From NCBI GenBank assembly GCA_963665845.2, contig OY762492.1:2560001-2624000 (forward strand): a DNA stretch of 64,000 nucleotides, given 5' to 3'. Shown here in pieces: positions 1 through 64,000 of this stretch. Each line of letters starts with the position of its first letter. Position 1 is the first letter of the stretch. The notes beneath the pieces were generated by a model. It saw only the letters and a list, made by a program, of their open reading frames with translations. It was not told the origin of the DNA and did no database searches. This DNA comes from Candidatus Poribacteria bacterium (GTDB taxonomy: Bacteria > Poribacteria > WGA-4E > GCA-2687025). The translations under genes were made by a program, and so were the position numbers.

Positions 1-1116
1 GTCAGGGCGCAGCCGGCATGTGCGCTGCCAGTGGATATAGCGGTCGCTGCGGATGGCGTCTTCGTTCACCTCCACGCCGAACCCTGGGCGGTCGCGCAGC
101 TCCAGAAAGCCGTCCACGGGGTCATACGGATCGTCCAGCCAATGGTTTCTGCCAGGCAGGCTGCAGTATTCCAGTATTTTGAAGTTGGGCGTCGCGGCGG
201 CGAAATGCACATTCACGGCGGTGGCGAGCGGTCCCATCGGGTTGTGCGGCGCGACAGTCACATAATGCGCCTCGGCGATGGCGGCGATCTTGCGCATCTC
301 AAGCAGCCCGCCGACGGAGCAGATGTCCGGCTGAATGATGTCGGCGCCTTGCTGCGCGAGCAGGTCTAAAAACTCAAAGCGGGTGTAAAGGCATTCGCCC
401 GTCGCAAGCGGAACCTGCATCTGCGCGCGCAGACGCCCCCAGGCGGGGCGGTGTTCAGGGCGCAGCGGCTCCTCATAGAAGTACGGGTCGTACGGCGCGA
501 GCGCGTTGGCGAGCTGGAGCGCCCGGATCGGCTCAAAGATTTTGGCGTGCGGGTCGAACGCGAATTCCCATTCGTCAGGGCATTCGTTTCGCAGCTGTTC
601 AAAGAATTGCGCGCCCGCTTTGCACATCAGCCCCCATCTTGCCGATTCGGTCGGCAGTTTGTAGGGGCTGGTTTTGAAGGCGGTAAAGCCCCACTCTTCG
701 TTCCGCTGTTTTGCTTGATCGGCGGCTTCTTTGCCGTCGCGCCCGCGGATGTGGCAGTATATCCAGACGCGGTCACGCGCCGCGCCGCCGAGCAGCATAT
801 AGACCGGCAGGTTCGCCGCCTTGCCGCTGATGTCCCAGAAGGCGTGATCGACAGCGGAGATGGCCGCCAACGCGACGCCCCCCTGCGGAAACCGAAACTG
901 CTGAAATAGTTTCAGCATCAGAAACTCAATGCGGCGCGGGTCCTCCCCCTTGATCATCTCAAAGATGTAGTCGACGATCGGTTCGATGGCGCGTTCGGGT
1001 CCGTGGCAGTACGCCTCGCCCCATCCGTAGATGCCCTCGTCCGTTTCGACCTTGACGAGCGCGCGGGGGCGCCCTCCTTCGTGGGTGAGGTAGGTTTTCA
1101 TGGCGGTGATTTTCAT
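1..1116 (-). CDS. Mandelate racemase/muconate lactonizing (enolase superfamily) acid-sugar dehydratase; 3' end runs off the window
   Basis: Manual translation from ATG at 1116 (overlaps hflX stop, ATGA): [35 protein letters not shown]...[28 protein letters not shown], the DgoD-like N-terminal signature. Absent from the ORF track because no stop lies in the window. Confidence 0.85.
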   Translation of the reverse strand, partial: [372 protein letters not shown]

Positions 1117-2438
1117 GTCCGCCTCTCCTCTTGTGTCGGCTCCGCATACGCCTTCAAAGGGCGCATATGGCGCAGATCCACCGACGCCTGCACGGAGACG
1201 CCTGTTTCATGATGCTCAACCTGATGGACGCTGCCGACCTCGTGCAGGTAGGAGAGCAGTTTGCCCTGCTCATGCGTCAGCTCAATGCGGTAGTTCTGGA
1301 TGTTCGGCGCGGCAACCTCGCCGATGCGCTCCTTGAGCCGATCTAGACCCTCGCCTGTCAGCGCCGAAACGGGGACCGCGTCCGGATGCGCAGCCATCGC
1401 TTCCTGCAGCGGTTCCTCGTCTTGCAGGGCGTCTATTTTGTTAAAAAGAATGATTGTCGGTCTGTCCAACGCTCCGATTTCCTTTAGAACGATGTTGACC
1501 GCCTCAATCTGTTGAAGCGGAAATGCGCAGGCGATGTCGACCACATGGAGCAGCAGGTCCGCTTCGCTCGTCTCCTCCAGCGTCGCGCGGAAGGAGGTCA
1601 CCAGCTTATGCGGCAGCCGGCGGATAAATCCGACCGTGTCGGTCAACAGAGCGTCCGAGCCTATCGGCAGCTCAAGGCGGCGCGTCGTCGTATCGAGCGT
1701 CTTGAACAGCTTGTCCTCCGCGGCGGCATGCGTCTCTCCGGTGAGCGCGTTCAACAGCGACGACTTCCCCGCGTTCGTGTACCCGACAAGCGAGGCGGTG
1801 AACTGATCGGCGCGCCCCGCCCGCGACACGCGCCGTTGACGCGACACTTTCGCGAGCTCTCTTCGCAGCTGCCGGATGCGGCGTTGGATAAGCCGTCTGT
1901 CCATGGCGAGCTGCGTTTCGCCGGGACCGCGCGTTCCCGCCCCGCCGCCGACGCCCGATCCGCCGCCGACGCGCGACAAATGCGTCCACGCCCGCCGCAA
2001 ACGAGACGAGTCATGTTCCAGCTGCGCCATCTCCACCTGCAGCGCCGCCTCTTTCGTCTGGGCGCGCTGGGCGAAGATGTCTAGGATGATGTCGGTGCGG
2101 TCGATGACCGGCGTTTCAAGTATCTCTTCAAGGTTGCGCAGTTGGCCGGGCGAGAGGTCGCCGTCAAACAGAAAAACGTCCGCCTTGACCTCCTCGTTGA
2201 GCGTTTTGAGCTCTTCCGCCTTGCCTTTGCCAATGAGCGTCGCCGCGTCGGGAGCGTTCCGCGTTTGCATGGCGCGGCACACGACCTCAATGCCGGCGGT
2301 GTCGGCGAGCGCCGCCATCTCTTCAAGCGACTCGGCGCCGTCATAGTCGCCGAAACGCGCGTCCTTCCATTCGACGCCGATGAGAATGGCGCGTTCCTGT
2401 TTTTCTAAACGCTCGCGCCAGTTGAATAATTCTCTCAT
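1113..2438 (-). CDS. hflX: GTPase HflX
   Basis: IGKGKAEE, ILDIFAQRA, RGPGETQL, GYTNAGKSSL (G1), DTVGF (G3), NKID (G4). ATG 2438 chosen as start; the ORF extends to 2450. Confidence 0.96.
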   Translation of the reverse strand: MRELFNWRERLEKQERAILIGVEWKDARFGDYDGAESLEEMAALADTAGIEVVCRAMQTRNAPDAATLIGKGKAEELKTLNEEVKADVFLFDGDLSPGQLRNLEEILETPVIDRTDIILDIFAQRAQTKEAALQVEMAQLEHDSSRLRRAWTHLSRVGGGSGVGGGAGTRGPGETQLAMDRRLIQRRIRQLRRELAKVSRQRRVSRAGRADQFTASLVGYTNAGKSSLLNALTGETHAAAEDKLFKTLDTTTRRLELPIGSDALLTDTVGFIRRLPHKLVTSFRATLEETSEADLLLHVVDIACAFPLQQIEAVNIVLKEIGALDRPTIILFNKIDALQDEEPLQEAMAAHPDAVPVSALTGEGLDRLKERIGEVAAPNIQNYRIELTHEQGKLLSYLHEVGSVHQVEHHETGVSVQASVDLRHMRPLKAYAEPTQEERRT

Positions 2439-2583
2439 ACGCTTCTCCAAATAACGGCTCGCTTCCGATACGTCTGTATATTTTACAGCATACGCCGCTT
2501 TTCGGCAAGCTGCCGACGCGCTGGATTTTTCCTGCGCATTGCATTATATTGGATGCGTCAGCGAAACGGTCAAGGGGGCGGGC

Positions 2584-3954
2584 GTGAATCAGCATCAGCC
2601 AAACTGGACAAACCGAACCATGTGGACAGGCGACAACCTGGACATCATGCGCGGCATGAACTCCGACAGCGTCGACCTGATCTACTTAGACCCGCCGTTT
2701 AATTCGAATCAAAATTATTCGGCGCCGATCGGATCGGAAGCGGCGGGCGCGGCGTTCAAAGACACATGGACTCTGGACGATGTGGACCTCGCTTGGCATG
2801 GCGAGATTGCCGACCGAGAGCCTGCCCTGTACGCTGTGATCGAAGCGGCGGGCGCCGCGCACGGCAAAGGCATGAAGTCCTACGCGGTCATGATGGCGGT
2901 TCGTTTGCTGGAGATGAAGCGCGTCTTGAAGGATACGGGCAGCATTTACCTGCATTGCGATTCGACCGCGTCTCATTATCTGAAGCTGATCATGGACGCT
3001 GTTTTTGGGAGAGTGAATTTTCAAAACGAAATTATATGGAAACGGAACCCGTCACATCCAGATTCAAAAATATTTGGGAAAATCTCTGATACGATTCTTT
3101 TTTACGGTCAAAAAATCCATAAGGATGCAGTACGGATTCCTTTAGACAGCGGCGCCATTCAATCGCATTACAGGCATGAAGATTCTGCCGGCCGCTATAG
3201 ACCTGAAAACTTAAAGGCCGGCGGCTTACAGGGGGGCGGATATCTGTATGACTTCTATGGGCATCCAGGTCCCTGGCGCTGTCCAGAGTCGACCATGAAG
3301 CGGTGGGAATCTGAAGGGCGCATTCATTTTCCAAAAAAGAAAGGCGGCGCGCCTCAAAGAAAGCGGTATCTTCATGAACACCCTGGGACGGTTCCAACGA
3401 ATATATGGACAGACATTAAAAGAGCGCGCGGAAATGAGCGCACAGGCTATCCAACGCAGAAGCCGATCGCGCTGCTTGACCGCATCATCAAGGCGTCCTC
3501 CAACGAGGGCGATACGGTTCTGGATCCGTTCTGCGGCTGCGCGACGGCATGCGTCGCCGCCGAACGTTTGAACCGCCGATGGGCGGGAATCGACCTGTCG
3601 CCGAAGGCGGCGCAGCTGGTCAAGATACGCATTGAAAAGGACAATCCGCTTCTGTTTTCGCAGCGTCCAATGGCGCATCGAACCGATATACCGAACCGTA
3701 CCGATCTCGGCAAGCTGCCGAATTACCGGACGCATAAGCATACGTTGTTTGGAAAGCAGGAGGGCGATTGCGCGGGCTGTCAAATCGCGTTTCCGTTCAG
3801 GAACTTCACCATCGATCATATCGTCCCGCGCAGCAAGGGCGGGTCGGATCATCTCGACAACCTGCAGCTGCTGTGCGGCGCATGCAACTCAACGAAGGGG
3901 AACCGCGATCAGGCGTATCTGTTGGCGCAACTGAAACGCAACGGCATTCTTTGA
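2584..3954 (+). CDS. Beta-class amino (N6-A/N4-C) DNA methyltransferase fused to a C-terminal HNH endonuclease
   Basis: DLIYLDPPFNS (motif IV), YPTQKP, VLDPFCGCAT (motif I). C-terminal CAGC...IDHIVPRSKGGSDHLDNLQLLCGACNSTKG HNH/Zn motif. GTG start at 2584 is uncertain. Confidence 0.9.
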   Translation: MNQHQPNWTNRTMWTGDNLDIMRGMNSDSVDLIYLDPPFNSNQNYSAPIGSEAAGAAFKDTWTLDDVDLAWHGEIADREPALYAVIEAAGAAHGKGMKSYAVMMAVRLLEMKRVLKDTGSIYLHCDSTASHYLKLIMDAVFGRVNFQNEIIWKRNPSHPDSKIFGKISDTILFYGQKIHKDAVRIPLDSGAIQSHYRHEDSAGRYRPENLKAGGLQGGGYLYDFYGHPGPWRCPESTMKRWESEGRIHFPKKKGGAPQRKRYLHEHPGTVPTNIWTDIKRARGNERTGYPTQKPIALLDRIIKASSNEGDTVLDPFCGCATACVAAERLNRRWAGIDLSPKAAQLVKIRIEKDNPLLFSQRPMAHRTDIPNRTDLGKLPNYRTHKHTLFGKQEGDCAGCQIAFPFRNFTIDHIVPRSKGGSDHLDNLQLLCGACNSTKGNRDQAYLLAQLKRNGIL

Positions 3955-3956
3955 CG

Positions 3957-4221
3957 GATAGTCTCTACAGGCGATGACGACAAAAATCCCGTTTGAGTTG
4001 TGCTAATCGTGATTCCGCGCACGGAACTAAAACCCCCCCAGCCCCCCTTTTCAAGGGGGGAGTCCAGAAACCGCGCCCCAACCGCTGTTATTGGGCTATT
4101 CGTTCCCCGCTTCCGCGAGGACATGCATTCCCGCGTAAGCGGGAATCCAGAGTTTTCCCAGACAGCCTCCGCATTCCAAAACGACTCTCTAAAATCAAGA
4201 TCATCGCCTATAGAGACTGCC
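3957..4221. mobile_element. MITE family A (TIR GGCAGTCTCTAYAGGCGATGA), with 8-bp target duplication
   Basis: GATAGTCTCTACAGGCGATGA at the left, TCATCGCCTATAGAGACTGCC at the right. CTTTGACG directly repeated at 3949-3956 and 4222-4229. Near-identical inverted copy at 63548-63814. Confidence 0.85.
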
Positions 4222-4481
4222 CTTTGACGCGGGGAGAGCGCCGCAGAAACCCCCCTGCCCTCACAACGGGGAGAGTGAAGCCCCTGAAAATGGGGTTTAA
4301 ATCGCTTAGCGCCGCTTCTGGATTCCCGCTGGCGCGGAAATGACAAGGAGGGGTCGCGGAATGACTGCATGGATCGGCGGGCGCGTCAACTAAAAGCGCG
4401 CGGCGGGAGCGAACCTTGCGCTCCAACGCAAAACAGCGTATGCTTTAGGCGCGTTAGGTGGATTCACGATGGGAGAAAGCG

Positions 4482-6032
4482 ATGCGTTCCGCGCCGTTGA
4501 CCGACAAGGCGCTCATTTTGCGCGCGGGCGACGATGTCGCTGTCGCGCGGGAGTGGATACCCGCCGGCGCGGCGCTGTCGCGCGGCGGAGACATTTTACA
4601 GACCGCCGAGCCGATTCGACCCGGACATAAACTCGCCCTGAAAGCGATACCGAAGGACGCCCCTGTCCGCAAATACGGACATGTGATCGGGTTCGCGTCC
4701 CAAGAGATCGCGCCCGGCGCGCATGTGCATACTCACAACCTAGAGGCGCGCGACTTCGACCGCGACTACCGCTTCGGCGAGGACGCGGTCCCGCTGGAGC
4801 CTTACCCTCCCAGCAAGGCGCGAACCTTTGACGGCTATCTCCGCTCGGACGGGCGCGTCGGAACGCGCAACTACATCGCTGTCATCTCCACCGTGAACTG
4901 CTCCGCCAGCGTCTCTCATTATGTGTCGCGCGAGTTTTCAGACGAGCGGTTGAGCGAATATCCGAATGTGGACGGGCTGCTGCCGTTGACGCACAAAGGC
5001 GGCTGCGGCGGCGTCTTGGGAGGCGCGGACTACATCCAGCTGCAGCGCACGCTCGCCGGCATGGCGACCCACCCGAACGTATACGGGTATATCCTGATGG
5101 GCTTGGGCTGCGAAGTGAATCAGATGGCGGATCTGGCGGCGAACGAGGGCTTGTTGACGATAGACGGCATGGGCGCCCCGCCGAAGATGATCTCCATTCA
5201 GGCGGAAGGCGGCATCCAAAAGGCGGTTGAGGCGGGCTGCGCCGCGGTGGAAGAGATGCTGCCGCATGCGGACGCTTGCCGACGGACGCCGCAGCCGCTC
5301 TCCAAGCTGATTGTCGGGGCGGAGTGCGGCGGTTCCGACGCGCATTCCGGCGTCACGGCGAACCCGGCGGTCGGCTGCTTCGGCGACGAGCTGGCGCGGC
5401 ATGGCGGAACGCACTGCATCGGCGAGACGCCGGAGATGTACGGCGCTGAACATCTGCTGACGGCGCGCGCGTCCAGCGAACAGGTCGGCAGGCGGCTGGT
5501 GGAGCGCATCCGCTGGTGGGAAAAGCACGCCGCCGCGCATGGCGCCAAGATCGACAACAACCCGACGCCCGGCAACAAGGAGGGCGGCTTGACGACGATC
5601 TATGAAAAGTCGCTCGGCGCGATTGCGAAGGGCGGTTCGTCGCCGCTGCGCGCTGTTTACGGGTACGCCGAGCGGATTACGGAGAGCGGCTTTGTGGCGA
5701 TGGACACCCCTGGCTACGATCCGGTGTCGGTGACCGGCATGGCGGCGGGCGGCGCGACGGTCATTCTGTTCACCACAGGGCGCGGGAGCGTCTTCGGGTT
5801 CAAGCCCTCCCCCTCCATTAAGATTGCGACGAATTCGCGCCTGTTTCATCATATGCCGGACGATATGGACATCAACGCCGGCGCGGTTTTAGAGGGCAAA
5901 ACGGTGGATGAGGTCGGTCAAGAAATTTTTGAGGCGGTCGTCGAGACAGCCTCCGGCAAAAAAACGAAGAGCGAACTGGCAGGCGTCGGCGAATTGGAGT
6001 TCAACCCATGGACGCTGGGTCCGATTTTGTAG
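4482..6032 (+). CDS. uxaA: Altronate/galactarate dehydratase (UxaA/GarD family) with N-terminal SAF domain
   Basis: GHKLAL...KYG...HVHTHNL (SAF), GRVGTRNY, CGGSD, NPTPGNKEGGLTTIYEKSLG, FTTGRGS. Confidence 0.85.
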   Translation: MRSAPLTDKALILRAGDDVAVAREWIPAGAALSRGGDILQTAEPIRPGHKLALKAIPKDAPVRKYGHVIGFASQEIAPGAHVHTHNLEARDFDRDYRFGEDAVPLEPYPPSKARTFDGYLRSDGRVGTRNYIAVISTVNCSASVSHYVSREFSDERLSEYPNVDGLLPLTHKGGCGGVLGGADYIQLQRTLAGMATHPNVYGYILMGLGCEVNQMADLAANEGLLTIDGMGAPPKMISIQAEGGIQKAVEAGCAAVEEMLPHADACRRTPQPLSKLIVGAECGGSDAHSGVTANPAVGCFGDELARHGGTHCIGETPEMYGAEHLLTARASSEQVGRRLVERIRWWEKHAAAHGAKIDNNPTPGNKEGGLTTIYEKSLGAIAKGGSSPLRAVYGYAERITESGFVAMDTPGYDPVSVTGMAAGGATVILFTTGRGSVFGFKPSPSIKIATNSRLFHHMPDDMDINAGAVLEGKTVDEVGQEIFEAVVETASGKKTKSELAGVGELEFNPWTLGPIL

Positions 6033-6104
6033 CCTCCGCGGCGCATGGGGCGCATCATTGAGTCGCGGTTGAGCCGCTTTAAACAAAAGAAAGGGAACGG
6101 ACAA

Positions 6105-7115
6105 ATGAGCTATTTGACAGACGAACGGGTCGCCATTTTAGGAGCCGCCGGCGCGATCGGTTCCAATCTGGCGCAGGCGGTGTTGGCGGCGGGCGTATCC
6201 AGCCGAGTCGTCATGTTCGACCCGTTTGAGTCAGGTTTGCATGGCGCCGCCGAGGAGATGAACCATTGCGGTTTTCCTGGGGCTGAAGTCTCCTGGACGA
6301 TCGATCTGGGCGAGGCTCTGGAGAGCGCCTCCTATGTGATCACATCGGGCGGGGCGCCGCGCAAAGAAGGCATGACGCGCGAAGACCTGCGCAGAGACAA
6401 CTGCGCCATTGCGAAGGAGCTGGGCGAAACGATACGCAAACGCGCCCCGCATCTGAAATTCCTGATTGTCATCTTCAACCCGGCGGACATCACCGGCTTG
6501 ACGGCTCTTGTGCATTCGGGCTTGGACCCGAAGCGGGTGTCCACGCTGGCGGCGCTCGATTCGACGCGCCTTCAGACCGCCCTCGCGCAGCGGTTCGGCG
6601 TCCGCCAGGACCTGGTGACCGGCTGCCGAACGTACGGCGGACACGGCGAAAAGATGGCGGTCTTCAAAGACGGCATCCGCATCGACGGCAAGCCCTTGAC
6701 AAGCTACTTGAGCGAGGGGTGGCTGTCGCAGGCGGATTGGGAGGAGATACAGACACATGTGCGCGGCGGCGGCGCGCGGGTCATTCAGCTGCGCGGGCGC
6801 AGTTCGTTTCAATCGCCCTCCCATTTGAGCGTTCAGATGCTGCGGTCGGTTCTCGGCGGGGGCGAGTTTCCATGGCCGAGCGGCGCCTACATCCGCGCGG
6901 AGGGAGACGCCTCCGAATGGGGCGGCGTCATGATGGCGGCGGACACGACGCTCGGCGCGGACGGCGTTACGGCGCGCCTGCCGGACGGATCGGAGGAGGA
7001 CATGGCGGCGTTGAAGGAGTCGCATGCGCATCTGGCGGCGCTGCGCGATCAGACCATTGCGGACGGGCTGCTTCCTCCCCTGAACGAATGGAAGCGGATC
7101 AATCCGCATTTGTGA
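6105..7115 (+). CDS. mdh: Malate dehydrogenase (LDH/MDH family)
   Basis: GAAGAIGS Rossmann motif, PRKEGMTREDL substrate loop, NPAD, LDSTR, GGHGE. Confidence 0.85.
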   Translation: MSYLTDERVAILGAAGAIGSNLAQAVLAAGVSSRVVMFDPFESGLHGAAEEMNHCGFPGAEVSWTIDLGEALESASYVITSGGAPRKEGMTREDLRRDNCAIAKELGETIRKRAPHLKFLIVIFNPADITGLTALVHSGLDPKRVSTLAALDSTRLQTALAQRFGVRQDLVTGCRTYGGHGEKMAVFKDGIRIDGKPLTSYLSEGWLSQADWEEIQTHVRGGGARVIQLRGRSSFQSPSHLSVQMLRSVLGGGEFPWPSGAYIRAEGDASEWGGVMMAADTTLGADGVTARLPDGSEEDMAALKESHAHLAALRDQTIADGLLPPLNEWKRINPHL

Positions 7116-7186
7116 TGAAGCGGGGTCGGCGGAGATGAAGCGGAAATCTTAGAGTACCCTTGCCGTCCAAACGAGAGGATAGCGTT

Positions 7187-7990
7187 ATGTCGTCGGATTT
7201 GTTGATATGGGTCATCGGTTTAGACCATACGCAGACCGATCTGAAAAAGGCGCAGAACGCGCTGGCTGAAGCGGCTCCTGAAGAGTGGGCGGAGTATCAG
7301 CGGTCGCGCGCGTTGTATGAGGCGGCGCGGAAGCTTGTGGTGCGCAATTCGGCGATGAAGGAGGCGGAGGCGGAGCTGAAAATGGCCGCCGCCTTCCAAT
7401 GGAAGACGTACCGAAAAGCGCAGGACGCATTCAGCAAGGCGGTTGATGCGCATATCAAGTCCAAAAACGCTGTCAAGCGGGAAGCGCCGGACCAATACGC
7501 GGCGATCAAGGCGCTGTTCAAAGACGGCTCGCTTTTTGAAGGCGGGCTTGAACAACGTTACAACGAAGCGCGCGAGGCGCTGCAAGCGGCCGTTTCTCCC
7601 GATAAATGGGAACGGTACGAACACACTTCCAATGAGATGATCAATAAAGGCGAGGATCTGGTCAAAGCGGAAGAGGCGCTGCGCAACAACGCCCCCATGG
7701 AAATAGAAGTGTACCATGAGGCGGTGGAGGCGGTCGTTGACGCGCGCCGATTTCGACGCGCGCCGACCGAATGGGCGTTGTTCTACGCGGCGGAGGAGGC
7801 GCTCATCTTGGCGGCGCCGGAGGAATGGAGCGCCTATGAACACGCGCTGGATGAAGAGGAGCTGGACGCGGCGCAGTACGCGCTCTCAAAAGCGGCGCCG
7901 GACGAATGGACGGCGTACCAAACCGCGGAGGAGACGCTGGGCGAGGCGATGGGGCGGAAACGTCAACGCATACAGTATATGGACATTTAA
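7187..7990 (+). CDS. Hypothetical alpha-helical repeat protein (L-x-x-AAPEEW-x-x-Y repeats)
   Basis: Long ORF with GAGGA SD; about 8 imperfect AAP(E/D)(E/Q)W..Y motifs; no family recognised. Confidence 0.7.
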   Translation: MSSDLLIWVIGLDHTQTDLKKAQNALAEAAPEEWAEYQRSRALYEAARKLVVRNSAMKEAEAELKMAAAFQWKTYRKAQDAFSKAVDAHIKSKNAVKREAPDQYAAIKALFKDGSLFEGGLEQRYNEAREALQAAVSPDKWERYEHTSNEMINKGEDLVKAEEALRNNAPMEIEVYHEAVEAVVDARRFRRAPTEWALFYAAEEALILAAPEEWSAYEHALDEEELDAAQYALSKAAPDEWTAYQTAEETLGEAMGRKRQRIQYMDI

Positions 7991-8034
7991 ACGGAACAAA
8001 TCGCTTGTCAACACACCGAAAAGGATAAAGCCGT

Positions 8035-9039
8035 ATGGCAGATACGATACGAGTCGGGTTCATCGGAACGGGCGGCAACGCGCGCGGACACATCAGCCGC
8101 CTCGCAGGGATGAAGGGCGTTCAGGTTGCCGCGTTTGCCGACCCAAGCGGCGGCGCGCTCAAAGCGGCGCAGGAGCGCGTCAAAACGAAGGTCCCCGTCT
8201 TCAGCGACTACGTCGAAATGCTTGACAACACCGAGATGGACGCCGCTGTCATCTCCACGCCGCACACGCTGCATTTTGAGCAGGTCATGGCATGCCTCGA
8301 CCGCGGGCTGCATGTGCAGGTGGAGAAGCCGATGACCTGCACAAGCGCCCACGCGCGGGAAGTCATCCGCAAGCAGAAGGAGACCGGCAAGACGCTGCTG
8401 ATCGGATACCAGCGGCATTACGATCGGCGGTTCCGCTGGGCGCGTCAACAGATCGCCGAGGGCGCCATCGGGCGCGTCACGCTGACGCATGTCTATCAAG
8501 GGCAGAACTGGCTGCGCAATCAGCAGGGAAGATGGCGGCTTGACCCCGCCCTAAGCGGCGGCGGACAGCTGAACGATTCGGGCAGCCATGTGGTCGACAT
8601 ACTGCTCTGGATGACCGACCTGGAGGCGGAGGAGGCGTTTGCGTATGTTGACAATCGAGGGGCTGAAGTGGATGTCAACAGCGCCGTAACGGTGCGCTTC
8701 ACGAACGGCGCCGTCGGCACGATCACCATCGTCGGCGACGAGGTCGCGGGCGGCATGTGGGAAGACATCACCATCGCCGGCGACAAGGGGATCATCTGGA
8801 TACGGCAGGGCGGGCAGCTGTTCTTTGCGAACGAGTCGCGGCGCCGTCCGACCGAGGTGACCGATTTCAGCGGGATCGAATCGTTCCCCGGCAGCAAAGA
8901 CGGCAACTTCATCGACGCGATACGCGGCGAGGCGGAGAATCAGGTCCCGGCAATCTGCGGCTTGCGCGTCATTGAGTTGACGGAGGCGGTCTGGCGCTCG
9001 GCGGCGTCCGGTCTGCCGCAGAAAGTGGAGAAGTCTTAA
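8035..9039 (+). CDS. Gfo/Idh/MocA family oxidoreductase
   Basis: GFIGTGGNA, ISTPHTLH, VEKPM, GGGQLNDSGSH. Confidence 0.92.
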   Translation: MADTIRVGFIGTGGNARGHISRLAGMKGVQVAAFADPSGGALKAAQERVKTKVPVFSDYVEMLDNTEMDAAVISTPHTLHFEQVMACLDRGLHVQVEKPMTCTSAHAREVIRKQKETGKTLLIGYQRHYDRRFRWARQQIAEGAIGRVTLTHVYQGQNWLRNQQGRWRLDPALSGGGQLNDSGSHVVDILLWMTDLEAEEAFAYVDNRGAEVDVNSAVTVRFTNGAVGTITIVGDEVAGGMWEDITIAGDKGIIWIRQGGQLFFANESRRRPTEVTDFSGIESFPGSKDGNFIDAIRGEAENQVPAICGLRVIELTEAVWRSAASGLPQKVEKS

Positions 9040-9041
9040 AG

Positions 9042-9710
9042 GTGAAAAAGAAAGAGTCGCCGGGCGACCTGCTTCGCCGGCGCATTGCGCGCCTGGGGGT
9101 CGGCTCGTTGACGGTGGAGGAGCTGTTCGGGCTGACGCTGGGCGGGTCGGAGAAGAACATGGACGCGGCGCGGCTGCTGCTGCGCCGTTTTGACGGAAAC
9201 CTGGCGCGGATGGCGGGCGAGTCGTCCCAGACGCTCGCGCTCACCCCTGGGATGAGTCTACGGGACGGCTGCCATGCGGCGGCGGCTCTTGAGCTGGCGC
9301 GCCGCTGGGCGGCTTTTTTGCCGAGTCAGAAGATGAAGTTTCAGGGGCCGGAGCATGTCGCCAACTTTTTGCGCCCGTCGCTGCGAGGCGCGCAGCAGGA
9401 AATGCTGTGGGCGATGTGCCTCGACACCAAGAATGTGATCACGCACTGGAAGATGCTGACCGTCGGGACGCTGAACGCGAGCCTGATTCATCCGCGCGAG
9501 GTGTACCGCTACGCGATTGAAAACGCCTCGGCGGGAGTCATCCTGGCGCACAACCACCCCTCCGGCGACCCGACGCCCAGCCCCGAAGACATCAACGTGA
9601 CGAAGCGCATCGCGCAGGCGGGCAAACTGCTGGACATCCCGCTGCTTGACCATGTGATTGTGGCGGACAACAGCTTCCGCAGCTTGAAGGAGGACGGACA
9701 TCTGCGCTAA
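9042..9710 (+). CDS. radC: RadC/UPF0758 JAB-domain protein
   Basis: GTLNASLIHPREV, HNHPSGDPTPSPED, LLDHVI. Confidence 0.93.
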   Translation: MKKKESPGDLLRRRIARLGVGSLTVEELFGLTLGGSEKNMDAARLLLRRFDGNLARMAGESSQTLALTPGMSLRDGCHAAAALELARRWAAFLPSQKMKFQGPEHVANFLRPSLRGAQQEMLWAMCLDTKNVITHWKMLTVGTLNASLIHPREVYRYAIENASAGVILAHNHPSGDPTPSPEDINVTKRIAQAGKLLDIPLLDHVIVADNSFRSLKEDGHLR

Positions 9711-9821
9711 AAGCGGGCGCCGCAGCAAGCTGATTGGGGCGGCGCTGACGAAGGCGCGCGGAGGTCGCTGTTTGGAGAGGGCGGGTTTCGGTCGCGCAAG
9801 CGGTATCGGTAAAGAATGCGT

Positions 9822-9935
9822 ATGAAGCGTCCAAAGATCGTCACCATCGGCGTTTACGGTTTTGATGAGGCTGGTTTTTTTGAGGCGCTGCGCTCCGCGG
9901 AGGTGGATGTTTCTGCGACATTCGCGCTAGGCGCG
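9822..9935 (+). pseudogene. Truncated, frameshifted DUF488-family gene remnant
   Basis: MKRPKIVTIGVYGFDEAGFFEALRSAEVDV, then in the -1 frame (T-run 9910-9912) FCDIRARR, matching the DUF488 TIG...D(V/I)R.RRG N-terminus. Similarity stops near 9935. Confidence 0.65.
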
Positions 9936-10047
9936 ACTGCTGCCGCGGTCGTGACGGTTTTCATACCCGTTATCCGTTTCTTGCTCAGCTTGGGGTCTTA
10001 TGCTCTGGGGCATTGATGCCCCGTATGCGAATGTCGAAGGATCGGTT

Positions 10048-10641
10048 TCACGGGGTCGGGTCATTGTATTGCTTGATCTTGCAGATTTCTGTTGTCTCTA
10101 TGGAGGGGCCGCAGAGTACCAACGTAGGTTCTCCTTCTTCGAATATTATCCGCAGACTGACCTCCTCTCCTCTTATCGGCCCGAGAATGAGACGGCTCGT
10201 TTTCACAGCTTCTGCATTGAGTCTTCTATGTACGGTGGCTTTTGACGCTGTGATTTCGAATGCTGTGATTACGCCTTGTGCTTGTCCTCCACCGCCATGA
10301 ACACTATGCAACTCGAACGCGCAAATCTTTTCTGCGCGAACTTCCTTTGCTTCCAAGATTGTCTCAGCAATCTTAGCCTGTTTTTTCTGCGCCTTCTTCC
10401 CAGCCTTGTTCTGTTTCACGGCGTCACGTTTTCTCCGACGCCTTTCTGTGTAGCTCATCCAGGCGTTTTTGCCCCAGTCTCTCCAGTGCAAGATACCGTA
10501 GTGTACCGAAAGCATTGCGAACTGTGATGTCAGCACCCAGAACACGGGTGCGTCGAGTTTTCCGGCCTCGGCGTCTGATGTCAACGCGAGAATCAAAATT
10601 AACGCAACCATCAACGCGAAGATTGGTATGAGTTTCTTCAT
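10048..10641 (-). CDS. Hypothetical membrane/secreted protein
   Basis: Strong SD GAAAGGAG; signal-like MKKLIPIFALMVALILILALTSDAEA, a second hydrophobic segment and a basic region; lower GC than flanks. Confidence 0.6.
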   Translation of the reverse strand: MKKLIPIFALMVALILILALTSDAEAGKLDAPVFWVLTSQFAMLSVHYGILHWRDWGKNAWMSYTERRRRKRDAVKQNKAGKKAQKKQAKIAETILEAKEVRAEKICAFELHSVHGGGGQAQGVITAFEITASKATVHRRLNAEAVKTSRLILGPIRGEEVSLRIIFEEGEPTLVLCGPSIETTEICKIKQYNDPTP

Positions 10642-10691
10642 CGTTGCTCCTTTCTAAGAGCGTCTTGCATAAAAGCGCGCCGAAGCCCGCC

Positions 10692-11186
10692 CTACCTGAA
10701 AAGTCCCCTGAACAACCTTCTGAATATGGCTGCCCATGTCTTAGTGGGTCTGCTTCGAGGACGGGGGCGGTCGGAGGCTGGCTGCAGTCCGTACTGTTCT
10801 AACTGTTCCTGCAAATCTTTTTCAGAGAGCCGATGTCTCTTGGCGTGAACATATCGCCACACGATTTGATCCCAGAAGACTTCTTTCGTCATATGGGCGA
10901 CGTTGATGCTATCTGGATGGTTGGCGCAGGCGGCTTCTACCAGAGCGAAGTGGGCTTTCCAACAAACCCCAATGGCGTCCTCGTAATCGCGTAGCCAAGG
11001 ATATTGGCCGAACACGACTTCATCGAACACCTCCAGCTCTTCCGGCGCAGCCATTTCCAACCGCAATCTGGTGACTCGTTCATCTCTCTGTTCCAGCATT
11101 TGCGTACCTAGTTGGCGAAGCCTCTCTATCCTCCTCCATAAAGCAGCCTCATCTTGCCCGCTAAATGCGGCTTCTTGTTTCTTCAT
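10692..11186 (-). CDS. Hypothetical protein with C-terminal amphipathic helix
   Basis: SD GAAAGGAG before ATG 11186; ends TWAAIFRRLFRGLFR; lower GC. Confidence 0.6.
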   Translation of the reverse strand: MKKQEAAFSGQDEAALWRRIERLRQLGTQMLEQRDERVTRLRLEMAAPEELEVFDEVVFGQYPWLRDYEDAIGVCWKAHFALVEAACANHPDSINVAHMTKEVFWDQIVWRYVHAKRHRLSEKDLQEQLEQYGLQPASDRPRPRSRPTKTWAAIFRRLFRGLFR

Positions 11187-11452
11187 TGTTGCTCCTTTCA
11201 CAGAGTTTCGACTGGCGTTGCTACGCCGAGTTTCTTGATGATGGCGTCCGGCGCGTCCGTCAGTTCTCAGATATTGTTCGGTCTCGGCAGACCGTTCTTC
11301 GTTGCATTCGAAATTGGACTCCAGCCCCTGATGATTCTGAATCGCCTTCAGGCATCCCAGATGCGGATTGCGAAGATACTCTGTCTACTTTCTCCAATGA
11401 CCAAATGGATTATGGCGCAAACGGGGGGGTTGGTCAAGGCAAATGCGAAGTC

Positions 11453-11671
11453 GGCTGTCTCTACAGGCGATGACTTGACTTTAGAAGTCCGTTTTGGAAT
11501 GCGGAGCCTGTCTGGAAAAAGCTCTGGATTCCCGCTTACGCGGGAATGACAGCCGCCCGACGACAGCGGTAAGGCGTGGGTTTCTAGACTCCCCTTGAAA
11601 AGGGGAGGCTGGGGGGTTTTCGCTGCGCCCTCAAACAGGATTTTCGTACATCATCGCCTATAGAGACTGCC
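11453..11671. mobile_element. MITE family A copy (shorter internal variant)
   Basis: GGCTGTCTCTACAGGCGATGA ... TCATCGCCTATAGAGACTGCC; contains ATTCCCGCTTACGCGGGAAT and CCCCTTGAAAAGGGG palindromes. Confidence 0.8.
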
Positions 11672-11687
11672 GGACGAGCCGCCCAGT

Positions 11688-11716
11688 TTGAACTTCATCG
11701 GCAAATGCGCTATCAT
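11688..11716 (+). promoter_or_regulatory. Putative sigma70 promoter of the isp/cysS operon
   Basis: TTGAAC-17 bp-TATCAT. Confidence 0.5.
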
Positions 11717-11756
11717 ACCTCTTTAACAAAGCATGATGGACGGAGCGGAAAGCGTT

Positions 11757-12023
11757 TTGCCAAAATACATCTCGGCGCATGTGATCGCATGCATGCCGCA
11801 TCAACGGCTTCAAAAACTGCTGCGCGAAATACAGGCGGAAAAGGGCGATGTCCGCAACCTAAAAGCGTACTGCGACACGCTCCAAGGGCGCATGGTGTGC
11901 GAGTTTGAAGCGCCGGACGGCGCCGTTCTCGCCGAGTGGCTCAAGGCGCGCAAAATCGCGTACCAGTGGATCTTCCGCATCGAATTTTTTGCCGAAAACG
12001 GCGAGGTGGAACGGTATGCGTAA
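11757..12023 (+). CDS. Small hypothetical protein (possibly DUF4242/SCO4226-like)
   Basis: MPKYISAH...GRMVCEFEAPD pattern; GGAG SD before the TTG; family assignment tentative. Confidence 0.55.
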   Translation: MPKYISAHVIACMPHQRLQKLLREIQAEKGDVRNLKAYCDTLQGRMVCEFEAPDGAVLAEWLKARKIAYQWIFRIEFFAENGEVERYA

Positions 12024-12153
12024 ATGGCGGCTCTTGGCGGCTCTCTGGATCGCGGCGCTTGCGGCTGTCCTGCTGTTCGACTGGGGCGCGCGGCAGGTCT
12101 CGCTCATTTCGTTTGACGAGTCGACTTCCCCCTCCGCGGAGGCGGTTGAATAG
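12016..12153 (+). CDS. Small (45 aa) single-TM protein
   Basis: MRKWRLLAALWIAALAAVLLFDWG...; overlaps the upstream stop and ends 2 bp before ispD. Confidence 0.5.
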   Translation: MRKWRLLAALWIAALAAVLLFDWGARQVSLISFDESTSPSAEAVE

Positions 12154-12155
12154 CG

Positions 12156-12854
12156 ATGCGGCAGTTGGCGGCGGCGGTCGCGCCGTCTGCGGGCAAAGGC
12201 TCGCGCATGGGCGCGTCCGTCAAAAAAACCTACATCGAAATCATGGGGCGCCCGCTTGCCGCGCACACGCTGGAAGCGTTAGCCGCCTCTCCCCTGCTTG
12301 GCGAGATCGTCTGGGTCGCCGCCGAGGAGGATGCGGAACGCTGCAGCGCCCTGCTGGATGAATGGGGTTTTGACGGCAGATTCAAGGTTGCCGCCGGCGG
12401 CGCCTCCCGTCAAGAGTCGGTGTACCGCGGCTTGCTGGCGCTGACAAGCGAAGCGCCGTATGTGTTGATTCATGACGGAGCGCGCCCGTGCGTCTCGGCG
12501 GAGACGATCCAGCGCGTTCTTGAGGCGGCGGCTGAACATGGCGCGGCGCTCGCGGCGGTTCCCGTCAAAGACGCGCTCTGGAGCGCCGACGCGGACGGGC
12601 GTATCGGCGCTTCCGTCGCGCGCGAAGGGCTGTGGCGCGCGCAGACGCCGCAAGCGTTCCAGCGCGATCTGATTCTCAAAGCGCATGAAGCGGCGCGGCG
12701 GGACGGCTTTGAGGCGTCCGACGACGCGGCGCTCGCCCTGCGCGTCGGCGTTCCGCCCAAGATCGTCCTCGGCGATGAGCGGAACGTCAAAGCGACGGCG
12801 CCGGACGACCTGGCGCTGATTGAGCGCATTTTGTCGGCGCGGAAAGGCGGTTGA
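12156..12854 (+). CDS. ispD: 2-C-methyl-D-erythritol 4-phosphate cytidylyltransferase
   Basis: SAGKGSRMG, GGASRQESV, IHDGARP, QTPQAF, NVKAT. Confidence 0.95.
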   Translation: MRQLAAAVAPSAGKGSRMGASVKKTYIEIMGRPLAAHTLEALAASPLLGEIVWVAAEEDAERCSALLDEWGFDGRFKVAAGGASRQESVYRGLLALTSEAPYVLIHDGARPCVSAETIQRVLEAAAEHGAALAAVPVKDALWSADADGRIGASVAREGLWRAQTPQAFQRDLILKAHEAARRDGFEASDDAALALRVGVPPKIVLGDERNVKATAPDDLALIERILSARKGG

Positions 12855-12856
12855 AA

Positions 12857-13408
12857 ATGGACATCCGCGTCGGCGTCGGCTGGGACATTCACCGCTTGGA
12901 GCGCGGGCTGCCGCTTGTTCTGGGCGGGGTGACGATTCCGCACACGCATGGGCTGCGCGGACATTCAGACGCGGACGCGCTGACGCATGCGGCGGTGGAC
13001 GCGCTGCTGGGGGCGGCGTCGCTGGGCGACATCGGGACGCTTTTTCCAGACACCGACCCCGCATACGAAGGCGCGGACAGCCTTGAGCTGCTGAAAGAAG
13101 CGGCGCGGCGCGTCCGCAAGCGGTTTGCGATCCTGCATATCGACTCGACGGTGAAGGCGCAGAAGCCGATTCTCCGTCCGTATATACCCGAAATGCGAAA
13201 GCGAATGGCGGAAGCGGCAGGCATCGAAATCGAACGCATGAGCGTCAAAGCGAAGACAGGCGAACGGGTCGGGCCGGTCGGGCGGGGCGAGGCGATTGAG
13301 GCGGAAGCGGCGGCGACGTTGCGCCTGATAGAAAACGCGCCGCCAGCATCCAACGACAGCCCGCCCCCTGCGTCATTCCCGCATCCTCCTCCTGTCATTC
13401 CCGCGTAA
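12857..13408 (+). CDS. ispF: 2-C-methyl-D-erythritol 2,4-cyclodiphosphate synthase
   Basis: RVGVGWDIH, GHSDADALTHA, GDIGTLFPDTDP, SVKAKT; Pro-rich tail read through repeat DNA. Confidence 0.95.
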   Translation: MDIRVGVGWDIHRLERGLPLVLGGVTIPHTHGLRGHSDADALTHAAVDALLGAASLGDIGTLFPDTDPAYEGADSLELLKEAARRVRKRFAILHIDSTVKAQKPILRPYIPEMRKRMAEAAGIEIERMSVKAKTGERVGPVGRGEAIEAEAAATLRLIENAPPASNDSPPPASFPHPPPVIPA

Positions 13409-13635
13409 GCGGGAATCTTAAAACTTAGAAAGGAGACCAGCGAACATGGGCATTCGGCTTTACAACACAATAACGCGCAGCCTTATACGTCATTTTCGCA
13501 TCCTCCTCGTTCCCCGCTTCCGCGAGGACATGCATTCCCGTATCCTCCTCCTGTCATTCCCGCGTAAGCGGGAATCTTAAACTTAGAAAGGAGACCAGCG
13601 AACATGGGCATTCGGCTTTACAACACCATGACGCG
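13375..13635 (+). repeat. Direct duplication (about 95-100 bp) of the palindrome, RBS and first codons of cysS
   Basis: TCCTCCTCCTGTCATTCCCGCGTAAGCGGGAATCTTAAA(A)CTTAGAAAGGAGACCAGCGAACATGGGCATTCGGCTTTACAACAC occurs at about 13384-13468 and 13543-13626. Confidence 0.9.
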
Positions 13636-15226
13636 GCGCGTGGAACCGTTTGAGCCGCTAAAAGAAGGGGAGGTCTCCATCTACTGCTGCGGTCCGACCG
13701 TGTACGATCTGATTGGCATTCACAACGCGCGCACGTTCGTATCGTTCGATCTGGCGCGGCGGTATCTGGAATACCGCGGCTATCGTGTTTCGTATGTGCA
13801 GAACATCACCGACATTGACGACAAGATCATCGCGCGGGCGAATGAACGCGGCGCCGATCCGCTGGAATGGGCGGGAAAATATGCGCAGGCGTATCAGGAC
13901 GATATGAACGCGCTGGGCGTCAAACCGCCGAACGAGCAGCCCCGCGCGATGGAAACGCTGGAGGAAATGATCGACATGATCAAGGCGCTGGAGAAGATGG
14001 GCGCGGCGTATGCAACCTCGTCGGGCGTCTATTTTTCGATTGCGTCATTTGAGCGGTACGGCTGCCTGTCGCGGCGCAACCTGGACGAACTGCGGACAGG
14101 CGCGCGGGTCGATGTGGACGAAGAAAAACGCGATCCGCGCGACTTCGCCCTATGGAAACGCGCCAAACCAGGCGAACCGGAATGGGACAGCCCATGGGGA
14201 AAGGGGCGCCCTGGATGGCATATCGAATGCTCGGCGATGGCGCGCAAACATCTCGGCAACACGGTCGACATCCATGCCGCCGGCGAAGACCTGATCTTCC
14301 CGCACCATGAAAACGAAATCGCCCAAAGCGAAAAAGCGAACGGAGAGCCGCTCGCCCGCTACTGGATGCACGGAGCGCTCATGCGCGTCGGCGGACAGCG
14401 CATGGGCAAGTCGCTCGGCAACTTCATTCCCGCCAGGGAGGCGCTGGAGCGGTATCCCGTCGCGGCGCTGCGCCTGTTTTACGCCTCGACGCACTACCGC
14501 AAGCCGCTCGATTTCACCGAAGAGGCGATTGAGCGGCAGATCGCGCCGATGCGCCGGCTGAACCGATGCATCGACGCGCTGGAGGCGGCGGCCGAGGCGG
14601 CGCCGTCAAACGGACCGACCCGCTCCGAAGCGGCGGACGCCTTCCATGCGGCGCTGCGCAAAACCGAGGCGGCGTTCATCGAGACGGTGGACGAGGACTT
14701 CAACTTCCCCGGCGGCTTGGGCGTTCTGTTTGAATTTGCGCGGACGGCGAACCGCTTTCTGGCGGAGGGCGGCGCCGATGAGCCGGGCGCGCTGCAGGTT
14801 CTGGACGACGCGCAGCGGTGGATGAACGGGGCGGCGGGCGGACTGCTCGGCGTCAGGGAAAGCGGCGCAAAGGATACGGGCGAAACGGACGCGCGGCTCA
14901 AAAACGCGCTCCAAGCGGCGCTGAACTGGCGCGCGAAAGCGAGAGAACAACGCGACTGGTCAACCGCGGACGCGATACGCGACGGCTTAGCGGAACGCGG
15001 CGTGTCGGTGACCGACGCCAAAGAGGGCGCGTCCTGGGAGCTGTTGGAAGGCGCGGACGCCAACGCCGCCGCCGAACGCGCCGTTCAGCTGCTGGCGGAG
15101 CTGCGCGCCGACGCGCGGGCGCGAAAAGATTGGGCGGCGGCTGACGCGATACGCGGCGCGCTTTCAAAGGCGGGCGTTTCATTGACCGACAAGCCCGCCG
15201 GCGGGACGGAATGGAGCTGGGAATAG
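13604..15226 (+). CDS. cysS: Cysteine--tRNA ligase
   Basis: [51 protein letters not shown]; conserved ispD-ispF-cysS order. Confidence 0.95.
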
Positions 15227-15273
15227 CGCGGCGGGTCATTCGTTATTTGACCGTAAAATGTCCGCGCCGGGCG

Positions 15274-15444
15274 TCGTCATTCCCGCGCAAGCGGGAATCC
15301 AGAGTCCAACAGACGGCGTTCACAGCCGCATGCCGACACGTCCCAACGAAACCTTTAAATCGTCATTCCCGCGCAAGCGGGAATCCAGAGTCCAGCAGAC
15401 GGCGTTCACAGCCGCATGCCGACACGTCCCAACGAAACCTTAAA
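15274..15444 (+). repeat. Tandem duplication of an 86-bp unit containing the ATTCCC-N8-GGGAAT palindrome
   Basis: TCGTCATTCCCGCGCAAGCGGGAATCCAGAGTCCA...ACGTCCCAACGAAACCTT begins at both 15274 and 15360. Confidence 0.9.
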
Positions 15445-15670
15445 GTAAGAGCTAAAGAATCTTTTGAACGGACACGGACGGAGCGGCGAAGGCTCCGCAA
15501 AAGCGCTGAAACGCGCGCCAACGCCATGAAAACGCCGAGAAAGGAGCGGACGACGGAAGCAGGCGTAAAGCCTGGACAAGGGTACCAACTTCCTTGTCTA
15601 TGGGGCGGTAACCATCGTCCATCGCCTCGGCGTTGTTATATCATGCAGTACAGAACGCCCCGATATCCAA

Positions 15671-16651
15671 TTAAAGCAGGCGCGCCGCGTCCTTCGCAAA
15701 GTAGGTGATGATCATATCGGCGCCCGCCCGCGCGATGCTTGTCAGCGACTCCAGCGCCGCCGCCTGTTCATCCAGCCAGCCCAGACGCGCCGCCGCCTTG
15801 ATCATCGCATATTCGCCGCTCACCTGATACGCCGCAATCGGCGTGTCAAACCGACCGCGCGCCGCCCGTATCACATCCAGATACGGCATCGCCGGCTTCA
15901 CCATCGCAATGTCCGCGCCCTCCTGTATGTCCAGCTCGATCTCGCGCAGCGCCTCCCGAACGTTCGGCGGGTCCATCTGATAAGAGCGTCGGTCGCCGAA
16001 CTGCGGCGCCGAGTCGGCCGCCTCGCGGAACGGGCCGTAAAACGCGGAGGCATATTTTGCCGCATAGGACATGATCGGAATATGAGAGCGCCCCGCCGCG
16101 TCCAGAGCCGAGCGGATCGCGCCGACCCGCCCGTCCATCATATCGGAAGGGGCGACCATATCCGCGCCCGCCTGCGCATGCGACAGGGCGGTCTCGGCGA
16201 GAAGCGCGGCGGTCGGGTCGTTCTCCACAACGCCATGCGCATTCAACTTGCCGCAATGCCCATGATCCGTATAGGCGCACAGGCAGACGTCCGCAATGAG
16301 CAGGAGCGAGGGGCATGCGCTTTTCAACGCGCGGAGCGCTTCTTGGACGGCGCCGTGCGGGTCGCGCGACTCGGAGCCGACAGCGTCTTTGCGCGCCGGG
16401 ACGCCGAACAGCAGCGCCGCCGGTATGCCGAGAGAAACCAGCTCGGACGCCTCCTCAACGAGAAGGTCGGGGCTGAGCTGCGCGCAGCCGGGCATCGACT
16501 CGATGGGTCTCCGGACGCCCTCGCCATGAACGGCGAAAAGCGGGTAGATGAACCGATCGGGCGACAGGCGCGTTTCCCGGATCAGACGCCGATGAGCGTC
16601 CGAAGCGCGCATACGGCGCATGCGGAGAGGCAGGTTCAATGCGTGTTTCAT
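15671..16651 (-). CDS. hemB: Porphobilinogen synthase (delta-aminolevulinate dehydratase)
   Basis: [14 protein letters not shown] Zn site, [37 protein letters not shown]. Confidence 0.97.
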
Positions 16652-16698
16652 ACGACGCATTATGCCAGCGTTTGGGAAGGCGCGTCAAGAGGGCGGAG

Positions 16699-16910
16699 CC
16701 GACCCCATGCGTAAAGTTGGGAAAGTTGGACGCGCAAAACCTTTCTTCATGGGAAAAATGTCCCGCCAACCAGACCGTCATTCCCGCGCCCCTCTCCTCG
16801 TCATTCCCGCGCCCCTCTCCTCGTCATTCCCGCGTAAGCGGGAATCTTAAGGCATCGCAACCGCCGCGCCCGTTCTTTAAACCCCCCTAGCCCCCTTTCA
16901 AGGGGGGAAT
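16699..16910. repeat. Composite repeat: degenerate MITE-B end, tandem TCATTCCCGCGCCCCTCTCC units, REP palindromes
   Basis: GACCCCATGCGTAAAGTTGGGA, three GTCATTCCCGCG starts, CCCCCTTTCAAGGGGGG. Confidence 0.7.
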
Positions 16911-16949
16911 CGTACGGGGCGCGTCAAGCGGGCGGAGCCGCCAAGCCCG

Positions 16950-18440
16950 TCAATCGATACCGATCGCGCTAAGGTCGATATCGGTCATGCTATGGTCGAT
17001 ATCGATCTCGCCAAGGTCAAGCTCATACACCTTCAGATTCGGGTCGTTCTCACGCCCCCACATATGCTCACGCTCGAATTCAGTGAACGGTTTGAAACCG
17101 ACCTCCAATGCCCTTTGAATCTCTTCAAGCTCGCTCCGCAGCGACTCCGTATCGCTTTCGGACGACGCGCCGCTCAGACGCGCTTGTAAATCTGCCTGCT
17201 TTTGCAGCAGCGTCTCCTTGAACTGAAGTTGCTCTTCTGAATATACGCGCCGCTTGCGGAATTTGATGATGTATTTTTCATGCGGAAGCATCCTGATGAC
17301 CTGGCCGTTTGGCAAGGTCCTCTTTTGATGCGGCATCTCGTCTGGATCCAGCCTGCCCGACCGCACCAGTAAAACCGCTGGATGAAAATCGTACCAAGCA
17401 GGATATCGCGGATCGTAGCTGGAATTAGCCCCCTGTTGATGATAGTACTTTTTCAGCGCTTCCCACACATAAGCGTATTCTGGGTCGTGTTCAATCTTAG
17501 CTTTCATCGCGTCGGTGGCTTTGTTCATTGCCTCTTGCTTCGGCAGTATCTGAATCAGCGCGTCGTATTCGACGCCTGTGATACGGGCGCATTCGCCCAT
17601 CGCGTCGTCCCAAGACAGCAGCTCCACAGGAGGCTTGGAGCTTTTGACTTCGGGTGTTTCGCTTGTCGAAGGATTGGCAGCGCCGGACGCTTCCTCTTCC
17701 ACCTCTGGGATGAATCGAGGCGTCTGATCTTCAGGTCTGAGCGGCGAATCGTCCAGCCTAGGCGACTGGGCAGCGTCGGGCGCGCTTCTTTCGTCCGCTG
17801 GTTCGCGTCCGCTCAATAGCATCCACAGCGCGGCAGCGGCCGCCAATGCAACCGCGGTTCCGACAATTTTTGTAGTGTTCGACACGAGCAAAACTCCTCC
17901 CCAAGCCGCGCGTTTGAAGCCTCCAAACACGAAGACCAGCGCGGCGCCTATCGATTTGAATATCTTGCGAAGACGTTTTTTGGCGCGGTGAATTCGCAGC
18001 GCGACCGCCGAATAGGACAACCCATGCCGTGCCTGCAGTTCAGCGTAGGAGGCGTCCTCCATATACCGGGCGCGCAGCAGCTCTCGATCCGAGCGGCTCA
18101 ACGACTCCATCGCTTGATGAAGGCGCCGATTCCGCTCCGCCTCTTCGACGGCGTCATGCGGCGTTCTCCAGTCGATCAGTTCGGGAATATCCTCCATCGG
18201 CTCTTCCCGCTTTTTTCGATTCCATTCCCGCGCCAGGTTGCGCGCAATGGCGGCGATCCATCGGTCAAACTTCTCCGCGTCGCGCAGCTGATGCTGTTTG
18301 GAATAGGCGCGCAGCAGCGTTTCTTGAACGAAATCGTCCAGATCGGCGCGGTTGCGCAGCTTCCGCTGTCCGATGCGCCGGATATTCTCCATCTGGCTCA
18401 AGGCGGCGTCGTCGAAGTTGAACCGATCGGATAAGCTCAT
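16950..18440 (-). CDS. ECF sigma factor with TM segment and long extracytoplasmic C-terminal extension
   Basis: sigma2 DLDDFVQETLLRAY...FDRWIAAIARN; sigma4 SLSRSDRELL...SYAEL...HRAKKRLRK; hydrophobic IVGTAVALAAAAALWMLL; GGGAGG SD. Confidence 0.9.
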   Translation of the reverse strand: MSLSDRFNFDDAALSQMENIRRIGQRKLRNRADLDDFVQETLLRAYSKQHQLRDAEKFDRWIAAIARNLAREWNRKKREEPMEDIPELIDWRTPHDAVEEAERNRRLHQAMESLSRSDRELLRARYMEDASYAELQARHGLSYSAVALRIHRAKKRLRKIFKSIGAALVFVFGGFKRAAWGGVLLVSNTTKIVGTAVALAAAAALWMLLSGREPADERSAPDAAQSPRLDDSPLRPEDQTPRFIPEVEEEASGAANPSTSETPEVKSSKPPVELLSWDDAMGECARITGVEYDALIQILPKQEAMNKATDAMKAKIEHDPEYAYVWEALKKYYHQQGANSSYDPRYPAWYDFHPAVLLVRSGRLDPDEMPHQKRTLPNGQVIRMLPHEKYIIKFRKRRVYSEEQLQFKETLLQKQADLQARLSGASSESDTESLRSELEEIQRALEVGFKPFTEFEREHMWGRENDPNLKVYELDLGEIDIDHSMTDIDLSAIGID

Positions 18441-18519
18441 AAAACGTCCTCCCTACCCTAATTGATGAATGGGGGCGGTTTATTTTACATCTTTTTGCGT
18501 TTTATGTGCGTTCTAGGGC

Positions 18520-18915
18520 GCGGCGGCTTTCTAGACTTCCCCCTTGAAAGGGGGGCTGGGGGGGTTTCCGCGGACGCGGCGGCTTTCTGGACTCCCCCCT
18601 TGAAAAGGGGGGTTTTTGCGGACGCGGCGGCTTTCTGGACTCCCCCTTGAAAAGGGGGGCTGGGGGGGTTTCCGCGGACGCGGACAGCGCGCGCGGCGGC
18701 TAAGATTCCCGCTTACGCGGGAATGACGATCCGGGGAAACGGCGCGGATGGGAGACGCAAAGCGTTGGGGGTTGCCTCTGGATTCCCGCACGTTTTACCG
18801 CAAGGGCGGGAATGCATGCCCTCGCGGAAGCGGGGGACGGCCTGGTTGGCAACGCTTTTTCCCATGAATAAAGCGATCGTCGGTTCAAATGTCCCAACTA
18901 AAGGCGTTAGGTCAG
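18520..18915. repeat. Composite repeat: three tandem CCCCCTTGAAAAGGGGG units, ATTCCC-N8-GGGAAT palindromes and one MITE-B end
   Basis: GCGGCTTTCTRGACTCCCCC..TTGAAA(A)GGGGG three times; ATGTCCCAACTAAAGGCGTTAGGTCAG at 18889-18915. Confidence 0.85.
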
Positions 18916-18973
18916 AGCCTAGCGGTTGACAAAAAAACGCGCCCCCGCCCAAAAGCGCGGCTATTATAAAGAC

Positions 18974-19687
18974 ATGCTGCGTCGACTTTCACAACTCGCG
19001 TTCAGCTTCGCCGGCATCAACGCCGCGGGTCTTGCCGCCTTCACTGTTCTTGTCTGGCGGCTCGCCGAAAAAGGTTTTGAGCTGATACAGCTGACCTATA
19101 TCACCATCCTTGCGAACGTGTATATCTGCGTCGTGCCGCATGAGCCGCTGCTGCTTTACTACGGCAGTAAAGATATGTGTGGTTTCTTGAGCGCCTCCAT
19201 CGTTTCCGCCTACGGCGCCTTCGCCGCCGGCGTCATCGATTACGAAACGCTGCGCCCCTTTTTTAGACATGACCGCGTGCGGAAGCTGTACGCCGACCGC
19301 CGCTCCTATCAAATCGGCGTGCGCTGGTTTTACAAAATGCCGTTCCTGGTCATGTTTCTCGCCGCCTTGACGCCCGCGCCGTTGTTTCCGTTTAAGTTCA
19401 TGGCGTTCTCGTCCGGCTACGGCAAATACCGGTATCTCGCCGCCATCACGCTGGGGCGGTTCCCGCGCTATCTGCTTTATACATGGGTTGCTGCTCAGTG
19501 GAACATCCCGAACTGGGCGATTGTTGCGCTCGTTCTGTTGACGGCGGCGGTCGCGGGGTGGGGGTTCCTGCGGGCGAAGTGGAAAAGCCGCCGTTCAGAC
19601 CAAGCGCAGGAGGAACCGTATGAAAAAACGCCCGACGAAAACGCGCCGCTTCAATCGCGCCAAAAACAGGACTCCGCCGGCGCCTGA
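18974..19687 (+). CDS. DedA/YqaA (VTT, SNARE-associated) family membrane protein
   Basis: VPHEPLLL, AALTPAPLFPFK, GRFPRY; several TM segments. Confidence 0.8.
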   Translation: MLRRLSQLAFSFAGINAAGLAAFTVLVWRLAEKGFELIQLTYITILANVYICVVPHEPLLLYYGSKDMCGFLSASIVSAYGAFAAGVIDYETLRPFFRHDRVRKLYADRRSYQIGVRWFYKMPFLVMFLAALTPAPLFPFKFMAFSSGYGKYRYLAAITLGRFPRYLLYTWVAAQWNIPNWAIVALVLLTAAVAGWGFLRAKWKSRRSDQAQEEPYEKTPDENAPLQSRQKQDSAGA

Positions 19688-20835
19688 TACGCCACATCCA
19701 GCTCCGGCGTCTCCAGTTTCTCCTGTCCCCGATGCAGCGACTCCACCCCAAAATACACCTGCCCCGTCGTCAACAGCGTCCGCTCCACCGGATAGGTTGG
19801 GCTGCCCGTCAGAAACATCTTTTCAAGGTTGTCGCACAGCGGGCTGAAGAAGCTGGCTAGGGTGGTGTGTCGAGGCGGCATCGGCAGATACATCTGCGTC
19901 GACTGAATGGAGCCGTCCCCCATGCGCGCCGCGAAGTTGAAGTCCAGGAGAAAGCCGTTCAGCAGGATCATCGTCGTTTTCAACCCGTCCCGATGCTCCA
20001 TCAGATAGGCGGTCGGATCTGGGCAGACCTCCTGAATGCGGTCGTTTTGGAAGTCGATGTCGGAGCTGTCGCCTCGGCGGGGCTGGCGGGTGAAGCTGCG
20101 GGCGACGGCGGCGGTCAACAGCTCTTCATCGAACGCGCCGTCCTCCATCGCTTTCCAGACCGCTTCGCCGCGCAGCGCGTGAAGCGACTTGAGTCCGACC
20201 TCGCCGTCTCCGCGCCGCTCCACCATGCATTGCGCCGTTTCCAGCCCGTGAAAGTCGTAGCTGTCGACGCCGCCGTAGCAGGCGCAGATCGCTTCGCGTA
20301 TCTCGACGCCGAGCGGAAACTCCAGCGCCGGCAGCCGCCAGGTCACCGGCAGCGACGACCCCGCCATGAACGCGAATCCAAGCTCGCGCGAGATGTCGAC
20401 CATCTCAACCGCCTGATTCCAGTCGTACGAGAGATGCTTGTCGTTGAAAACGGGAACCGCCCTGCCGCTGTCTCTAAATACCTCAACCATCTCCATAAAA
20501 AATTCGTAGCGCGGGTAGAGATGCTGCCCCTTGTCGTTGCGTTCGTATTGCCCGTGTTCGCCGATGATGAGAACGCCGTCGACGGCAAGCGTTTCGCCGC
20601 CCAGCGTCAGCGCTTCGGCGATGGTCGGGTAGATGGGGACGCCGAAACGCTCGGAGCGGTCTTGGCTCAAGTCGCGCTCATCCGTCTGGTCAACATACAT
20701 GGACGCGATCTGAACGTCAGGGGTGTGATGCCGCCCCTGCCATCCGTAGCCTTCTAGGAATCGGTCGACAATATGCTGCGCGTGGGAGTATTTGTGGTAG
20801 ATCGTGTTGAGAGCGGCGATTTTTTTCGGGGGCAT
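19651..20835 (-). CDS. Conserved hypothetical protein, probable Gfo/Idh/MocA-like oxidoreductase fold
   Basis: SHAQHIVDRFLEGY, PTIAEAL, VDGVLIIGEHG, FNDKHLS, AGSSLP, YDFHGLE; GGAG SD before ATG 20835. Confidence 0.75.
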   Translation of the reverse strand: MPPKKIAALNTIYHKYSHAQHIVDRFLEGYGWQGRHHTPDVQIASMYVDQTDERDLSQDRSERFGVPIYPTIAEALTLGGETLAVDGVLIIGEHGQYERNDKGQHLYPRYEFFMEMVEVFRDSGRAVPVFNDKHLSYDWNQAVEMVDISRELGFAFMAGSSLPVTWRLPALEFPLGVEIREAICACYGGVDSYDFHGLETAQCMVERRGDGEVGLKSLHALRGEAVWKAMEDGAFDEELLTAAVARSFTRQPRRGDSSDIDFQNDRIQEVCPDPTAYLMEHRDGLKTTMILLNGFLLDFNFAARMGDGSIQSTQMYLPMPPRHTTLASFFSPLCDNLEKMFLTGSPTYPVERTLLTTGQVYFGVESLHRGQEKLETPELDVAYQAPAESCFWRD

Positions 20836-20892
20836 GTCTCGTCTCCTTTTGACCACGTTAGCATAGGCGGCGGAGCGGTTCAAGCCTGCCGT

Positions 20893-21062
20893 CTGACCCC
20901 ATGACGAAAAAGTTGGGACATTTGAACCAACGATCGCTCTATTCATGGGAAAAAGGCGCCGCCAACCAAACGGTCATTCCCGCGCAAGCGGGAATCCAGA
21001 GGCGCCGCAGAAACCGTCCGCGTTCGCCAAGCGGAATGTCCCAACTAAAGACGTAAGGTCAG
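20893..21062. mobile_element. MITE family B (TIR CTGACCYYAyg..tAAAGTTGGGACAT)
   Basis: CTGACCCCATGACGAAAAAGTTGGGACAT ... ATGTCCCAACTAAAGACGTAAGGTCAG; about 170 bp; central ATTCCC-N8-GGGAAT. Confidence 0.8.
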
Positions 21063-21070
21063 AATCTCGC

Positions 21071-21099
21071 TTTACAATCCAAGGCGCAGGGGCTATACT
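21071..21099 (+). promoter_or_regulatory. Sigma70 promoter, probably giving a leaderless transcript
   Basis: TTTACA-17 bp-TATACT; ATG at 21106 follows after a 6-nt gap, with no SD. Confidence 0.6.
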
Positions 21100-21105
21100 A
21101 TGGGC

Positions 21106-21642
21106 ATGAAAGATACGCAGGATCAGCTCATCGACAACCAAGCCAAAATCATGCTGCGGCAGGATGAGTCCGCTGAAACGCTAAAACGGCTTGTCAATAT
21201 AGAGTCACGGGATCACGTCCTAAACTTAAAATTCAAGCTTGGTTTTCTTTTGGTTCTGTTTTTCATCGACAGAATGGACATACGCAAATTCAAACTTATG
21301 TGGAGCTGCATTACGCCGTACCGCGAAGTATTTCTGGATAAAATTTATGCCGCCAAAGATGATGGAACGCTCACTTTGGAACAAACCAGGCGGATTCTAG
21401 CGGTTGATCTGGTTGCGGTCGGCAAGCAAATTGGCGCCAAGAGCGACACATGGATCGCCGTCGAAGCGTCCAGCGTCATTGAGAAAAACGACATAGACCG
21501 CGTAAAAGAATCGGCAAACCTTCTGAGCCTTGTTTATGAAGCCGACTCTATCGCCGCCGCTGTAGGTTACGAGATCCCCGACCAGACGCGCCGATACGCC
21601 GAAGCGTCTGACGTAGAGATCATCCTTCTTCAATCGTCGTAA
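21106..21642 (+). CDS. Hypothetical protein, possible PD-(D/E)xK-like fold
   Basis: VDLVAVG...WIAVEASSVIEKNDIDRV pattern; lower GC than flanks. Confidence 0.6.
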   Translation: MKDTQDQLIDNQAKIMLRQDESAETLKRLVNIESRDHVLNLKFKLGFLLVLFFIDRMDIRKFKLMWSCITPYREVFLDKIYAAKDDGTLTLEQTRRILAVDLVAVGKQIGAKSDTWIAVEASSVIEKNDIDRVKESANLLSLVYEADSIAAAVGYEIPDQTRRYAEASDVEIILLQSS

Positions 21643-21857
21643 ACCGCCCGAACTCGATCCTCCGCCGCCGCGTCCAGCGACGTCACGGCGACATGAAAAA
21701 AATCTGCCTCCAGCTCTATCGAAATCGTCAAGGAGCGCAAACCCGCCTCAAAAAGGGCGTCCTCCACCAAACGCCCCACCGCGCGGGCGCGCAAACCTTC
21801 ATGCCGCGCCCCTGGCGCAAAGCGCGGGTCTAGCCGCTCCGTCTCATTCTTCCGCAT
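21630..21857 (-). CDS. Small hypothetical protein
   Basis: 75-aa ORF overlapping the TPR gene stop; fills the intergenic gap; no motif recognised. Confidence 0.4.
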   Translation of the reverse strand: MRKNETERLDPRFAPGARHEGLRARAVGRLVEDALFEAGLRSLTISIELEADFFHVAVTSLDAAAEDRVRAVYDD

Positions 21858-22656
21858 CGTCCATCTCCTCAAACAGCTCCGAGCCGCGCAATATATCTTC
21901 CCGCGACAACACATCCATCGGGCCGGTCGTCTGATTCGCCAGCTCGTCAAACGCGGGATTTCCTCTCAACGGGGCTAAATTCTCATCTTCCGCCGCCGTC
22001 CGCCCCCAGCCCGTATTCAGCTCCGCCGCCGCGAGCGCATACTTCAGCCCTTTCTCCAGATCGCCCGCTTTAACCGCAATCACGGCGAGGCAGTAGCTCG
22101 GCGCCGGCCAGTCGGGGCGCGCTTTCGCCGCCGCTTCAAAATGCGGACGCGCCGCCTCATACTGCTCCCTCCCAAAATACAGCTGCGCCAGGTCAAAATG
22201 CGCCTCCACATAATCGGGTTTCAGCGCAATCGCGCGAAGCCAGGACGCCGCCGCTTCGTCCGCGCGGTTCGGCGGCCCGTCCATATACGCGCAGCCCATG
22301 TTGTAGTGGATGAAAGCGTCCTCAGGGTCTAAATCAAGAGCGGCGCGGTAGGCGCGCTCCATCTCCTCCGCGTCGCCCGCCTCGCGCGCGTGGAATGCCT
22401 GCCATAGATGCGTCTGGAGCAGTCTGTGCCGCGCCTCCTCGTCCGCATCGTCCTTTTTCAAAAGCCGTTTGTAGATCTCCTGCGCCGCCTCATACCGCTC
22501 CATAAAAGAATGTATTCGCGCGAGCAGATGCAGGGCGTCTAGATCGTCAGGCTTCCGCTCCAGTCGCTCCTCCACAATCGCTTTCGCCCCCTCTAGGTCG
22601 TCCGCTTCAAGCGCCTTGGCCGCCCTTGAAAGCCATCGCGTTCTCAACAAGTTCAT
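21844..22656 (-). CDS. Tetratricopeptide repeat protein
   Basis: Multiple TPR motifs (PDDLDALHLLA, PEDAFIHYNMG, PDYVEAHFDLA). Confidence 0.88.
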   Translation of the reverse strand: MNLLRTRWLSRAAKALEADDLEGAKAIVEERLERKPDDLDALHLLARIHSFMERYEAAQEIYKRLLKKDDADEEARHRLLQTHLWQAFHAREAGDAEEMERAYRAALDLDPEDAFIHYNMGCAYMDGPPNRADEAAASWLRAIALKPDYVEAHFDLAQLYFGREQYEAARPHFEAAAKARPDWPAPSYCLAVIAVKAGDLEKGLKYALAAAELNTGWGRTAAEDENLAPLRGNPAFDELANQTTGPMDVLSREDILRGSELFEEMDDAEE

Positions 22657-24122
22657 GCTTCCTCCTCCAGCGCTTCCATGAGTCGCCCGCGCCGCGCATA
22701 CAGCCGCTCATACGCCTCGACCGAGTCGCGTTTCGGCTCAAACAGCTTCGTCGGCGTTTTCAGGCGTTTCCATGCTTCTTCGGTTGAATCGACCGCGCCG
22801 ACGCCGACCATCGCCAGCGCCGCCGCGCCCAGCGCCGTCACCTCCGCCGCGCCTGACAGCTCCACCGGCATGTTCAACACATCCGCCAAGATTTGTCCGA
22901 ACAGCTCATTTTTGGCAAACCCGCCGCCGACCAGCAGCGACGACGCCTCGGCGCCCATCGCTTCTTTGGAGTCGCGCGTCTGAAAGGCGAGACCCTCCAG
23001 AACCGCCCTGACAGCGTTTCCAGGCTCCATTCCATCCGCCCAGCCGAGAACGGCGCTGGGAACCTGCGGGTTGGGTCCTGTGCCGGCGACAAAGGTCGGG
23101 TTGATGAGGACGCCGCCGCTTCCCGGCTCCGCCTCCGCCGCGAGCGCGGACGCCTCCGCCGCAGACGACCCCGGCAGCCACATCCGCCGCACAAGGTCGA
23201 ACGCCAGCCCGCCAATCATATGCCCCTGTATGTTGAAACCGCCCAGGACGCCCTCGTTTTGAGGGTTGCGCTGCCACAGGATATTGCGCCGCCGCTGCGC
23301 TGACGACACGGACGCCTCGTCCCTAGAGCCGACCAGAATGCTCCATGTGCCGGTCGAATACAGCAGGCTTTCCCGCAGATCTCGGCATGCGCCGGCGACC
23401 GCTACCGCCGTGTCATGCCCGCCCGCGCATACGGGGATGCCCGCCGGCAATCCAGAGATCGTTGACGCCTCCTGGCGAACCTCCCCCGCAATACCGCTCG
23501 GACAGCCAACCTGTTTCGGAAATTTATTGGGAACATCGAACGCCTCAAACAGCCGCTCCGCCCAGGCGTTTCGTTCAAGGTCGTACAGCATGCTGGTGGT
23601 CGCCATCGTCTGCTCGGCGGCGCGTTCGCCGGTCAGCCGCTCAACAAACAGCTGCGGCATCATCAAGAAAGCGTCCGCCTCCTCCAAAACTTCCGGGCGC
23701 CGCTCGCGCAGCCAGCGCAAGCTAAACGCCGTATTAAAATAGAACGGCGGCGCGCCCGTCTGTTCATAAACCGCGTCCAGATCCATGCGCTCTTCCGCCC
23801 ACTCCAGCTGCTCCTGCGTTCGCTGGCACTTCCACGAGATGACGGGATAGATCAGCTCCCCGCGCGCGTCTACAGCCCCCCAGCAGACGCCGAAGGTTGT
23901 GATGTTCACCGCGCGCGGCTCCGCTTCATGCTCGCTCAACAGCTCGCGCGTCAGCTCGCAAAAATGAACCCAAAAACGCTCCACCGGCCATATAAGCCCG
24001 TCTTCAGTTTGCGCCGCGTCGGTCGGCCGCGACTTCGACCCTAAAACGCGCCCGTCCAACGCGACCAGCAGAACCGAAGCGTTTGTCGCTCCGCAGTCCC
24101 ATACCACGATGCCTTCCTGCAT
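22653..24122 (-). CDS. FGGY-family carbohydrate kinase (fuculokinase/xylulokinase-like)
   Basis: DCGATN, PVISW, GGHDTA, STGTW, EGLAFQ, VGGGFAKN. Confidence 0.9.
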   Translation of the reverse strand: MQEGIVVWDCGATNASVLLVALDGRVLGSKSRPTDAAQTEDGLIWPVERFWVHFCELTRELLSEHEAEPRAVNITTFGVCWGAVDARGELIYPVISWKCQRTQEQLEWAEERMDLDAVYEQTGAPPFYFNTAFSLRWLRERRPEVLEEADAFLMMPQLFVERLTGERAAEQTMATTSMLYDLERNAWAERLFEAFDVPNKFPKQVGCPSGIAGEVRQEASTISGLPAGIPVCAGGHDTAVAVAGACRDLRESLLYSTGTWSILVGSRDEASVSSAQRRRNILWQRNPQNEGVLGGFNIQGHMIGGLAFDLVRRMWLPGSSAAEASALAAEAEPGSGGVLINPTFVAGTGPNPQVPSAVLGWADGMEPGNAVRAVLEGLAFQTRDSKEAMGAEASSLLVGGGFAKNELFGQILADVLNMPVELSGAAEVTALGAAALAMVGVGAVDSTEEAWKRLKTPTKLFEPKRDSVEAYERLYARRGRLMEALEEEA

Positions 24123-24176
24123 GCGCTCCGCCTTTCCATGCTTGAACGCCGTTTAGCCCGCTCCGTTCGTCTTATC

Positions 24177-27100
24177 TCACCGCAGCGCGACGATGATGAC
24201 CGCCGCCGCGGCCGCCGTTGTGATCGCAAAGCGCAGCAGATTCGCCGCGTTCGCAAATCCGCTCGACACCTTCTCCGACACAACGCGCGTCGGAACGATG
24301 ATCGTATCTCCCGGCGACAGGCTCTTTAACTGATCCGACCGCGTGAAACTGCCGTTCACATGCGCCACATAAATCCGCTCCATGTCGGCGTCCGCGGAGG
24401 CGCCGCCGGCGACTTCGATGTAGTCGTTCACGCTCAACCCTTTCACGTATACGGTGGCGATATTCGCCGGCACCGCGCCCGTAACGGCGATGACATTGCG
24501 CAGCTTCGGCACATGAATCACATCGTTCGGCTCCAGCAGCAGATCGCGCTCTCCGCCCGGACGACTCAACGCTTCCGGCAGGTTGATCACAATCCGTCCG
24601 ATCGGAAACATCTGCTCAATTTCACGCGCGGGAGTCACCAAACTAACGGACGGCGTCCAATCGGACGCGCCGGCGCCTTCCAGTATCGGAGCCGCCCCGC
24701 CGCCCAGAACGCCCGCCGACGCCGACGCAATATCGGTCAACGAATCATCGATGCCCTGCGGCTGAATTCCCGCCTCATACTGCGCCTTCGCCGCCTGACG
24801 CAGATACTCCTGATTCGACAACAGCTTCTGAACCTCCCACACCGTTTCAATCGATTCGCGCTGCGCCTCGTCCAAAAGATGCTCCGGACGGCGGCTCATA
24901 GACGCCCCCTCCAGATACGCCGACTCGGTCGTTCCGCCCGCCCGTTTGACGATGTCGCTCAACCGATCGTCCCCCTCCAGAACATACGAGCCGGGAAACG
25001 CCACCTCGCCTGTTACCTTCACCGAACGCGGGACCTCCTGAAACGTCCCGCTCTTGCGCACCGCCGCCACATCCCCCGGCTCCAACACAAGATTATGCGC
25101 GGGATCGCCCGCCATCGCCGCCTCAAGATCGACCCGCACAATCGGCGACCCTTTCTCCTGGCGCGCATGGGCGATCTCAACCGTCTTGCCGTAACCCGGC
25201 GTCAAACCGCCCGCCAGCATGATCAGGTCTCGAAGCGTCATACCTTCAAAATACGGGTAGGTATCCGGACGCTGAACGGCGCCGTACAGCTGCGTCGTTT
25301 TTTCTGGGCTAAAGACCGCCTCGCGCATTGTCCAGACGCGCACCGCGTCGCCGGGGCGCAGCTCCAGGTCGGCTTCGGCGTCCCCAGCGAGCGCCTTTTC
25401 CAGATCGATGGGAACGGCGATGCGGTTTTCATAATCGTCCAGATACCGGTACAGATCGGCGCGTTTGAGATAGGCGTTCGGCATGACCCCGCCCGCCTGA
25501 AACAGCAGCATGGAGACGCGCATGCCGTCCTGTATCGGATAGCTTCCGCCGCGCTGGACAGCTCCAACCGCCTGCGCCTCGCTGGGCGGGCGCCATTTCG
25601 TTTCTCCATAACCGTAAACGATGATCTCGTCCTCCGGCATGAGCGTTATGTCCGCCTCCCCGCCGACCGACAGCGCGCCTTCCAGGTCGATGACCAGCGC
25701 CGATTCGACGCGCGCATGGCTCGGCGCCTTCCGCAGAAGCAGCGCCGTCGGTTCGCGTTCCGCTTTGGCGCCGCCGGCGCGCATCAGGGCGTCGCTGACG
25801 CGCATATTTTGGGTGAAAGGCACCCACCCCGGCGACTGAACCGCGCCCGTAACCTTCACCGACTGCGGCGGTTCCCAGACCGCCTCGTCATAACGCAGAA
25901 TCAACAGCGCGTCGCCGTCCCGCAGGATCGGATCGTTTTTGTCCAGCTGAAGCAGGTTCACCGGCTCGCTGAACGCCAGCCGATTCTGAATGTCGGCGCG
26001 CAGAAGCAGGGCGCGCTCCCGGTAAGCGTCCGGCGCCGGACCGCCCGCCGTCCGCAGCAGGTCCGAGACGCGCATGCCGTCCGCGCGCGTGTAATTCCCT
26101 GGACGCTTCACCGCGCCCTGCGCCGCGATGGTTCGCGCAGGGGCGTCCATCGCGTCCGTCTCCGCATAGACGGTCAGCCTGTCGAACGGCTCAAGCGGAA
26201 TGTCCGCGTCCGCGCCGCCCGACAAAGCGTCTTCAGGGTTGACGGGAAGGAGCGTCAAGGTGAGTCCGTCCGCGTTTCGACGGAACAGATCGGCGCGCGC
26301 CCGGTAAGCCCCCTCCCGCAAACCGCGCGCCGCCTTGATCAAATCCGAGACGCGCATGCCCTCCTTCAGCTCATACTGCCCCGGGCGCTTCAGGTAGCCG
26401 GACGCCTGAACCGTGTTGACAGGCTCCGACAGCAGCGGGTGGATCATAATATGGTCGCCGTCCTGAAGCGGCGGGAGATTGGACATGCCGCCCGTCACAT
26501 CTAGGTTGAGAAGTATGCGTTCCGCGCCGCCCCGCGCCGAGTCGACCTGAACGCTTTTCGCAAACCCGCTTGGGCGAATGCCGCCCGCCATTTCAAACAG
26601 CTGCGCGTAATGCTCCCCCTCCTTCAGCTCGTAGATGCCGGGGCGCCCCACCTCGCCCTGTATGGACGCTTGCCGTCCGACCGGCGCAAAATAGATCAGG
26701 TCGCCGTCGCGCAGCGGCTGCTCCTGATCCGCCTTGCCATGCAGCAGAAAGTCGTACATATCGATCTCTATCGTCTGCGCGCCGCGCTTCAAGAAGATTT
26801 TGCGCATGGAGCCGAGATCGTTCGGACCGCCGCAGATTCGAAGCAGGTTAAAAAGAGACGCCGCCGAGCTCAACGCATACGACCCCGGCAAATACGCATG
26901 CCCCGCCACCGCCGCCTGCACCGTTTCAAGCGACTCGAAGGTGACGAACAGCTTCGTGTCGGAGTAGGTTTCGCGCGCCGTCAATTCGCGCAGCATCTGC
27001 TCCACCTCGCCGAGCGTCTTGCCGACCACAACGAGCCGTCCGTGCGGCGGCGCGTTCACTTCCCCCTCCGGCGACACCGCAAGGCGCATCCGCTGCGGCT

Positions 27101-28490
27101 CCAGATTGCCCGCCGCCGACCACCAAACCGCGCGGAGAACATCCCCCGGCGACACGATGCGCCGCTGCGGGATATTCAAAAGCGCGTTCGAGTCGAGCTG
27201 GTCAAGCGGGCCGATATAGCCTGTCACCGCATTTCGAAGAAGCGTTTCAGGTACAAGCGCCGGCTGCGGAGTCGGCTGAGTCGGTTGAGTCGGCGGAACA
27301 GCGCCGGTTCCTGAAGGCGCCGTCCCTGGCGTCGGGGCGGGGGCGGGAGCCGTTCCCTGCGCCGCTTCCAGTTCCAGCATTTTGATTCGGCGCGCCGTCT
27401 GTCGAATGCGTTCGCGCCCCGCTTCAAAAAACTCGTCCCCAAACCGCCGCAGCGTCAGGCGCGATTCGTTCATCATCTCCATGCGCGCTTCCCGCCGGGC
27501 GCGCGCGCGCATCGCTTGATCGGCGTTCGCCGGCTGTTCAGCGCGCATCGTCGGAACGATGAGTATGTCGCCCGGCTCCAGCGTTTCAGGGTTGCGCTCC
27601 AGCGTTCCGTCGCGCCGGGCGGCGTAAACCCGTTCGATCTCTCCGTTTTCGGTCGCTCCGCCTGCGAGGCGGATGTAATCTTCCGCCGTCAGCTCCGGCT
27701 GAAAACCAAACGCCCCCGGCCGCTGCACGGCGCCCGTTACCAGTATGCGCTGCGGCGCGCCGCTCCTCTCCGACGGCTCGGCAAAGGGGCGAAGCTTCGG
27801 CGGCGGCGCCTGACCCTCCTCAAGCGGCTTGAACTGCGCCAGTACCGCGTCCCCCGGCAAAATCTGCGAGACCCGCTCGGCTCGAAGCAGTTGTCCGTTT
27901 GGACGAAGAATCCATAGCCCGCCAATGTCCGCCTCGGCTGAAAGACCGCCCGCCGCGTTCAGATAGTCGCGCAGCGTCCATCTCGGCTTATGATGAACCC
28001 GTATCGGGCTGTTCACCGCCCCGGTGATTCGCACCCGCCGCTCGTCCATTGATTGCGGCAGCGCAAGGCGCGGTCCCCCCGCCGTCTCCTCTTCAGGCAG
28101 CGGCGACAGCTCCGATTCCAACGTTGACAGTTCCAAGATGCGTTCCCCGCCCGAAAGCGGCAACCCAGGCGTCAACGGCAGGATCGTTCCCTCCAGCGTC
28201 GCTATGCGCACATTGTCTTGGACAATTTCAGACGGCTCCGCGCCGGCGAAAAACAGGTAGTCCAGCGGCGTCAATTGCTCCTCAAAACGGAACCGCCTGC
28301 CGCGCTCCGCGCCCTTGACCCAGACAAACACATACGGGCGGAGCGCCTCAAGAGACTCGGCGGACGCCTCCGCAATTTGCGGGCTTGCCAGCGCTTCGAG
28401 CGGCGTCTGGTCTTCAACGCCGTTCTCCTCCGCCGCGCAGAACGCCGCCGCCAACATCACACATACAGACGATATGAACCGCCGCCTCAA
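24177..28490 (-). CDS. Multi-SLBB polysaccharide export protein (KpsD/Wza-like)
   Basis: Signal peptide; more than 10 repeats of V.GAV..PG.Y....GMRVSDL...AGG; PGD motifs; C-terminal hydrophobic helix. Confidence 0.88.
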   Translation of the reverse strand: MRRRFISSVCVMLAAAFCAAEENGVEDQTPLEALASPQIAEASAESLEALRPYVFVWVKGAERGRRFRFEEQLTPLDYLFFAGAEPSEIVQDNVRIATLEGTILPLTPGLPLSGGERILELSTLESELSPLPEEETAGGPRLALPQSMDERRVRITGAVNSPIRVHHKPRWTLRDYLNAAGGLSAEADIGGLWILRPNGQLLRAERVSQILPGDAVLAQFKPLEEGQAPPPKLRPFAEPSERSGAPQRILVTGAVQRPGAFGFQPELTAEDYIRLAGGATENGEIERVYAARRDGTLERNPETLEPGDILIVPTMRAEQPANADQAMRARARREARMEMMNESRLTLRRFGDEFFEAGRERIRQTARRIKMLELEAAQGTAPAPAPTPGTAPSGTGAVPPTQPTQPTPQPALVPETLLRNAVTGYIGPLDQLDSNALLNIPQRRIVSPGDVLRAVWWSAAGNLEPQRMRLAVSPEGEVNAPPHGRLVVVGKTLGEVEQMLRELTARETYSDTKLFVTFESLETVQAAVAGHAYLPGSYALSSAASLFNLLRICGGPNDLGSMRKIFLKRGAQTIEIDMYDFLLHGKADQEQPLRDGDLIYFAPVGRQASIQGEVGRPGIYELKEGEHYAQLFEMAGGIRPSGFAKSVQVDSARGGAERILLNLDVTGGMSNLPPLQDGDHIMIHPLLSEPVNTVQASGYLKRPGQYELKEGMRVSDLIKAARGLREGAYRARADLFRRNADGLTLTLLPVNPEDALSGGADADIPLEPFDRLTVYAETDAMDAPARTIAAQGAVKRPGNYTRADGMRVSDLLRTAGGPAPDAYRERALLLRADIQNRLAFSEPVNLLQLDKNDPILRDGDALLILRYDEAVWEPPQSVKVTGAVQSPGWVPFTQNMRVSDALMRAGGAKAEREPTALLLRKAPSHARVESALVIDLEGALSVGGEADITLMPEDEIIVYGYGETKWRPPSEAQAVGAVQRGGSYPIQDGMRVSMLLFQAGGVMPNAYLKRADLYRYLDDYENRIAVPIDLEKALAGDAEADLELRPGDAVRVWTMREAVFSPEKTTQLYGAVQRPDTYPYFEGMTLRDLIMLAGGLTPGYGKTVEIAHARQEKGSPIVRVDLEAAMAGDPAHNLVLEPGDVAAVRKSGTFQEVPRSVKVTGEVAFPGSYVLEGDDRLSDIVKRAGGTTESAYLEGASMSRRPEHLLDEAQRESIETVWEVQKLLSNQEYLRQAAKAQYEAGIQPQGIDDSLTDIASASAGVLGGGAAPILEGAGASDWTPSVSLVTPAREIEQMFPIGRIVINLPEALSRPGGERDLLLEPNDVIHVPKLRNVIAVTGAVPANIATVYVKGLSVNDYIEVAGGASADADMERIYVAHVNGSFTRSDQLKSLSPGDTIIVPTRVVSEKVSSGFANAANLLRFAITTAAAAAVIIVALR

Positions 28491-28628
28491 TAGACACGCT
28501 CCCGGAAATCACAATATATGCCCTATCATAAGCGCAACGGGGGCAGTATGCAACCCGCCGTCCTGAACGGCAGTACGCCCATACGATGATCTTCATTTTT
28601 TAACCCTAAAGCGTCCGCGCCGCCCGTC

Positions 28629-28688
28629 GTCATTCCCGTGAAAACGGGAATCTTAGGCGTCGCAGACGCCGTCCATATGGCGTCTGCG
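28629..28688. repeat. ATTCCC-N8-GGGAAT palindrome followed by a GC hairpin
   Basis: GTCATTCCCGTGAAAACGGGAATC; CGCAGACGCC-N8-GGCGTCTGCG. Confidence 0.7.
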
Positions 28689-28799
28689 ATCAACATCATC
28701 GCATGAGCGTACTATCTCCTGAACGGCAGCCCTGCGCGCTTGCCCCGTCCGCTTTTTTTTGAGACAATCTCCCGCGTCAACGCCCGGAGGAAACGCCCC

Positions 28800-29816
28800 A
28801 TGAACGCCCTAGAGATACAGTTTGCGGAGCCGTATCAAGCGGAGCTGCGCGAGATAACGCTCCCTGCGCCGGCGCCGACCGAGGTACTCATCCGCGCCTT
28901 ATACAGCGGCGTCAGCTCCGGCACCGAGCTTGCCGTCTATACCGGCATTCATCAGTGGCTCAAAGACCCCGATTATCCGGAGTGGCGCTTTCCGTTCCGC
29001 GCGGGATACAGCGCATACGGCGTCGTTGAGGCGGTCGGCGCGGAGGTGTCGCGCGCGTCGCCGGGCGATTTGGCCGCCTATGCGGGCAGGCATGCTTCTT
29101 TCGGCGTCTATCCGGAGGAGGCGGTCTGGCGCGATCCATACGGCGCGCCCCCGGCGGCTGCCGCCCTCGGATGCGTCGCGCGGTATGGATGGGGGGCTGC
29201 CGCCCGCGTCGGCGCCGTCATGGGAAAAAGCGTCTTTGTGATGGGACTCGGCGCGGTGGGGCAATTCGCGGCGCGTTCGTTCGCCGCGGCGGGAGCCTAT
29301 CCGGTCGTCGGATTGGACCCGTTTGAAAACAGGCGCAAGGCGGCTCTCCAGGGCGGCGCGTCCGCCGCCCTGGACCCGACCGCGGACGAGTTTGAGGCGC
29401 AGGCGTCCGCGCTGCTGGGCGAGGCGCGCGCCGATCTGGTCGCGGACGCGACCGGCTCACCCCAACTGACGATGAAAGCCGCCGCGCTCACCAAAGACGG
29501 CGGAACATGCGTCGTCGTCGGCTCGCCGCGCGGACTTGCGGACGGCGTCAACTTCTACCCCGACCTGCACCGCCGATGGATCGAAATGGTCGGCGCGCAC
29601 GGCGACTTTCTATGGTCGCCGACCGCCGCCGCCCTCGGATGGAACGTCGACAAGGCGATGGACTGGATACTGGCGCACATGGCGAACGGACGGCTCAACG
29701 CGGACGGGCTGCCGTCCCGCATCGCCGACCCGCGCGTCGCCCAGGATGTGTATGAACAGCTGCTCAACCGAAAGGGAGAAGCGGTCTGCGTTTCCTTCGA
29801 CTGGTCGCGCGTTTGA
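28800..29816 (+). CDS. Zinc-binding alcohol dehydrogenase (MDR family)
   Basis: SGVSSGTE, GYSAYG, GLGAVG, DATG. Confidence 0.88.
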   Translation: MNALEIQFAEPYQAELREITLPAPAPTEVLIRALYSGVSSGTELAVYTGIHQWLKDPDYPEWRFPFRAGYSAYGVVEAVGAEVSRASPGDLAAYAGRHASFGVYPEEAVWRDPYGAPPAAAALGCVARYGWGAAARVGAVMGKSVFVMGLGAVGQFAARSFAAAGAYPVVGLDPFENRRKAALQGGASAALDPTADEFEAQASALLGEARADLVADATGSPQLTMKAAALTKDGGTCVVVGSPRGLADGVNFYPDLHRRWIEMVGAHGDFLWSPTAAALGWNVDKAMDWILAHMANGRLNADGLPSRIADPRVAQDVYEQLLNRKGEAVCVSFDWSRV

Positions 29817-32278
29817 AGCGGCTGTGCGCTGTCGCCGTTTTATGGACGGCGGCGCTTTCCGCCGGCGCGTTCGCGTTGATTCAGAACGGCGCTCCCGCCG
29901 TATCGATCAGCGTCGGACCTGACGCTTCAGCCCCAGAACAGAGCGGCTCCTACGCCTTACACAGCTTCTTTCTCAAAGCGACGGGTCAGGCGGTCATCGC
30001 TGAAACGGCAACTTCAAGCGAAGCGCGGCATGGCATAATCGCTGTCGGAACGCCTGAAACGCATCCGCTCATCGCCCGTCTTGTCGAGGAAGGCAAATTA
30101 ACCTTAAAACAACAAAACGGAGACGGGCTGGGCGAAGGCTATCTGCTCCGCGTTATGAACGAGAACGGGGCGGAATGGATCGCCGCGGCGGGTGAAACTC
30201 CCCGCGGAGCGTTTTACGCCGCCGGCAGGCTTGTTGAACTCGCCCTGGAACGCGCGCTCGGCGTTTCTCCCGTAGACCAAGACTTTCCGGTACTGCGCAT
30301 CGACAACCTAGAGATCGATCTGGACGAGGAGCGTTCCGTTCCGTTTTATCCGATACGCATGACGCTGGAAAACGAAAGCCCCGGCTGGCTTGGCAAGATG
30401 CGGGTCAACATGAGCGGCGCGGAGGGCGTTTGGACAGGCACCGGCATTGACGACGGCATCGGCGCCGCCGCGCAGTACGTGCTGGCGTTTGAGAGTTATC
30501 AGGACAAGCCGCGGGCGAGGCGCGAAACCGATATTTTATCGCTGCGCCGGCGTTTCTGGGAGATGAAGCGGCGCGGCGCGCAGCCGTTTCTTTTTATGTA
30601 TTTAACGGGCGAGCCGACCAAAGCGCTCATACGCGCCCGACCGGACATGCTCGGTCCGAGCGTCCCGTACCCAGCGTCTCGAAACGGCGTCGATTACCGC
30701 CCGTTCTGCTGGTCAAACCCGGATACGCTCGCCTTTTTTGCGGAGCTGTCGCGCGAAATCGCCTTGACCTATCCGAACCTCGCAGGCTTTCATCTGCGCG
30801 CATGGGGGCGCGAAACGCGCGCATGCGAATGCGACGAATGCGGCGGCATCGGCGAACGGGCGCAGGAATTGCTCTGGAACGTTCTGGAAACGGTCATCGC
30901 CGCGGCAAAATCGGCGCGTCCTGATATGCGCTTTCTCGTGTCGGGGTACAACCGCTCCTGGCTCAAAGACCCTGACGGGAAGCGGCTGCGCAGGCTCCCG
31001 CCGGGAACCGTCCTGCTGCAGAAATGGGGCGCCGACGGAGAGCCGACCGCCGACCCCGGCATCGACCCGGCGCTGCTCCAGCGGATCGACGCGGCGGGGC
31101 ATCGGCTCGTTGTCCTGTCGCATGATGTGGAGGAGACGCAGCCGCTCTGGATGCTTGAAGCGGAGCTGTTTGCGCGGGGCGTCCTGCTTTACGCTGAAAA
31201 CCCGACCCTGCGCGGGCTGGGCGGCTTCACGCTTCAAGGGCAAACCGGCGCCCTGCGCCTAGACAAGCGGCTCTCGGCGCGCATGAACTGGCAGCCCTCG
31301 CTCAAAGCGCTGACGCTCATCGACAACATCTTGGCGATACGGTACGGGCGGGAGGCGGGCGCGCATCTGGCGGCGGCTCTGCGCGGAAACGCGCGCGCTT
31401 TGTCCGACTTTTTTTTAGATTACGCCGGCATTTTGACCGCGACGGGCGGCTATCGGCGCGGCTCCAAATGGTTTGCGACCCGCATGTGGGACCTGTTCGG
31501 CGAACCGGCGTTGACCGACATATTGAACCTGCCGGACGCGGAGGCGGCGGAGTATGCGGCGCGCCGCCTCGGCCAACTGCGCGCTTTACAGGACCCGGCG
31601 GCGCAGGCGGCGCGGCGCGCGGCGTTGACAGCGGCGGCAGCAGACGCGCAGCTGGAGGATGCGGTTCGGTTGATGGAGGCATGGGCGTCCTATTTTGCGT
31701 GCAGAGAGGCGCTGGCGCAGGCGGCGCGCGTCGGCTTTCAACCCAAAACAGACGAGCCGCTTCTCATGAAACGCATAGCGGAGGCGGAGCGGCTGCTGGA
31801 GCGGACGCGCGTCCTGCTGGACGCGGTGCAGGTCTACACGCCGCTGATTCACATCAGCGCGGACGGAACGAAGCGGGAACTGCTCTCGCGCATTGAGGCG
31901 GAGCAGTCCTATCTGGCGCGGTTCGACGCCCGAACGTTGATACGGCCGACAGACCCAGGGGAGGAGCCGTTTCTCGGCGCGTTTGAGTTGACCGACGCGC
32001 TGATGGCGCCGAGTCCCGTTCAGTCGGGCGGGGCGGCGTTTCTGTTTCGTCTCAGCGCCGGCGCCGATTCGGTCGTTGCCGATATTTATGCGTCGTCCGG
32101 GCGGCGGGTTGCGCGGCTGGAGGGAGGGCAGTATCCGCCGGGGCGGGTGGAGCTGTTTTGGGACGGACGCGGCGCGGACGGACGCCCCTTGGCAAACGGC
32201 GCCTACTACTTCCGCCTCACCGCGCGGCTGAACGGCGATGTCCGTCAAGCCGTCGGCAAGTTTGCTGTCGCCCGTTGA
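29813..32278 (+). CDS. Secreted protein: GH20/GH67-like N-terminal domain, putative TIM-barrel with CxCxxC, C-terminal FlgD Ig-like domain
   Basis: Signal peptide; EGYLL...IAAAGETPRGAFYA; FCWSNP; CECDEC; IYASSGRRVARL...WDGRGADGRPLANGAYYFRL. Confidence 0.7.
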   Translation: MKRLCAVAVLWTAALSAGAFALIQNGAPAVSISVGPDASAPEQSGSYALHSFFLKATGQAVIAETATSSEARHGIIAVGTPETHPLIARLVEEGKLTLKQQNGDGLGEGYLLRVMNENGAEWIAAAGETPRGAFYAAGRLVELALERALGVSPVDQDFPVLRIDNLEIDLDEERSVPFYPIRMTLENESPGWLGKMRVNMSGAEGVWTGTGIDDGIGAAAQYVLAFESYQDKPRARRETDILSLRRRFWEMKRRGAQPFLFMYLTGEPTKALIRARPDMLGPSVPYPASRNGVDYRPFCWSNPDTLAFFAELSREIALTYPNLAGFHLRAWGRETRACECDECGGIGERAQELLWNVLETVIAAAKSARPDMRFLVSGYNRSWLKDPDGKRLRRLPPGTVLLQKWGADGEPTADPGIDPALLQRIDAAGHRLVVLSHDVEETQPLWMLEAELFARGVLLYAENPTLRGLGGFTLQGQTGALRLDKRLSARMNWQPSLKALTLIDNILAIRYGREAGAHLAAALRGNARALSDFFLDYAGILTATGGYRRGSKWFATRMWDLFGEPALTDILNLPDAEAAEYAARRLGQLRALQDPAAQAARRAALTAAAADAQLEDAVRLMEAWASYFACREALAQAARVGFQPKTDEPLLMKRIAEAERLLERTRVLLDAVQVYTPLIHISADGTKRELLSRIEAEQSYLARFDARTLIRPTDPGEEPFLGAFELTDALMAPSPVQSGGAAFLFRLSAGADSVVADIYASSGRRVARLEGGQYPPGRVELFWDGRGADGRPLANGAYYFRLTARLNGDVRQAVGKFAVAR

Positions 32279-32342
32279 CGCCGTCAATGTACCGACGCAT
32301 CATGCAAATCGAGACGAAACGACGCAGCGCAAGGAGCCTCCG

Positions 32343-33164
32343 ATGATCATCGACGCGCACACCCATTTTTACGACCCGACGCGCCCTGAAGGAGTCCCAT
32401 GGCCGCCGAAAGAGAACGCGCTTCTGTACCGCCCGACGCTGCCGGATCGGTTCAAGCCGCTTGCCGAACCGCTCGGCGTTACAGGAACGGTTGTCGTGGA
32501 GGCAAGCCCATGGGTTGAGGACAATCAATGGATACTAGACCTGGCGGAAGAGGAGCCGATGATCGTCGGCTTTGTCGGTAACCTGGACCTGAAATCGGAG
32601 CAGTTTGAAGCGCGGCTGAACAGGTTTGCGCGGCATCCGCTTTTTCGGGGAGTCCGCGCCCATGCGTCCGCGCTGAACGGAACGGCGGCGGCGCTGCGCC
32701 TGTTAGAAGAGGCGGACCTGTCGCTTGATCTGCATGTGAACGCGGAGTCGCTGCCGAACGCGGTTCGCGCCGCGGCGGCGTTTCCGAACCTGCGCATCGT
32801 GTTGAATCATACCGCGCAGGCGCGGGTTGACGGCGAACCGCCGGACGCTCTCTGGATGGAACGCATGGAAGCGGCGGCGCGGCGGGAGAATCTGTATTGC
32901 AAGGCGTCCGCGCTGGCGGAGACGGCGGCGCGGCAGCCTGCCCCCTCGGAGGCGGAGTACTACCGCCCCGTTCTGGACGCGCTCTGGGGGCTGTTTGGAG
33001 AGCGGCGGCTTATTTACGGCAGCAACTGGCCGGTCTGTGAACGGGCAGCCGATTACAAGACCGTTTTTCAGATTGTGGACAACTATTTTTCTGAAAAGGG
33101 AGAGCGCGCGCGTCAACGCTATTTTGCTGAAAACGCGCGCGCCGCCTACAAATGGATCAACTGA
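32343..33164 (+). CDS. Amidohydrolase-2 family protein (sugar lactonase-like)
   Basis: IIDAHTHF, VLNH, YCKAS, YGSNWPV, ENARAAY. Confidence 0.9.
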   Translation: MIIDAHTHFYDPTRPEGVPWPPKENALLYRPTLPDRFKPLAEPLGVTGTVVVEASPWVEDNQWILDLAEEEPMIVGFVGNLDLKSEQFEARLNRFARHPLFRGVRAHASALNGTAAALRLLEEADLSLDLHVNAESLPNAVRAAAAFPNLRIVLNHTAQARVDGEPPDALWMERMEAAARRENLYCKASALAETAARQPAPSEAEYYRPVLDALWGLFGERRLIYGSNWPVCERAADYKTVFQIVDNYFSEKGERARQRYFAENARAAYKWIN

Positions 33165-33166
33165 CC

Positions 33167-33360
33167 GGCAGTCTCTATAGGCGATGATGTTGTTTTTAGA
33201 GCCTTTTGAAATTCGGAAGCTTTCTGGAAAAACTCTGGATTCCCGCTTACGCGGGAATGCATGTCCCCGCGGAAGCGGGGAACGAATAGCTCAATCACAG
33301 CGGTTGGGGCGCGGTTTCTGGACTCCCCCCTTGAAAAGGGGGGCAGGGGGGGTTTTGAGC
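33167..33360. mobile_element. MITE family A copy lacking the second TIR
   Basis: GGCAGTCTCTATAGGCGATGA followed by the same internal sequence as 63548-63740. Confidence 0.75.
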
Positions 33361-33377
33361 GCGGGTTGCGCTTGGTT

Positions 33378-33473
33378 TTGAACTAGGATGAAAGGATGAT
33401 TAAGATTGCCAAGAGCGCCGCTCACGGGAATTTCTTTGGCAATCTTTTCAATCTTGGCAATCCTAGTTCAGAC
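33378..33473. repeat. Nonamer-based inverted repeat (TGAACTAGGAT...AATCTTGGC-AATCCTAGTTCA)
   Basis: TGAACTAGGAT/ATCCTAGTTCA arms with internal AAGATTGCC/GGCAATCTT nonamers. Confidence 0.7.
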
Positions 33474-33623
33474 AGCAGACGGTTTCGGCGGCGCCTCTAG
33501 ATTCCCGCTTACGCGGGAATGCATGTCCTCGCGTAAGCGGGGGACGGATTGGTTGGCGGCGCCTTTTTCCCATGAATAGAGCGATCGTCGGTTCAAATGT
33601 CCCAACTTTAGGCGTGAGGTCAG
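33474..33623. mobile_element. MITE family B partial copy (one TIR)
   Basis: ATGTCCCAACTTTAGGCGTGAGGTCAG end plus shared internal TTTTCCCATGAATA. Confidence 0.7.
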
Positions 33624-33695
33624 AGAATAAAAGCGTTGCGCATTGGCGCCCATATGCGCTAACATAGACAGAAGCGAAGAAAGAGGAGCGTTCCA

Positions 33696-34115
33696 TTGAA
33701 GCGCGTGTATTGGATACTGGGCTGCGTCTTGGCAATTGGAGCCGTCGCGGGGGCGGCGCGGATTGTTCAACGCGGCGGGCAGGAGAAACGGCAGGCGGCC
33801 GTTGAGCGGATCGCCGACCTTGAGTTTGCGCTGGATCGATACGCCAAAGCGACCGGCGACTACCCCTCCACCGAGCAGGGGCTGGACGCGCTCTGGGAAA
33901 AACCGACCGGGCTGCCGAGGCCTGTCAACTGGGACGGACCCTATATTGACGATCCGAACTTCAACGACCCGTGGGGCAGCCCGTATGTGTATCGGCGTCC
34001 AGGGCGGAACGACCCGTACGCCTTCGATCTGTTCTCGCGCGGCGCCGACGGCATTGAAGGCGGACGCGGAGAAAACGAAGATGTTGTCAACTGGCTCCGC
34101 CCCGAAGACCTGTGA
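33696..34115 (+). CDS. gspG: Type II secretion major pseudopilin GspG-like protein
   Basis: ALDRY...YPSTEQGLDAL..KP, NWDGPY, DPWG.PYVY..PG, DLFSRGADG..GG.GEN.D..NW; lacks the G|FTLIE prepilin motif. Confidence 0.75.
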   Translation: MKRVYWILGCVLAIGAVAGAARIVQRGGQEKRQAAVERIADLEFALDRYAKATGDYPSTEQGLDALWEKPTGLPRPVNWDGPYIDDPNFNDPWGSPYVYRRPGRNDPYAFDLFSRGADGIEGGRGENEDVVNWLRPEDL

Positions 34116-34138
34116 GCGCTTGATGCGGGTTTCATAAT

Positions 34139-36214
34139 ATGGGTTTTTTAAACCCGCTGCTGCTTCTCGGCATACTCGCCGCCGCCGCCCCGGTGCTGAT
34201 CCACTTGTGGAGCCGGCGGCGCGCCCGGACGCTGCAGTTCAGCGCGCTGCGGTTTCTCATGGAGGCGGCGCAGCAGTCCGCCCGGCGGTTTCGTCTTGAA
34301 CAGCTGCTGCTTCTGGCGCTGCGCGTTCTGGCGCTCGCGCTCATTGCGCTGGCGATGGCGCGCCCCGTTTTGAGAGGAGCCGCGCTGTTCGGCAACCCGC
34401 GCGCCCAGACAACCGCAATCATCGTGTTAGACCAGTCCGCAAGCATGGGTTACGAAGGCGTGGACGGCGTTCCGTTTGAAAAAGCGAAAGCGCGCGCGCT
34501 TGAAATCCTGCGCTCGCTTCAACCAGGCGACGCCGCCTCCGTGATACTCATGTCGGATCGGCAAACGACGCTTTTTGAACCCCCGACAACGCAGATCCGC
34601 GAAGCGGAACGCGCCATCGAATCGGCGCCGCTGCGTCTGCGCGGGACAAGCCCCGAATCGGCTCTTGAGCGCGCCGCGGAGCTGGTGGAACGTTCCCAGT
34701 CGCCGAACCGAGAAATCTATATTTTAAGCGACTTCACCGCGAACGGATGGCGCAATGCGCGCGTCCCCATCGAGTCGGCGCGCGTTTTCATGATGCCGTT
34801 CCGCGCCGTCTCCGCCGGACCTGTTGAGAACGCATACATCGCCTCGATACAGCCCGACAATCCGATTGTGGCGGCGGGTACGCCCGCCGTGTTTCGAGTG
34901 GAGCTGCGCAACACCGGCGGCGCGGCCGCCCAGAGGCGCCTTGAGTTCCGCGCGGGCGGAAAACTGAAAAGCGGCGCCGCCGTCACGATCCCGCCGGAAT
35001 CAAGCGTCGTCAAAGAGTTTCAGCATGCGTTTGAAGCGGCGGGCAGATACGAAGTGCGCGCTACCCTTGACCAAGACAGGCTTGCCGCGGACGATGAGCG
35101 CGCCGTTGTCGTTGAAGCGCTGGGGCAGATCGACGCCTATATCGTCGGCGACAACGCGCTGCATCTCGCGCTGGCGCTGAACCCGTCGCTGGATCCGCAG
35201 CCCGAAAGCGTGTACGCCGTCCGCCCTGTTCTGATCTCCAGCGAAGAGGCGCCCAGCCGCCCGTTTGACGCGGCGGATCTGCTCATTTTACAAGACCCGC
35301 CCCTGAACGACGAGCGGCTCAACAGCCGGCTGCGCAACCGCCTGTTGAGCGGGCAGCCGGTACTGGTTTTTCTCGGAGAGCAAGCCGATTCGACGGCGGC
35401 GCCGGACTGGCTGCCCGTTTCGGTCGGCGCTGTTCAGCAGTCGCAGGAGCCGTTGAAGCTGCGCCCTGCGCATCTATCGAACCCGTCCGCTGTCGATTCG
35501 TTACATCTGTTCGGCATTTTTGAGGGGGATCCATGGATGCGGCGGGGGGCGCCTTCGTTTTACCGCTATCGGCAGTTGACCCTCAAGCCGACAGCGCAGA
35601 TATTGTGCCGCTTCAGCGATGGAGAAACCGCTGTCGCTGTCGGGCGTTCCTTAGGGGGAGTGTGCGTCGCGGTGAACGCGCCAGGTTATGGGCAGGAAAG
35701 CTCTAACTTTCCGCTGAACCCGTCGTTTCCGCCGCTTGTTCAACAGCTGGCGTTTTACGCGCTGACGCCGCAGAACCCCCCCGCGCGGGCAGTTGAAGCG
35801 GGAAACGCCTACCGCCTTCCGTTGAAGCCGTCCGACCCGGCGGCGTTTGAAATCGAAGCGCCGGACGGCGAAAAGCGCTCCGTCGGACGAACGCCGGACG
35901 GAGCGGAAATGAATTACAGATGGACAGACGAAGCGGGGCTGTACCGCGTCGCCGGCAACGGCGGGTTCGCCGAGATGTTTGTCGTGAACGCGCCGGTTGA
36001 CGAGTCGAACCTGGCGCCGCTTCCGCGCGGTCAGGCGTTGAACGCCGTCCAAGGCAGCGCCGCATGGGTCGACTCGGACGAGCGGCAAGAGACGGCGGGC
36101 TGGGACCTTCAACAGGAGCGGCTGGGACGAGAGCTGTGGGCGGAGGCGCTGCTTTTGGCGGCGCTGCTTTTGGCGGTGGAGTCGTTTCTTTCGAACCGAC
36201 CTTTAAAAGAGTAA
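34139..36214 (+). CDS. BatA (aerotolerance N-terminal) and vWA domain membrane protein
   Basis: FLNPLLLLG...PVLIHL, LLLALR..ARP, DQSASM MIDAS, ILSD, N...ESNL, C-terminal TM RELW. Confidence 0.88.
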   Translation: MGFLNPLLLLGILAAAAPVLIHLWSRRRARTLQFSALRFLMEAAQQSARRFRLEQLLLLALRVLALALIALAMARPVLRGAALFGNPRAQTTAIIVLDQSASMGYEGVDGVPFEKAKARALEILRSLQPGDAASVILMSDRQTTLFEPPTTQIREAERAIESAPLRLRGTSPESALERAAELVERSQSPNREIYILSDFTANGWRNARVPIESARVFMMPFRAVSAGPVENAYIASIQPDNPIVAAGTPAVFRVELRNTGGAAAQRRLEFRAGGKLKSGAAVTIPPESSVVKEFQHAFEAAGRYEVRATLDQDRLAADDERAVVVEALGQIDAYIVGDNALHLALALNPSLDPQPESVYAVRPVLISSEEAPSRPFDAADLLILQDPPLNDERLNSRLRNRLLSGQPVLVFLGEQADSTAAPDWLPVSVGAVQQSQEPLKLRPAHLSNPSAVDSLHLFGIFEGDPWMRRGAPSFYRYRQLTLKPTAQILCRFSDGETAVAVGRSLGGVCVAVNAPGYGQESSNFPLNPSFPPLVQQLAFYALTPQNPPARAVEAGNAYRLPLKPSDPAAFEIEAPDGEKRSVGRTPDGAEMNYRWTDEAGLYRVAGNGGFAEMFVVNAPVDESNLAPLPRGQALNAVQGSAAWVDSDERQETAGWDLQQERLGRELWAEALLLAALLLAVESFLSNRPLKE

Positions 36215-36229
36215 TCAGCGCCCCCTCCT

Positions 36230-36419
36230 CGTCCCCGCTGACGCGAGGGCATGCATTCCCGCGCCCCCTCATCGTCCCCCGCTTCCCCGTTTTCACGAGG
36301 ACATGCCCGCGAGGACATGCATTCCCGCCCCTGCGGTAAAACGCGCGGGAATCTAGAGGCGGCGCAGAAACCGTCTGTCTTTGTCCGTCGATATGTCCCA
36401 ACTAAAGATACAAGGTCAG
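36230..36419. mobile_element. MITE family B partial copy and repeat cluster
   Basis: GCATGCATTCCC units; ATGTCCCAACTAAAGATACAAGGTCAG end. Confidence 0.7.
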
Positions 36420-36505
36420 AGTCAACCCGCTTGCAAGCGGCGCGCATTTTAGTAAAATAAAGTTGACGCCCGTTTATCTTACAACCTTAATGTAAAGGAG
36501 CGGTC

Positions 36506-37432
36506 ATGAAACACCGCAGGTTCCTCATTGGCAAAATCGCATGCGTTCTGTTGACGGTCGGCTGGTTGTTGCCGCTCAACGGATGCAACAAGTGGGCGGA
36601 CGATACTGAAAATGAAATTGAGCGGCGCGATTCGACGGCGCGGTCCATCAACGGGCTGAGACCAGAAGATCAAACGCCCCGCTACCGCCCTGCGCCGGAC
36701 CCTTCAGAATCGTTGTCTGAAGGCGGCGGCGCGTCCGCTTCACAGCAGAAAGAGAGCGCCGACTTCCAACCCACCTACGATTTCAAGACATGGGAAGACG
36801 CACTGGTAGCATACGCGCATCTGGTCGGCATCGAATACGACCATGTCATGAAGGAAGAGTTGCAAGATCTGCAAACGGGGTGGAAGCGACCGCCAACGCA
36901 GAAAACCATTCGCGCTTTTGCTGCAGGCAGAGCCGCGACAAGGGTATTTAAACGGTTTTACATGGAAAATAAGTACCCTGAGTTAAGGGCGGCGATCATG
37001 CCGTTTCACAAGGATGTCCCGAAAGCAGAATGGGATTCGGTAAAAATGTTGGCGCGCATCGGCAAGCTGCCCGCCTCCGATCTGCGCAACGAGATCAAGC
37101 TTCCGAACGGCAAGATGTACGATCTGAAGGAGAATACGGAGCTGGTCGTGAAGTTTCAAAAGCGGGGGAAGCTCACCGAATCGGGCAAGAAGGAGCTGGC
37201 GGCGTTTCGAGAGCGGGAGAAGGAGCTGCTGCGCCAGCTGGACGGTTCCCCGTCCGAAAGCGAGAGGGCGTCCCTGACCGAGGAGCTGGAATGGGCGCGC
37301 TCGGAGATTGAAACCCTAAGCGGCAAAGGTCCGCTGTTCGATTTCGTTTGGCGGTACGGGTTGGGCAATCCGAGCGATCCTGGCTATAAGGTGGTCGAGA
37401 TGGACCTGGGCGTCATTGAGCGGCGCGATTGA
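36506..37432 (+). CDS. Lipoprotein paralogous to the extracytoplasmic domain of the ECF sigma factor at 16950-18440
   Basis: AAAGGAG SD; lipobox-like LNGC; shares LRPEDQTPR, LPNG and DP..KV.E.DLG.I with the ECF extension. Confidence 0.8.
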   Translation: MKHRRFLIGKIACVLLTVGWLLPLNGCNKWADDTENEIERRDSTARSINGLRPEDQTPRYRPAPDPSESLSEGGGASASQQKESADFQPTYDFKTWEDALVAYAHLVGIEYDHVMKEELQDLQTGWKRPPTQKTIRAFAAGRAATRVFKRFYMENKYPELRAAIMPFHKDVPKAEWDSVKMLARIGKLPASDLRNEIKLPNGKMYDLKENTELVVKFQKRGKLTESGKKELAAFREREKELLRQLDGSPSESERASLTEELEWARSEIETLSGKGPLFDFVWRYGLGNPSDPGYKVVEMDLGVIERRD

Positions 37433-37531
37433 GGCTCCGCCTGTCGGCAGTTTCAAGGGGGAATCGGATGCGGCGCCCGTTCTTTTAAACGCCCTAGCCC
37501 TCTTTTCAAGGAGGGATTAGAAAAAGAGCAG

Positions 37532-38908
37532 TCATAGGAGCAGGCGGGAGACGGCCTCGGCGGCGCGGTTCAACAGCTCCCGCGCCCGCGCCGCGTCCCG
37601 CGATTCAGCGAAGACGCGCATGACAGGCTCCGTGCCGGACGGGCGTACCGAGACCCAGCTGCCGTCCTGCCATGTCAATTTCAGCCCATCCATCGTCTCC
37701 GCGGAGGCTTCCCTAGCCCATGACATCGCCTCCGCCAGTCGATTCGCGTCGGGCGGGCGCGTTGTCAGCCGAACTTTTTTCTTCACCAGAACGTACCGCC
37801 CCCATTCGTTCACCCAGTCCGACAGCGTTCCGCCGCGGCGCGCCAGCCCGCTCGCGATCACCGCCGCCGCGGCGACGCCGTCCGTTGTCAGATGAACCTG
37901 CGGGAGAACGACGCCGCCGGTGCTTTCCCCGCCGACCGCCGCGCCCGCCTCCTTCATCTTCTCTACCACATGGCCGACCCCAACAGGCGTTCGCAGGATC
38001 GGGACGTTATGTTTTTGCGCCGTTTCGTCTAAAAGCGCGCCGGTAACGACGGTCGTTACGATGGGTCCGCGCCGTTCTTTCAAGAGGGCGTCCGCCGTCA
38101 GCGCGAAGGTGTACTCCTCCGGGATAAACGCTCCCGTTTCGTCGATGAGCGTTGTTCGGTCGGCGTCCGGGTCATGCGCGATTCCGATGTCGGCGCCATG
38201 TTCTTTGACCGCCGCTTTGAGCGCGTCTAGGCTGTCTTCGGTCGGCTCCGGTTTTCGGGGAAAAATGCCGTTCGGATCGCAGTGTATCTCCTCCGTCTCG
38301 CAACCGAGGCGGCGCATCAAGGCAGGGCTGACGAGGGAGCCTGCGCCGTTCCCGGCGTCCACGACAACGCGCATCCCGCGCCGTTTCACCGCTTCGGCGT
38401 CGACGCTTTGGAGGCTCAAGACCCGCTCCATATGCGCCTCGGCGGCGCCCTCTTCAACGCGAAAATTGCCCGTCTCGTTCCAAGGGGAGAATCTCCGCGG
38501 CGGATTGTGAAACCATGCCTCCAACAGGCGCCGTTCCGAGGCGTTCAAGAGGCGCCCCCGCTCCATCGCAAACTCGATGCCGTTCCATTCGGCGGGGTTA
38601 TGGCTCGCGGTGATCGTGAGCGAGCCGTCCATTTCAAAATGCGAGGCGGCGTAAAGAGCGGTCGGCGTCGGCGCGATTCCAAAATCGACCGCGTCCAGCC
38701 CGTTCAACATCAACGCCGAGGCGAGCGCCGCCAGCGCCGCTTCGCCAGACAGCCGCGTGTCGCGCGCTATCGAAACGACCCGCCCGCCGCGCTGTTTTAT
38801 GAGCCGCGCAAAAGCGTTGCCGAAACGGACAAGGTTGGCGGCGGTGAACGACTCGCCTGTCCGCGCGCGGAAGCCGGAGACGCCGAACACAAAATCGCGC
38901 CCTGTCAT
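37532..38908 (-). CDS. Phosphohexomutase (PGM/PMM/GlmM family)
   Basis: ITASHNP, DPDADR, GGESTGG, RPSGTEP. Confidence 0.92.
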   Translation of the reverse strand: MTGRDFVFGVSGFRARTGESFTAANLVRFGNAFARLIKQRGGRVVSIARDTRLSGEAALAALASALMLNGLDAVDFGIAPTPTALYAASHFEMDGSLTITASHNPAEWNGIEFAMERGRLLNASERRLLEAWFHNPPRRFSPWNETGNFRVEEGAAEAHMERVLSLQSVDAEAVKRRGMRVVVDAGNGAGSLVSPALMRRLGCETEEIHCDPNGIFPRKPEPTEDSLDALKAAVKEHGADIGIAHDPDADRTTLIDETGAFIPEEYTFALTADALLKERRGPIVTTVVTGALLDETAQKHNVPILRTPVGVGHVVEKMKEAGAAVGGESTGGVVLPQVHLTTDGVAAAAVIASGLARRGGTLSDWVNEWGRYVLVKKKVRLTTRPPDANRLAEAMSWAREASAETMDGLKLTWQDGSWVSVRPSGTEPVMRVFAESRDAARARELLNRAAEAVSRLLL

Positions 38909-40128
38909 GAAAGAATCATGCCTTTCGGTATGACGGCGACGCCCGATTCGGTCGCTTTAAATTCTTGAACGCTCTCCGGCATGTCGGAGCTGATGCGCCT
39001 GTTCGGCGGGATGACAACCCCTTTATCCACAATGGCGCGCGAGACGACCGCGCCGCTGCGCACCACGGCGCCTTCAAAAAGTATGGAACCTTTAACGACC
39101 GCGCCCGGCTCCACCCTCACATTCGGGGCGACGACCGAATCGCGCACCGTTGCGCCGCGCAGCAGACAGCCCGACGAAAGCAGCGAATTGTCGACCGACA
39201 GCGGCGCCTCGCTGTCCGAGAGAAGGCGGGCGGGCGGCGCCGGCGGACGAAGCGCCCGTATCGGCCACTCGGAGCTGTACAGGTCGAACGGCGGCTCCGG
39301 TTTCAACAGGTCTTGGTGCGCCTCATAAAAGCTGTCAAGCGTTCCGATGTCGCGCCAGTAGTTTCGGTCGGGGCGGTTCGGCTCATGGAACGGGAAAGCG
39401 TCCACCTGCTCCTGCGAGTCAACCAAGCGCGGAAGGATGTTTTTTCCAAAGTCATGGTCGGAGTCGCGCCGGGCGTCGTCAATGAGCGCCTTCACGAGCG
39501 CGTCCGTGTTGAAGATGTAGATGCCCATGGAGGCGAGGGCAAAGTCGGGTTTGCCGGGCATCGGCTTCGGGTCGTTAGGTTTTTCTACAAAGCTGCGTAT
39601 CTGAAAGTTTTCATCCGCCTCCATGACGCCGAATCGGGACGCTTCGCGGATGGGCGCCTCGATGCATCCGACGGTCAAGACGGCGCCGCTCTGCGCATGC
39701 GCCTCCAGCATTTCGCCGTAGTCCATTTTATAGACATGGTCGCCGGAGAGAATCAACACATATTCGGGGCGCGTTTGTTCAAGGAATTCTATGTTTTGGT
39801 AGATGGCGTCCGCCGTCCCCATATACCATGTGGCATGCGTTTTTTGCTGCGGCGGCGCCAGATCGATGAACTGTCCGAGAGCCGGGATCACATAGGATGA
39901 CCAGCAGTTTTGGACATGCCGATGGAGCGTGACGGAGCGGTACTGCGTCAACAAAAAGATGCGCGTCAAACCCGAATTGAGGCAATTCGACAAGGTGAAA
40001 TCGATGATGCGGTAGGAGCCGCCGAACGGGACGGCGGGCTTCGCGCGGTATTTGGTGAGCGGATAAAGCCGCGAGCCTTGACCGCCCGCCAAGATCATGA
40101 CCGCCGCCCGCTTGTCAAGACTTTTCAT
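38905..40128 (-). CDS. glgC: Glucose-1-phosphate adenylyltransferase
   Basis: LAGGQGSRL.PLT..RAKPAVPFGG, GTADA, LSGDHVYKMDY, FVEKP, DFGKNI, YWRDIGT. Confidence 0.97.
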   Translation of the reverse strand: MKSLDKRAAVMILAGGQGSRLYPLTKYRAKPAVPFGGSYRIIDFTLSNCLNSGLTRIFLLTQYRSVTLHRHVQNCWSSYVIPALGQFIDLAPPQQKTHATWYMGTADAIYQNIEFLEQTRPEYVLILSGDHVYKMDYGEMLEAHAQSGAVLTVGCIEAPIREASRFGVMEADENFQIRSFVEKPNDPKPMPGKPDFALASMGIYIFNTDALVKALIDDARRDSDHDFGKNILPRLVDSQEQVDAFPFHEPNRPDRNYWRDIGTLDSFYEAHQDLLKPEPPFDLYSSEWPIRALRPPAPPARLLSDSEAPLSVDNSLLSSGCLLRGATVRDSVVAPNVRVEPGAVVKGSILFEGAVVRSGAVVSRAIVDKGVVIPPNRRISSDMPESVQEFKATESGVAVIPKGMILS

Positions 40129-40498
40129 GCGCCGCCTGCTTCGCCAAACGCGCGATGGCGTTTTTCAAATCTTTGAAATCGGACGCTTTCACCACATACT
40201 CGACCGCCGCCCAGGTCATATAATTTTCTTTATACGCCGAATACGCCGTATGGAGTATCACCGGCAAATTCGCGTTTAGATTCACCATCTCGCTCAAGGT
40301 TTCAATGCCGTCTTTGCCCGGCATGTTGATGTCCAGGACGACCACATCCGGCGGGGACTTCTGAACCGCCTCGATGGCGGCGGCGCCGTTATGGACGACG
40401 CGCGTCTGGTACCCCTCATCCTCCAGCTCTTCCTGAATCAGAGCCGCCATCGCCTTGTCGTCTTCTACAATCAGAACCTCAATCGCAATATCGTTCAT
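40115..40498 (-). CDS. Single-domain response regulator (receiver only)
   Basis: IVEDD, VLDINMP..DG, HTA, VVK. Confidence 0.92.
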   Translation of the reverse strand: MNDIAIEVLIVEDDKAMAALIQEELEDEGYQTRVVHNGAAAIEAVQKSPPDVVVLDINMPGKDGIETLSEMVNLNANLPVILHTAYSAYKENYMTWAAVEYVVKASDFKDLKNAIARLAKQAAHEKS

Positions 40499-42900
40499 TT
40501 AGCGCCCTTTCGCGCATGTCGGTTTATTGGCAGGCGGATTGTGAAGGCGGTTCCATGATTCAGCTCGCTTCTCGCCTCTATGGAGCCGCCATGATGATCA
40601 ATGATCTGCTTCGTCAACGCTAGTCCAAGACCGCTTCCGTACTTTTTCGTCGTGTAAAAAGGCTCAAAAAGGCGGTCGATATGGTCGCTCTGAATGCCTG
40701 TGCCGGTGTCCTCTATTTCGATGCGGACATAATCGCCTTCAACGCCGAGCCGAATCGTCAAGACGCCCCCGTTCGGCATCGCTTCCACCGCGTTTTTGGA
40801 GAGGTTCCACAGCGTCTGCTTCATCCAGTCCACATCCAGATGCGCGTCCGGCAGCGGCTCCGGGCATTCATACACAATATGCACCTTCGACTCCGCCGCC
40901 GACTCGGCGATCATCCCGATCATCTCCTTCGCCAGCGCCTCCAGCGAGATCGGCTCATAGTCAAGCGACAGCGGCGACATAAAATCCATCACATCCTTTA
41001 GAATGATCTCCAGTCGGGTCGTTTCCTGCGCGATGATGCCGGCTCGGCGGATCGTTTCCTTCTCCCGCGTTGTTTTCCGTATGCGCCGCGCAAACCCGCC
41101 GATGCTCACCAGCGGGTTGCGTATCTCATGCGTCACATACTGCATCAGCTGTCCGACGATCGCTTGCCGCTCATGGCGGTGCGCCTGGTCTTTCGCCGAC
41201 TCCAGCTCCTCAAACGCGATCTCCAGCTTTCGGTAGGTTTGCGCGTTGGAGAGCGCCAGCGCCGCCTGGCTCGCAAACGCGCCGAGCGTCTCCAGCAGCC
41301 GCGGGGCGATCGGCTGACCCGTGATGGAATTGTCGGCGATGATGACGCCGATGAGCCGCCGGCGCGCGACGAGCGGTATCAACGCAAACTCCTCCGCCCG
41401 CAAGATCTGTTGAAACGCCTGAACGACCGAGCAGCCCGCCGTTCCGTCCTGCGCCGCCACCGCCCCGCCCAGCTCCGACAGCTCCGCGATGTCCCGGTTG
41501 TCGACCGGTATACGCATAAAGCGGTCGGCGACCGAGACATCCTGGAAAGGTATTTGACGGGGCGCATGGTCAAGGTACTCCTCAATCGTCTGCTCCCCAA
41601 TCTCCGACCAGATGCGGTACGCCTCCTCGGTCGACGCCGGACCGATATGCAGCTTCTCCTCCAGCGCCGCATTCTCCTCGTCCAGCATGAACAGGATCGC
41701 CCTGTTGAACCCGAAGCCCGGACCCGCTGTGACGCATGTCAAAATCGCATGGTAGAGCGATTTTAAATCCAACGTGTGCCGCAGCTGCTGACCCAAGCGG
41801 TGCAGCATTCCCATCTGTTTATACCAGTCGACCGACTGAACGATGCTGGCGACCAGGCGCGAGAGCGCCTCCAGCGACGCCACCTGGTATTTGTCAAAGG
41901 CGTACGATTCCTGACTCTGCACATCCATGACAGCGGTAACATACCCGCCTTCCGTCTTGATGGGTATCGTCAGCTCGCTGCGAATCGTCTGGTTGGCTGG
42001 AAAGGCGTTGAAATAGATCGGGTCGTTCTGGGCGTCGTTGACGAGGCGGGTTTGACCCGTTCGCGCGGCGTATCCGAGATTGCCGATGGCGGCGCTCTGG
42101 GTATAGTTCTTTTCGTGGTACTCAAAATACTCGCCCGAATGGCCGGCGAGGCTCATCTCTCCCGCGTCGCCCGCCCCCCAGTCGATCTGAAAAATGGCGA
42201 CGTCGTACAGCTCAAACCGCTGATGAATCAGCTCGCAAACGCGGTCGTAAAGCTGCTCTGGAGAGGTGAGCTGGGCGACCGCTTCGGCGTTCACCTCATG
42301 GATAATTTCGGTGCGGAGCATGCCGAGGCGGCGTTCATTGTAGTCGTATGCGGCGCTGAGTATCGTTTGAATCAGCGGGGAGAGCTTGGCAATCAGGCGC
42401 TCATGCTCTTCAGAGAAAGCGTCAGGTTCCGTTCGGTAAAGAGCGGCCGCCCCGACAAGTCCGCCGCCGTGAGACTCAAACGGAGCCGCAAGAGCCGACC
42501 GCGCGCCGACCGCCGACAGCTCGCGGTCGAAGAAAGCGCCCGCGGGTTCGATCTGTTTCGCCCGGTCTTTCACATTCAGCGGCGTTTTCGATTCTAGAGC
42601 GGCTTCCAGCCAAGGAGCTTGTTGAAACGGTATCGCCGCGCCCTGCGGGTTGGACGCGAGCCGACCGCTTGTGTAGGCGCGGAGAAACGCGTCCTGCCCC
42701 GCTGTCATCGGTTCAGGCGAACCTATCAGAATGGAGACGCCGTCCGCGTCAAAGACCGGCAGCAAAGCCCCCTCAAAGCGGTTCAAGACCGCCGGCCAGT
42801 CCAGGCGCCCGCCGTCCGCAAACTGCTCCATGAGCCGTTCGTAGGCGTCCATGAAGCGTTTGGTCTGATCAATGCTGTGTTCCGACCTGCGATTCGACAT
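40495..42900 (-). CDS. Cytoplasmic multi-GAF sensor histidine kinase
   Basis: Three GAF-like segments; THEIRNPL H-box, NAVEAM, DTGTGI, FYTTK..GSGLGL; start ATG 42900 with GGGAG SD. Confidence 0.92.
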   Translation of the reverse strand: MSNRRSEHSIDQTKRFMDAYERLMEQFADGGRLDWPAVLNRFEGALLPVFDADGVSILIGSPEPMTAGQDAFLRAYTSGRLASNPQGAAIPFQQAPWLEAALESKTPLNVKDRAKQIEPAGAFFDRELSAVGARSALAAPFESHGGGLVGAAALYRTEPDAFSEEHERLIAKLSPLIQTILSAAYDYNERRLGMLRTEIIHEVNAEAVAQLTSPEQLYDRVCELIHQRFELYDVAIFQIDWGAGDAGEMSLAGHSGEYFEYHEKNYTQSAAIGNLGYAARTGQTRLVNDAQNDPIYFNAFPANQTIRSELTIPIKTEGGYVTAVMDVQSQESYAFDKYQVASLEALSRLVASIVQSVDWYKQMGMLHRLGQQLRHTLDLKSLYHAILTCVTAGPGFGFNRAILFMLDEENAALEEKLHIGPASTEEAYRIWSEIGEQTIEEYLDHAPRQIPFQDVSVADRFMRIPVDNRDIAELSELGGAVAAQDGTAGCSVVQAFQQILRAEEFALIPLVARRRLIGVIIADNSITGQPIAPRLLETLGAFASQAALALSNAQTYRKLEIAFEELESAKDQAHRHERQAIVGQLMQYVTHEIRNPLVSIGGFARRIRKTTREKETIRRAGIIAQETTRLEIILKDVMDFMSPLSLDYEPISLEALAKEMIGMIAESAAESKVHIVYECPEPLPDAHLDVDWMKQTLWNLSKNAVEAMPNGGVLTIRLGVEGDYVRIEIEDTGTGIQSDHIDRLFEPFYTTKKYGSGLGLALTKQIIDHHGGSIEARSELNHGTAFTIRLPINRHARKGAK

Positions 42901-42981
42901 GAATTGCTCCCTTGCATGTACCATAATACATCTTTGAGACCGTTTTTGAAAGCTATTGACCGAATCGGCGGCTTGAGTTGA

Positions 42982-43100
42982 GGCGCGGATCGTTCCCCTT
43001 GAAAAAGGGGGTTTCAAAGCGGACGCCGATCGTTCCCCCCTTGAAAAGGGGGGCTAGGGGGGTTTAAGGGCGGGCGCGGATCGTTCCCCCTTGAAAAGGG
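42982..43100. repeat. Three tandem GATCGTTCCCC(C)TTGAAAAGGG REP-like units
   Basis: Units near 42988, 43028 and 43079; the last abuts the IS left end. Confidence 0.85.
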
Positions 43101-44362
43101 AACTACACGTTTGATTTGCCAGAGGCATATACCCCGCCATTGTTTTCAGCGTTGCGTTTTTTTTTACGTTTTTTCTTGCCGTAATTCGTTGCTTACGACT
43201 CATCTCGGGCTGGCGGCGTTGCGTTGGACGCAACACTGCCAGCCCATTTCATTTCATCTCCTAGAACTGCCGATGTTATTTCCGCTTTCGCGCTTGTTTT
43301 GGCGCATTCGGCACAATCTACCGCTGCAACCATACGCACGATGCCTGCATGTATCCTGCCTCACAGGTTTTAGAACTGCAACCGCTTTATTTCACCAGAT
43401 CCGCGTAAGTAAGGCGTTTACCGACCATGCGCGGAACAATCTTGGCAAGCGTTTCGATGCGGTTGTCGTTTCCAACATTGAACCGGTAGACGAATTCTTT
43501 GACGTATAAACCCAGGTGTTTAAACGACATGTAATGGTAAACGCCGCGGTACCCGCGTTTCAGGACGGCCCAGAACGACTCGATGCTGTTGGTGTGAACA
43601 TCGCCGCGAACATACTCGCCTTTCTGATGCGAGACAGCGGCATGCGCGTATTCCTCCATGCCCTTGTAGGTCGGGAGAGCGTCGGTATAAACGGTTGACC
43701 CAGGCGCCACATTCGCCCTTACAGCGCCATGAACCGTTTTTATCTTCATATTGTCCAGCAGAAACGCGCGGATTTCGCCGTTTCTTTGACGCATGCCGAT
43801 CACGGTCTGCTTGCCGCGGGTTCCGCTTCCGACGCCCAGCTTTTTTCTGCGATGCTTACTACCCTCTTTGCCGCCGACGTAGACCTCGTCTATCTCCACG
43901 GTTCCGCTCAGCATTTCGTCGTCGCTTACCATCGAGGCTCGGATGCGGTGGCCTAGGGACCATGCGGAGTCCTGCCTTATGCCCAGTAGCTTACCCATCG
44001 TAACGCTCGATACGCCCTTCTTAAACGTCAGGAACAAATAGAGCGCCAGAAGCCACATATGGAGGGGGATTTTGCTTTTCTCCATGATTGTTCCCGTGCG
44101 GACGCTGAAATACTTGCGGCATGTTCGGCATCTGAGCGGCATCGGTTTGGCGTTTTTCACTCGGGCGATGTTTTTGGAATCGCATCGGGGGCAGCAGATG
44201 CCATTCGTCCATCGGCTTTCTTCAAAGAATCGGGCGGCGCTTTTTTCATCGGGATATTTTTCAAAAATCTCGTAGATACTGGTAGACTGCATTGGAATTT
44301 CCTTTCTCAATCTCCCTTTAGTGTAGCGCAATCCGCTTATCTAGTCAAACGTGTAGTACCCC
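43097..44362 (-). mobile_element. IS1595-family insertion sequence
   Basis: TIRs AGGGAACTACACGTTTGA (43097) and TCAAACGTGTAGTACCCC (44345-44362); encloses the transposase. Confidence 0.88.
43387..44292 (-). CDS. IS1595-family DDE transposase
   Basis: CPRC...CRTCRKYFSVRTGT Zn ribbon, VEIDEVYVGG, VYTD, VSH..GEYV, HTNSIESFW, EFVYRFN. Confidence 0.95.
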   Translation of the reverse strand: MQSTSIYEIFEKYPDEKSAARFFEESRWTNGICCPRCDSKNIARVKNAKPMPLRCRTCRKYFSVRTGTIMEKSKIPLHMWLLALYLFLTFKKGVSSVTMGKLLGIRQDSAWSLGHRIRASMVSDDEMLSGTVEIDEVYVGGKEGSKHRRKKLGVGSGTRGKQTVIGMRQRNGEIRAFLLDNMKIKTVHGAVRANVAPGSTVYTDALPTYKGMEEYAHAAVSHQKGEYVRGDVHTNSIESFWAVLKRGYRGVYHYMSFKHLGLYVKEFVYRFNVGNDNRIETLAKIVPRMVGKRLTYADLVK

Positions 44363-44518
44363 TTTCAAGGGGGGAGTCCAGAAACCCCGCGCCCTACCCG
44401 CTGTCATCGGGCGGCCGTCATTCCCGACCCTGCGGTAAAACGCGCGGGAATCTTAAGGCATAGCAAGCCGCTGCGCCCGTCCTTTAAACCCCCCTAACCC
44501 CCCTTTTCAAGGGGGAAT

Positions 44519-44686
44519 CTGACCTCATGTCTTTAGTGGGGACATGTCGGCATGGAAACGCGGACGGTTTCGGGGTGGACTCTGGATTCCCGCTTACGCG
44601 GGAATGACGACCTGGTTGATGACGCTTTTTTCCCATGAATAGAGCGGTCATTCGTTCAAATGTCCCAACTTTCAGCATGAGGTCGG
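44519..44686. mobile_element. MITE family B inserted into a CCCCTTTTCAAGGGGGAATC repeat
   Basis: CTGACCTCATGTCTTTAGTGGGGACAT ... ATGTCCCAACTTTCAGCATGAGGTC; GGGGAATC repeated at 44512-44519 and 44685-44692. Confidence 0.82.
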
Positions 44687-44726
44687 GGAATCGGACGCGG
44701 CGCTGCGCTCCGTTTTTCTTTTGTTT

Positions 44727-44766
44727 AAAAAAGAATCGGCGCCGACATCATGCGTCCGGCGCCGAT
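44727..44766 (-). terminator. Putative intrinsic terminator of the TonB-receptor operon
   Basis: ATCGGCGCCG-N12-CGGCGCCGAT hairpin followed on the minus strand by TCTTTTTT. Confidence 0.65.
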
Positions 44767-44833
44767 CCGTTCTTCTCTAAGGAGCGGGAGCGGAAGCCGA
44801 CTCAGCAATAGAGGCGGCTCCATCGACATCCCA

Positions 44834-47116
44834 TTAAAACTGCGACTCTATGCTCATAACCAAATTACGGCCTGGCGCATTCACCCCAGACCCATGCCAG
44901 CGGTACCGCCTGTCCAAGATATTCTCTAGCGCGGCGTTCACCCGCGCATAGCTGTTGATCTGAACGCCGCCGCGCAGGTTCAGCGTGAACCAGCCGGGCG
45001 TCCCGGCGTCCAACGCCCGCCCGTTCTCATCGAACGACACCTCTTCTGGGTCGCGCGTGAGACCGGGGATGCGCGCGTCGCGTATGTCGCCTTTGCTGAG
45101 GCGGTTCTGTTTTGCGGCGCCGCGCGCGATGAATTCTCCCCAGAACGGCTGACCGGACGGCTCCCACCGCGCCCCAAGCGCCGCATGCGGAGGCGTCTCG
45201 CGCCGTATGCGCGCCTCCCATGGCTTGTCGGGATCGGGAGCCTCGCCGTTCAAGGTCAACACTTCGCCGCGTATCAATCCCGCCGCGGCGAACAATGTCC
45301 AGCTTGAATCCAGCGCGGCGTAGGCGTCCGCCTCAATCCCCCGCACAACCGACCGGTCCAGGTTGTCTAAAACGGTGATGTCGAGACCCTCATGCTGCGC
45401 GGCGATGTTCTGAAACAGCGGCGGCGGATGGTTGCCGTACACTTCAGAAACAAGCCGCTGCGCCATCTGATTGTTGAGCCATGTGGAGAAGAAAGCGGCC
45501 GTTCCGCCGAACCGCGGCCGCTGAACCTTCACCCCAATCTCCGCGTTCACCGAGCGTTCTGGGAGAACATCCGGGCTGGGCGCCTGAATGCCCTGGTTCG
45601 TTGCTTGAACGCCTGTCAGATCGTCGATGGAGGCGGCGCGGAAACCGCTGCCGAGCGACGCAAACGCCTTCATCCCTTCCGCCGCCTCATAAGACGCGGA
45701 CGCGCTGCCGGTCAGAGTCGCGCCGCTTTTATCCAGTTCTCCAAACGACGCATCTTCAAGCGAAAGGTCGGCGTTGACGTTATAGAATGTCCCGTTCACG
45801 CCGACGACCGCCTCAAGCCGCTCGCTCAACTCCGTCTCGCTCTGCGCAAATAGGTTGACGTCGTAAGCGGAGGAGCCGTCCGGATACCGCCCCCATGCTT
45901 TTTCGGTCGGCAGGCTGCGGACGCTTGAAACGCTGTCGGAGTAGGCGTCTATGCCGACACTCAACGAATTCCGTTCGCTCATCGGCTTTTTCGCCAGTAC
46001 GGAAAAACCGATGGAGCCGATGTCGTCATGCGTTTCGCTTCTGCCGCTCTCTTCGGCGCCGACCCTGAGGCTCGATTGCGTCTCCATCTGCCGCTGGTAC
46101 GACAGCGTCGCCGAGAGGCTGCCTTCGCCGCTAAAGAACCCGTCTCTCTTGTAGTTGCCGTAAGCGAGATGCCGCCGCTGCGGATCGTAGACCAGCTCCG
46201 CAAACTCTTCGCCGGATGCGATCTTGTCCCATCTGGAATCGACCGTCTGATCAACCGCCTGATAATGAAGCCGCAGCGTCTGATTTTCGCCGGCGCTCCA
46301 TGCGACGGAGACGGCGCCCGCCGTCTCGCTGTAAGAGGTGGGGCTTTCTTTATCGTAAAGATGCGTTCTCTCTAAAGAGCCTGTTTTGGCGCTGAAGGAG
46401 GTCGGTATGTTTCCGACATCCTCTTCGCTGGTGATGATGAACTTGCGCCCTTCCAGATGCACATCATGCCCGGCGCCGGGCTGTATATCCCCGGCGCTCT
46501 TGCGCGTGATGTTGGCGCGGAAACTAAGATTGTCTTGACCGCCCTGCAAGCTCAACCCAAACGCGGAGTCCTGCGAGGCGGTTCCATACCGCGCATACAG
46601 CCGCGGCGCAATCTTGAAGTCGCCTTCATGGAACGCGGGGCGGCGCGAAATCGTATGGATGACGCCCCCAATCGCCGAGTTTCCGTATAAAACGGAGCTG
46701 GGACCGCGCAAAATCTCGACCCGCTCAATGTCGTCCACATTCTGCGTGTTGAAATACTGGTTCGGACCAGAGCGGAACGTCCAGTTGTTGAGGCGCACCC
46801 CGTCGATCAGCATGAGCGTGTGGTAACCCGTGAAGTTTCGGATGAACGGGGAGCCTTGCCCGTTCGCGGTGCGCTGGGAGAAAACGCCCGCTTCATCGAT
46901 CAGTCCGTCCACAAGCGAGATCGGCATGCGCCGCTGAAGCTCCTCCAGCGTAACGGAGCTGACAGCGTTCGGGATGTCGAAGCTGGAGCGTTCGGCGCGC
47001 GTCGCCGTCACAGCGATTTCGGGAAGTTCCACCCCGCTGTCGTCTTCGGCTGCAGCCGAGAGAGTCAACGCGGCAGCCATGCATGCAACAGCAACTTGAG
47101 ACCAAATAGAACGCAT
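44834..47116 (-). CDS. TonB-dependent outer-membrane receptor
   Basis: Signal peptide, IAVTATRAE, IDGVRLN, IERVEILRGPSSVLYG..AIGGVI, ENILDRRY, C-terminal F. Confidence 0.95.
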   Translation of the reverse strand: MRSIWSQVAVACMAAALTLSAAAEDDSGVELPEIAVTATRAERSSFDIPNAVSSVTLEELQRRMPISLVDGLIDEAGVFSQRTANGQGSPFIRNFTGYHTLMLIDGVRLNNWTFRSGPNQYFNTQNVDDIERVEILRGPSSVLYGNSAIGGVIHTISRRPAFHEGDFKIAPRLYARYGTASQDSAFGLSLQGGQDNLSFRANITRKSAGDIQPGAGHDVHLEGRKFIITSEEDVGNIPTSFSAKTGSLERTHLYDKESPTSYSETAGAVSVAWSAGENQTLRLHYQAVDQTVDSRWDKIASGEEFAELVYDPQRRHLAYGNYKRDGFFSGEGSLSATLSYQRQMETQSSLRVGAEESGRSETHDDIGSIGFSVLAKKPMSERNSLSVGIDAYSDSVSSVRSLPTEKAWGRYPDGSSAYDVNLFAQSETELSERLEAVVGVNGTFYNVNADLSLEDASFGELDKSGATLTGSASASYEAAEGMKAFASLGSGFRAASIDDLTGVQATNQGIQAPSPDVLPERSVNAEIGVKVQRPRFGGTAAFFSTWLNNQMAQRLVSEVYGNHPPPLFQNIAAQHEGLDITVLDNLDRSVVRGIEADAYAALDSSWTLFAAAGLIRGEVLTLNGEAPDPDKPWEARIRRETPPHAALGARWEPSGQPFWGEFIARGAAKQNRLSKGDIRDARIPGLTRDPEEVSFDENGRALDAGTPGWFTLNLRGGVQINSYARVNAALENILDRRYRWHGSGVNAPGRNLVMSIESQF

Positions 47117-47134
47117 TGCGATTCCTTCTTTTCG

Positions 47135-47785
47135 TTAGAAACTGTTTGCGGATCGTCCGCGGCGCATGCCATGTTGATCGGGATTGAATCCGCCCGGAAA
47201 TTGAGTGATCTGCGTATAACGGGAGCCGTCCAGCCGGGCGCCTTTCAATTTTGCTCCGCGCAGGTCAGCGTTTCCAAAGTCGACCCCGCGCGCGTCCGCG
47301 TTCGATAGGTTCGCGTATTGTAAATTCGCGCTGGTGAACGCGACGCCTTTCAGGTCGGCTCCGGTCAAATTCGCCTTTCGCAGGTCGGCGCGCCGCACAA
47401 CCGCGCCGACATTGCCCTCAATGTCAGGGTCGCCCAGGAGCGCGTTTTCAAGGTTGGCGCCGCGCAGATCCGCCTCAAACAGATTCGCAAACCGCAAGTT
47501 CGCGCCGGCGAGATTGGCGCCGCGCAGATTCGCATACCTTAGGTTTGCCTTCTGAAGATTCGCCTTCTGCAGATCCGCCCCTTGAAGATTGATGCGCTCC
47601 ATGTTCCGCCCTTCAAGATTGACCCCTTCCAACATGCCGCCGCGCAGATCCGCCTCTTCAAGCGAGTCGTTCAACAGGTCGTCCACATTGCGGGGCTGAA
47701 CCGCCGCCCCAGAGCAGCCGCTGAACGCCCCTTGACAAATGAGAAGGAGAACAACGACAGAAACGGGAAAGAATTGTTTCAACAT
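47135..47785 (-). CDS. Pentapeptide-repeat lipoprotein
   Basis: Lipobox FSGC; A(D/N)Lxx repeats; C-terminal TQFPGGFNP. Confidence 0.88.
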   Translation of the reverse strand: MLKQFFPVSVVVLLLICQGAFSGCSGAAVQPRNVDDLLNDSLEEADLRGGMLEGVNLEGRNMERINLQGADLQKANLQKANLRYANLRGANLAGANLRFANLFEADLRGANLENALLGDPDIEGNVGAVVRRADLRKANLTGADLKGVAFTSANLQYANLSNADARGVDFGNADLRGAKLKGARLDGSRYTQITQFPGGFNPDQHGMRRGRSANSF

Positions 47786-47830
47786 CGATACGCCTTTCGG
47801 TTCATACGCCAACGTTCCGTCTTGGCATAT

Positions 47831-47846
47831 AGCAATAATCGTGCCA
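47831..47846 (-). promoter_or_regulatory. Sigma54 (-24/-12) promoter
   Basis: Minus strand TGGCAC-GATTA-TTGCT, matching the TGGCAC-N5-TTGCW consensus, 45 bp upstream of ATG 47785. Confidence 0.8.
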
Positions 47847-47887
47847 CCCTGTCTCGCGCCTGTTTTCCCTCCCCAAACGCCCTTTGC

Positions 47888-47925
47888 TGTCCATTTTTGA
47901 TACAGCGCTGTTCAAATTTTGGACA
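47888..47925. promoter_or_regulatory. Two tandem TGT-N11-ACA dyads, candidate enhancer-binding-protein sites
   Basis: TGTCCATTTTTGATACA (47888-47904) and TGTTCAAATTTTGGACA (47909-47925), 21-bp period. Confidence 0.6.
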
Positions 47926-48079
47926 ATTCCTCAGATTCGGAAAGTTAGTACGTCCATACAGGGATATTCGCGGCGCGCCGCGTCCGATTTCCCCTTGAAA
48001 GAGGTACCAGGGGGTTTAAAGGACGGTCTGGTTGCCGATGCGCCAAAACTTCACCCTAGCCGTATCGCCGGCGCTCCAG

Positions 48080-48676
48080 TCATCCGTTGGCGTTCAGATA
48101 CGCTTCGACCTCGTCCGCTTTCTCGGCGGAAATCTCGCCGGCGCGGGCGTATTCCTTGACCAACTGGCGCAGCGTGATGAGCGCGTGGAGAGTCCGCCCG
48201 CGCTGTTGAAGCGCTTCCGCCCCGCCCTGCTCCCTGTCTAAAATGACAACGGCATGCTCAACGCGGACGCCTGCCGCGTCCAGCCCGTCCAAAAACGCAA
48301 ACTTGCTGCCGCCTTGCGTGATGAGGTCGTCTATCAGAACGCACCGCGCGCCCTTTTCCAAAAAACCTTCCACCTGCGAACGGGAGCCGTACTCTTTCGG
48401 AGCCTTGCGGACATACGCCATCGGGAGGCGCAGCTTGTGCGCGGCGACAGCCGCAAGCGGTATGCCCGCCGTTTCCGCCCCAACGACCGCATCGACCGAA
48501 AGGGACGCTGCGATCTCGGCGAGCGCGTCGGTCGCCGCGTCCATCGCGGACGGAAACGACGGCAGCCTGCGCAAGTCCACATAGACAGGGCTGACAGCGC
48601 CGGAACGGAGCGTGAATTCGCCAAATTGAAGGACGCGAGCCTCTCGGAGAGCCTGCGCCGTTTGTTGCATCGACAT
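48080..48676 (-). CDS. pyrE: Orotate phosphoribosyltransferase
   Basis: FGEFTLRSG..SPVYVDLR, YVRK..KEYG, VLIDDLITQGGS, ILDREQGG. Confidence 0.95.
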   Translation of the reverse strand: MSMQQTAQALREARVLQFGEFTLRSGAVSPVYVDLRRLPSFPSAMDAATDALAEIAASLSVDAVVGAETAGIPLAAVAAHKLRLPMAYVRKAPKEYGSRSQVEGFLEKGARCVLIDDLITQGGSKFAFLDGLDAAGVRVEHAVVILDREQGGAEALQQRGRTLHALITLRQLVKEYARAGEISAEKADEVEAYLNANG

Positions 48677-48740
48677 GGTCTGTCCCCCATTTTTGGCTGA
48701 TGATAGAGCGCCTGCGGAGATTATTCAAGCCGCCTGCCTC

Positions 48741-48907
48741 TGACCTCACGCTGAAAGTTGGGACATCTGAACAACCAAAGCCTTTATCCATGGGGAAAAG
48801 GCGTCGCTAACCAAGCCGTCATTCCCGCGTAAGCGGGAATCTAGAGGCGCCGCAGAAACCGTCCGCGTTCCCCAGGCGGCATGTCCCAACTAAAGCGCTA
48901 AGGTCGG
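48741..48907. mobile_element. MITE family B copy
   Basis: TGACCTCACGCTGAAAGTTGGGACAT ... ATGTCCCAACTAAAGCGCTAAGGTC; flanks GCCTGCCTC/GCCGGCCTC. Confidence 0.82.
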
Positions 48908-48996
48908 GCCGGCCTCCGACAAGAGGCGGCTGTTTGAATTCAACGGCTGTCAAGTGTATTCTAAACGGCGTACAACGGAAAAATGGAGCGCGTCCT

Positions 48997-50577
48997 ATGA
49001 ACATGCGGCAAAATGCGCGGCGAATCGTTCGCGGAGATATTGACGGATTTTTCGGCCTGTTTATCGACAACCTCGTCCAGCTGATCATGATGGTCAGCCT
49101 GTGCGCGGCGGTCTGCGGCATTCCAAACGAGGTCATATTGGGGAGAATCTTGCCGGGCGCGGCGATCTCTATTCTGGTCGGCAACCTGTTCTACGCATGG
49201 CAGGCGCGGCGGCTCATGAGGGAAACGGGGCGCGACGATGTCACCGCCCTCCCCTACGGCATCAACACCCCCAGCCTCATCGCCTACATCTTTCTCATCA
49301 TGGGACCGGTGTACCGCGAAACGGGCGATTCCAACTTGGCATGGCAGATGGGGCTGTTCGCCTGCCTCATCAGCGGGCTGATGGAGACGGGCGGCGCGTT
49401 CATTTCAGACTGGCTAAGGCGGAACACGCCGCGCGCCGCGCTGCTGTCGGCGCTTGCCGGCATCGCCATCACCTTTATCTCCATGCCGTTTGTGTTTCAG
49501 ATCTTCGACAATCCGGTCATCGCGCTGCTGCCGACGATGGTCATCTTGATTGCGTACGCCTCTCGAACGAAGATGCCGTTCGGGCTGCCAGGGGGATTGT
49601 TTGCGCTGCTGGTCGGCGTTGCGCTGGCGTGGGGGTTGCGCTTGGCGGGACTGGAGCTGTTCACGCCGTCGGGCGAGAAAGTGGCGGTCAATCTCTACTT
49701 GCCGTCGCTGTATCTGGGCGATCTGTTCGCATTTATGGGCGACCCGCGCGGATGGAAATATATGGGCATCATCATCCCGATGGGACTTTTCAACATCATC
49801 GGCTCGCTTCAAAATCTGGAAAGCGCCGAAGCGGCAGGCGACCGGTATGAAACGCGCCCCTCGCTCCTGGCAAACGGCATCGGCTCCATTGCCGCCGCCG
49901 CGTGCGGCAGCGCGTTCCCGACCACCATCTACATCGGACACCCCGGCTGGAAGGCGCTCGGCGCCCGCGCCGCGTATTCCACCATCAACGGCGTCGTCAT
50001 CGTCGCGTTGACGCTGTTTGGCGGCATCGCGCTCATTGAACAGTACGTTCCGATGGGGGCGGTCATCGGCATCCTGCTCTGGGTCGGAATGATCATCATG
50101 GCGCAAAGCTTTCAGGATGTGCCGAAGAAGCATGCGCCTGCGGTCGCGCTCGGCTTGACGCCCTCGCTGGCGGCATGGGCGTTGGTTTTGATTGAGGCGG
50201 CGCTGCGCGCGGGCGGAACATCGCTTTTCAACGCGGCGAATTATTTGGTCAATGTCGAAAATGTTTTCATACACGGCGCGATAGCGTTGAATCAAGGCTT
50301 CATCGTGACCTCCATGATCCTGTCGGCGGCGCTGGCGTTTGTCATCAATCGGCAGTTTTTGAAAGCGGCGGCATGGACGGCGGCGGGCGGCATCCTCTCG
50401 ATGATCGGCGTCATCCACGCCTACGAGCTGACCGAACAAGGCGTCGCGAATAAGTTTGGATGGAAGGCGGATCCTGAATTTGGCGCGGCGTACTTTTTGA
50501 CGGCGGCGCTGCTGCTCTGGATACATTATTTCCGCCGAGAGCCGTCCGAGGAGGAAGAAAAAACCGGCGAAGATTGA
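48997..50577 (+). CDS. NCS2/AzgA-like nucleobase permease
   Basis: GDIDGFFGLFIDN, TALPYGINT, ESAEAAGD, FPTTIYIGHPGWK; many TMs; divergent from pyrE. Confidence 0.85.
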   Translation: MNMRQNARRIVRGDIDGFFGLFIDNLVQLIMMVSLCAAVCGIPNEVILGRILPGAAISILVGNLFYAWQARRLMRETGRDDVTALPYGINTPSLIAYIFLIMGPVYRETGDSNLAWQMGLFACLISGLMETGGAFISDWLRRNTPRAALLSALAGIAITFISMPFVFQIFDNPVIALLPTMVILIAYASRTKMPFGLPGGLFALLVGVALAWGLRLAGLELFTPSGEKVAVNLYLPSLYLGDLFAFMGDPRGWKYMGIIIPMGLFNIIGSLQNLESAEAAGDRYETRPSLLANGIGSIAAAACGSAFPTTIYIGHPGWKALGARAAYSTINGVVIVALTLFGGIALIEQYVPMGAVIGILLWVGMIIMAQSFQDVPKKHAPAVALGLTPSLAAWALVLIEAALRAGGTSLFNAANYLVNVENVFIHGAIALNQGFIVTSMILSAALAFVINRQFLKAAAWTAAGGILSMIGVIHAYELTEQGVANKFGWKADPEFGAAYFLTAALLLWIHYFRREPSEEEEKTGED

Positions 50578-50604
50578 GTATAATAAAGCAGGCAAGGAGA
50601 AGAT

Positions 50605-53600
50605 ATGGCAACGATCCATCGACCGAACAAAGATGCGCTGACGAAAGCGGTGGACATATACAGAGACGCGATGCGCGCCTTCATCATCCGCCATCTGAAG
50701 CAGGTACAAGGCCGCAACGCGGAGGACATGATCAACGAGTCGCTCGATTCTAAACGCGCTGCAGAATTTGAAGATGGGCTGCGCAACGGAAAAACGATCG
50801 AGAGCTTGATTGGCGTCAGCTCATTTCCTCACATACTGAATAAATGCTGGGAAAATCCGTTCAGAAGCGTACTGAAAGACGATCGGTACGTTTCGGACGC
50901 CTCATATCGGATACGGGACGCCCGCAACGAAGCGGCGCATATCGGTACGGAAGACATCGACAAAAATGACCTCATCGGATGGCTGAGCAACATCATCGGA
51001 TCGTTGACGCGCATCCATCAACCGAAACTGGCAGAGGCGGTTGAGGAGATTCTAAACGGCGTCATATCGCCCGCTCCCGCGCCGATTCTCCCAAAAGAAA
51101 AGCCGAAAAACGAAATTGAAGAGGCGGAAGAGAACAATAAGTCCGAAGAAATAGAGCAGTCGGAACCTCCAAAGAAGGGAAAACTGACCCCTTGGCGCGA
51201 GGCGATTGATCTGAACCCTGACGTGAAGAAGGAGAGCGGGCAGGCGGAATACCGCGCGGATCTGCAGCAGATCGGTCAAGGAGCGGCAAACTCAATCTAC
51301 AGCGATCCGACTCGATTTTTCAAGCGAACCTACATCTCGGCGGGGCTTCGGGCGCTGTTGGTGAATTCGCTGAAACGCTGGAACGGCAAAGGCGGCGACC
51401 CGGTCGTTCAAACGAAAATCGGCTTCGGCGGCGGAAAGACGCACAGCCTCATCGCCCTGCGCCATCTGGCGACGAATCAGAAAGAGCTGCTGCGCCATGG
51501 CGAATCGAACAACCCCGCCCTGGCGCGCATGACGCGCGAGATACGCGAGATTGTCGAAGCGGCGGAGCTGAACCCCGACGAAACGCCCCACGAATGCAAG
51601 GTCGCCGTTCTGGCGGGGACATACCTTTCCACAACAACCGACGCTAAAACGGAGAACGGAGACCCGCTCAACACGCTCTGGGGCGAAATGGCATACCAGC
51701 TGGCGGGTCAGCGCGGGTATGATTTCGTCGGGGAAGCGGCGCGGAGAGGTCTAGCGCCCGGCGGAAACGAACTGGACGCGCTTTTCAAACATGTCGGCTC
51801 GTTCGTCATCCTGATGGATGAAATCGTCGCCTACACGCGAGTTCTGTCTGAAGAGAAGACGGACAAGCAGATAGACGAGCTGACGGAGGATCGGATCTAC
51901 ACCTTCATTCAAAACCTGACCGAGGCGGTCCACCGAAGCAAGCGCGGCGTACTTGTCGTAACGCTCCCGTCCAGCGCGGAGGAGGCGGGCAGCAAAATAA
52001 GAGCGCAGGCGGTCCTGGACAGAATCGAAAATATCTTGGGGCGCATTGAGGCGGCGAACGAAGTTCTGGAGATCAAGGAATCGTACGAAGTGGTGCGCCG
52101 GCGCCTGTTCGAAGAGGTGAAGGACGAGGCGGCGCGCGACCAAACATGCGAAGCGTTCGCAAAAATGTACCGCAACTCCAGCAAAAGCTATCCGCCGCAC
52201 AGCCGCGACCCAAAATATCTGGATCTGATGAAGGCATGCTATCCGATCCATCCAGAGGTGTTTGATCGGCTTTATGAGGACTGGTCGGCGTATGAGCGGT
52301 TCCAGCGGACGCGCGGCGTTTTGCGTCTGATGGCGGCATGCGTTCACCATCTCCAGGACAGCGCCGACCCGCTCATCATGCCGGGCGATCTGCCGATGGA
52401 CGATCCGAAAATCAAAGGCGAGTTCACGCGGTTGCTAGGTCCAAATTGGGACCCTGTTTTTTCTGAAGTGGACGGACCCGACGCCCGCGTGAAGGAAATC
52501 GATAAGCCGTCGAAGCGGTTTGTGGAAACGGGAGGCGCAGCGCAGCGCATCGCCCGAGCGACCCTTCTCGGAAGCGCGCAAGCGAGAGCGGTACACGGCA
52601 TCGAAACGCGGCGGATAAATCTCGGCGTCGTGAAACCGGGAGACGGCGTCAACGTCTACTCCGACGCGCTGAAACAGATGAAGGAAAAGCTGTACTACCT
52701 GTACGCGCAGGGCGGGCTGCACTACTTCCACGTTGAGCCAAACCTGGTGAGAGTCGCGCAGGACAGAGTCGACAAGCTGAAAACGGAGCAGCTGGACGCG
52801 CATATCGTTCAGAAGCTGAACGAAGCGACGCGCCGACATCAAGGCGTCGCCGTCTGTCCAGACGAAACGTTCATGACGGACGATCCGAATAAAGTAACGC
52901 TGGCGGTCTTAAGCCCCAGCGAATCGCTCCCGTCCAGAGCCGCCGAAAACGACATGGCAACCGAAGCGGCGCGCCGAATACTGACAACGCGGGGCGACGG
53001 AAGCCCCCGATCCTTCCGCAACATGATCGTCTTTCTCGCCGCAAAAAACGACGCCATACGCGACCTGCGCCGCGCCGCGGCTCAATATCTGGCATGGGAC
53101 TCCATCGTCAACGGCAACGCGCATGCGGAAAAGGTTCCAGGGCTGAAAGACGACCGACTGAAAGAGGCGAAATCGCGCCTCAAAGAGAACAAGAACAAGA
53201 CCGAAGATGCGCTCATCCGCGCCTATCAGCATGCGCTCTATCCGCGTCAGCCCGACGATACGAAGACGGAGTACGAGATCATCCAGGTTCAGACAGACGC
53301 GGACGGCGACATCGTTGAGGCGGCGTTCAACAAGCTGGCCGCAGAAGAAGCGGTCGCAGAGAACATGTCCGGGGCAAGCCTTGAGCGGTTCCTGGAGGAG
53401 TATGTCTGGATCCGCGAGGAAACGAAAGACCATATCGACATCGACAAACTCTGGGGGCTGTTTGCGCAGTTCGTCTATATGCCGCGCCTTGAAAACAAAA
53501 GCGTCCTTGTCAATGCGGTCGCGGCAAGCGTGGCAGAAGGGCTTCTCGGCAGCGCGGACGATTATGACCAGGAGTCGGGGAAATACGAAAACCTGCAATA

Positions 53601-54006
53601 CGAGTCGAAGATGTCCCTATGGACGCTGAACGACCTGAGCGGGCTGATTGTGCGAAAAGACGCCGCGCTGCTTCAACATGATCTGGAACGCGAAGACGCC
53701 GCGAAACAGCGCGCCGAAGCGGAACGGCGGCGCAAAGAAAAAGAGGCGCAACGTCAACAGCAGCTGGACCCGCCGAAACTGCCCAAGCTGTTCACCATCA
53801 CCAAGCAGACGAACCTGGAATCGCTGGAACCGTCAATGGATGATCTGATGAACGAAATCATGCCGAACCTGCGGAACGGCGAAGTGTCGGTGCGCATCAT
53901 CGTGACGGCAAAGCATGCGCGCGGCTTCGATGAAAACGACGCGCGCGCCGTGCGCGAAAACTGCAAGGAACTCGGAATTGAGCTGGATGAGGAGAGCGAT
54001 CTGTAG
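50605..54006 (+). CDS. DUF499 AAA+ ATPase with N-terminal Swt1-like HEPN domain
   Basis: RDARNEAAH (Rx4H) near residue 110; TPWRE, FGGGKTH (Walker A), ILMDE (Walker B), RRRLFE, YPIHPE, FQRTRGVLR. Confidence 0.88.
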   Translation: MATIHRPNKDALTKAVDIYRDAMRAFIIRHLKQVQGRNAEDMINESLDSKRAAEFEDGLRNGKTIESLIGVSSFPHILNKCWENPFRSVLKDDRYVSDASYRIRDARNEAAHIGTEDIDKNDLIGWLSNIIGSLTRIHQPKLAEAVEEILNGVISPAPAPILPKEKPKNEIEEAEENNKSEEIEQSEPPKKGKLTPWREAIDLNPDVKKESGQAEYRADLQQIGQGAANSIYSDPTRFFKRTYISAGLRALLVNSLKRWNGKGGDPVVQTKIGFGGGKTHSLIALRHLATNQKELLRHGESNNPALARMTREIREIVEAAELNPDETPHECKVAVLAGTYLSTTTDAKTENGDPLNTLWGEMAYQLAGQRGYDFVGEAARRGLAPGGNELDALFKHVGSFVILMDEIVAYTRVLSEEKTDKQIDELTEDRIYTFIQNLTEAVHRSKRGVLVVTLPSSAEEAGSKIRAQAVLDRIENILGRIEAANEVLEIKESYEVVRRRLFEEVKDEAARDQTCEAFAKMYRNSSKSYPPHSRDPKYLDLMKACYPIHPEVFDRLYEDWSAYERFQRTRGVLRLMAACVHHLQDSADPLIMPGDLPMDDPKIKGEFTRLLGPNWDPVFSEVDGPDARVKEIDKPSKRFVETGGAAQRIARATLLGSAQARAVHGIETRRINLGVVKPGDGVNVYSDALKQMKEKLYYLYAQGGLHYFHVEPNLVRVAQDRVDKLKTEQLDAHIVQKLNEATRRHQGVAVCPDETFMTDDPNKVTLAVLSPSESLPSRAAENDMATEAARRILTTRGDGSPRSFRNMIVFLAAKNDAIRDLRRAAAQYLAWDSIVNGNAHAEKVPGLKDDRLKEAKSRLKENKNKTEDALIRAYQHALYPRQPDDTKTEYEIIQVQTDADGDIVEAAFNKLAAEEAVAENMSGASLERFLEEYVWIREETKDHIDIDKLWGLFAQFVYMPRLENKSVLVNAVAASVAEGLLGSADDYDQESGKYENLQYESKMSLWTLNDLSGLIVRKDAALLQHDLEREDAAKQRAEAERRRKEKEAQRQQQLDPPKLPKLFTITKQTNLESLEPSMDDLMNEIMPNLRNGEVSVRIIVTAKHARGFDENDARAVRENCKELGIELDEESDL

Positions 54007-54117
54007 AACGCTCTTGACAAATTTTTTTAACGCGCCATGACGTTATAATAGGCGAAAAATGCGCAACCAAACGCTGGAAGGAGGGGGTATCTCCAGTAGG
54101 CAACAGGCGGAAGGGCG

Positions 54118-56925
54118 ATGCGAAAAAAACTGATCGAAGTCGGGCTGCCGCTGGAAGAGATCAATAAAGAAGCGGCGCGAGAAAAATCGATACGGCATGG
54201 ACATCCCAGCACGCTCCATCTCTGGTGGGCAAGGCGGCCGCTCGCCGCATGCCGCGCAGTCATTTTTGCCAGTATCGTGGACGACCCGTCCGAATGTCCG
54301 GAAGAATTCCCGACTGAAGAGGCGCAAAACGACGAACGAGAACGGCTGCACGAGCTAATACGGCAGCTGGTGAAGTGGAAAACGACAGACGAGACAAAGG
54401 AGGATTCCCGCGACATTCTGAACGCCGCCCGATATGAGATCGCCAAATCGATCGCGCGGGAGGAGGAGATCAATCCGCCGTCCGACGATCCCGCCGCTGT
54501 CATGCGTTTTCTAAAAAATAAAGGTCCTGAAATATACGATCCGTTCGCAGGCGGCGGCTCCATACCTCTAGAGGCGCAGCGGCTTGGTTTGAGCGCAGTC
54601 GCTTCAGACCTAAATCCTGTTGCTGTTCTCATCAACCGCGCCATGATCGAATTGGCGCCGAAATACAGCGGCAAACCGCCTGTCAATCCGGACGCCCGCG
54701 CGAAAGTTGACGGAAAACGAGGACACGGACTCGCCGAGGATATACGGCACTACGGACAATTGATGCGCGACCGCGCCTTTGAACGGATAGGGCATTTTTA
54801 CCCGAAAGCGACATTGCAAGACGGAAAGGAAGCGACCGTCATCGCATGGTTATGGGCGCGGACTGTTCCATGTTCCAACCCCGCATGCGGCGTCCATATG
54901 CCGCTCATGAGCAGTCTGCAGGTCTCCAAGAAAGAAGGAAACGAACATTGGACGCGCCCAATCGTTGACCGCGGTACCAAGCGGGTAAGGTTTGCTGTTC
55001 AAGATCATGCAGGCGGATTGCCAGAAACGCTGCCGAGCGGACGAACGGCGGGCGACAAGGGCGCAATCTGCGTCGCCTGCGAGACGATTACGAAGTTGGA
55101 ATATGTGCGGGAGCAGGCGCGGGCTGGACGGATGGACGCTGTGATGACAGCGATTGTTGCCGACGGGAATCCAGGGCGCAGGTATCTGACGCCAACCGCT
55201 GAACATCTTGAAGAGGCGGAGAATGCGTTGCCGGAATGGCGGCCTGAGCGGCTGATACCAGAAATGTCTAAAAAAGTGAGCGGACTTTCGTACGGCATCA
55301 CGCATTGGCATGAGCTGTTTGCGGAGCGACAGCTGCTCGCATTGACAACCTTCAGCGATCTTGTTCCTGAAGTTCATGAAAAAATACAGAAAGATGGAGC
55401 TGACCAAAAATACGCCGACGCGGTCATAACCTACCTTGCCCTGGCCATCAGCAAATACGCATGTTATGGCTCCAGCTTTGCGTCTTGGGACTCAACGAAG
55501 AGGGGCGAAACAATACGTCAGGTTTTTGGAAGGCAGGCGATCCCGATGGTTTGGGATTATGCGGAGGCGAATCCGTTTTCAGCAAAAACTGGCAGTATCA
55601 TGTCTCAAGTTAAGAATGCTGTTGATATGGTTAAACGCTTGCCGACCCATGTGAAACCGGGCAGCGCGTTTCAAACGGATGCAACTACAACAGACTACAA
55701 TGGCGGCGGTCCAGTCATCGCGACCGACCCTCCCTATTACGATAACATCAGCTACGCGGAGCTGTCTGACTTCTTCTATATCTGGCTCCGTCCACTGCTG
55801 GATAACATCCATCCCGACCTGTTCAGAAGTATCCTAACGCCTAAAGAGGATGAGATGATTGCGGCGCCGCGCTTCGGCGATAAGGACAAGCAGCGGAAGC
55901 GGTTTGAGGAGCTGATGCTGCGCGCGTTCAAACGCATCCAGGAAAAATGCTCAAAGGATTATCCGTCCTCCATCTTTTACGCCTACAAGCAAGAGTTGTT
56001 GGAACGGGGAGGTCGCGCCTCAACAGGATGGGAAACGTTCCTGAACGCTGTCATCAAGACGGGGTTGCAGATAAAAGGGACATGGGCGATGCGTACGGAG
56101 ATGAAGAGTCGCATGGCAGCTATAGAAAAGGCTGCGCTGCTCTCCTCCGTCGTTTTGGTCTGTTTGCCTCGTCGCAAAGACGCGAAGCGTGCGACGCGAA
56201 GCGAATTTCAATATGCTTTGAAGGAGGAGCTGCCGCGGGAGCTGGCGCTGCTTGAGAAGAGTTGTCAGCTGGCGCCTGTTGATTTTCGTCAAGCGGCGAT
56301 CGGTCTCGGAATGGGCGTCTATTCGAGTTACCGTTCCGTTGAATGGGATGTTGGCGGTCAGCCGGTGGAGGTGCGCGATGCGCTAATGGAGATCAACCGC
56401 ATAGTTAGTAAATACCATCTCGGAACAATCGAGGACGCTGATCGGCAAAGTCAGTTCTGTTTGGAATGGCTGGAGAGCCATGGGTTCGATAAAGGCTCTT
56501 ACGGCGAGGCGGAGAAGTCGGCGCGCACTTGGGACATTGATATGGACAGCATGAGCGGGTCGATTTTGGAATCGCAGGTCGGGAAGGTTCGCCTGTTTAG
56601 CCTGGACGAGTACCTAACCCGTGAGATGAGCGATTCCATGACAGCGTGGGAGGGCTGTTTCCGCATGGCGCGCCATATGTTCGGCGAAGGGACGGGCGGG
56701 ATTGACGAATGCGCCCGTGTCATGCGCCTCATGCGCCGCAGCGGGGTGAATCTGAACGCGAGCGAGCGTCTTGCGCGCGCGTTGTACAGTTATTTCGACA
56801 GCGCGGACGATTCGCGCGGGGCTCTGTTCAACTATCTGGTGGAAGATTGGCGCAAAATACGCCAGAAGGCAGACCAGACGCAGATGTCGGACGACGCGGT
56901 CGTCCAGGGGCGGCTGGGCGAATAG
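54118..56925 (+). CDS. DUF1156 adenine-specific DNA methyltransferase with Zn ribbon
   Basis: REKSIRHGHPSTLHLWWARRPL, DPFAGGGSIPLEA, CSNPAC/CVAC, TDPPYYDNISYAELSDFFY. Confidence 0.92.
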   Translation: MRKKLIEVGLPLEEINKEAAREKSIRHGHPSTLHLWWARRPLAACRAVIFASIVDDPSECPEEFPTEEAQNDERERLHELIRQLVKWKTTDETKEDSRDILNAARYEIAKSIAREEEINPPSDDPAAVMRFLKNKGPEIYDPFAGGGSIPLEAQRLGLSAVASDLNPVAVLINRAMIELAPKYSGKPPVNPDARAKVDGKRGHGLAEDIRHYGQLMRDRAFERIGHFYPKATLQDGKEATVIAWLWARTVPCSNPACGVHMPLMSSLQVSKKEGNEHWTRPIVDRGTKRVRFAVQDHAGGLPETLPSGRTAGDKGAICVACETITKLEYVREQARAGRMDAVMTAIVADGNPGRRYLTPTAEHLEEAENALPEWRPERLIPEMSKKVSGLSYGITHWHELFAERQLLALTTFSDLVPEVHEKIQKDGADQKYADAVITYLALAISKYACYGSSFASWDSTKRGETIRQVFGRQAIPMVWDYAEANPFSAKTGSIMSQVKNAVDMVKRLPTHVKPGSAFQTDATTTDYNGGGPVIATDPPYYDNISYAELSDFFYIWLRPLLDNIHPDLFRSILTPKEDEMIAAPRFGDKDKQRKRFEELMLRAFKRIQEKCSKDYPSSIFYAYKQELLERGGRASTGWETFLNAVIKTGLQIKGTWAMRTEMKSRMAAIEKAALLSSVVLVCLPRRKDAKRATRSEFQYALKEELPRELALLEKSCQLAPVDFRQAAIGLGMGVYSSYRSVEWDVGGQPVEVRDALMEINRIVSKYHLGTIEDADRQSQFCLEWLESHGFDKGSYGEAEKSARTWDIDMDSMSGSILESQVGKVRLFSLDEYLTREMSDSMTAWEGCFRMARHMFGEGTGGIDECARVMRLMRRSGVNLNASERLARALYSYFDSADDSRGALFNYLVEDWRKIRQKADQTQMSDDAVVQGRLGE

Positions 56926-56931
56926 CCGCGC

Positions 56932-56960
56932 TTGAAACGCAGCCCCTGTCCGTCTATCAT
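56932..56960 (+). promoter_or_regulatory. Putative sigma70 promoter
   Basis: TTGAAA-17 bp-TATCAT upstream of ATG 57003. Confidence 0.5.
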
Positions 56961-57002
56961 ATGCGCAAACGCCGCCGTTTCAATCAACACGCGAGACGCA
57001 GC

Positions 57003-57578
57003 ATGGAAGCCAATTACACCAACGAGACGCTCATCGGGCGCGACTTTTCCAACGCCGACCTTCGCGGCGCCAACTTCAACGGCGCCGACCTTCGCGGCGC
57101 CGACTTCAACGGAGCCGACCTGTCGCTCGCCTATTTCGTCGGCGCCGATCTTCGCGGCGCCAACTTTGAAAACGCCGTTCTGGACGGCGCCTTTTTGAGC
57201 GGCGCCAAGGTTGGAAGCGCCAACTTTCAAAAAGCGTCCCTGCGGGAAACGATGCTCGGCGACATAGACCCCGCGCTAGAAGACCCGCTAGACCCGCCCG
57301 CCACCTTTGCCGAAGCGAACCTGACCGGCGCCGTTTTCCGCAATGTGGATCTGAACGGCGTCGCTCTGTGCCGCGCCAACCTGACGCATGCCTATCTGTA
57401 TGAGGCGCATCTCTCCGGCGCCGATCTGCGCGGGGCGGTTTTGGACGGCGCGAAGGTGAAGCGTCTCTCCCTGAACTCGAACTCGACCGCCGAGCTGACA
57501 GCAGATTACGCCTCTAAAGAATCCCTTTTGCCGGGGTCAGAATCGCCTGATCCATTGCCGCCTGGCGAGGAAGAGTGA
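57003..57578 (+). CDS. Pentapeptide-repeat protein
   Basis: ADLRG/ANFNG repeats encoded by near-identical 30-bp DNA units at about 57051-57120; 3' end overlaps the convergent SDR gene. Confidence 0.85.
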   Translation: MEANYTNETLIGRDFSNADLRGANFNGADLRGADFNGADLSLAYFVGADLRGANFENAVLDGAFLSGAKVGSANFQKASLRETMLGDIDPALEDPLDPPATFAEANLTGAVFRNVDLNGVALCRANLTHAYLYEAHLSGADLRGAVLDGAKVKRLSLNSNSTAELTADYASKESLLPGSESPDPLPPGEEE

Positions 57579-58212
57579 GCGCGAAGACGGCTGTTTCCGC
57601 CGTCTGCTCCGCGGTCAGCATGTCTTTCCGGTCGGGCGACCATGACTGCATATCCCAGAGCGGCGTGTCGACGGCGCCCGGCAGCAACGCCAAGACGCGC
57701 ACGCCATGCGGCCGCGCCTCAATGGACATGATCTCGGTCAGCATGAGCGCGCCCGCTTTCGCCGAGCAGTAGGCGCTTCCGCCCGAAAACGCCGTTTTGG
57801 AGGCGATGGAGAGAATGTTGAGTATGTCGCCCTGTCGGTTTTGGATCATGGTCGGCAGAACGGCGCGCGAGCAAAGATAGACTCCCTTTAGGTTGACGCG
57901 CACCGTGTCCCACCAGCTAGTCGGGTCCGATTCGGCGACCGTTCCGCCGGAGAGCGAGGCGCCCGCATTGTTGACCAGAATGTCGATCCGCTCATAGCGA
58001 TGCAAGACCGCTTCGGCGAGCCGCTGAACGTCCGCTTCTTCGGTCACGTCGGTTCGTATCGGCAGCGCGCCGAGTTCTTCGGCGGCGGCGTTCAGCCTCT
58101 CTTCGTTCCGCGCGGCGATGACCACCTCCGCTCCAAGGGAGGTCAACTTTGCGGCGATCGCTTTGCCGATGCCGCTGCTTCCGCCTGTGACGATTGCAAC
58201 CTTGCCTTTCAT
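57514..58212 (-). CDS. SDR oxidoreductase, candidate sepiapterin reductase
   Basis: TGGSSGIG, NNAG, YCSAK, PGAVDTPLWD; translationally coupled to the PTPS gene. Confidence 0.85.
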   Translation of the reverse strand: MKGKVAIVTGGSSGIGKAIAAKLTSLGAEVVIAARNEERLNAAAEELGALPIRTDVTEEADVQRLAEAVLHRYERIDILVNNAGASLSGGTVAESDPTSWWDTVRVNLKGVYLCSRAVLPTMIQNRQGDILNILSIASKTAFSGGSAYCSAKAGALMLTEIMSIEARPHGVRVLALLPGAVDTPLWDMQSWSPDRKDMLTAEQTAETAVFALTLPRQAAMDQAILTPAKGIL

Positions 58213-59045
58213 ACCGTCTCTCCATAATCGAACCAGCTTTTGCGCGTTTCATACAGCCGAAGCCGTTGAAGCCGCAGCCCCTCCCGTTCAAAAAGCGGCT
58301 GCATCGTTTCAAACAAAAAACGAACCAGATTCTCCGTCGTCGGCACGGCGTTTTGAAACTCTTTCATGTCGTTCATATGCTGATAGTTGAGCCGTTCCAC
58401 CGCCTCTTTTTGGACGATGGGGTCGATCTGTTCGCGCCCGCGCGCCGCGCCCTCCCGCTCGTCCATCGGCGCTTGGACAGACGCCTCCAGCCGGTAATCA
58501 TGCCCGTGTCCGTTCAGGTTGTTGCATTTGCCGTAGAGCTGGGCGTTCTCCTCGTCCGACAGGTTCGGGTTGTGCAGTCGGTGGGTGGCGGTGAATTCGT
58601 AGGCGCGGGTGAGCGTTACAAGCGGCATCTGTGTTTTTTCCTCGTATTGTCCGTTGAAGCGCGCTTTGGAGCGTCTATTTTCGGTCGCCTCGGCGCTGAC
58701 CAGCTGAAAGCCGCGCGCGTTCGGCGCGATCCGTTTCCATATAAAAAAAGCGACATTTTCTGGCGTCGGCAGAGACGTTTGAAAGGCGGGGACGTCCAGA
58801 TTGAGGCACTTGTGATCAAGCGGCTGAACGACGCAGCGGCGCGCGATCTCGTCCAGCTCCTTGATATTGACGACCATGCCGGCGCTCGGATCCACCTCGC
58901 CTGTGATTCCGATCTGCGCCGTCCAGTTGTGTCCATGGGCGCGCGCTTCATTGCCGTACCGCGCCATGTTCTCGTCGGGGGAAAGGCGCGCGTCCCGGTA
59001 GTAATGCGACGCTTCAAATTCAACCATGCGGTTCAGATAGATCAT
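58209..59045 (-). CDS. Tandem two-domain 6-pyruvoyl-tetrahydropterin synthase (PTPS/QueD family)
   Basis: Domain 1 FEASH...EARAHGHNW...LDH..LN...PTPEN; domain 2 FTATHRL...CNNLNGHGHDY...PTTEN...LYET. Confidence 0.9.
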   Translation of the reverse strand: MIYLNRMVEFEASHYYRDARLSPDENMARYGNEARAHGHNWTAQIGITGEVDPSAGMVVNIKELDEIARRCVVQPLDHKCLNLDVPAFQTSLPTPENVAFFIWKRIAPNARGFQLVSAEATENRRSKARFNGQYEEKTQMPLVTLTRAYEFTATHRLHNPNLSDEENAQLYGKCNNLNGHGHDYRLEASVQAPMDEREGAARGREQIDPIVQKEAVERLNYQHMNDMKEFQNAVPTTENLVRFLFETMQPLFEREGLRLQRLRLYETRKSWFDYGETV

Positions 59046-59797
59046 GCGTTTTTACTGATGACGGTCGGCGCGTCCCGCTCGTCTTGTTCGTCGATTTCGG
59101 TCGCGTCCATGTCGGTCTCCATGCCGTCTTGCGCCATGCGCTGCGTGTTGTATAGGTCTTCCGCTCTCAAGAAGAGGCTAAGCCCCGTTCCGTACCGCTG
59201 AACCTCTCGGATGACATGGTCGGCGAGGACGACAAGGTATCGGTGGGCGATGAAGGTCGGCGCCGCGACGACCAGTCCGCCGAAGGTTGTCAACAGCGCC
59301 GCTTTGATGCCGTCCGCGACGACCGACATTTTTTGCGCGTCTCCGCCTTGCCCCTCCGTCAGCGCGGCGAAGGAGACGATCATTCCAAGTACAGTGCCGA
59401 GCAGCCCCAGTATCGGCGCGGCGGTGGCGACCATTCCAAGCAAGGGGAGGTTCGCCTGCGTCTGTTGCCTGAGCAGTTTTACCCGCTGCTTGAGCAGCTT
59501 GTTCAGCTCTTTTTCGCCGAGGCGGCGGTTTTGAATGCCGGTCAAGAGCAGGTTCGTCACCAGCATCGGTCTGTTTTCGCACAACGAGGCGGCGATGTCG
59601 TACCGCTCATTTTCGAGAAGTCGGTAGATGCGCGCGATGTATTCTGCCGGGACTTTGCGCTCTCGGTTCAGTTCCGCCCGTTTGTCTAAAAAGAGAGCCA
59701 TCGCGGCGATGGACATAAACAGGAGCGGAAAAAACATCGCCCCGCCTTTGAGCAGGATGCCGAATCCGCCAATCAGTTGTTGAAAGAATTCGGTCAT
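59042..59797 (-). CDS. MotA/TolQ/ExbB proton-channel protein
   Basis: GG.MF.PLL, APILGLLGTVLGMI, GIKAALLTT.GGLVVA.P. Confidence 0.92.
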   Translation of the reverse strand: MTEFFQQLIGGFGILLKGGAMFFPLLFMSIAAMALFLDKRAELNRERKVPAEYIARIYRLLENERYDIAASLCENRPMLVTNLLLTGIQNRRLGEKELNKLLKQRVKLLRQQTQANLPLLGMVATAAPILGLLGTVLGMIVSFAALTEGQGGDAQKMSVVADGIKAALLTTFGGLVVAAPTFIAHRYLVVLADHVIREVQRYGTGLSLFLRAEDLYNTQRMAQDGMETDMDATEIDEQDERDAPTVISKNA

Positions 59798-59800
59798 CGT

Positions 59801-60988
59801 TCAGCGCAGAAGCGGTTTTATGTGTTGATGGTACGCTTCCCGCGCCTGCTCTTCGGTGAACAGCCCCGCGCCGTCCATCAGCCTGAACAGGTGCGCGATG
59901 TGGAGCGGCGGGCGCGCGTTCGGGTTGTTCGGCAGAAGCAGGCAATTGTCCTGCTTGCCTTGAAGCATCGCAACCGCCGCGACGCCATGCTTATACGCCG
60001 CGGTTGGGCTTTGAAAGAGCCAGTACGAAAGCGGCGCCGTCGGCAAAAGACGCCGGCGGTAACCTTGAATGTCGCCCTGCGCAAGGGCGTTCAGCGCCTG
60101 CTCGGCGACCGTCTCAAACGCGCCCATGCATCCCAGCAGCGCATGGCTATAGTCGCCCAGAGGATACCGGACGCCGTCCGATTCATACGCGCCTTCCGCT
60201 TCTATCGGCTCCTCCGTCCCTTCGATCAGTTCGACATAATGGAAGTCGTCGCCCGTTTTGACAATCTTGCCGATTTTAGCGAGGCGGCGCCGTATCTCGA
60301 TCTCCCTCTCGGCGTCCAAAAGCGAAATCTTCGCGCTTTCAAAATTCGGCAGCTCCATGATTCGATAGAACGAGTCGCCGGGGAAGTAGCCTTTCATGAT
60401 CGGGTTGAACATCTCGCCGAGCCAGTGCGCCAATAAAGGACCCTCGGCGGCGGCGTCCAGCAGCGTAAACACCTCCATGAAATCCGCCTCGGAGCGTCCT
60501 GCCAGACGCGGCGACGGAAAGACGGCGACCTTCCCCCCCAGCCGCTGTATCTGCAAAATCTGTTCGATATACGCCTTTGCGATCTCGCTGTTCGCCGCGT
60601 TGTTGGAACGTACGGCGTCGGTTCCCGCGCCGAAATACCAGCGTCTTCCGTTCGCCTGTTCCGCGGTTTGACGCAGCAGCCGTTCGGTCAGTTTTTTGGG
60701 TAAAATGTCGCGCTGCGCGGTGTCCATTCCGTCGGCGACGCCCAGCCCGCTGCTCCAGATATGCTCGCGTATCTGCGCGGTCGTTTTCCAGTCGATGACA
60801 TCGGCGTCCAGCTCCGTCTCGCTGCCGTTGTACTGCGGGTTGACGACCACATGGACGGCGGCGTCAATCTCGCGCGTCGGCGCGTCAGGCGGCTCAACAT
60901 CGGGCAGCGGCGGCGACCATACAGCGCGCGGGATGTAAAATTCCAGCTCGCCGCCGGGGGCGGGGAGCCATATTTCGTTCTTGCTCAT
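59801..60988 (-). CDS. DUF993-like (DHDPS-like TIM barrel) protein
   Basis: AAVHVV, IDWKTT, GLGVADGMDTAQR, GAGTD, HWLGEMFNP, KISLLD, TGDDFHY, SHALLG. Confidence 0.8.
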   Translation of the reverse strand: MSKNEIWLPAPGGELEFYIPRAVWSPPLPDVEPPDAPTREIDAAVHVVVNPQYNGSETELDADVIDWKTTAQIREHIWSSGLGVADGMDTAQRDILPKKLTERLLRQTAEQANGRRWYFGAGTDAVRSNNAANSEIAKAYIEQILQIQRLGGKVAVFPSPRLAGRSEADFMEVFTLLDAAAEGPLLAHWLGEMFNPIMKGYFPGDSFYRIMELPNFESAKISLLDAEREIEIRRRLAKIGKIVKTGDDFHYVELIEGTEEPIEAEGAYESDGVRYPLGDYSHALLGCMGAFETVAEQALNALAQGDIQGYRRRLLPTAPLSYWLFQSPTAAYKHGVAAVAMLQGKQDNCLLLPNNPNARPPLHIAHLFRLMDGAGLFTEEQAREAYHQHIKPLLR

Positions 60989-61128
60989 GGGCGTCTTCCG
61001 CGTTGATTCCTGTTTCTTTTAAAAGCATACCCCTGACGGGCGCCCACCGCAAGCCGCGCCTCTGAATGGGCGCAGAGGCGCGGCTGATACGCCTTATGAA
61101 CGAAGCGAACGACGCGGGCGGTACAATT

Positions 61129-62202
61129 TTACTCGAACAGGCTCGCCCGAAACTCCGCCGTATCGATCCGCGCATGCGTCCGCGCCGACTCGTTGCACGC
61201 CTCCATGAGCGTCCATGTGTTCAGCGAGCTGGTCTCCATCCATTCGCGCCCTTCGCCTGTAGCGATGGCGGTTGCGAAGGAATCGAACTGAATGCGGTCG
61301 TCTTCGATGAGTCCACCGTGCAGGTCTTGGAGATGCAGGTCTTCAACGCAGTCGCCTTTTCGCCACAGCTTGAGGCTGCCGTGGTCGCGCTGCAGGTCGC
61401 CGTCAACGCCGTGGAAGCTCCATGCGCCGCTCCATCCGGTTGAGCGCGCATGCCCGGAGCGCGTTCCCGCGTAGGTGAACGGCGCGCCGTTTTCATACTC
61501 AAAAAGCGCGTTGCCGCCCGCCGTCCCCCAGACGCCGGTCTGCCCAAGCGACTCATCGATCAGGTTATGGATGTGCGCCGTCACATACTGCGGCAACCCC
61601 TTCGCCGCGACCAGCTGGTCAAGCTGATGGCTCGCCCCGGCGTGAAAGTACAAGCCCTCCACAAAGGCGTCCGGCTGACGCGAGTCGGGACCTGTCCACA
61701 GATTTTGGCGAATCCAGAAACGGCATTCGCCGCCCAGCATTTCGCCGATGCCGCCCTCATCGCGCAGCCATTCGCGCATCTTTGCCGCGGCGGGGTTCCA
61801 CCGCTTGTTCTGCCCTTGAACAAGCATTGGGTTCTTGTCGCTGGCGCGCTGCGCCGCCAGCATCGCCTTGAAATCGTCCTGAGTCGTCACAATCGGCTTG
61901 ACGCACAGCGTGTGCAGCCCGGCGTTCAGGCTCTCTGTGACCAACTTGAAATGCGCCGTTGTGGACGCGAAGACGAGGCACGCCTCCGCCTCATGATTCT
62001 CCAGCGCCTCGCCGATGGAGTCGTACACGCAGTTGATGAGATCGGCGGGCGGGTCGTTGTTCAGGTTTTCAACAACCCGCTTCGCCCCGTCCACGTCCAG
62101 GTCAACGCAGGCGACCGGTTCCAGTCCCTTCGCGTTCACCAGAGCCTGCAGCCGTCCGCTGCCAAAATGTTTGCATCCTACATGGATCGTCGGTATGGGC
62201 AT
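61129..62202 (-). CDS. Gfo/Idh/MocA-like oxidoreductase
   Basis: IHVGC, HTLCVKP (EKP variant), QNKRW, GGIGE, SHQLD. Confidence 0.75.
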   Translation of the reverse strand: MPIPTIHVGCKHFGSGRLQALVNAKGLEPVACVDLDVDGAKRVVENLNNDPPADLINCVYDSIGEALENHEAEACLVFASTTAHFKLVTESLNAGLHTLCVKPIVTTQDDFKAMLAAQRASDKNPMLVQGQNKRWNPAAAKMREWLRDEGGIGEMLGGECRFWIRQNLWTGPDSRQPDAFVEGLYFHAGASHQLDQLVAAKGLPQYVTAHIHNLIDESLGQTGVWGTAGGNALFEYENGAPFTYAGTRSGHARSTGWSGAWSFHGVDGDLQRDHGSLKLWRKGDCVEDLHLQDLHGGLIEDDRIQFDSFATAIATGEGREWMETSSLNTWTLMEACNESARTHARIDTAEFRASLFE

Positions 62203-62210
62203 TCGTTTTC

Positions 62211-63146
62211 CTATTTCGGTTGAGTTGAGTTTGCGGCGGATTCTTCATCCTTTTTCTTGAAGGTGAACTTAAATTCGGTTTCAAAAACGCGCCGCATGTT
62301 GACGCCTGTGACGCGCGTCATGAGATCGACCAGCTGCCCGTCGTTCAATCTGCGATGGGGCGATTTCTGCATTTCGCGGAACAGTTTGATGTAAAAATCG
62401 TCGCCGTACCGTTTGTGGAGCTGCGACAAAATATAGTAGGAGTGGTTGTACGCCTCTATCTCTAAGCCGCCGGGCAGCATATTTCCTGTGGCGCGGTGCG
62501 CCTGCCATTGTTGGAGCAGGTTGACGCCGTTATCGTCTATGAGCGGCAGTGTTCGAGGTTTATTTTGCCCCTCCAAGAAGTCGTTCTCGATCATCGTCGC
62601 AATGCCCTCCATGAACCATGGCGGCGCAAACTTGCCGATGTAAGCGTAATCGAGCAGATGCGTCACCTCATGGATCAGCGTCGAGATCTCCGCCGCCGAC
62701 TTGGGCGAGAAATGCGCCGTCGGCTTGTTTCCGTAGTCAGGGTCGGCGGAGGTGGCATAGGCGGGCGTCGTGAATCCGCCGCTAAATATCTGCCCCACCT
62801 GTTTGGAGATGACCACATTCACCGGCTCCTTGACAACGTATCCGAGCGTGTCTTTCAGATGGAGATAGTAGGTCTCCAGCTGAAGAATCATGCCTTTTCC
62901 GTAACTGACGCGATCCTGTAAAGCGGCGAACTGGCGCAGCGCGCCCAGCTCCTCCTTTAGATACAGCGTGAAATGGGGCGAGGAGAACCGATGCGCGTCC
63001 TCGTCAATCTTGATCTGCACTCTCGGAACGGCAAAGGTTTTTTTCTGCTTCGTCCGCTCCGGCGCCTCCATTAACGCCGGCTGCATGCATCCCGCCAACA
63101 GAAACGCTCCCGCCAAAAGCGCCGCCCGCCAAAACCGTTTCAGCAT
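62211..63146 (-). CDS. Lipoprotein with peptidase MA-like (gluzincin) motif
   Basis: Lipobox LAGC; IHEVTH; PPWFMEGIA. Confidence 0.8.
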   Translation of the reverse strand: MLKRFWRAALLAGAFLLAGCMQPALMEAPERTKQKKTFAVPRVQIKIDEDAHRFSSPHFTLYLKEELGALRQFAALQDRVSYGKGMILQLETYYLHLKDTLGYVVKEPVNVVISKQVGQIFSGGFTTPAYATSADPDYGNKPTAHFSPKSAAEISTLIHEVTHLLDYAYIGKFAPPWFMEGIATMIENDFLEGQNKPRTLPLIDDNGVNLLQQWQAHRATGNMLPGGLEIEAYNHSYYILSQLHKRYGDDFYIKLFREMQKSPHRRLNDGQLVDLMTRVTGVNMRRVFETEFKFTFKKKDEESAANSTQPK

Positions 63147-63212
63147 ATCCGCCTCCTTTAGTTAGACGTCTATAGAATACATGCTCGTTTAAAAAAACGC
63201 AAGCGTCTGCCT

Positions 63213-63378
63213 TGACCTTACGTCTTTAGTTGGGACATGCCGCCGGGCGGACGCGGACGTCGTCTGCGGCGCCTCTGGATTCCCGCTTACGCGGGAATGA
63301 CGATCTGGTCTGCGAGGCTTTTTTCCCATGAATAAAGGCTTTGGTCGTTCAAATGTCCCAACTTTAGGCGTGAGGTCA
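63213..63378. mobile_element. MITE family B copy
   Basis: TGACCTTACGTCTTTAGTTGGGACAT ... ATGTCCCAACTTTAGGCGTGAGGTCA; GTCTGCC repeated at 63205-63211 and 63379-63385. Confidence 0.85.
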
Positions 63379-63417
63379 GTCTGCCAACATGGTTGTCTAT
63401 TGCGGAAAAGGGCTGAA

Positions 63418-63494
63418 TGGTCGGGGCGAGTGGATTTGAACCACCGACCCTCTGCTCCCAAAGCAGATGCGCTGCCGGACTGCGCTACGCCCCG
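63418..63494 (-). tRNA. tRNA-Pro (TGG)
   Basis: Reverse complement CGGGGCGTAGCGCAGTCCGGCAGCGCATCTGCTTTGGGAGCAGAGGGTCGGTGGTTCAAATCCACTCGCCCCGACCA: cloverleaf, anticodon TGG, encoded CCA. Confidence 0.96.
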
Positions 63495-63547
63495 ACAACA
63501 TGATCATACCCTAGAACCGCCTGGGATGTCCATGCGGTTTCCTGACC

Positions 63548-63814
63548 GGCAGTCTCTATAGACGATGATTTCGATTTTTAGAGCGTCGTTTTAGAATGCG
63601 GAGGCTGTCTGGAAAAACTCTGGATTCTCGCTTACGCGGGAATGCATGTCCTCGCGGAAGCGGGGAACGAATAGCCCAATAACAGCGGTTGGGGCGCGGT
63701 TTCTGGACTCCCCCCTTGAAAAGGGGGGCTGGGGGGGGTTTTAGTTCCGTGCGCGGAATCACGATTAGCACAACTCGAACAGGATTTTCGTCATCATCGC
63801 CTGTAGAGACTGCC
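63548..63814. mobile_element. MITE family A copy (inverted relative to 3957-4221)
   Basis: GGCAGTCTCTATAGACGATGA ... TCATCGCCTGTAGAGACTGCC; internal sequence closely matches the reverse complement of 3957-4221. Confidence 0.87.
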
Positions 63815-63828
63815 CCAAGGTGAAGAGG

Positions 63829-63857
63829 TTGACACGCCGACGCGCTTGTGTTATAAA
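63829..63857 (+). promoter_or_regulatory. Near-consensus sigma70 promoter with extended -10
   Basis: TTGACA-17 bp-TATAAA with TGn immediately before the -10. Confidence 0.7.
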
Positions 63858-63931
63858 AACTCAACGCCCGCTCTTCTAAGGGCGAAAAACTGCCGCGCTA
63901 CAGAGCGCGTCAACATCAATTGGAGCGAGAC

Positions 63932-64000
63932 ATGAATACACTGACGCGAAAAATAGTATGGGCAGCGGCGGCGGCGCTGCTGCTGGGAGGCGTTGCTGCA
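63932..64000 (+). CDS. 5' fragment of a secreted protein gene (runs off the window)
   Basis: GGAG SD; MNTLTRKIVWAAAAALLLGGVAA signal-peptide-like start. Confidence 0.55.
   Translation, partial: MNTLTRKIVWAAAAALLLGGVAA

Follow-up and report, generated by a model that had tools for sequence, protein, structure and literature searches.

The only membrane-tethered ECF sigma factor with a tested activation route, according to the available part of PMC8999054, is IutY of Pseudomonas putida (ECF243), a hybrid sigma/anti-sigma protein that is trimmed by Prc and released by RseP, and whose outer part, an anti-sigma domain of the cell-surface-signalling type, works with an outer-membrane receptor (PMC5411451, PMC8999054); an internal start is not mentioned in the accessible portions of either description. 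In Planctomycetes, the ECF57 proteins carry a C-terminal extension with about two membrane helices, and their release from the membrane has been proposed; a pair of Cys residues is conserved in sigma2 and sigma4, the extensions are WD40 or homeodomain-like, and a conserved promoter is lacking, as given in the excerpted text of PMC7826278. In the actinobacterial ECF48/52/53 proteins, for instance SCO4117, sigma4 is followed by a zinc-finger anti-sigma domain; these tethered ECFs also have a proline-rich linker and an outer domain, and proteolytic activation has been proposed for them (PMC8999054, in part). In parallel, C-terminal products from within genes are described for arcB, where a Shine-Dalgarno (SD) sequence and GTG/ATG at a domain boundary give ArcB-C (10.1101/520783), and for rpn, where an internal start gives RpnS in genes with a variable C-terminal part and a free-standing paralogue, ypaA (10.1101/2023.05.02.539157); in the sections available, these products are experimentally shown, small and soluble, and come from a kinase or nuclease. 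Membrane-tethered ECFs have so far been viewed as one-gene, one-protein sensors.

The extended ECF gene and its surroundings

The window analysed here is the whole stretch of 64,000 nucleotides from a Candidatus Poribacteria bacterium, an uncultured organism of a phylum known as sponge symbionts. The features of its ECF locus are the following.

16950..18440, minus strand: extended ECF sigma factor gene, 496 aa, open reading frame confirmed; it encodes, in order, sigma2, sigma4, a linker helix, a membrane helix, a low-complexity linker and the family domain
18207..18383, minus strand: sigma region 2, aa 20-78 (Pfam PF04542)
17970..18128, minus strand: sigma region 4, aa 105-157 (Pfam PF08281)
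17895..17963, minus strand: moderately hydrophobic linker, aa 160-182, hydropathy peak 1.42, with R-A-A-W-G-G at its end
17814..17867, minus strand: predicted single transmembrane helix, aa 192-209, Ala-rich, hydropathy peak 1.93
17718..17732, minus strand: E-D-Q-T-P motif, aa 237-241, where the constant cassette ends
16986..17639, minus strand: shared uncatalogued domain, aa 268-485
18462..18491, minus strand: promoter-like motif (TGTAAAA, 15 nt, CATCA), a candidate for autoregulation by the ECF, function inferred

The protein has the ECF (group 4) layout of sigma2 and sigma4 only, with a short spacer and no sigma3, and scores 75.2 bits against TIGR02937 (cut-off 42.9). Its linker at aa 160-182, whose hydropathy peak is followed by K176/R177/K191, is likely cytoplasmic or at the membrane surface, judging from the predicted topology. 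Downstream of the gene lies hemB (ALAD), and upstream a VTT-domain gene in divergent orientation; no anti-sigma gene adjoins it, and the proposal of the preliminary description, a membrane-anchored ECF without a neighbouring anti-sigma factor, is supported. The fusion as an assembly error was considered and rejected, given that one contig of run X3, which is maybe the source sample, covers 16883-18576 with zero differences, and that the same fusion was found again in locus L029 and in proteins P0034 and P0067.

Like IutY, as far as the latter is described in the available text, the window ECF is predicted to combine in one chain a sigma part in the cytosol, a single membrane-spanning helix and a domain outside; unlike IutY, it has an uncatalogued domain with 18 free paralogues and probable domain exchange, has no adjacent receptor gene, and its family lacks a FecR-like periplasmic domain (no FecR-type Pfam match in 49 members). 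With ECF57 it shares the C-terminal extension with a membrane helix, but it has one clear hydropathy peak instead of about two helices, a conserved upstream motif, and no Cys in the sigma part (residues 1-165; the sole Cys is Cys284), and the nearest named loci, at 86% identity, belong to Candidatus Poribacteria, whereas ECF57 is confined to Planctomycetes. With ECF48/52/53 it shares the predicted tether, a linker and an outer domain, but it has neither a Cys before the helix nor a zinc-finger Pfam match.

The promoter-like motif lies 49-56 nt ahead of 10 of the 11 extended ECFs of the genome, each of these ten ranking within the top 1% of 2,233 genes in a leave-one-out scan, and its -10 variants track the paralogue groups; it could be inherited upstream DNA. 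The free paralogues were rejected as an ECF regulon in a scan that would miss operon-internal genes, with 1/18 borderline (C1:270887, top 0.9-1.2%) and the others at background.

The shared domain family and the window lipoprotein

Searching all 34,889 ORFs of the genome gave 19 family members, comprising the ECF fusion, 3 lipoproteins and 15 proteins with an N-terminal membrane helix. A dispersed paralogous set with one domain both fused and free, as had been suggested earlier, is thus borne out, with 17 more paralogues than were then noticed. Among 1.84 billion sequences there were 64 family representatives (43 with membrane-helix starts, 3 with a lipobox, 1 ECF, 16 fragments or unclassified, and 1 spurious, the repeat protein P0065, which was excluded in spite of its E of 1e-5); counts from an iterated profile that drifted to sigma domains and linkers were left out. 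By these sequence searches, the family is nearly genus-restricted within Poribacteria. The cassette itself is wider in its associations, since ten sister extended ECFs carry it with other C-terminal domains and it is joined to at least five unrelated ones, one with a DnaJ_C-like piece. These ten sisters had been overlooked in the preliminary description.

The domain consists of a helical subdomain, a hairpin with R-x-G-R-L-P and L-P-N-G, a beta-sheet with an optional coiled-coil hairpin, and a C-terminal D-L-G. Its earlier designation as unknown stands, in that neither the ECF extension nor the lipoprotein has a Pfam or NCBIfam family above cut-off, a PDB profile search gave no sequence match below E 0.02, Foldseek on two models gave nothing at E 0.001, and the ESM Atlas gave no usable match. 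The predicted structure is confident, without a clear PDB match; the coiled-coil hairpin sticks out at residues 135-181 of the model, and the natural member L019 lacks it and still has a confident predicted fold. The best structural match (VIA) reached Z 8.3 and spanned only the 52-residue hairpin, and that of a hairpin-less member reached Z 5.4; the VIA matches were rejected as the identity of the domain, being generic helical hairpins. The domain is specific to this lineage, where it has expanded about 19-fold, and possibly has a new fold, whose newness such searches do not prove.

One of the 18 sigma-less members is the lipoprotein of the window:

36506..37432, plus strand: predicted lipoprotein, 308 aa
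36584-36586, plus strand: Cys27 of the lipobox L-N-G-C, which follows a signal peptide
36665-36679, plus strand: E-D-Q-T-P motif
36764-37420, plus strand: family domain
36431..36458, plus strand: sigma70-like site upstream of the gene, TTGCAA, 16 nt, TAAAAT, 9/12, a consensus match only

A hydrophobic stretch precedes L-N-G-C27, whose Cys is kept in the orthologues L014 and L061, while the paralogue L019 has L-S-G-C; Asn at -2 departs from the usual lipobox consensus. The preliminary description had aligned ECF and lipoprotein collinearly and proposed that they form a special sensor-partner module. The homology is real, with ECF 234-480 matching lipoprotein 51-305 (27% over 260 columns, E 1e-23 by pairwise BLASTP, all five quoted motif pairs included; phmmer E 7e-21 among the genome's ORFs), and an identical L-R-P-E-D-Q-T-P-R stretch and a distance of 18 kb also speak for a dedicated pair. 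Nevertheless, that reading is already largely refuted and has become very improbable: of the 18 free copies in the genome, the lipoprotein, whose core is 25% identical to that of the ECF domain, comes only 11th (the closest copy has 33%), and it sits on another branch of a quick tree of 74 rows, made without bootstrap, in which L012 and L029 were flagged as long branches. It also lacks the ECF-type motif upstream, falling at the 25th-34th percentile of the 2,233 genes, the closeness is lost in the same-genus genome G013, where the two orthologues lie on separate contigs with at least about 70 kb between them, and the ECF domain has changed in L029 while the lipoproteins are still 79-84% alike. 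One of 18 copies in 3.95 Mb is expected within 20 kb by chance in about 17% of cases by simple arithmetic. The window lipoprotein is another family member with a different anchor and not the dedicated partner of the ECF.

An internal Shine-Dalgarno and start codon in the linker

At its domain boundary the ECF gene carries a conserved SD and start codon:

17894..17900, minus strand: internal SD GGAGGAG within the W-G-G-V codons
17883..17885, minus strand: in-frame GTG (Val186), 8 nt after the SD; candidate start of a 311-aa protein that lacks sigma and runs to 16950

This site, too, had been overlooked earlier. The internal SD reaches -9.7 kcal/mol, against -10.0 at the 5' start proper, and the predicted 311-aa product has a layout like that of the free family copies. 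GGA-GGN followed by ATG (10 genes) or GTG (the window gene) is found in 11/11 extended ECFs, whereas GGA-GGN makes up 9.9% of Gly-Gly pairs genome-wide; similarly, an SD of -9 kcal/mol or stronger precedes a start codon at 38/65 junctions vs 21/849 control windows from the same ORFs. Among 61 Poribacteria TM-ECFs clustered at 50%, whose representatives still share ancestry, GGA occurs in 10/15 glycines vs 2.8 expected (p about 3e-5), and ATG/GTG at +4 to +6 codons in 15/21 vs a background of 12%. Across Poribacteria the SD and start are conserved through rare codons, and GC3, otherwise about 0.7, drops to 0.42-0.53 in their vicinity. Unfolding of the mRNA around the internal start is no more than modest (rank 117 of 477), and two metatranscriptome runs contained 5-6% of the words, with contigs of hemB, a relative's repeats and 119 nt of the ECF gene, which says nothing on expression.

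Free proteins start at the same position in C1:2457105 and C1:2458012, in L030 at offset 4363, where a linker remnant lies upstream, and in P0019, a free protein of 298 aa on a 1.78-Mb contig with 63% identity to the window ECF domain; L160, the only return of a metagenome scan for the context of P0019, was a false match. In Planctomycetota (G177, 10 long-ORF loci), none of the 4 loci past the profile filter had a strong internal site, and since these belong to other ECF groups they neither extend nor refute the pattern. From the sequence evidence, the domain is likely also made alone, by translation from the internal start. In contrast to arcB and rpn in the available accounts, the host gene is a sigma factor and the predicted product would be membrane-anchored and exported.

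One alternative takes the SD and start as a relic: an ECF gene would have fused by stop loss to a downstream membrane-protein gene, only the full-length sensor being made, and G-G-x-x-x-M/V would be kept for protein reasons. With amino acids fixed, most single genes are indeed non-significant on resampling (window gene p 0.06; range 0.02-1.0, 70 ORFs), synonymous sites of in-genome paralogues are unsaturated, a sigma4 control motif being equally codon-conserved, and the signal has eroded in certain lineages: some loci of genus g3 show it weakly or not at all (e.g. L091, L093, L097, L110), and a paralogue within the genus of the window organism, at L030 offset 5370, has GGT-GGC. Against this, GGA is kept over three families of the class at junction identities below 50%, Met swaps with GTG-coded Val (window, L029, L098), and GGAG recurs in other codon phases (TGG-AGT in L113, CGG-AGC in L112), and we therefore regard the relic as unlikely. 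Only slightly better placed, and still improbable, is the idea that the short product is made as an intragenic inhibitor or stabiliser that binds the full-length ECF by way of the domain or helix common to both, thereby setting its activation threshold, in the manner of RpnS on RpnL, the Rpn genes-within-genes with variable C-termini being the precedent (10.1101/2023.05.02.539157, in part). It draws on the same SD and start evidence and on the protruding hairpin of the model, but the hairpin is dispensable for the predicted fold of L019, and each of the unrelated C-terminal domains on the cassette would have to oligomerise. If such an inhibitor existed, the free paralogues could cross-talk likewise, which comes nearest to the decoy idea of the preliminary description.

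Domain change at the syntenic locus and the proposed mechanism

Locus L029, from a close relative, is syntenic with the window ECF locus, with flanks at 91-95% DNA identity, and its outer domain is incongruent: the sigma parts are 90% identical and the domains 32%, with DNA identity stopping at codon 242, at the E-D-Q-T-P motif, and returning past the stop codon. This change had not been noticed earlier. Probably, the outer domain was swapped for that of a distant family member by recombination at the linker; for comparison, five free orthologue pairs are 79-93% identical. A donor was searched for and not found. Fast divergence under diversifying selection is the other explanation, and it gains something from other extended ECF pairs that are also low in the C-terminus (31-55%), where tandem paralogy and a truncated locus confound the comparison. 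We hold it to be rather improbable, given that P0034 and P0067, with a farther sigma part (75%), keep the domain at 71%, whereas the nearer sigma of L029 keeps only 32%, and that DNA identity is lost abruptly. The idea that recombination recognises Q-[S/T]-P at the DNA level was rejected, Gln being CAG in 17 and CAA in 17 of 34 genes and Ser being TCN as well as AGC; these mixed codons indicate that the constraint acts on the protein.

The reading that we prefer, at somewhat less than an even chance, is that of a constant cassette with a variable exported domain and two products, in which a self-activating, proteolytically released ECF monitors its own cargo. The cassette would comprise a candidate promoter of its own, the ECF sigma, an internal ribosome-binding site with in-frame start, the predicted helix and the Q-[S/T]-P linker, joined to a variable, predicted exported domain from the 19-member family. 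The gene would likely yield two proteins, a sigma factor tethered to the membrane and a version of it minus sigma. Activation of the tethered form would probably require trimming of the outer domain by envelope proteases and a cut in the helix by an RseP-type protease. Topology, proteolysis and autoregulation are here inferred, the proteolytic release by extension from IutY; the genome encodes two RseP and two Prc genes above cut-off, whose presence says little, as controls show both to be common among bacteria. The freed sigma would switch on its own promoter and give more of both products, and the fusion would thus serve as a gauge replenishing its cargo protein.

A broader and more doubtful extension is that Poribacteria diversify receptors in modular fashion: a sigma cassette that activates itself and contains a second start would capture and exchange exported domains at the conserved Q-[S/T]-P linker from a dispersed library of paralogous envelope proteins, so that each gene would be cargo plus sigma-tagged reporter, and library and sensors would interconvert by fusion and fission. 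A conserved second start, if true, would make tethered ECFs two-product genes and explain the interconversion of fused and free forms, and the domain exchange at the syntenic locus would mean that sensory input is rewired while the sigma output stays unchanged.

The domain family of the ECF and the lipoprotein

The preliminary description had claimed that two proteins of the window share one exported domain, and these are encoded by the following ORFs:

18440..16950, minus strand: ECF gene, 496 aa
36506..37432, plus strand: predicted lipoprotein, 308 aa

Their collinear homology was borne out by pairwise alignment of ECF residues 234-480 with lipoprotein residues 51-305 (27% identity, E 1e-23), with every quoted motif pair present, and the claimed absence of an adjacent anti-sigma gene also held, the ECF gene being flanked by hemB and a divergent VTT gene. 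Within both proteins, family matches are confined to sigma2 and sigma4. Related loci were retrieved from named genomes (n = 31), and the top six all belong to Candidatus Poribacteria (best 86% identity). The AlphaFold model of the ECF domain is confident (pLDDT 86), that of a natural member without the coiled-coil hairpin reached pLDDT 95, and the conserved residues are chiefly Gly, Pro and hydrophobic ones, besides R360, R363, N378, E291, D293 and D475.

Searching both domains against 34,889 six-frame ORFs, we found 19 members in the genome, namely one ECF fusion, three lipoproteins and 15 proteins with an N-terminal hydrophobic helix, and this family with three anchor types is newly described here. 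The dedicated module proposed for the homologous ECF and lipoprotein dissolves into this larger family: the lipoprotein ranks 11th of the 18 free, sigma-less members in identity to the ECF domain (25% vs. 33% for the best), and its upstream region is at background for the ECF promoter-like motif while carrying a sigma70-like site, so that we regard a dedicated pair as very improbable. In the same-genus genome G013, the ECF and the lipoproteins sit on separate contigs, C35 (near 10 kb) and C26 (near 63 kb), respectively. The family is narrow in distribution: of 176 genomes from the phylum, four contain it (scored matches: G000 and G013, 17 each; G012, one; G006, one, weak), and 1.84 billion proteins yielded 64 representatives.

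The lipoprotein gene is immediately preceded by a BatA/vWA gene, which in turn follows a GspG-like pseudopilin gene (33696-36214), and REP/MITE-like palindromic repeats stand beside both genes (16700-16950, 18520-18900, 20909-21066 and 36220-36420); a 165-bp repeat element matches at well over 100 genome positions. In member C1:1959537 (L022, G000:C1:1959400-1960391), a frameshift removes the last strand and leaves the D-L-G motif in another frame.

A constant cassette and a probable domain exchange

The eleven extended ECFs of the genome are alike from the sigma domain through the linker to the predicted helix, and their C-terminal parts form about six unrelated groups, at least three of which have sigma-less copies (phmmer). 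The cargo at L002:700-1197 contains a DnaJ_C-like piece (E 1.5e-4) also matching the DnaJ-like gene C1:304196, which suggests a captured housekeeping fragment. We also observed a tandem array of five extended ECFs with three kinds of C-terminal domain (G000:C1:1715994-1726880), two tandem extended ECFs followed by two sigma-less copies beginning at the internal Met (G000:C1:2454166-2458845), and 33-45 ECF matches in each of G010, G011 and G012, many of which have long extensions, with linkers of a related kind that end in A-F-G or A-F-A-Q.

At L029, the syntenic locus of a close relative, the flanking genes are the same as in the window (91-95% DNA identity), and the sigma part is 90% identical to that of the window ECF vs. 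32% for the domain. DNA identity ends at nucleotide 725, in codon 242, at the end of E-D-Q-T-P-R, and returns past the stop codon. The database proteins P0034 and P0067 are more distant in sigma (75%), yet their domain is window-type (71%). The simplest reading is that a paralogue replaced the domain on the L029 lineage, and this probable syntenic exchange at the Q-[S/T]-P motif is newly described here. Fast divergence of the L029 domain instead seems improbable to us. Five free orthologue pairs keep 79-93% identity, and in G013, a 91% complete genome, nothing matches the window-type 3' half at more than 37%. A donor of the L029 domain was looked for and not found.

Among 2,802 ORFs there are 25 occurrences of the motif [EDQ][EDQ]Q[ST]P, and 21 of these come directly after a predicted helix, a region with 5.8% of residues. 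The looser Q[ST]P was found in 34 of 448 N-anchored proteins (7.4 expected), many of the 34 being paralogues, and in 18 of 1,721 soluble proteins (16.8 expected). Its codons vary freely, which places the signal at the protein level, perhaps for cleavage or modification. Enrichment after N-terminal anchors extends to more families (for instance C1:456102, 1751956, 3485908, 3486978, 3405150 and 3405895), possibly as a lineage-specific processing signal. E-D-Q-T-P also directly follows the signal peptide of a 1,443-aa SLBB/Poly_export polysaccharide-export protein (24177-28508, minus strand), unrelated to the ECF families.

A candidate internal start in the linker

GGA-GGN encodes the Gly-Gly of the linker motif A-[W/F]-G-G in 11 of 11 extended ECFs, against 9.9% of 6,852 Gly-Gly pairs genome-wide, with an ATG, or GTG in the window gene, 3-4 codons later, and CCUCCU is available at the 16S end. 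In the window gene, the internal Shine-Dalgarno (SD) site equals the gene's own 5' site in strength:

17900-17894, minus strand: internal SD GGAGGAG, 8 nt upstream of the in-frame GTG at 17885

A wider survey took in 70 ORFs of extended ECFs under 10 genome labels. Of the junctions that have a helix, 38 of 65 carry a site of <= -9 kcal/mol; the figure is 1 of 5 for junctions lacking one and 21 of 849 for control windows. The column test (n = 61, leaving out the five without a helix, three Planctomycetota rows and one free copy) used clustered representatives that share ancestry, and gave GGA in 19 of 25 glycines (4.7 expected) and ATG/GTG at +4 to +6 in 27 of 34 at 70% clustering; at 50% the two counts were 10 of 15, against an expectation of 2.8, and 15 of 21. 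The ATG/GTG background is 12%.

Free proteins begin at the same position, among them P0019, a sigma-less database protein of 298 aa on a 1.78-Mb contig with 60% identity to the predicted 311-aa product, and the start-position Val is retained in L029 (as GTG) and P0034. Against an internal start, amino-acid-fixed single-gene tests were mostly non-significant (window gene p 0.06), sites are weak in several g3 genes, and a sigma4 control motif is likewise codon-conserved among in-genome paralogues. On balance, these sequence data make it quite probable that the start is really used, and a relic SD unlikely. Internal starts are established for arcB (10.1101/520783) and rpn (10.1101/2023.05.02.539157); that the short product is an Rpn-like intragenic inhibitor is scarcely more probable than the relic. 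A literature search with most subscription journals outside its coverage found nothing on Poribacteria extended ECFs, nor an internal start for any extended ECF.

A promoter-like motif and a possible mechanism

A promoter-like motif, [G/C]TAAAA, 15 nt and C-x-x-C-A, newly described here, lies 49-56 nt from the start in 10 of the 11 extended ECFs, with leave-one-out scores in the top 1% of 2,233 genes; the eleventh directly follows another ECF. Among the 18 free members, one is borderline. The -10 variants co-vary with the sigma2 loop sequence, as expected for self-recognition, and both also track paralogue history.

A single clear hydropathy peak, the preceding basic residues and the lipoprotein paralogues together place the domain, as we infer, outside and sigma inside. 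The window ECF would work much like IutY, ECF57 or ECF52 (PMC7826278 and PMC8999054), but as far as sequence comparison goes it lacks their defining features. In IutY, the outer part is trimmed by Prc and sigma is freed by RseP (PMC5411451). With both proteases encoded in the genome, this analogy favours proteolytic release of sigma as the likeliest switch. Sigma released from the tethered ECF by envelope proteolysis would activate its own promoter, yielding more of both the long and the short product, and the fusion would thus act as a gauge replenishing its cargo. To the complete chain, from internal start and proteolytic release to self-activation and cargo replenishment, we give slightly less than an even chance. 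Two full RseP genes lie at G000:C1:3370067-3372868 and 3108365-3110056, with an adjacent 323-aa RseP-like ORF.
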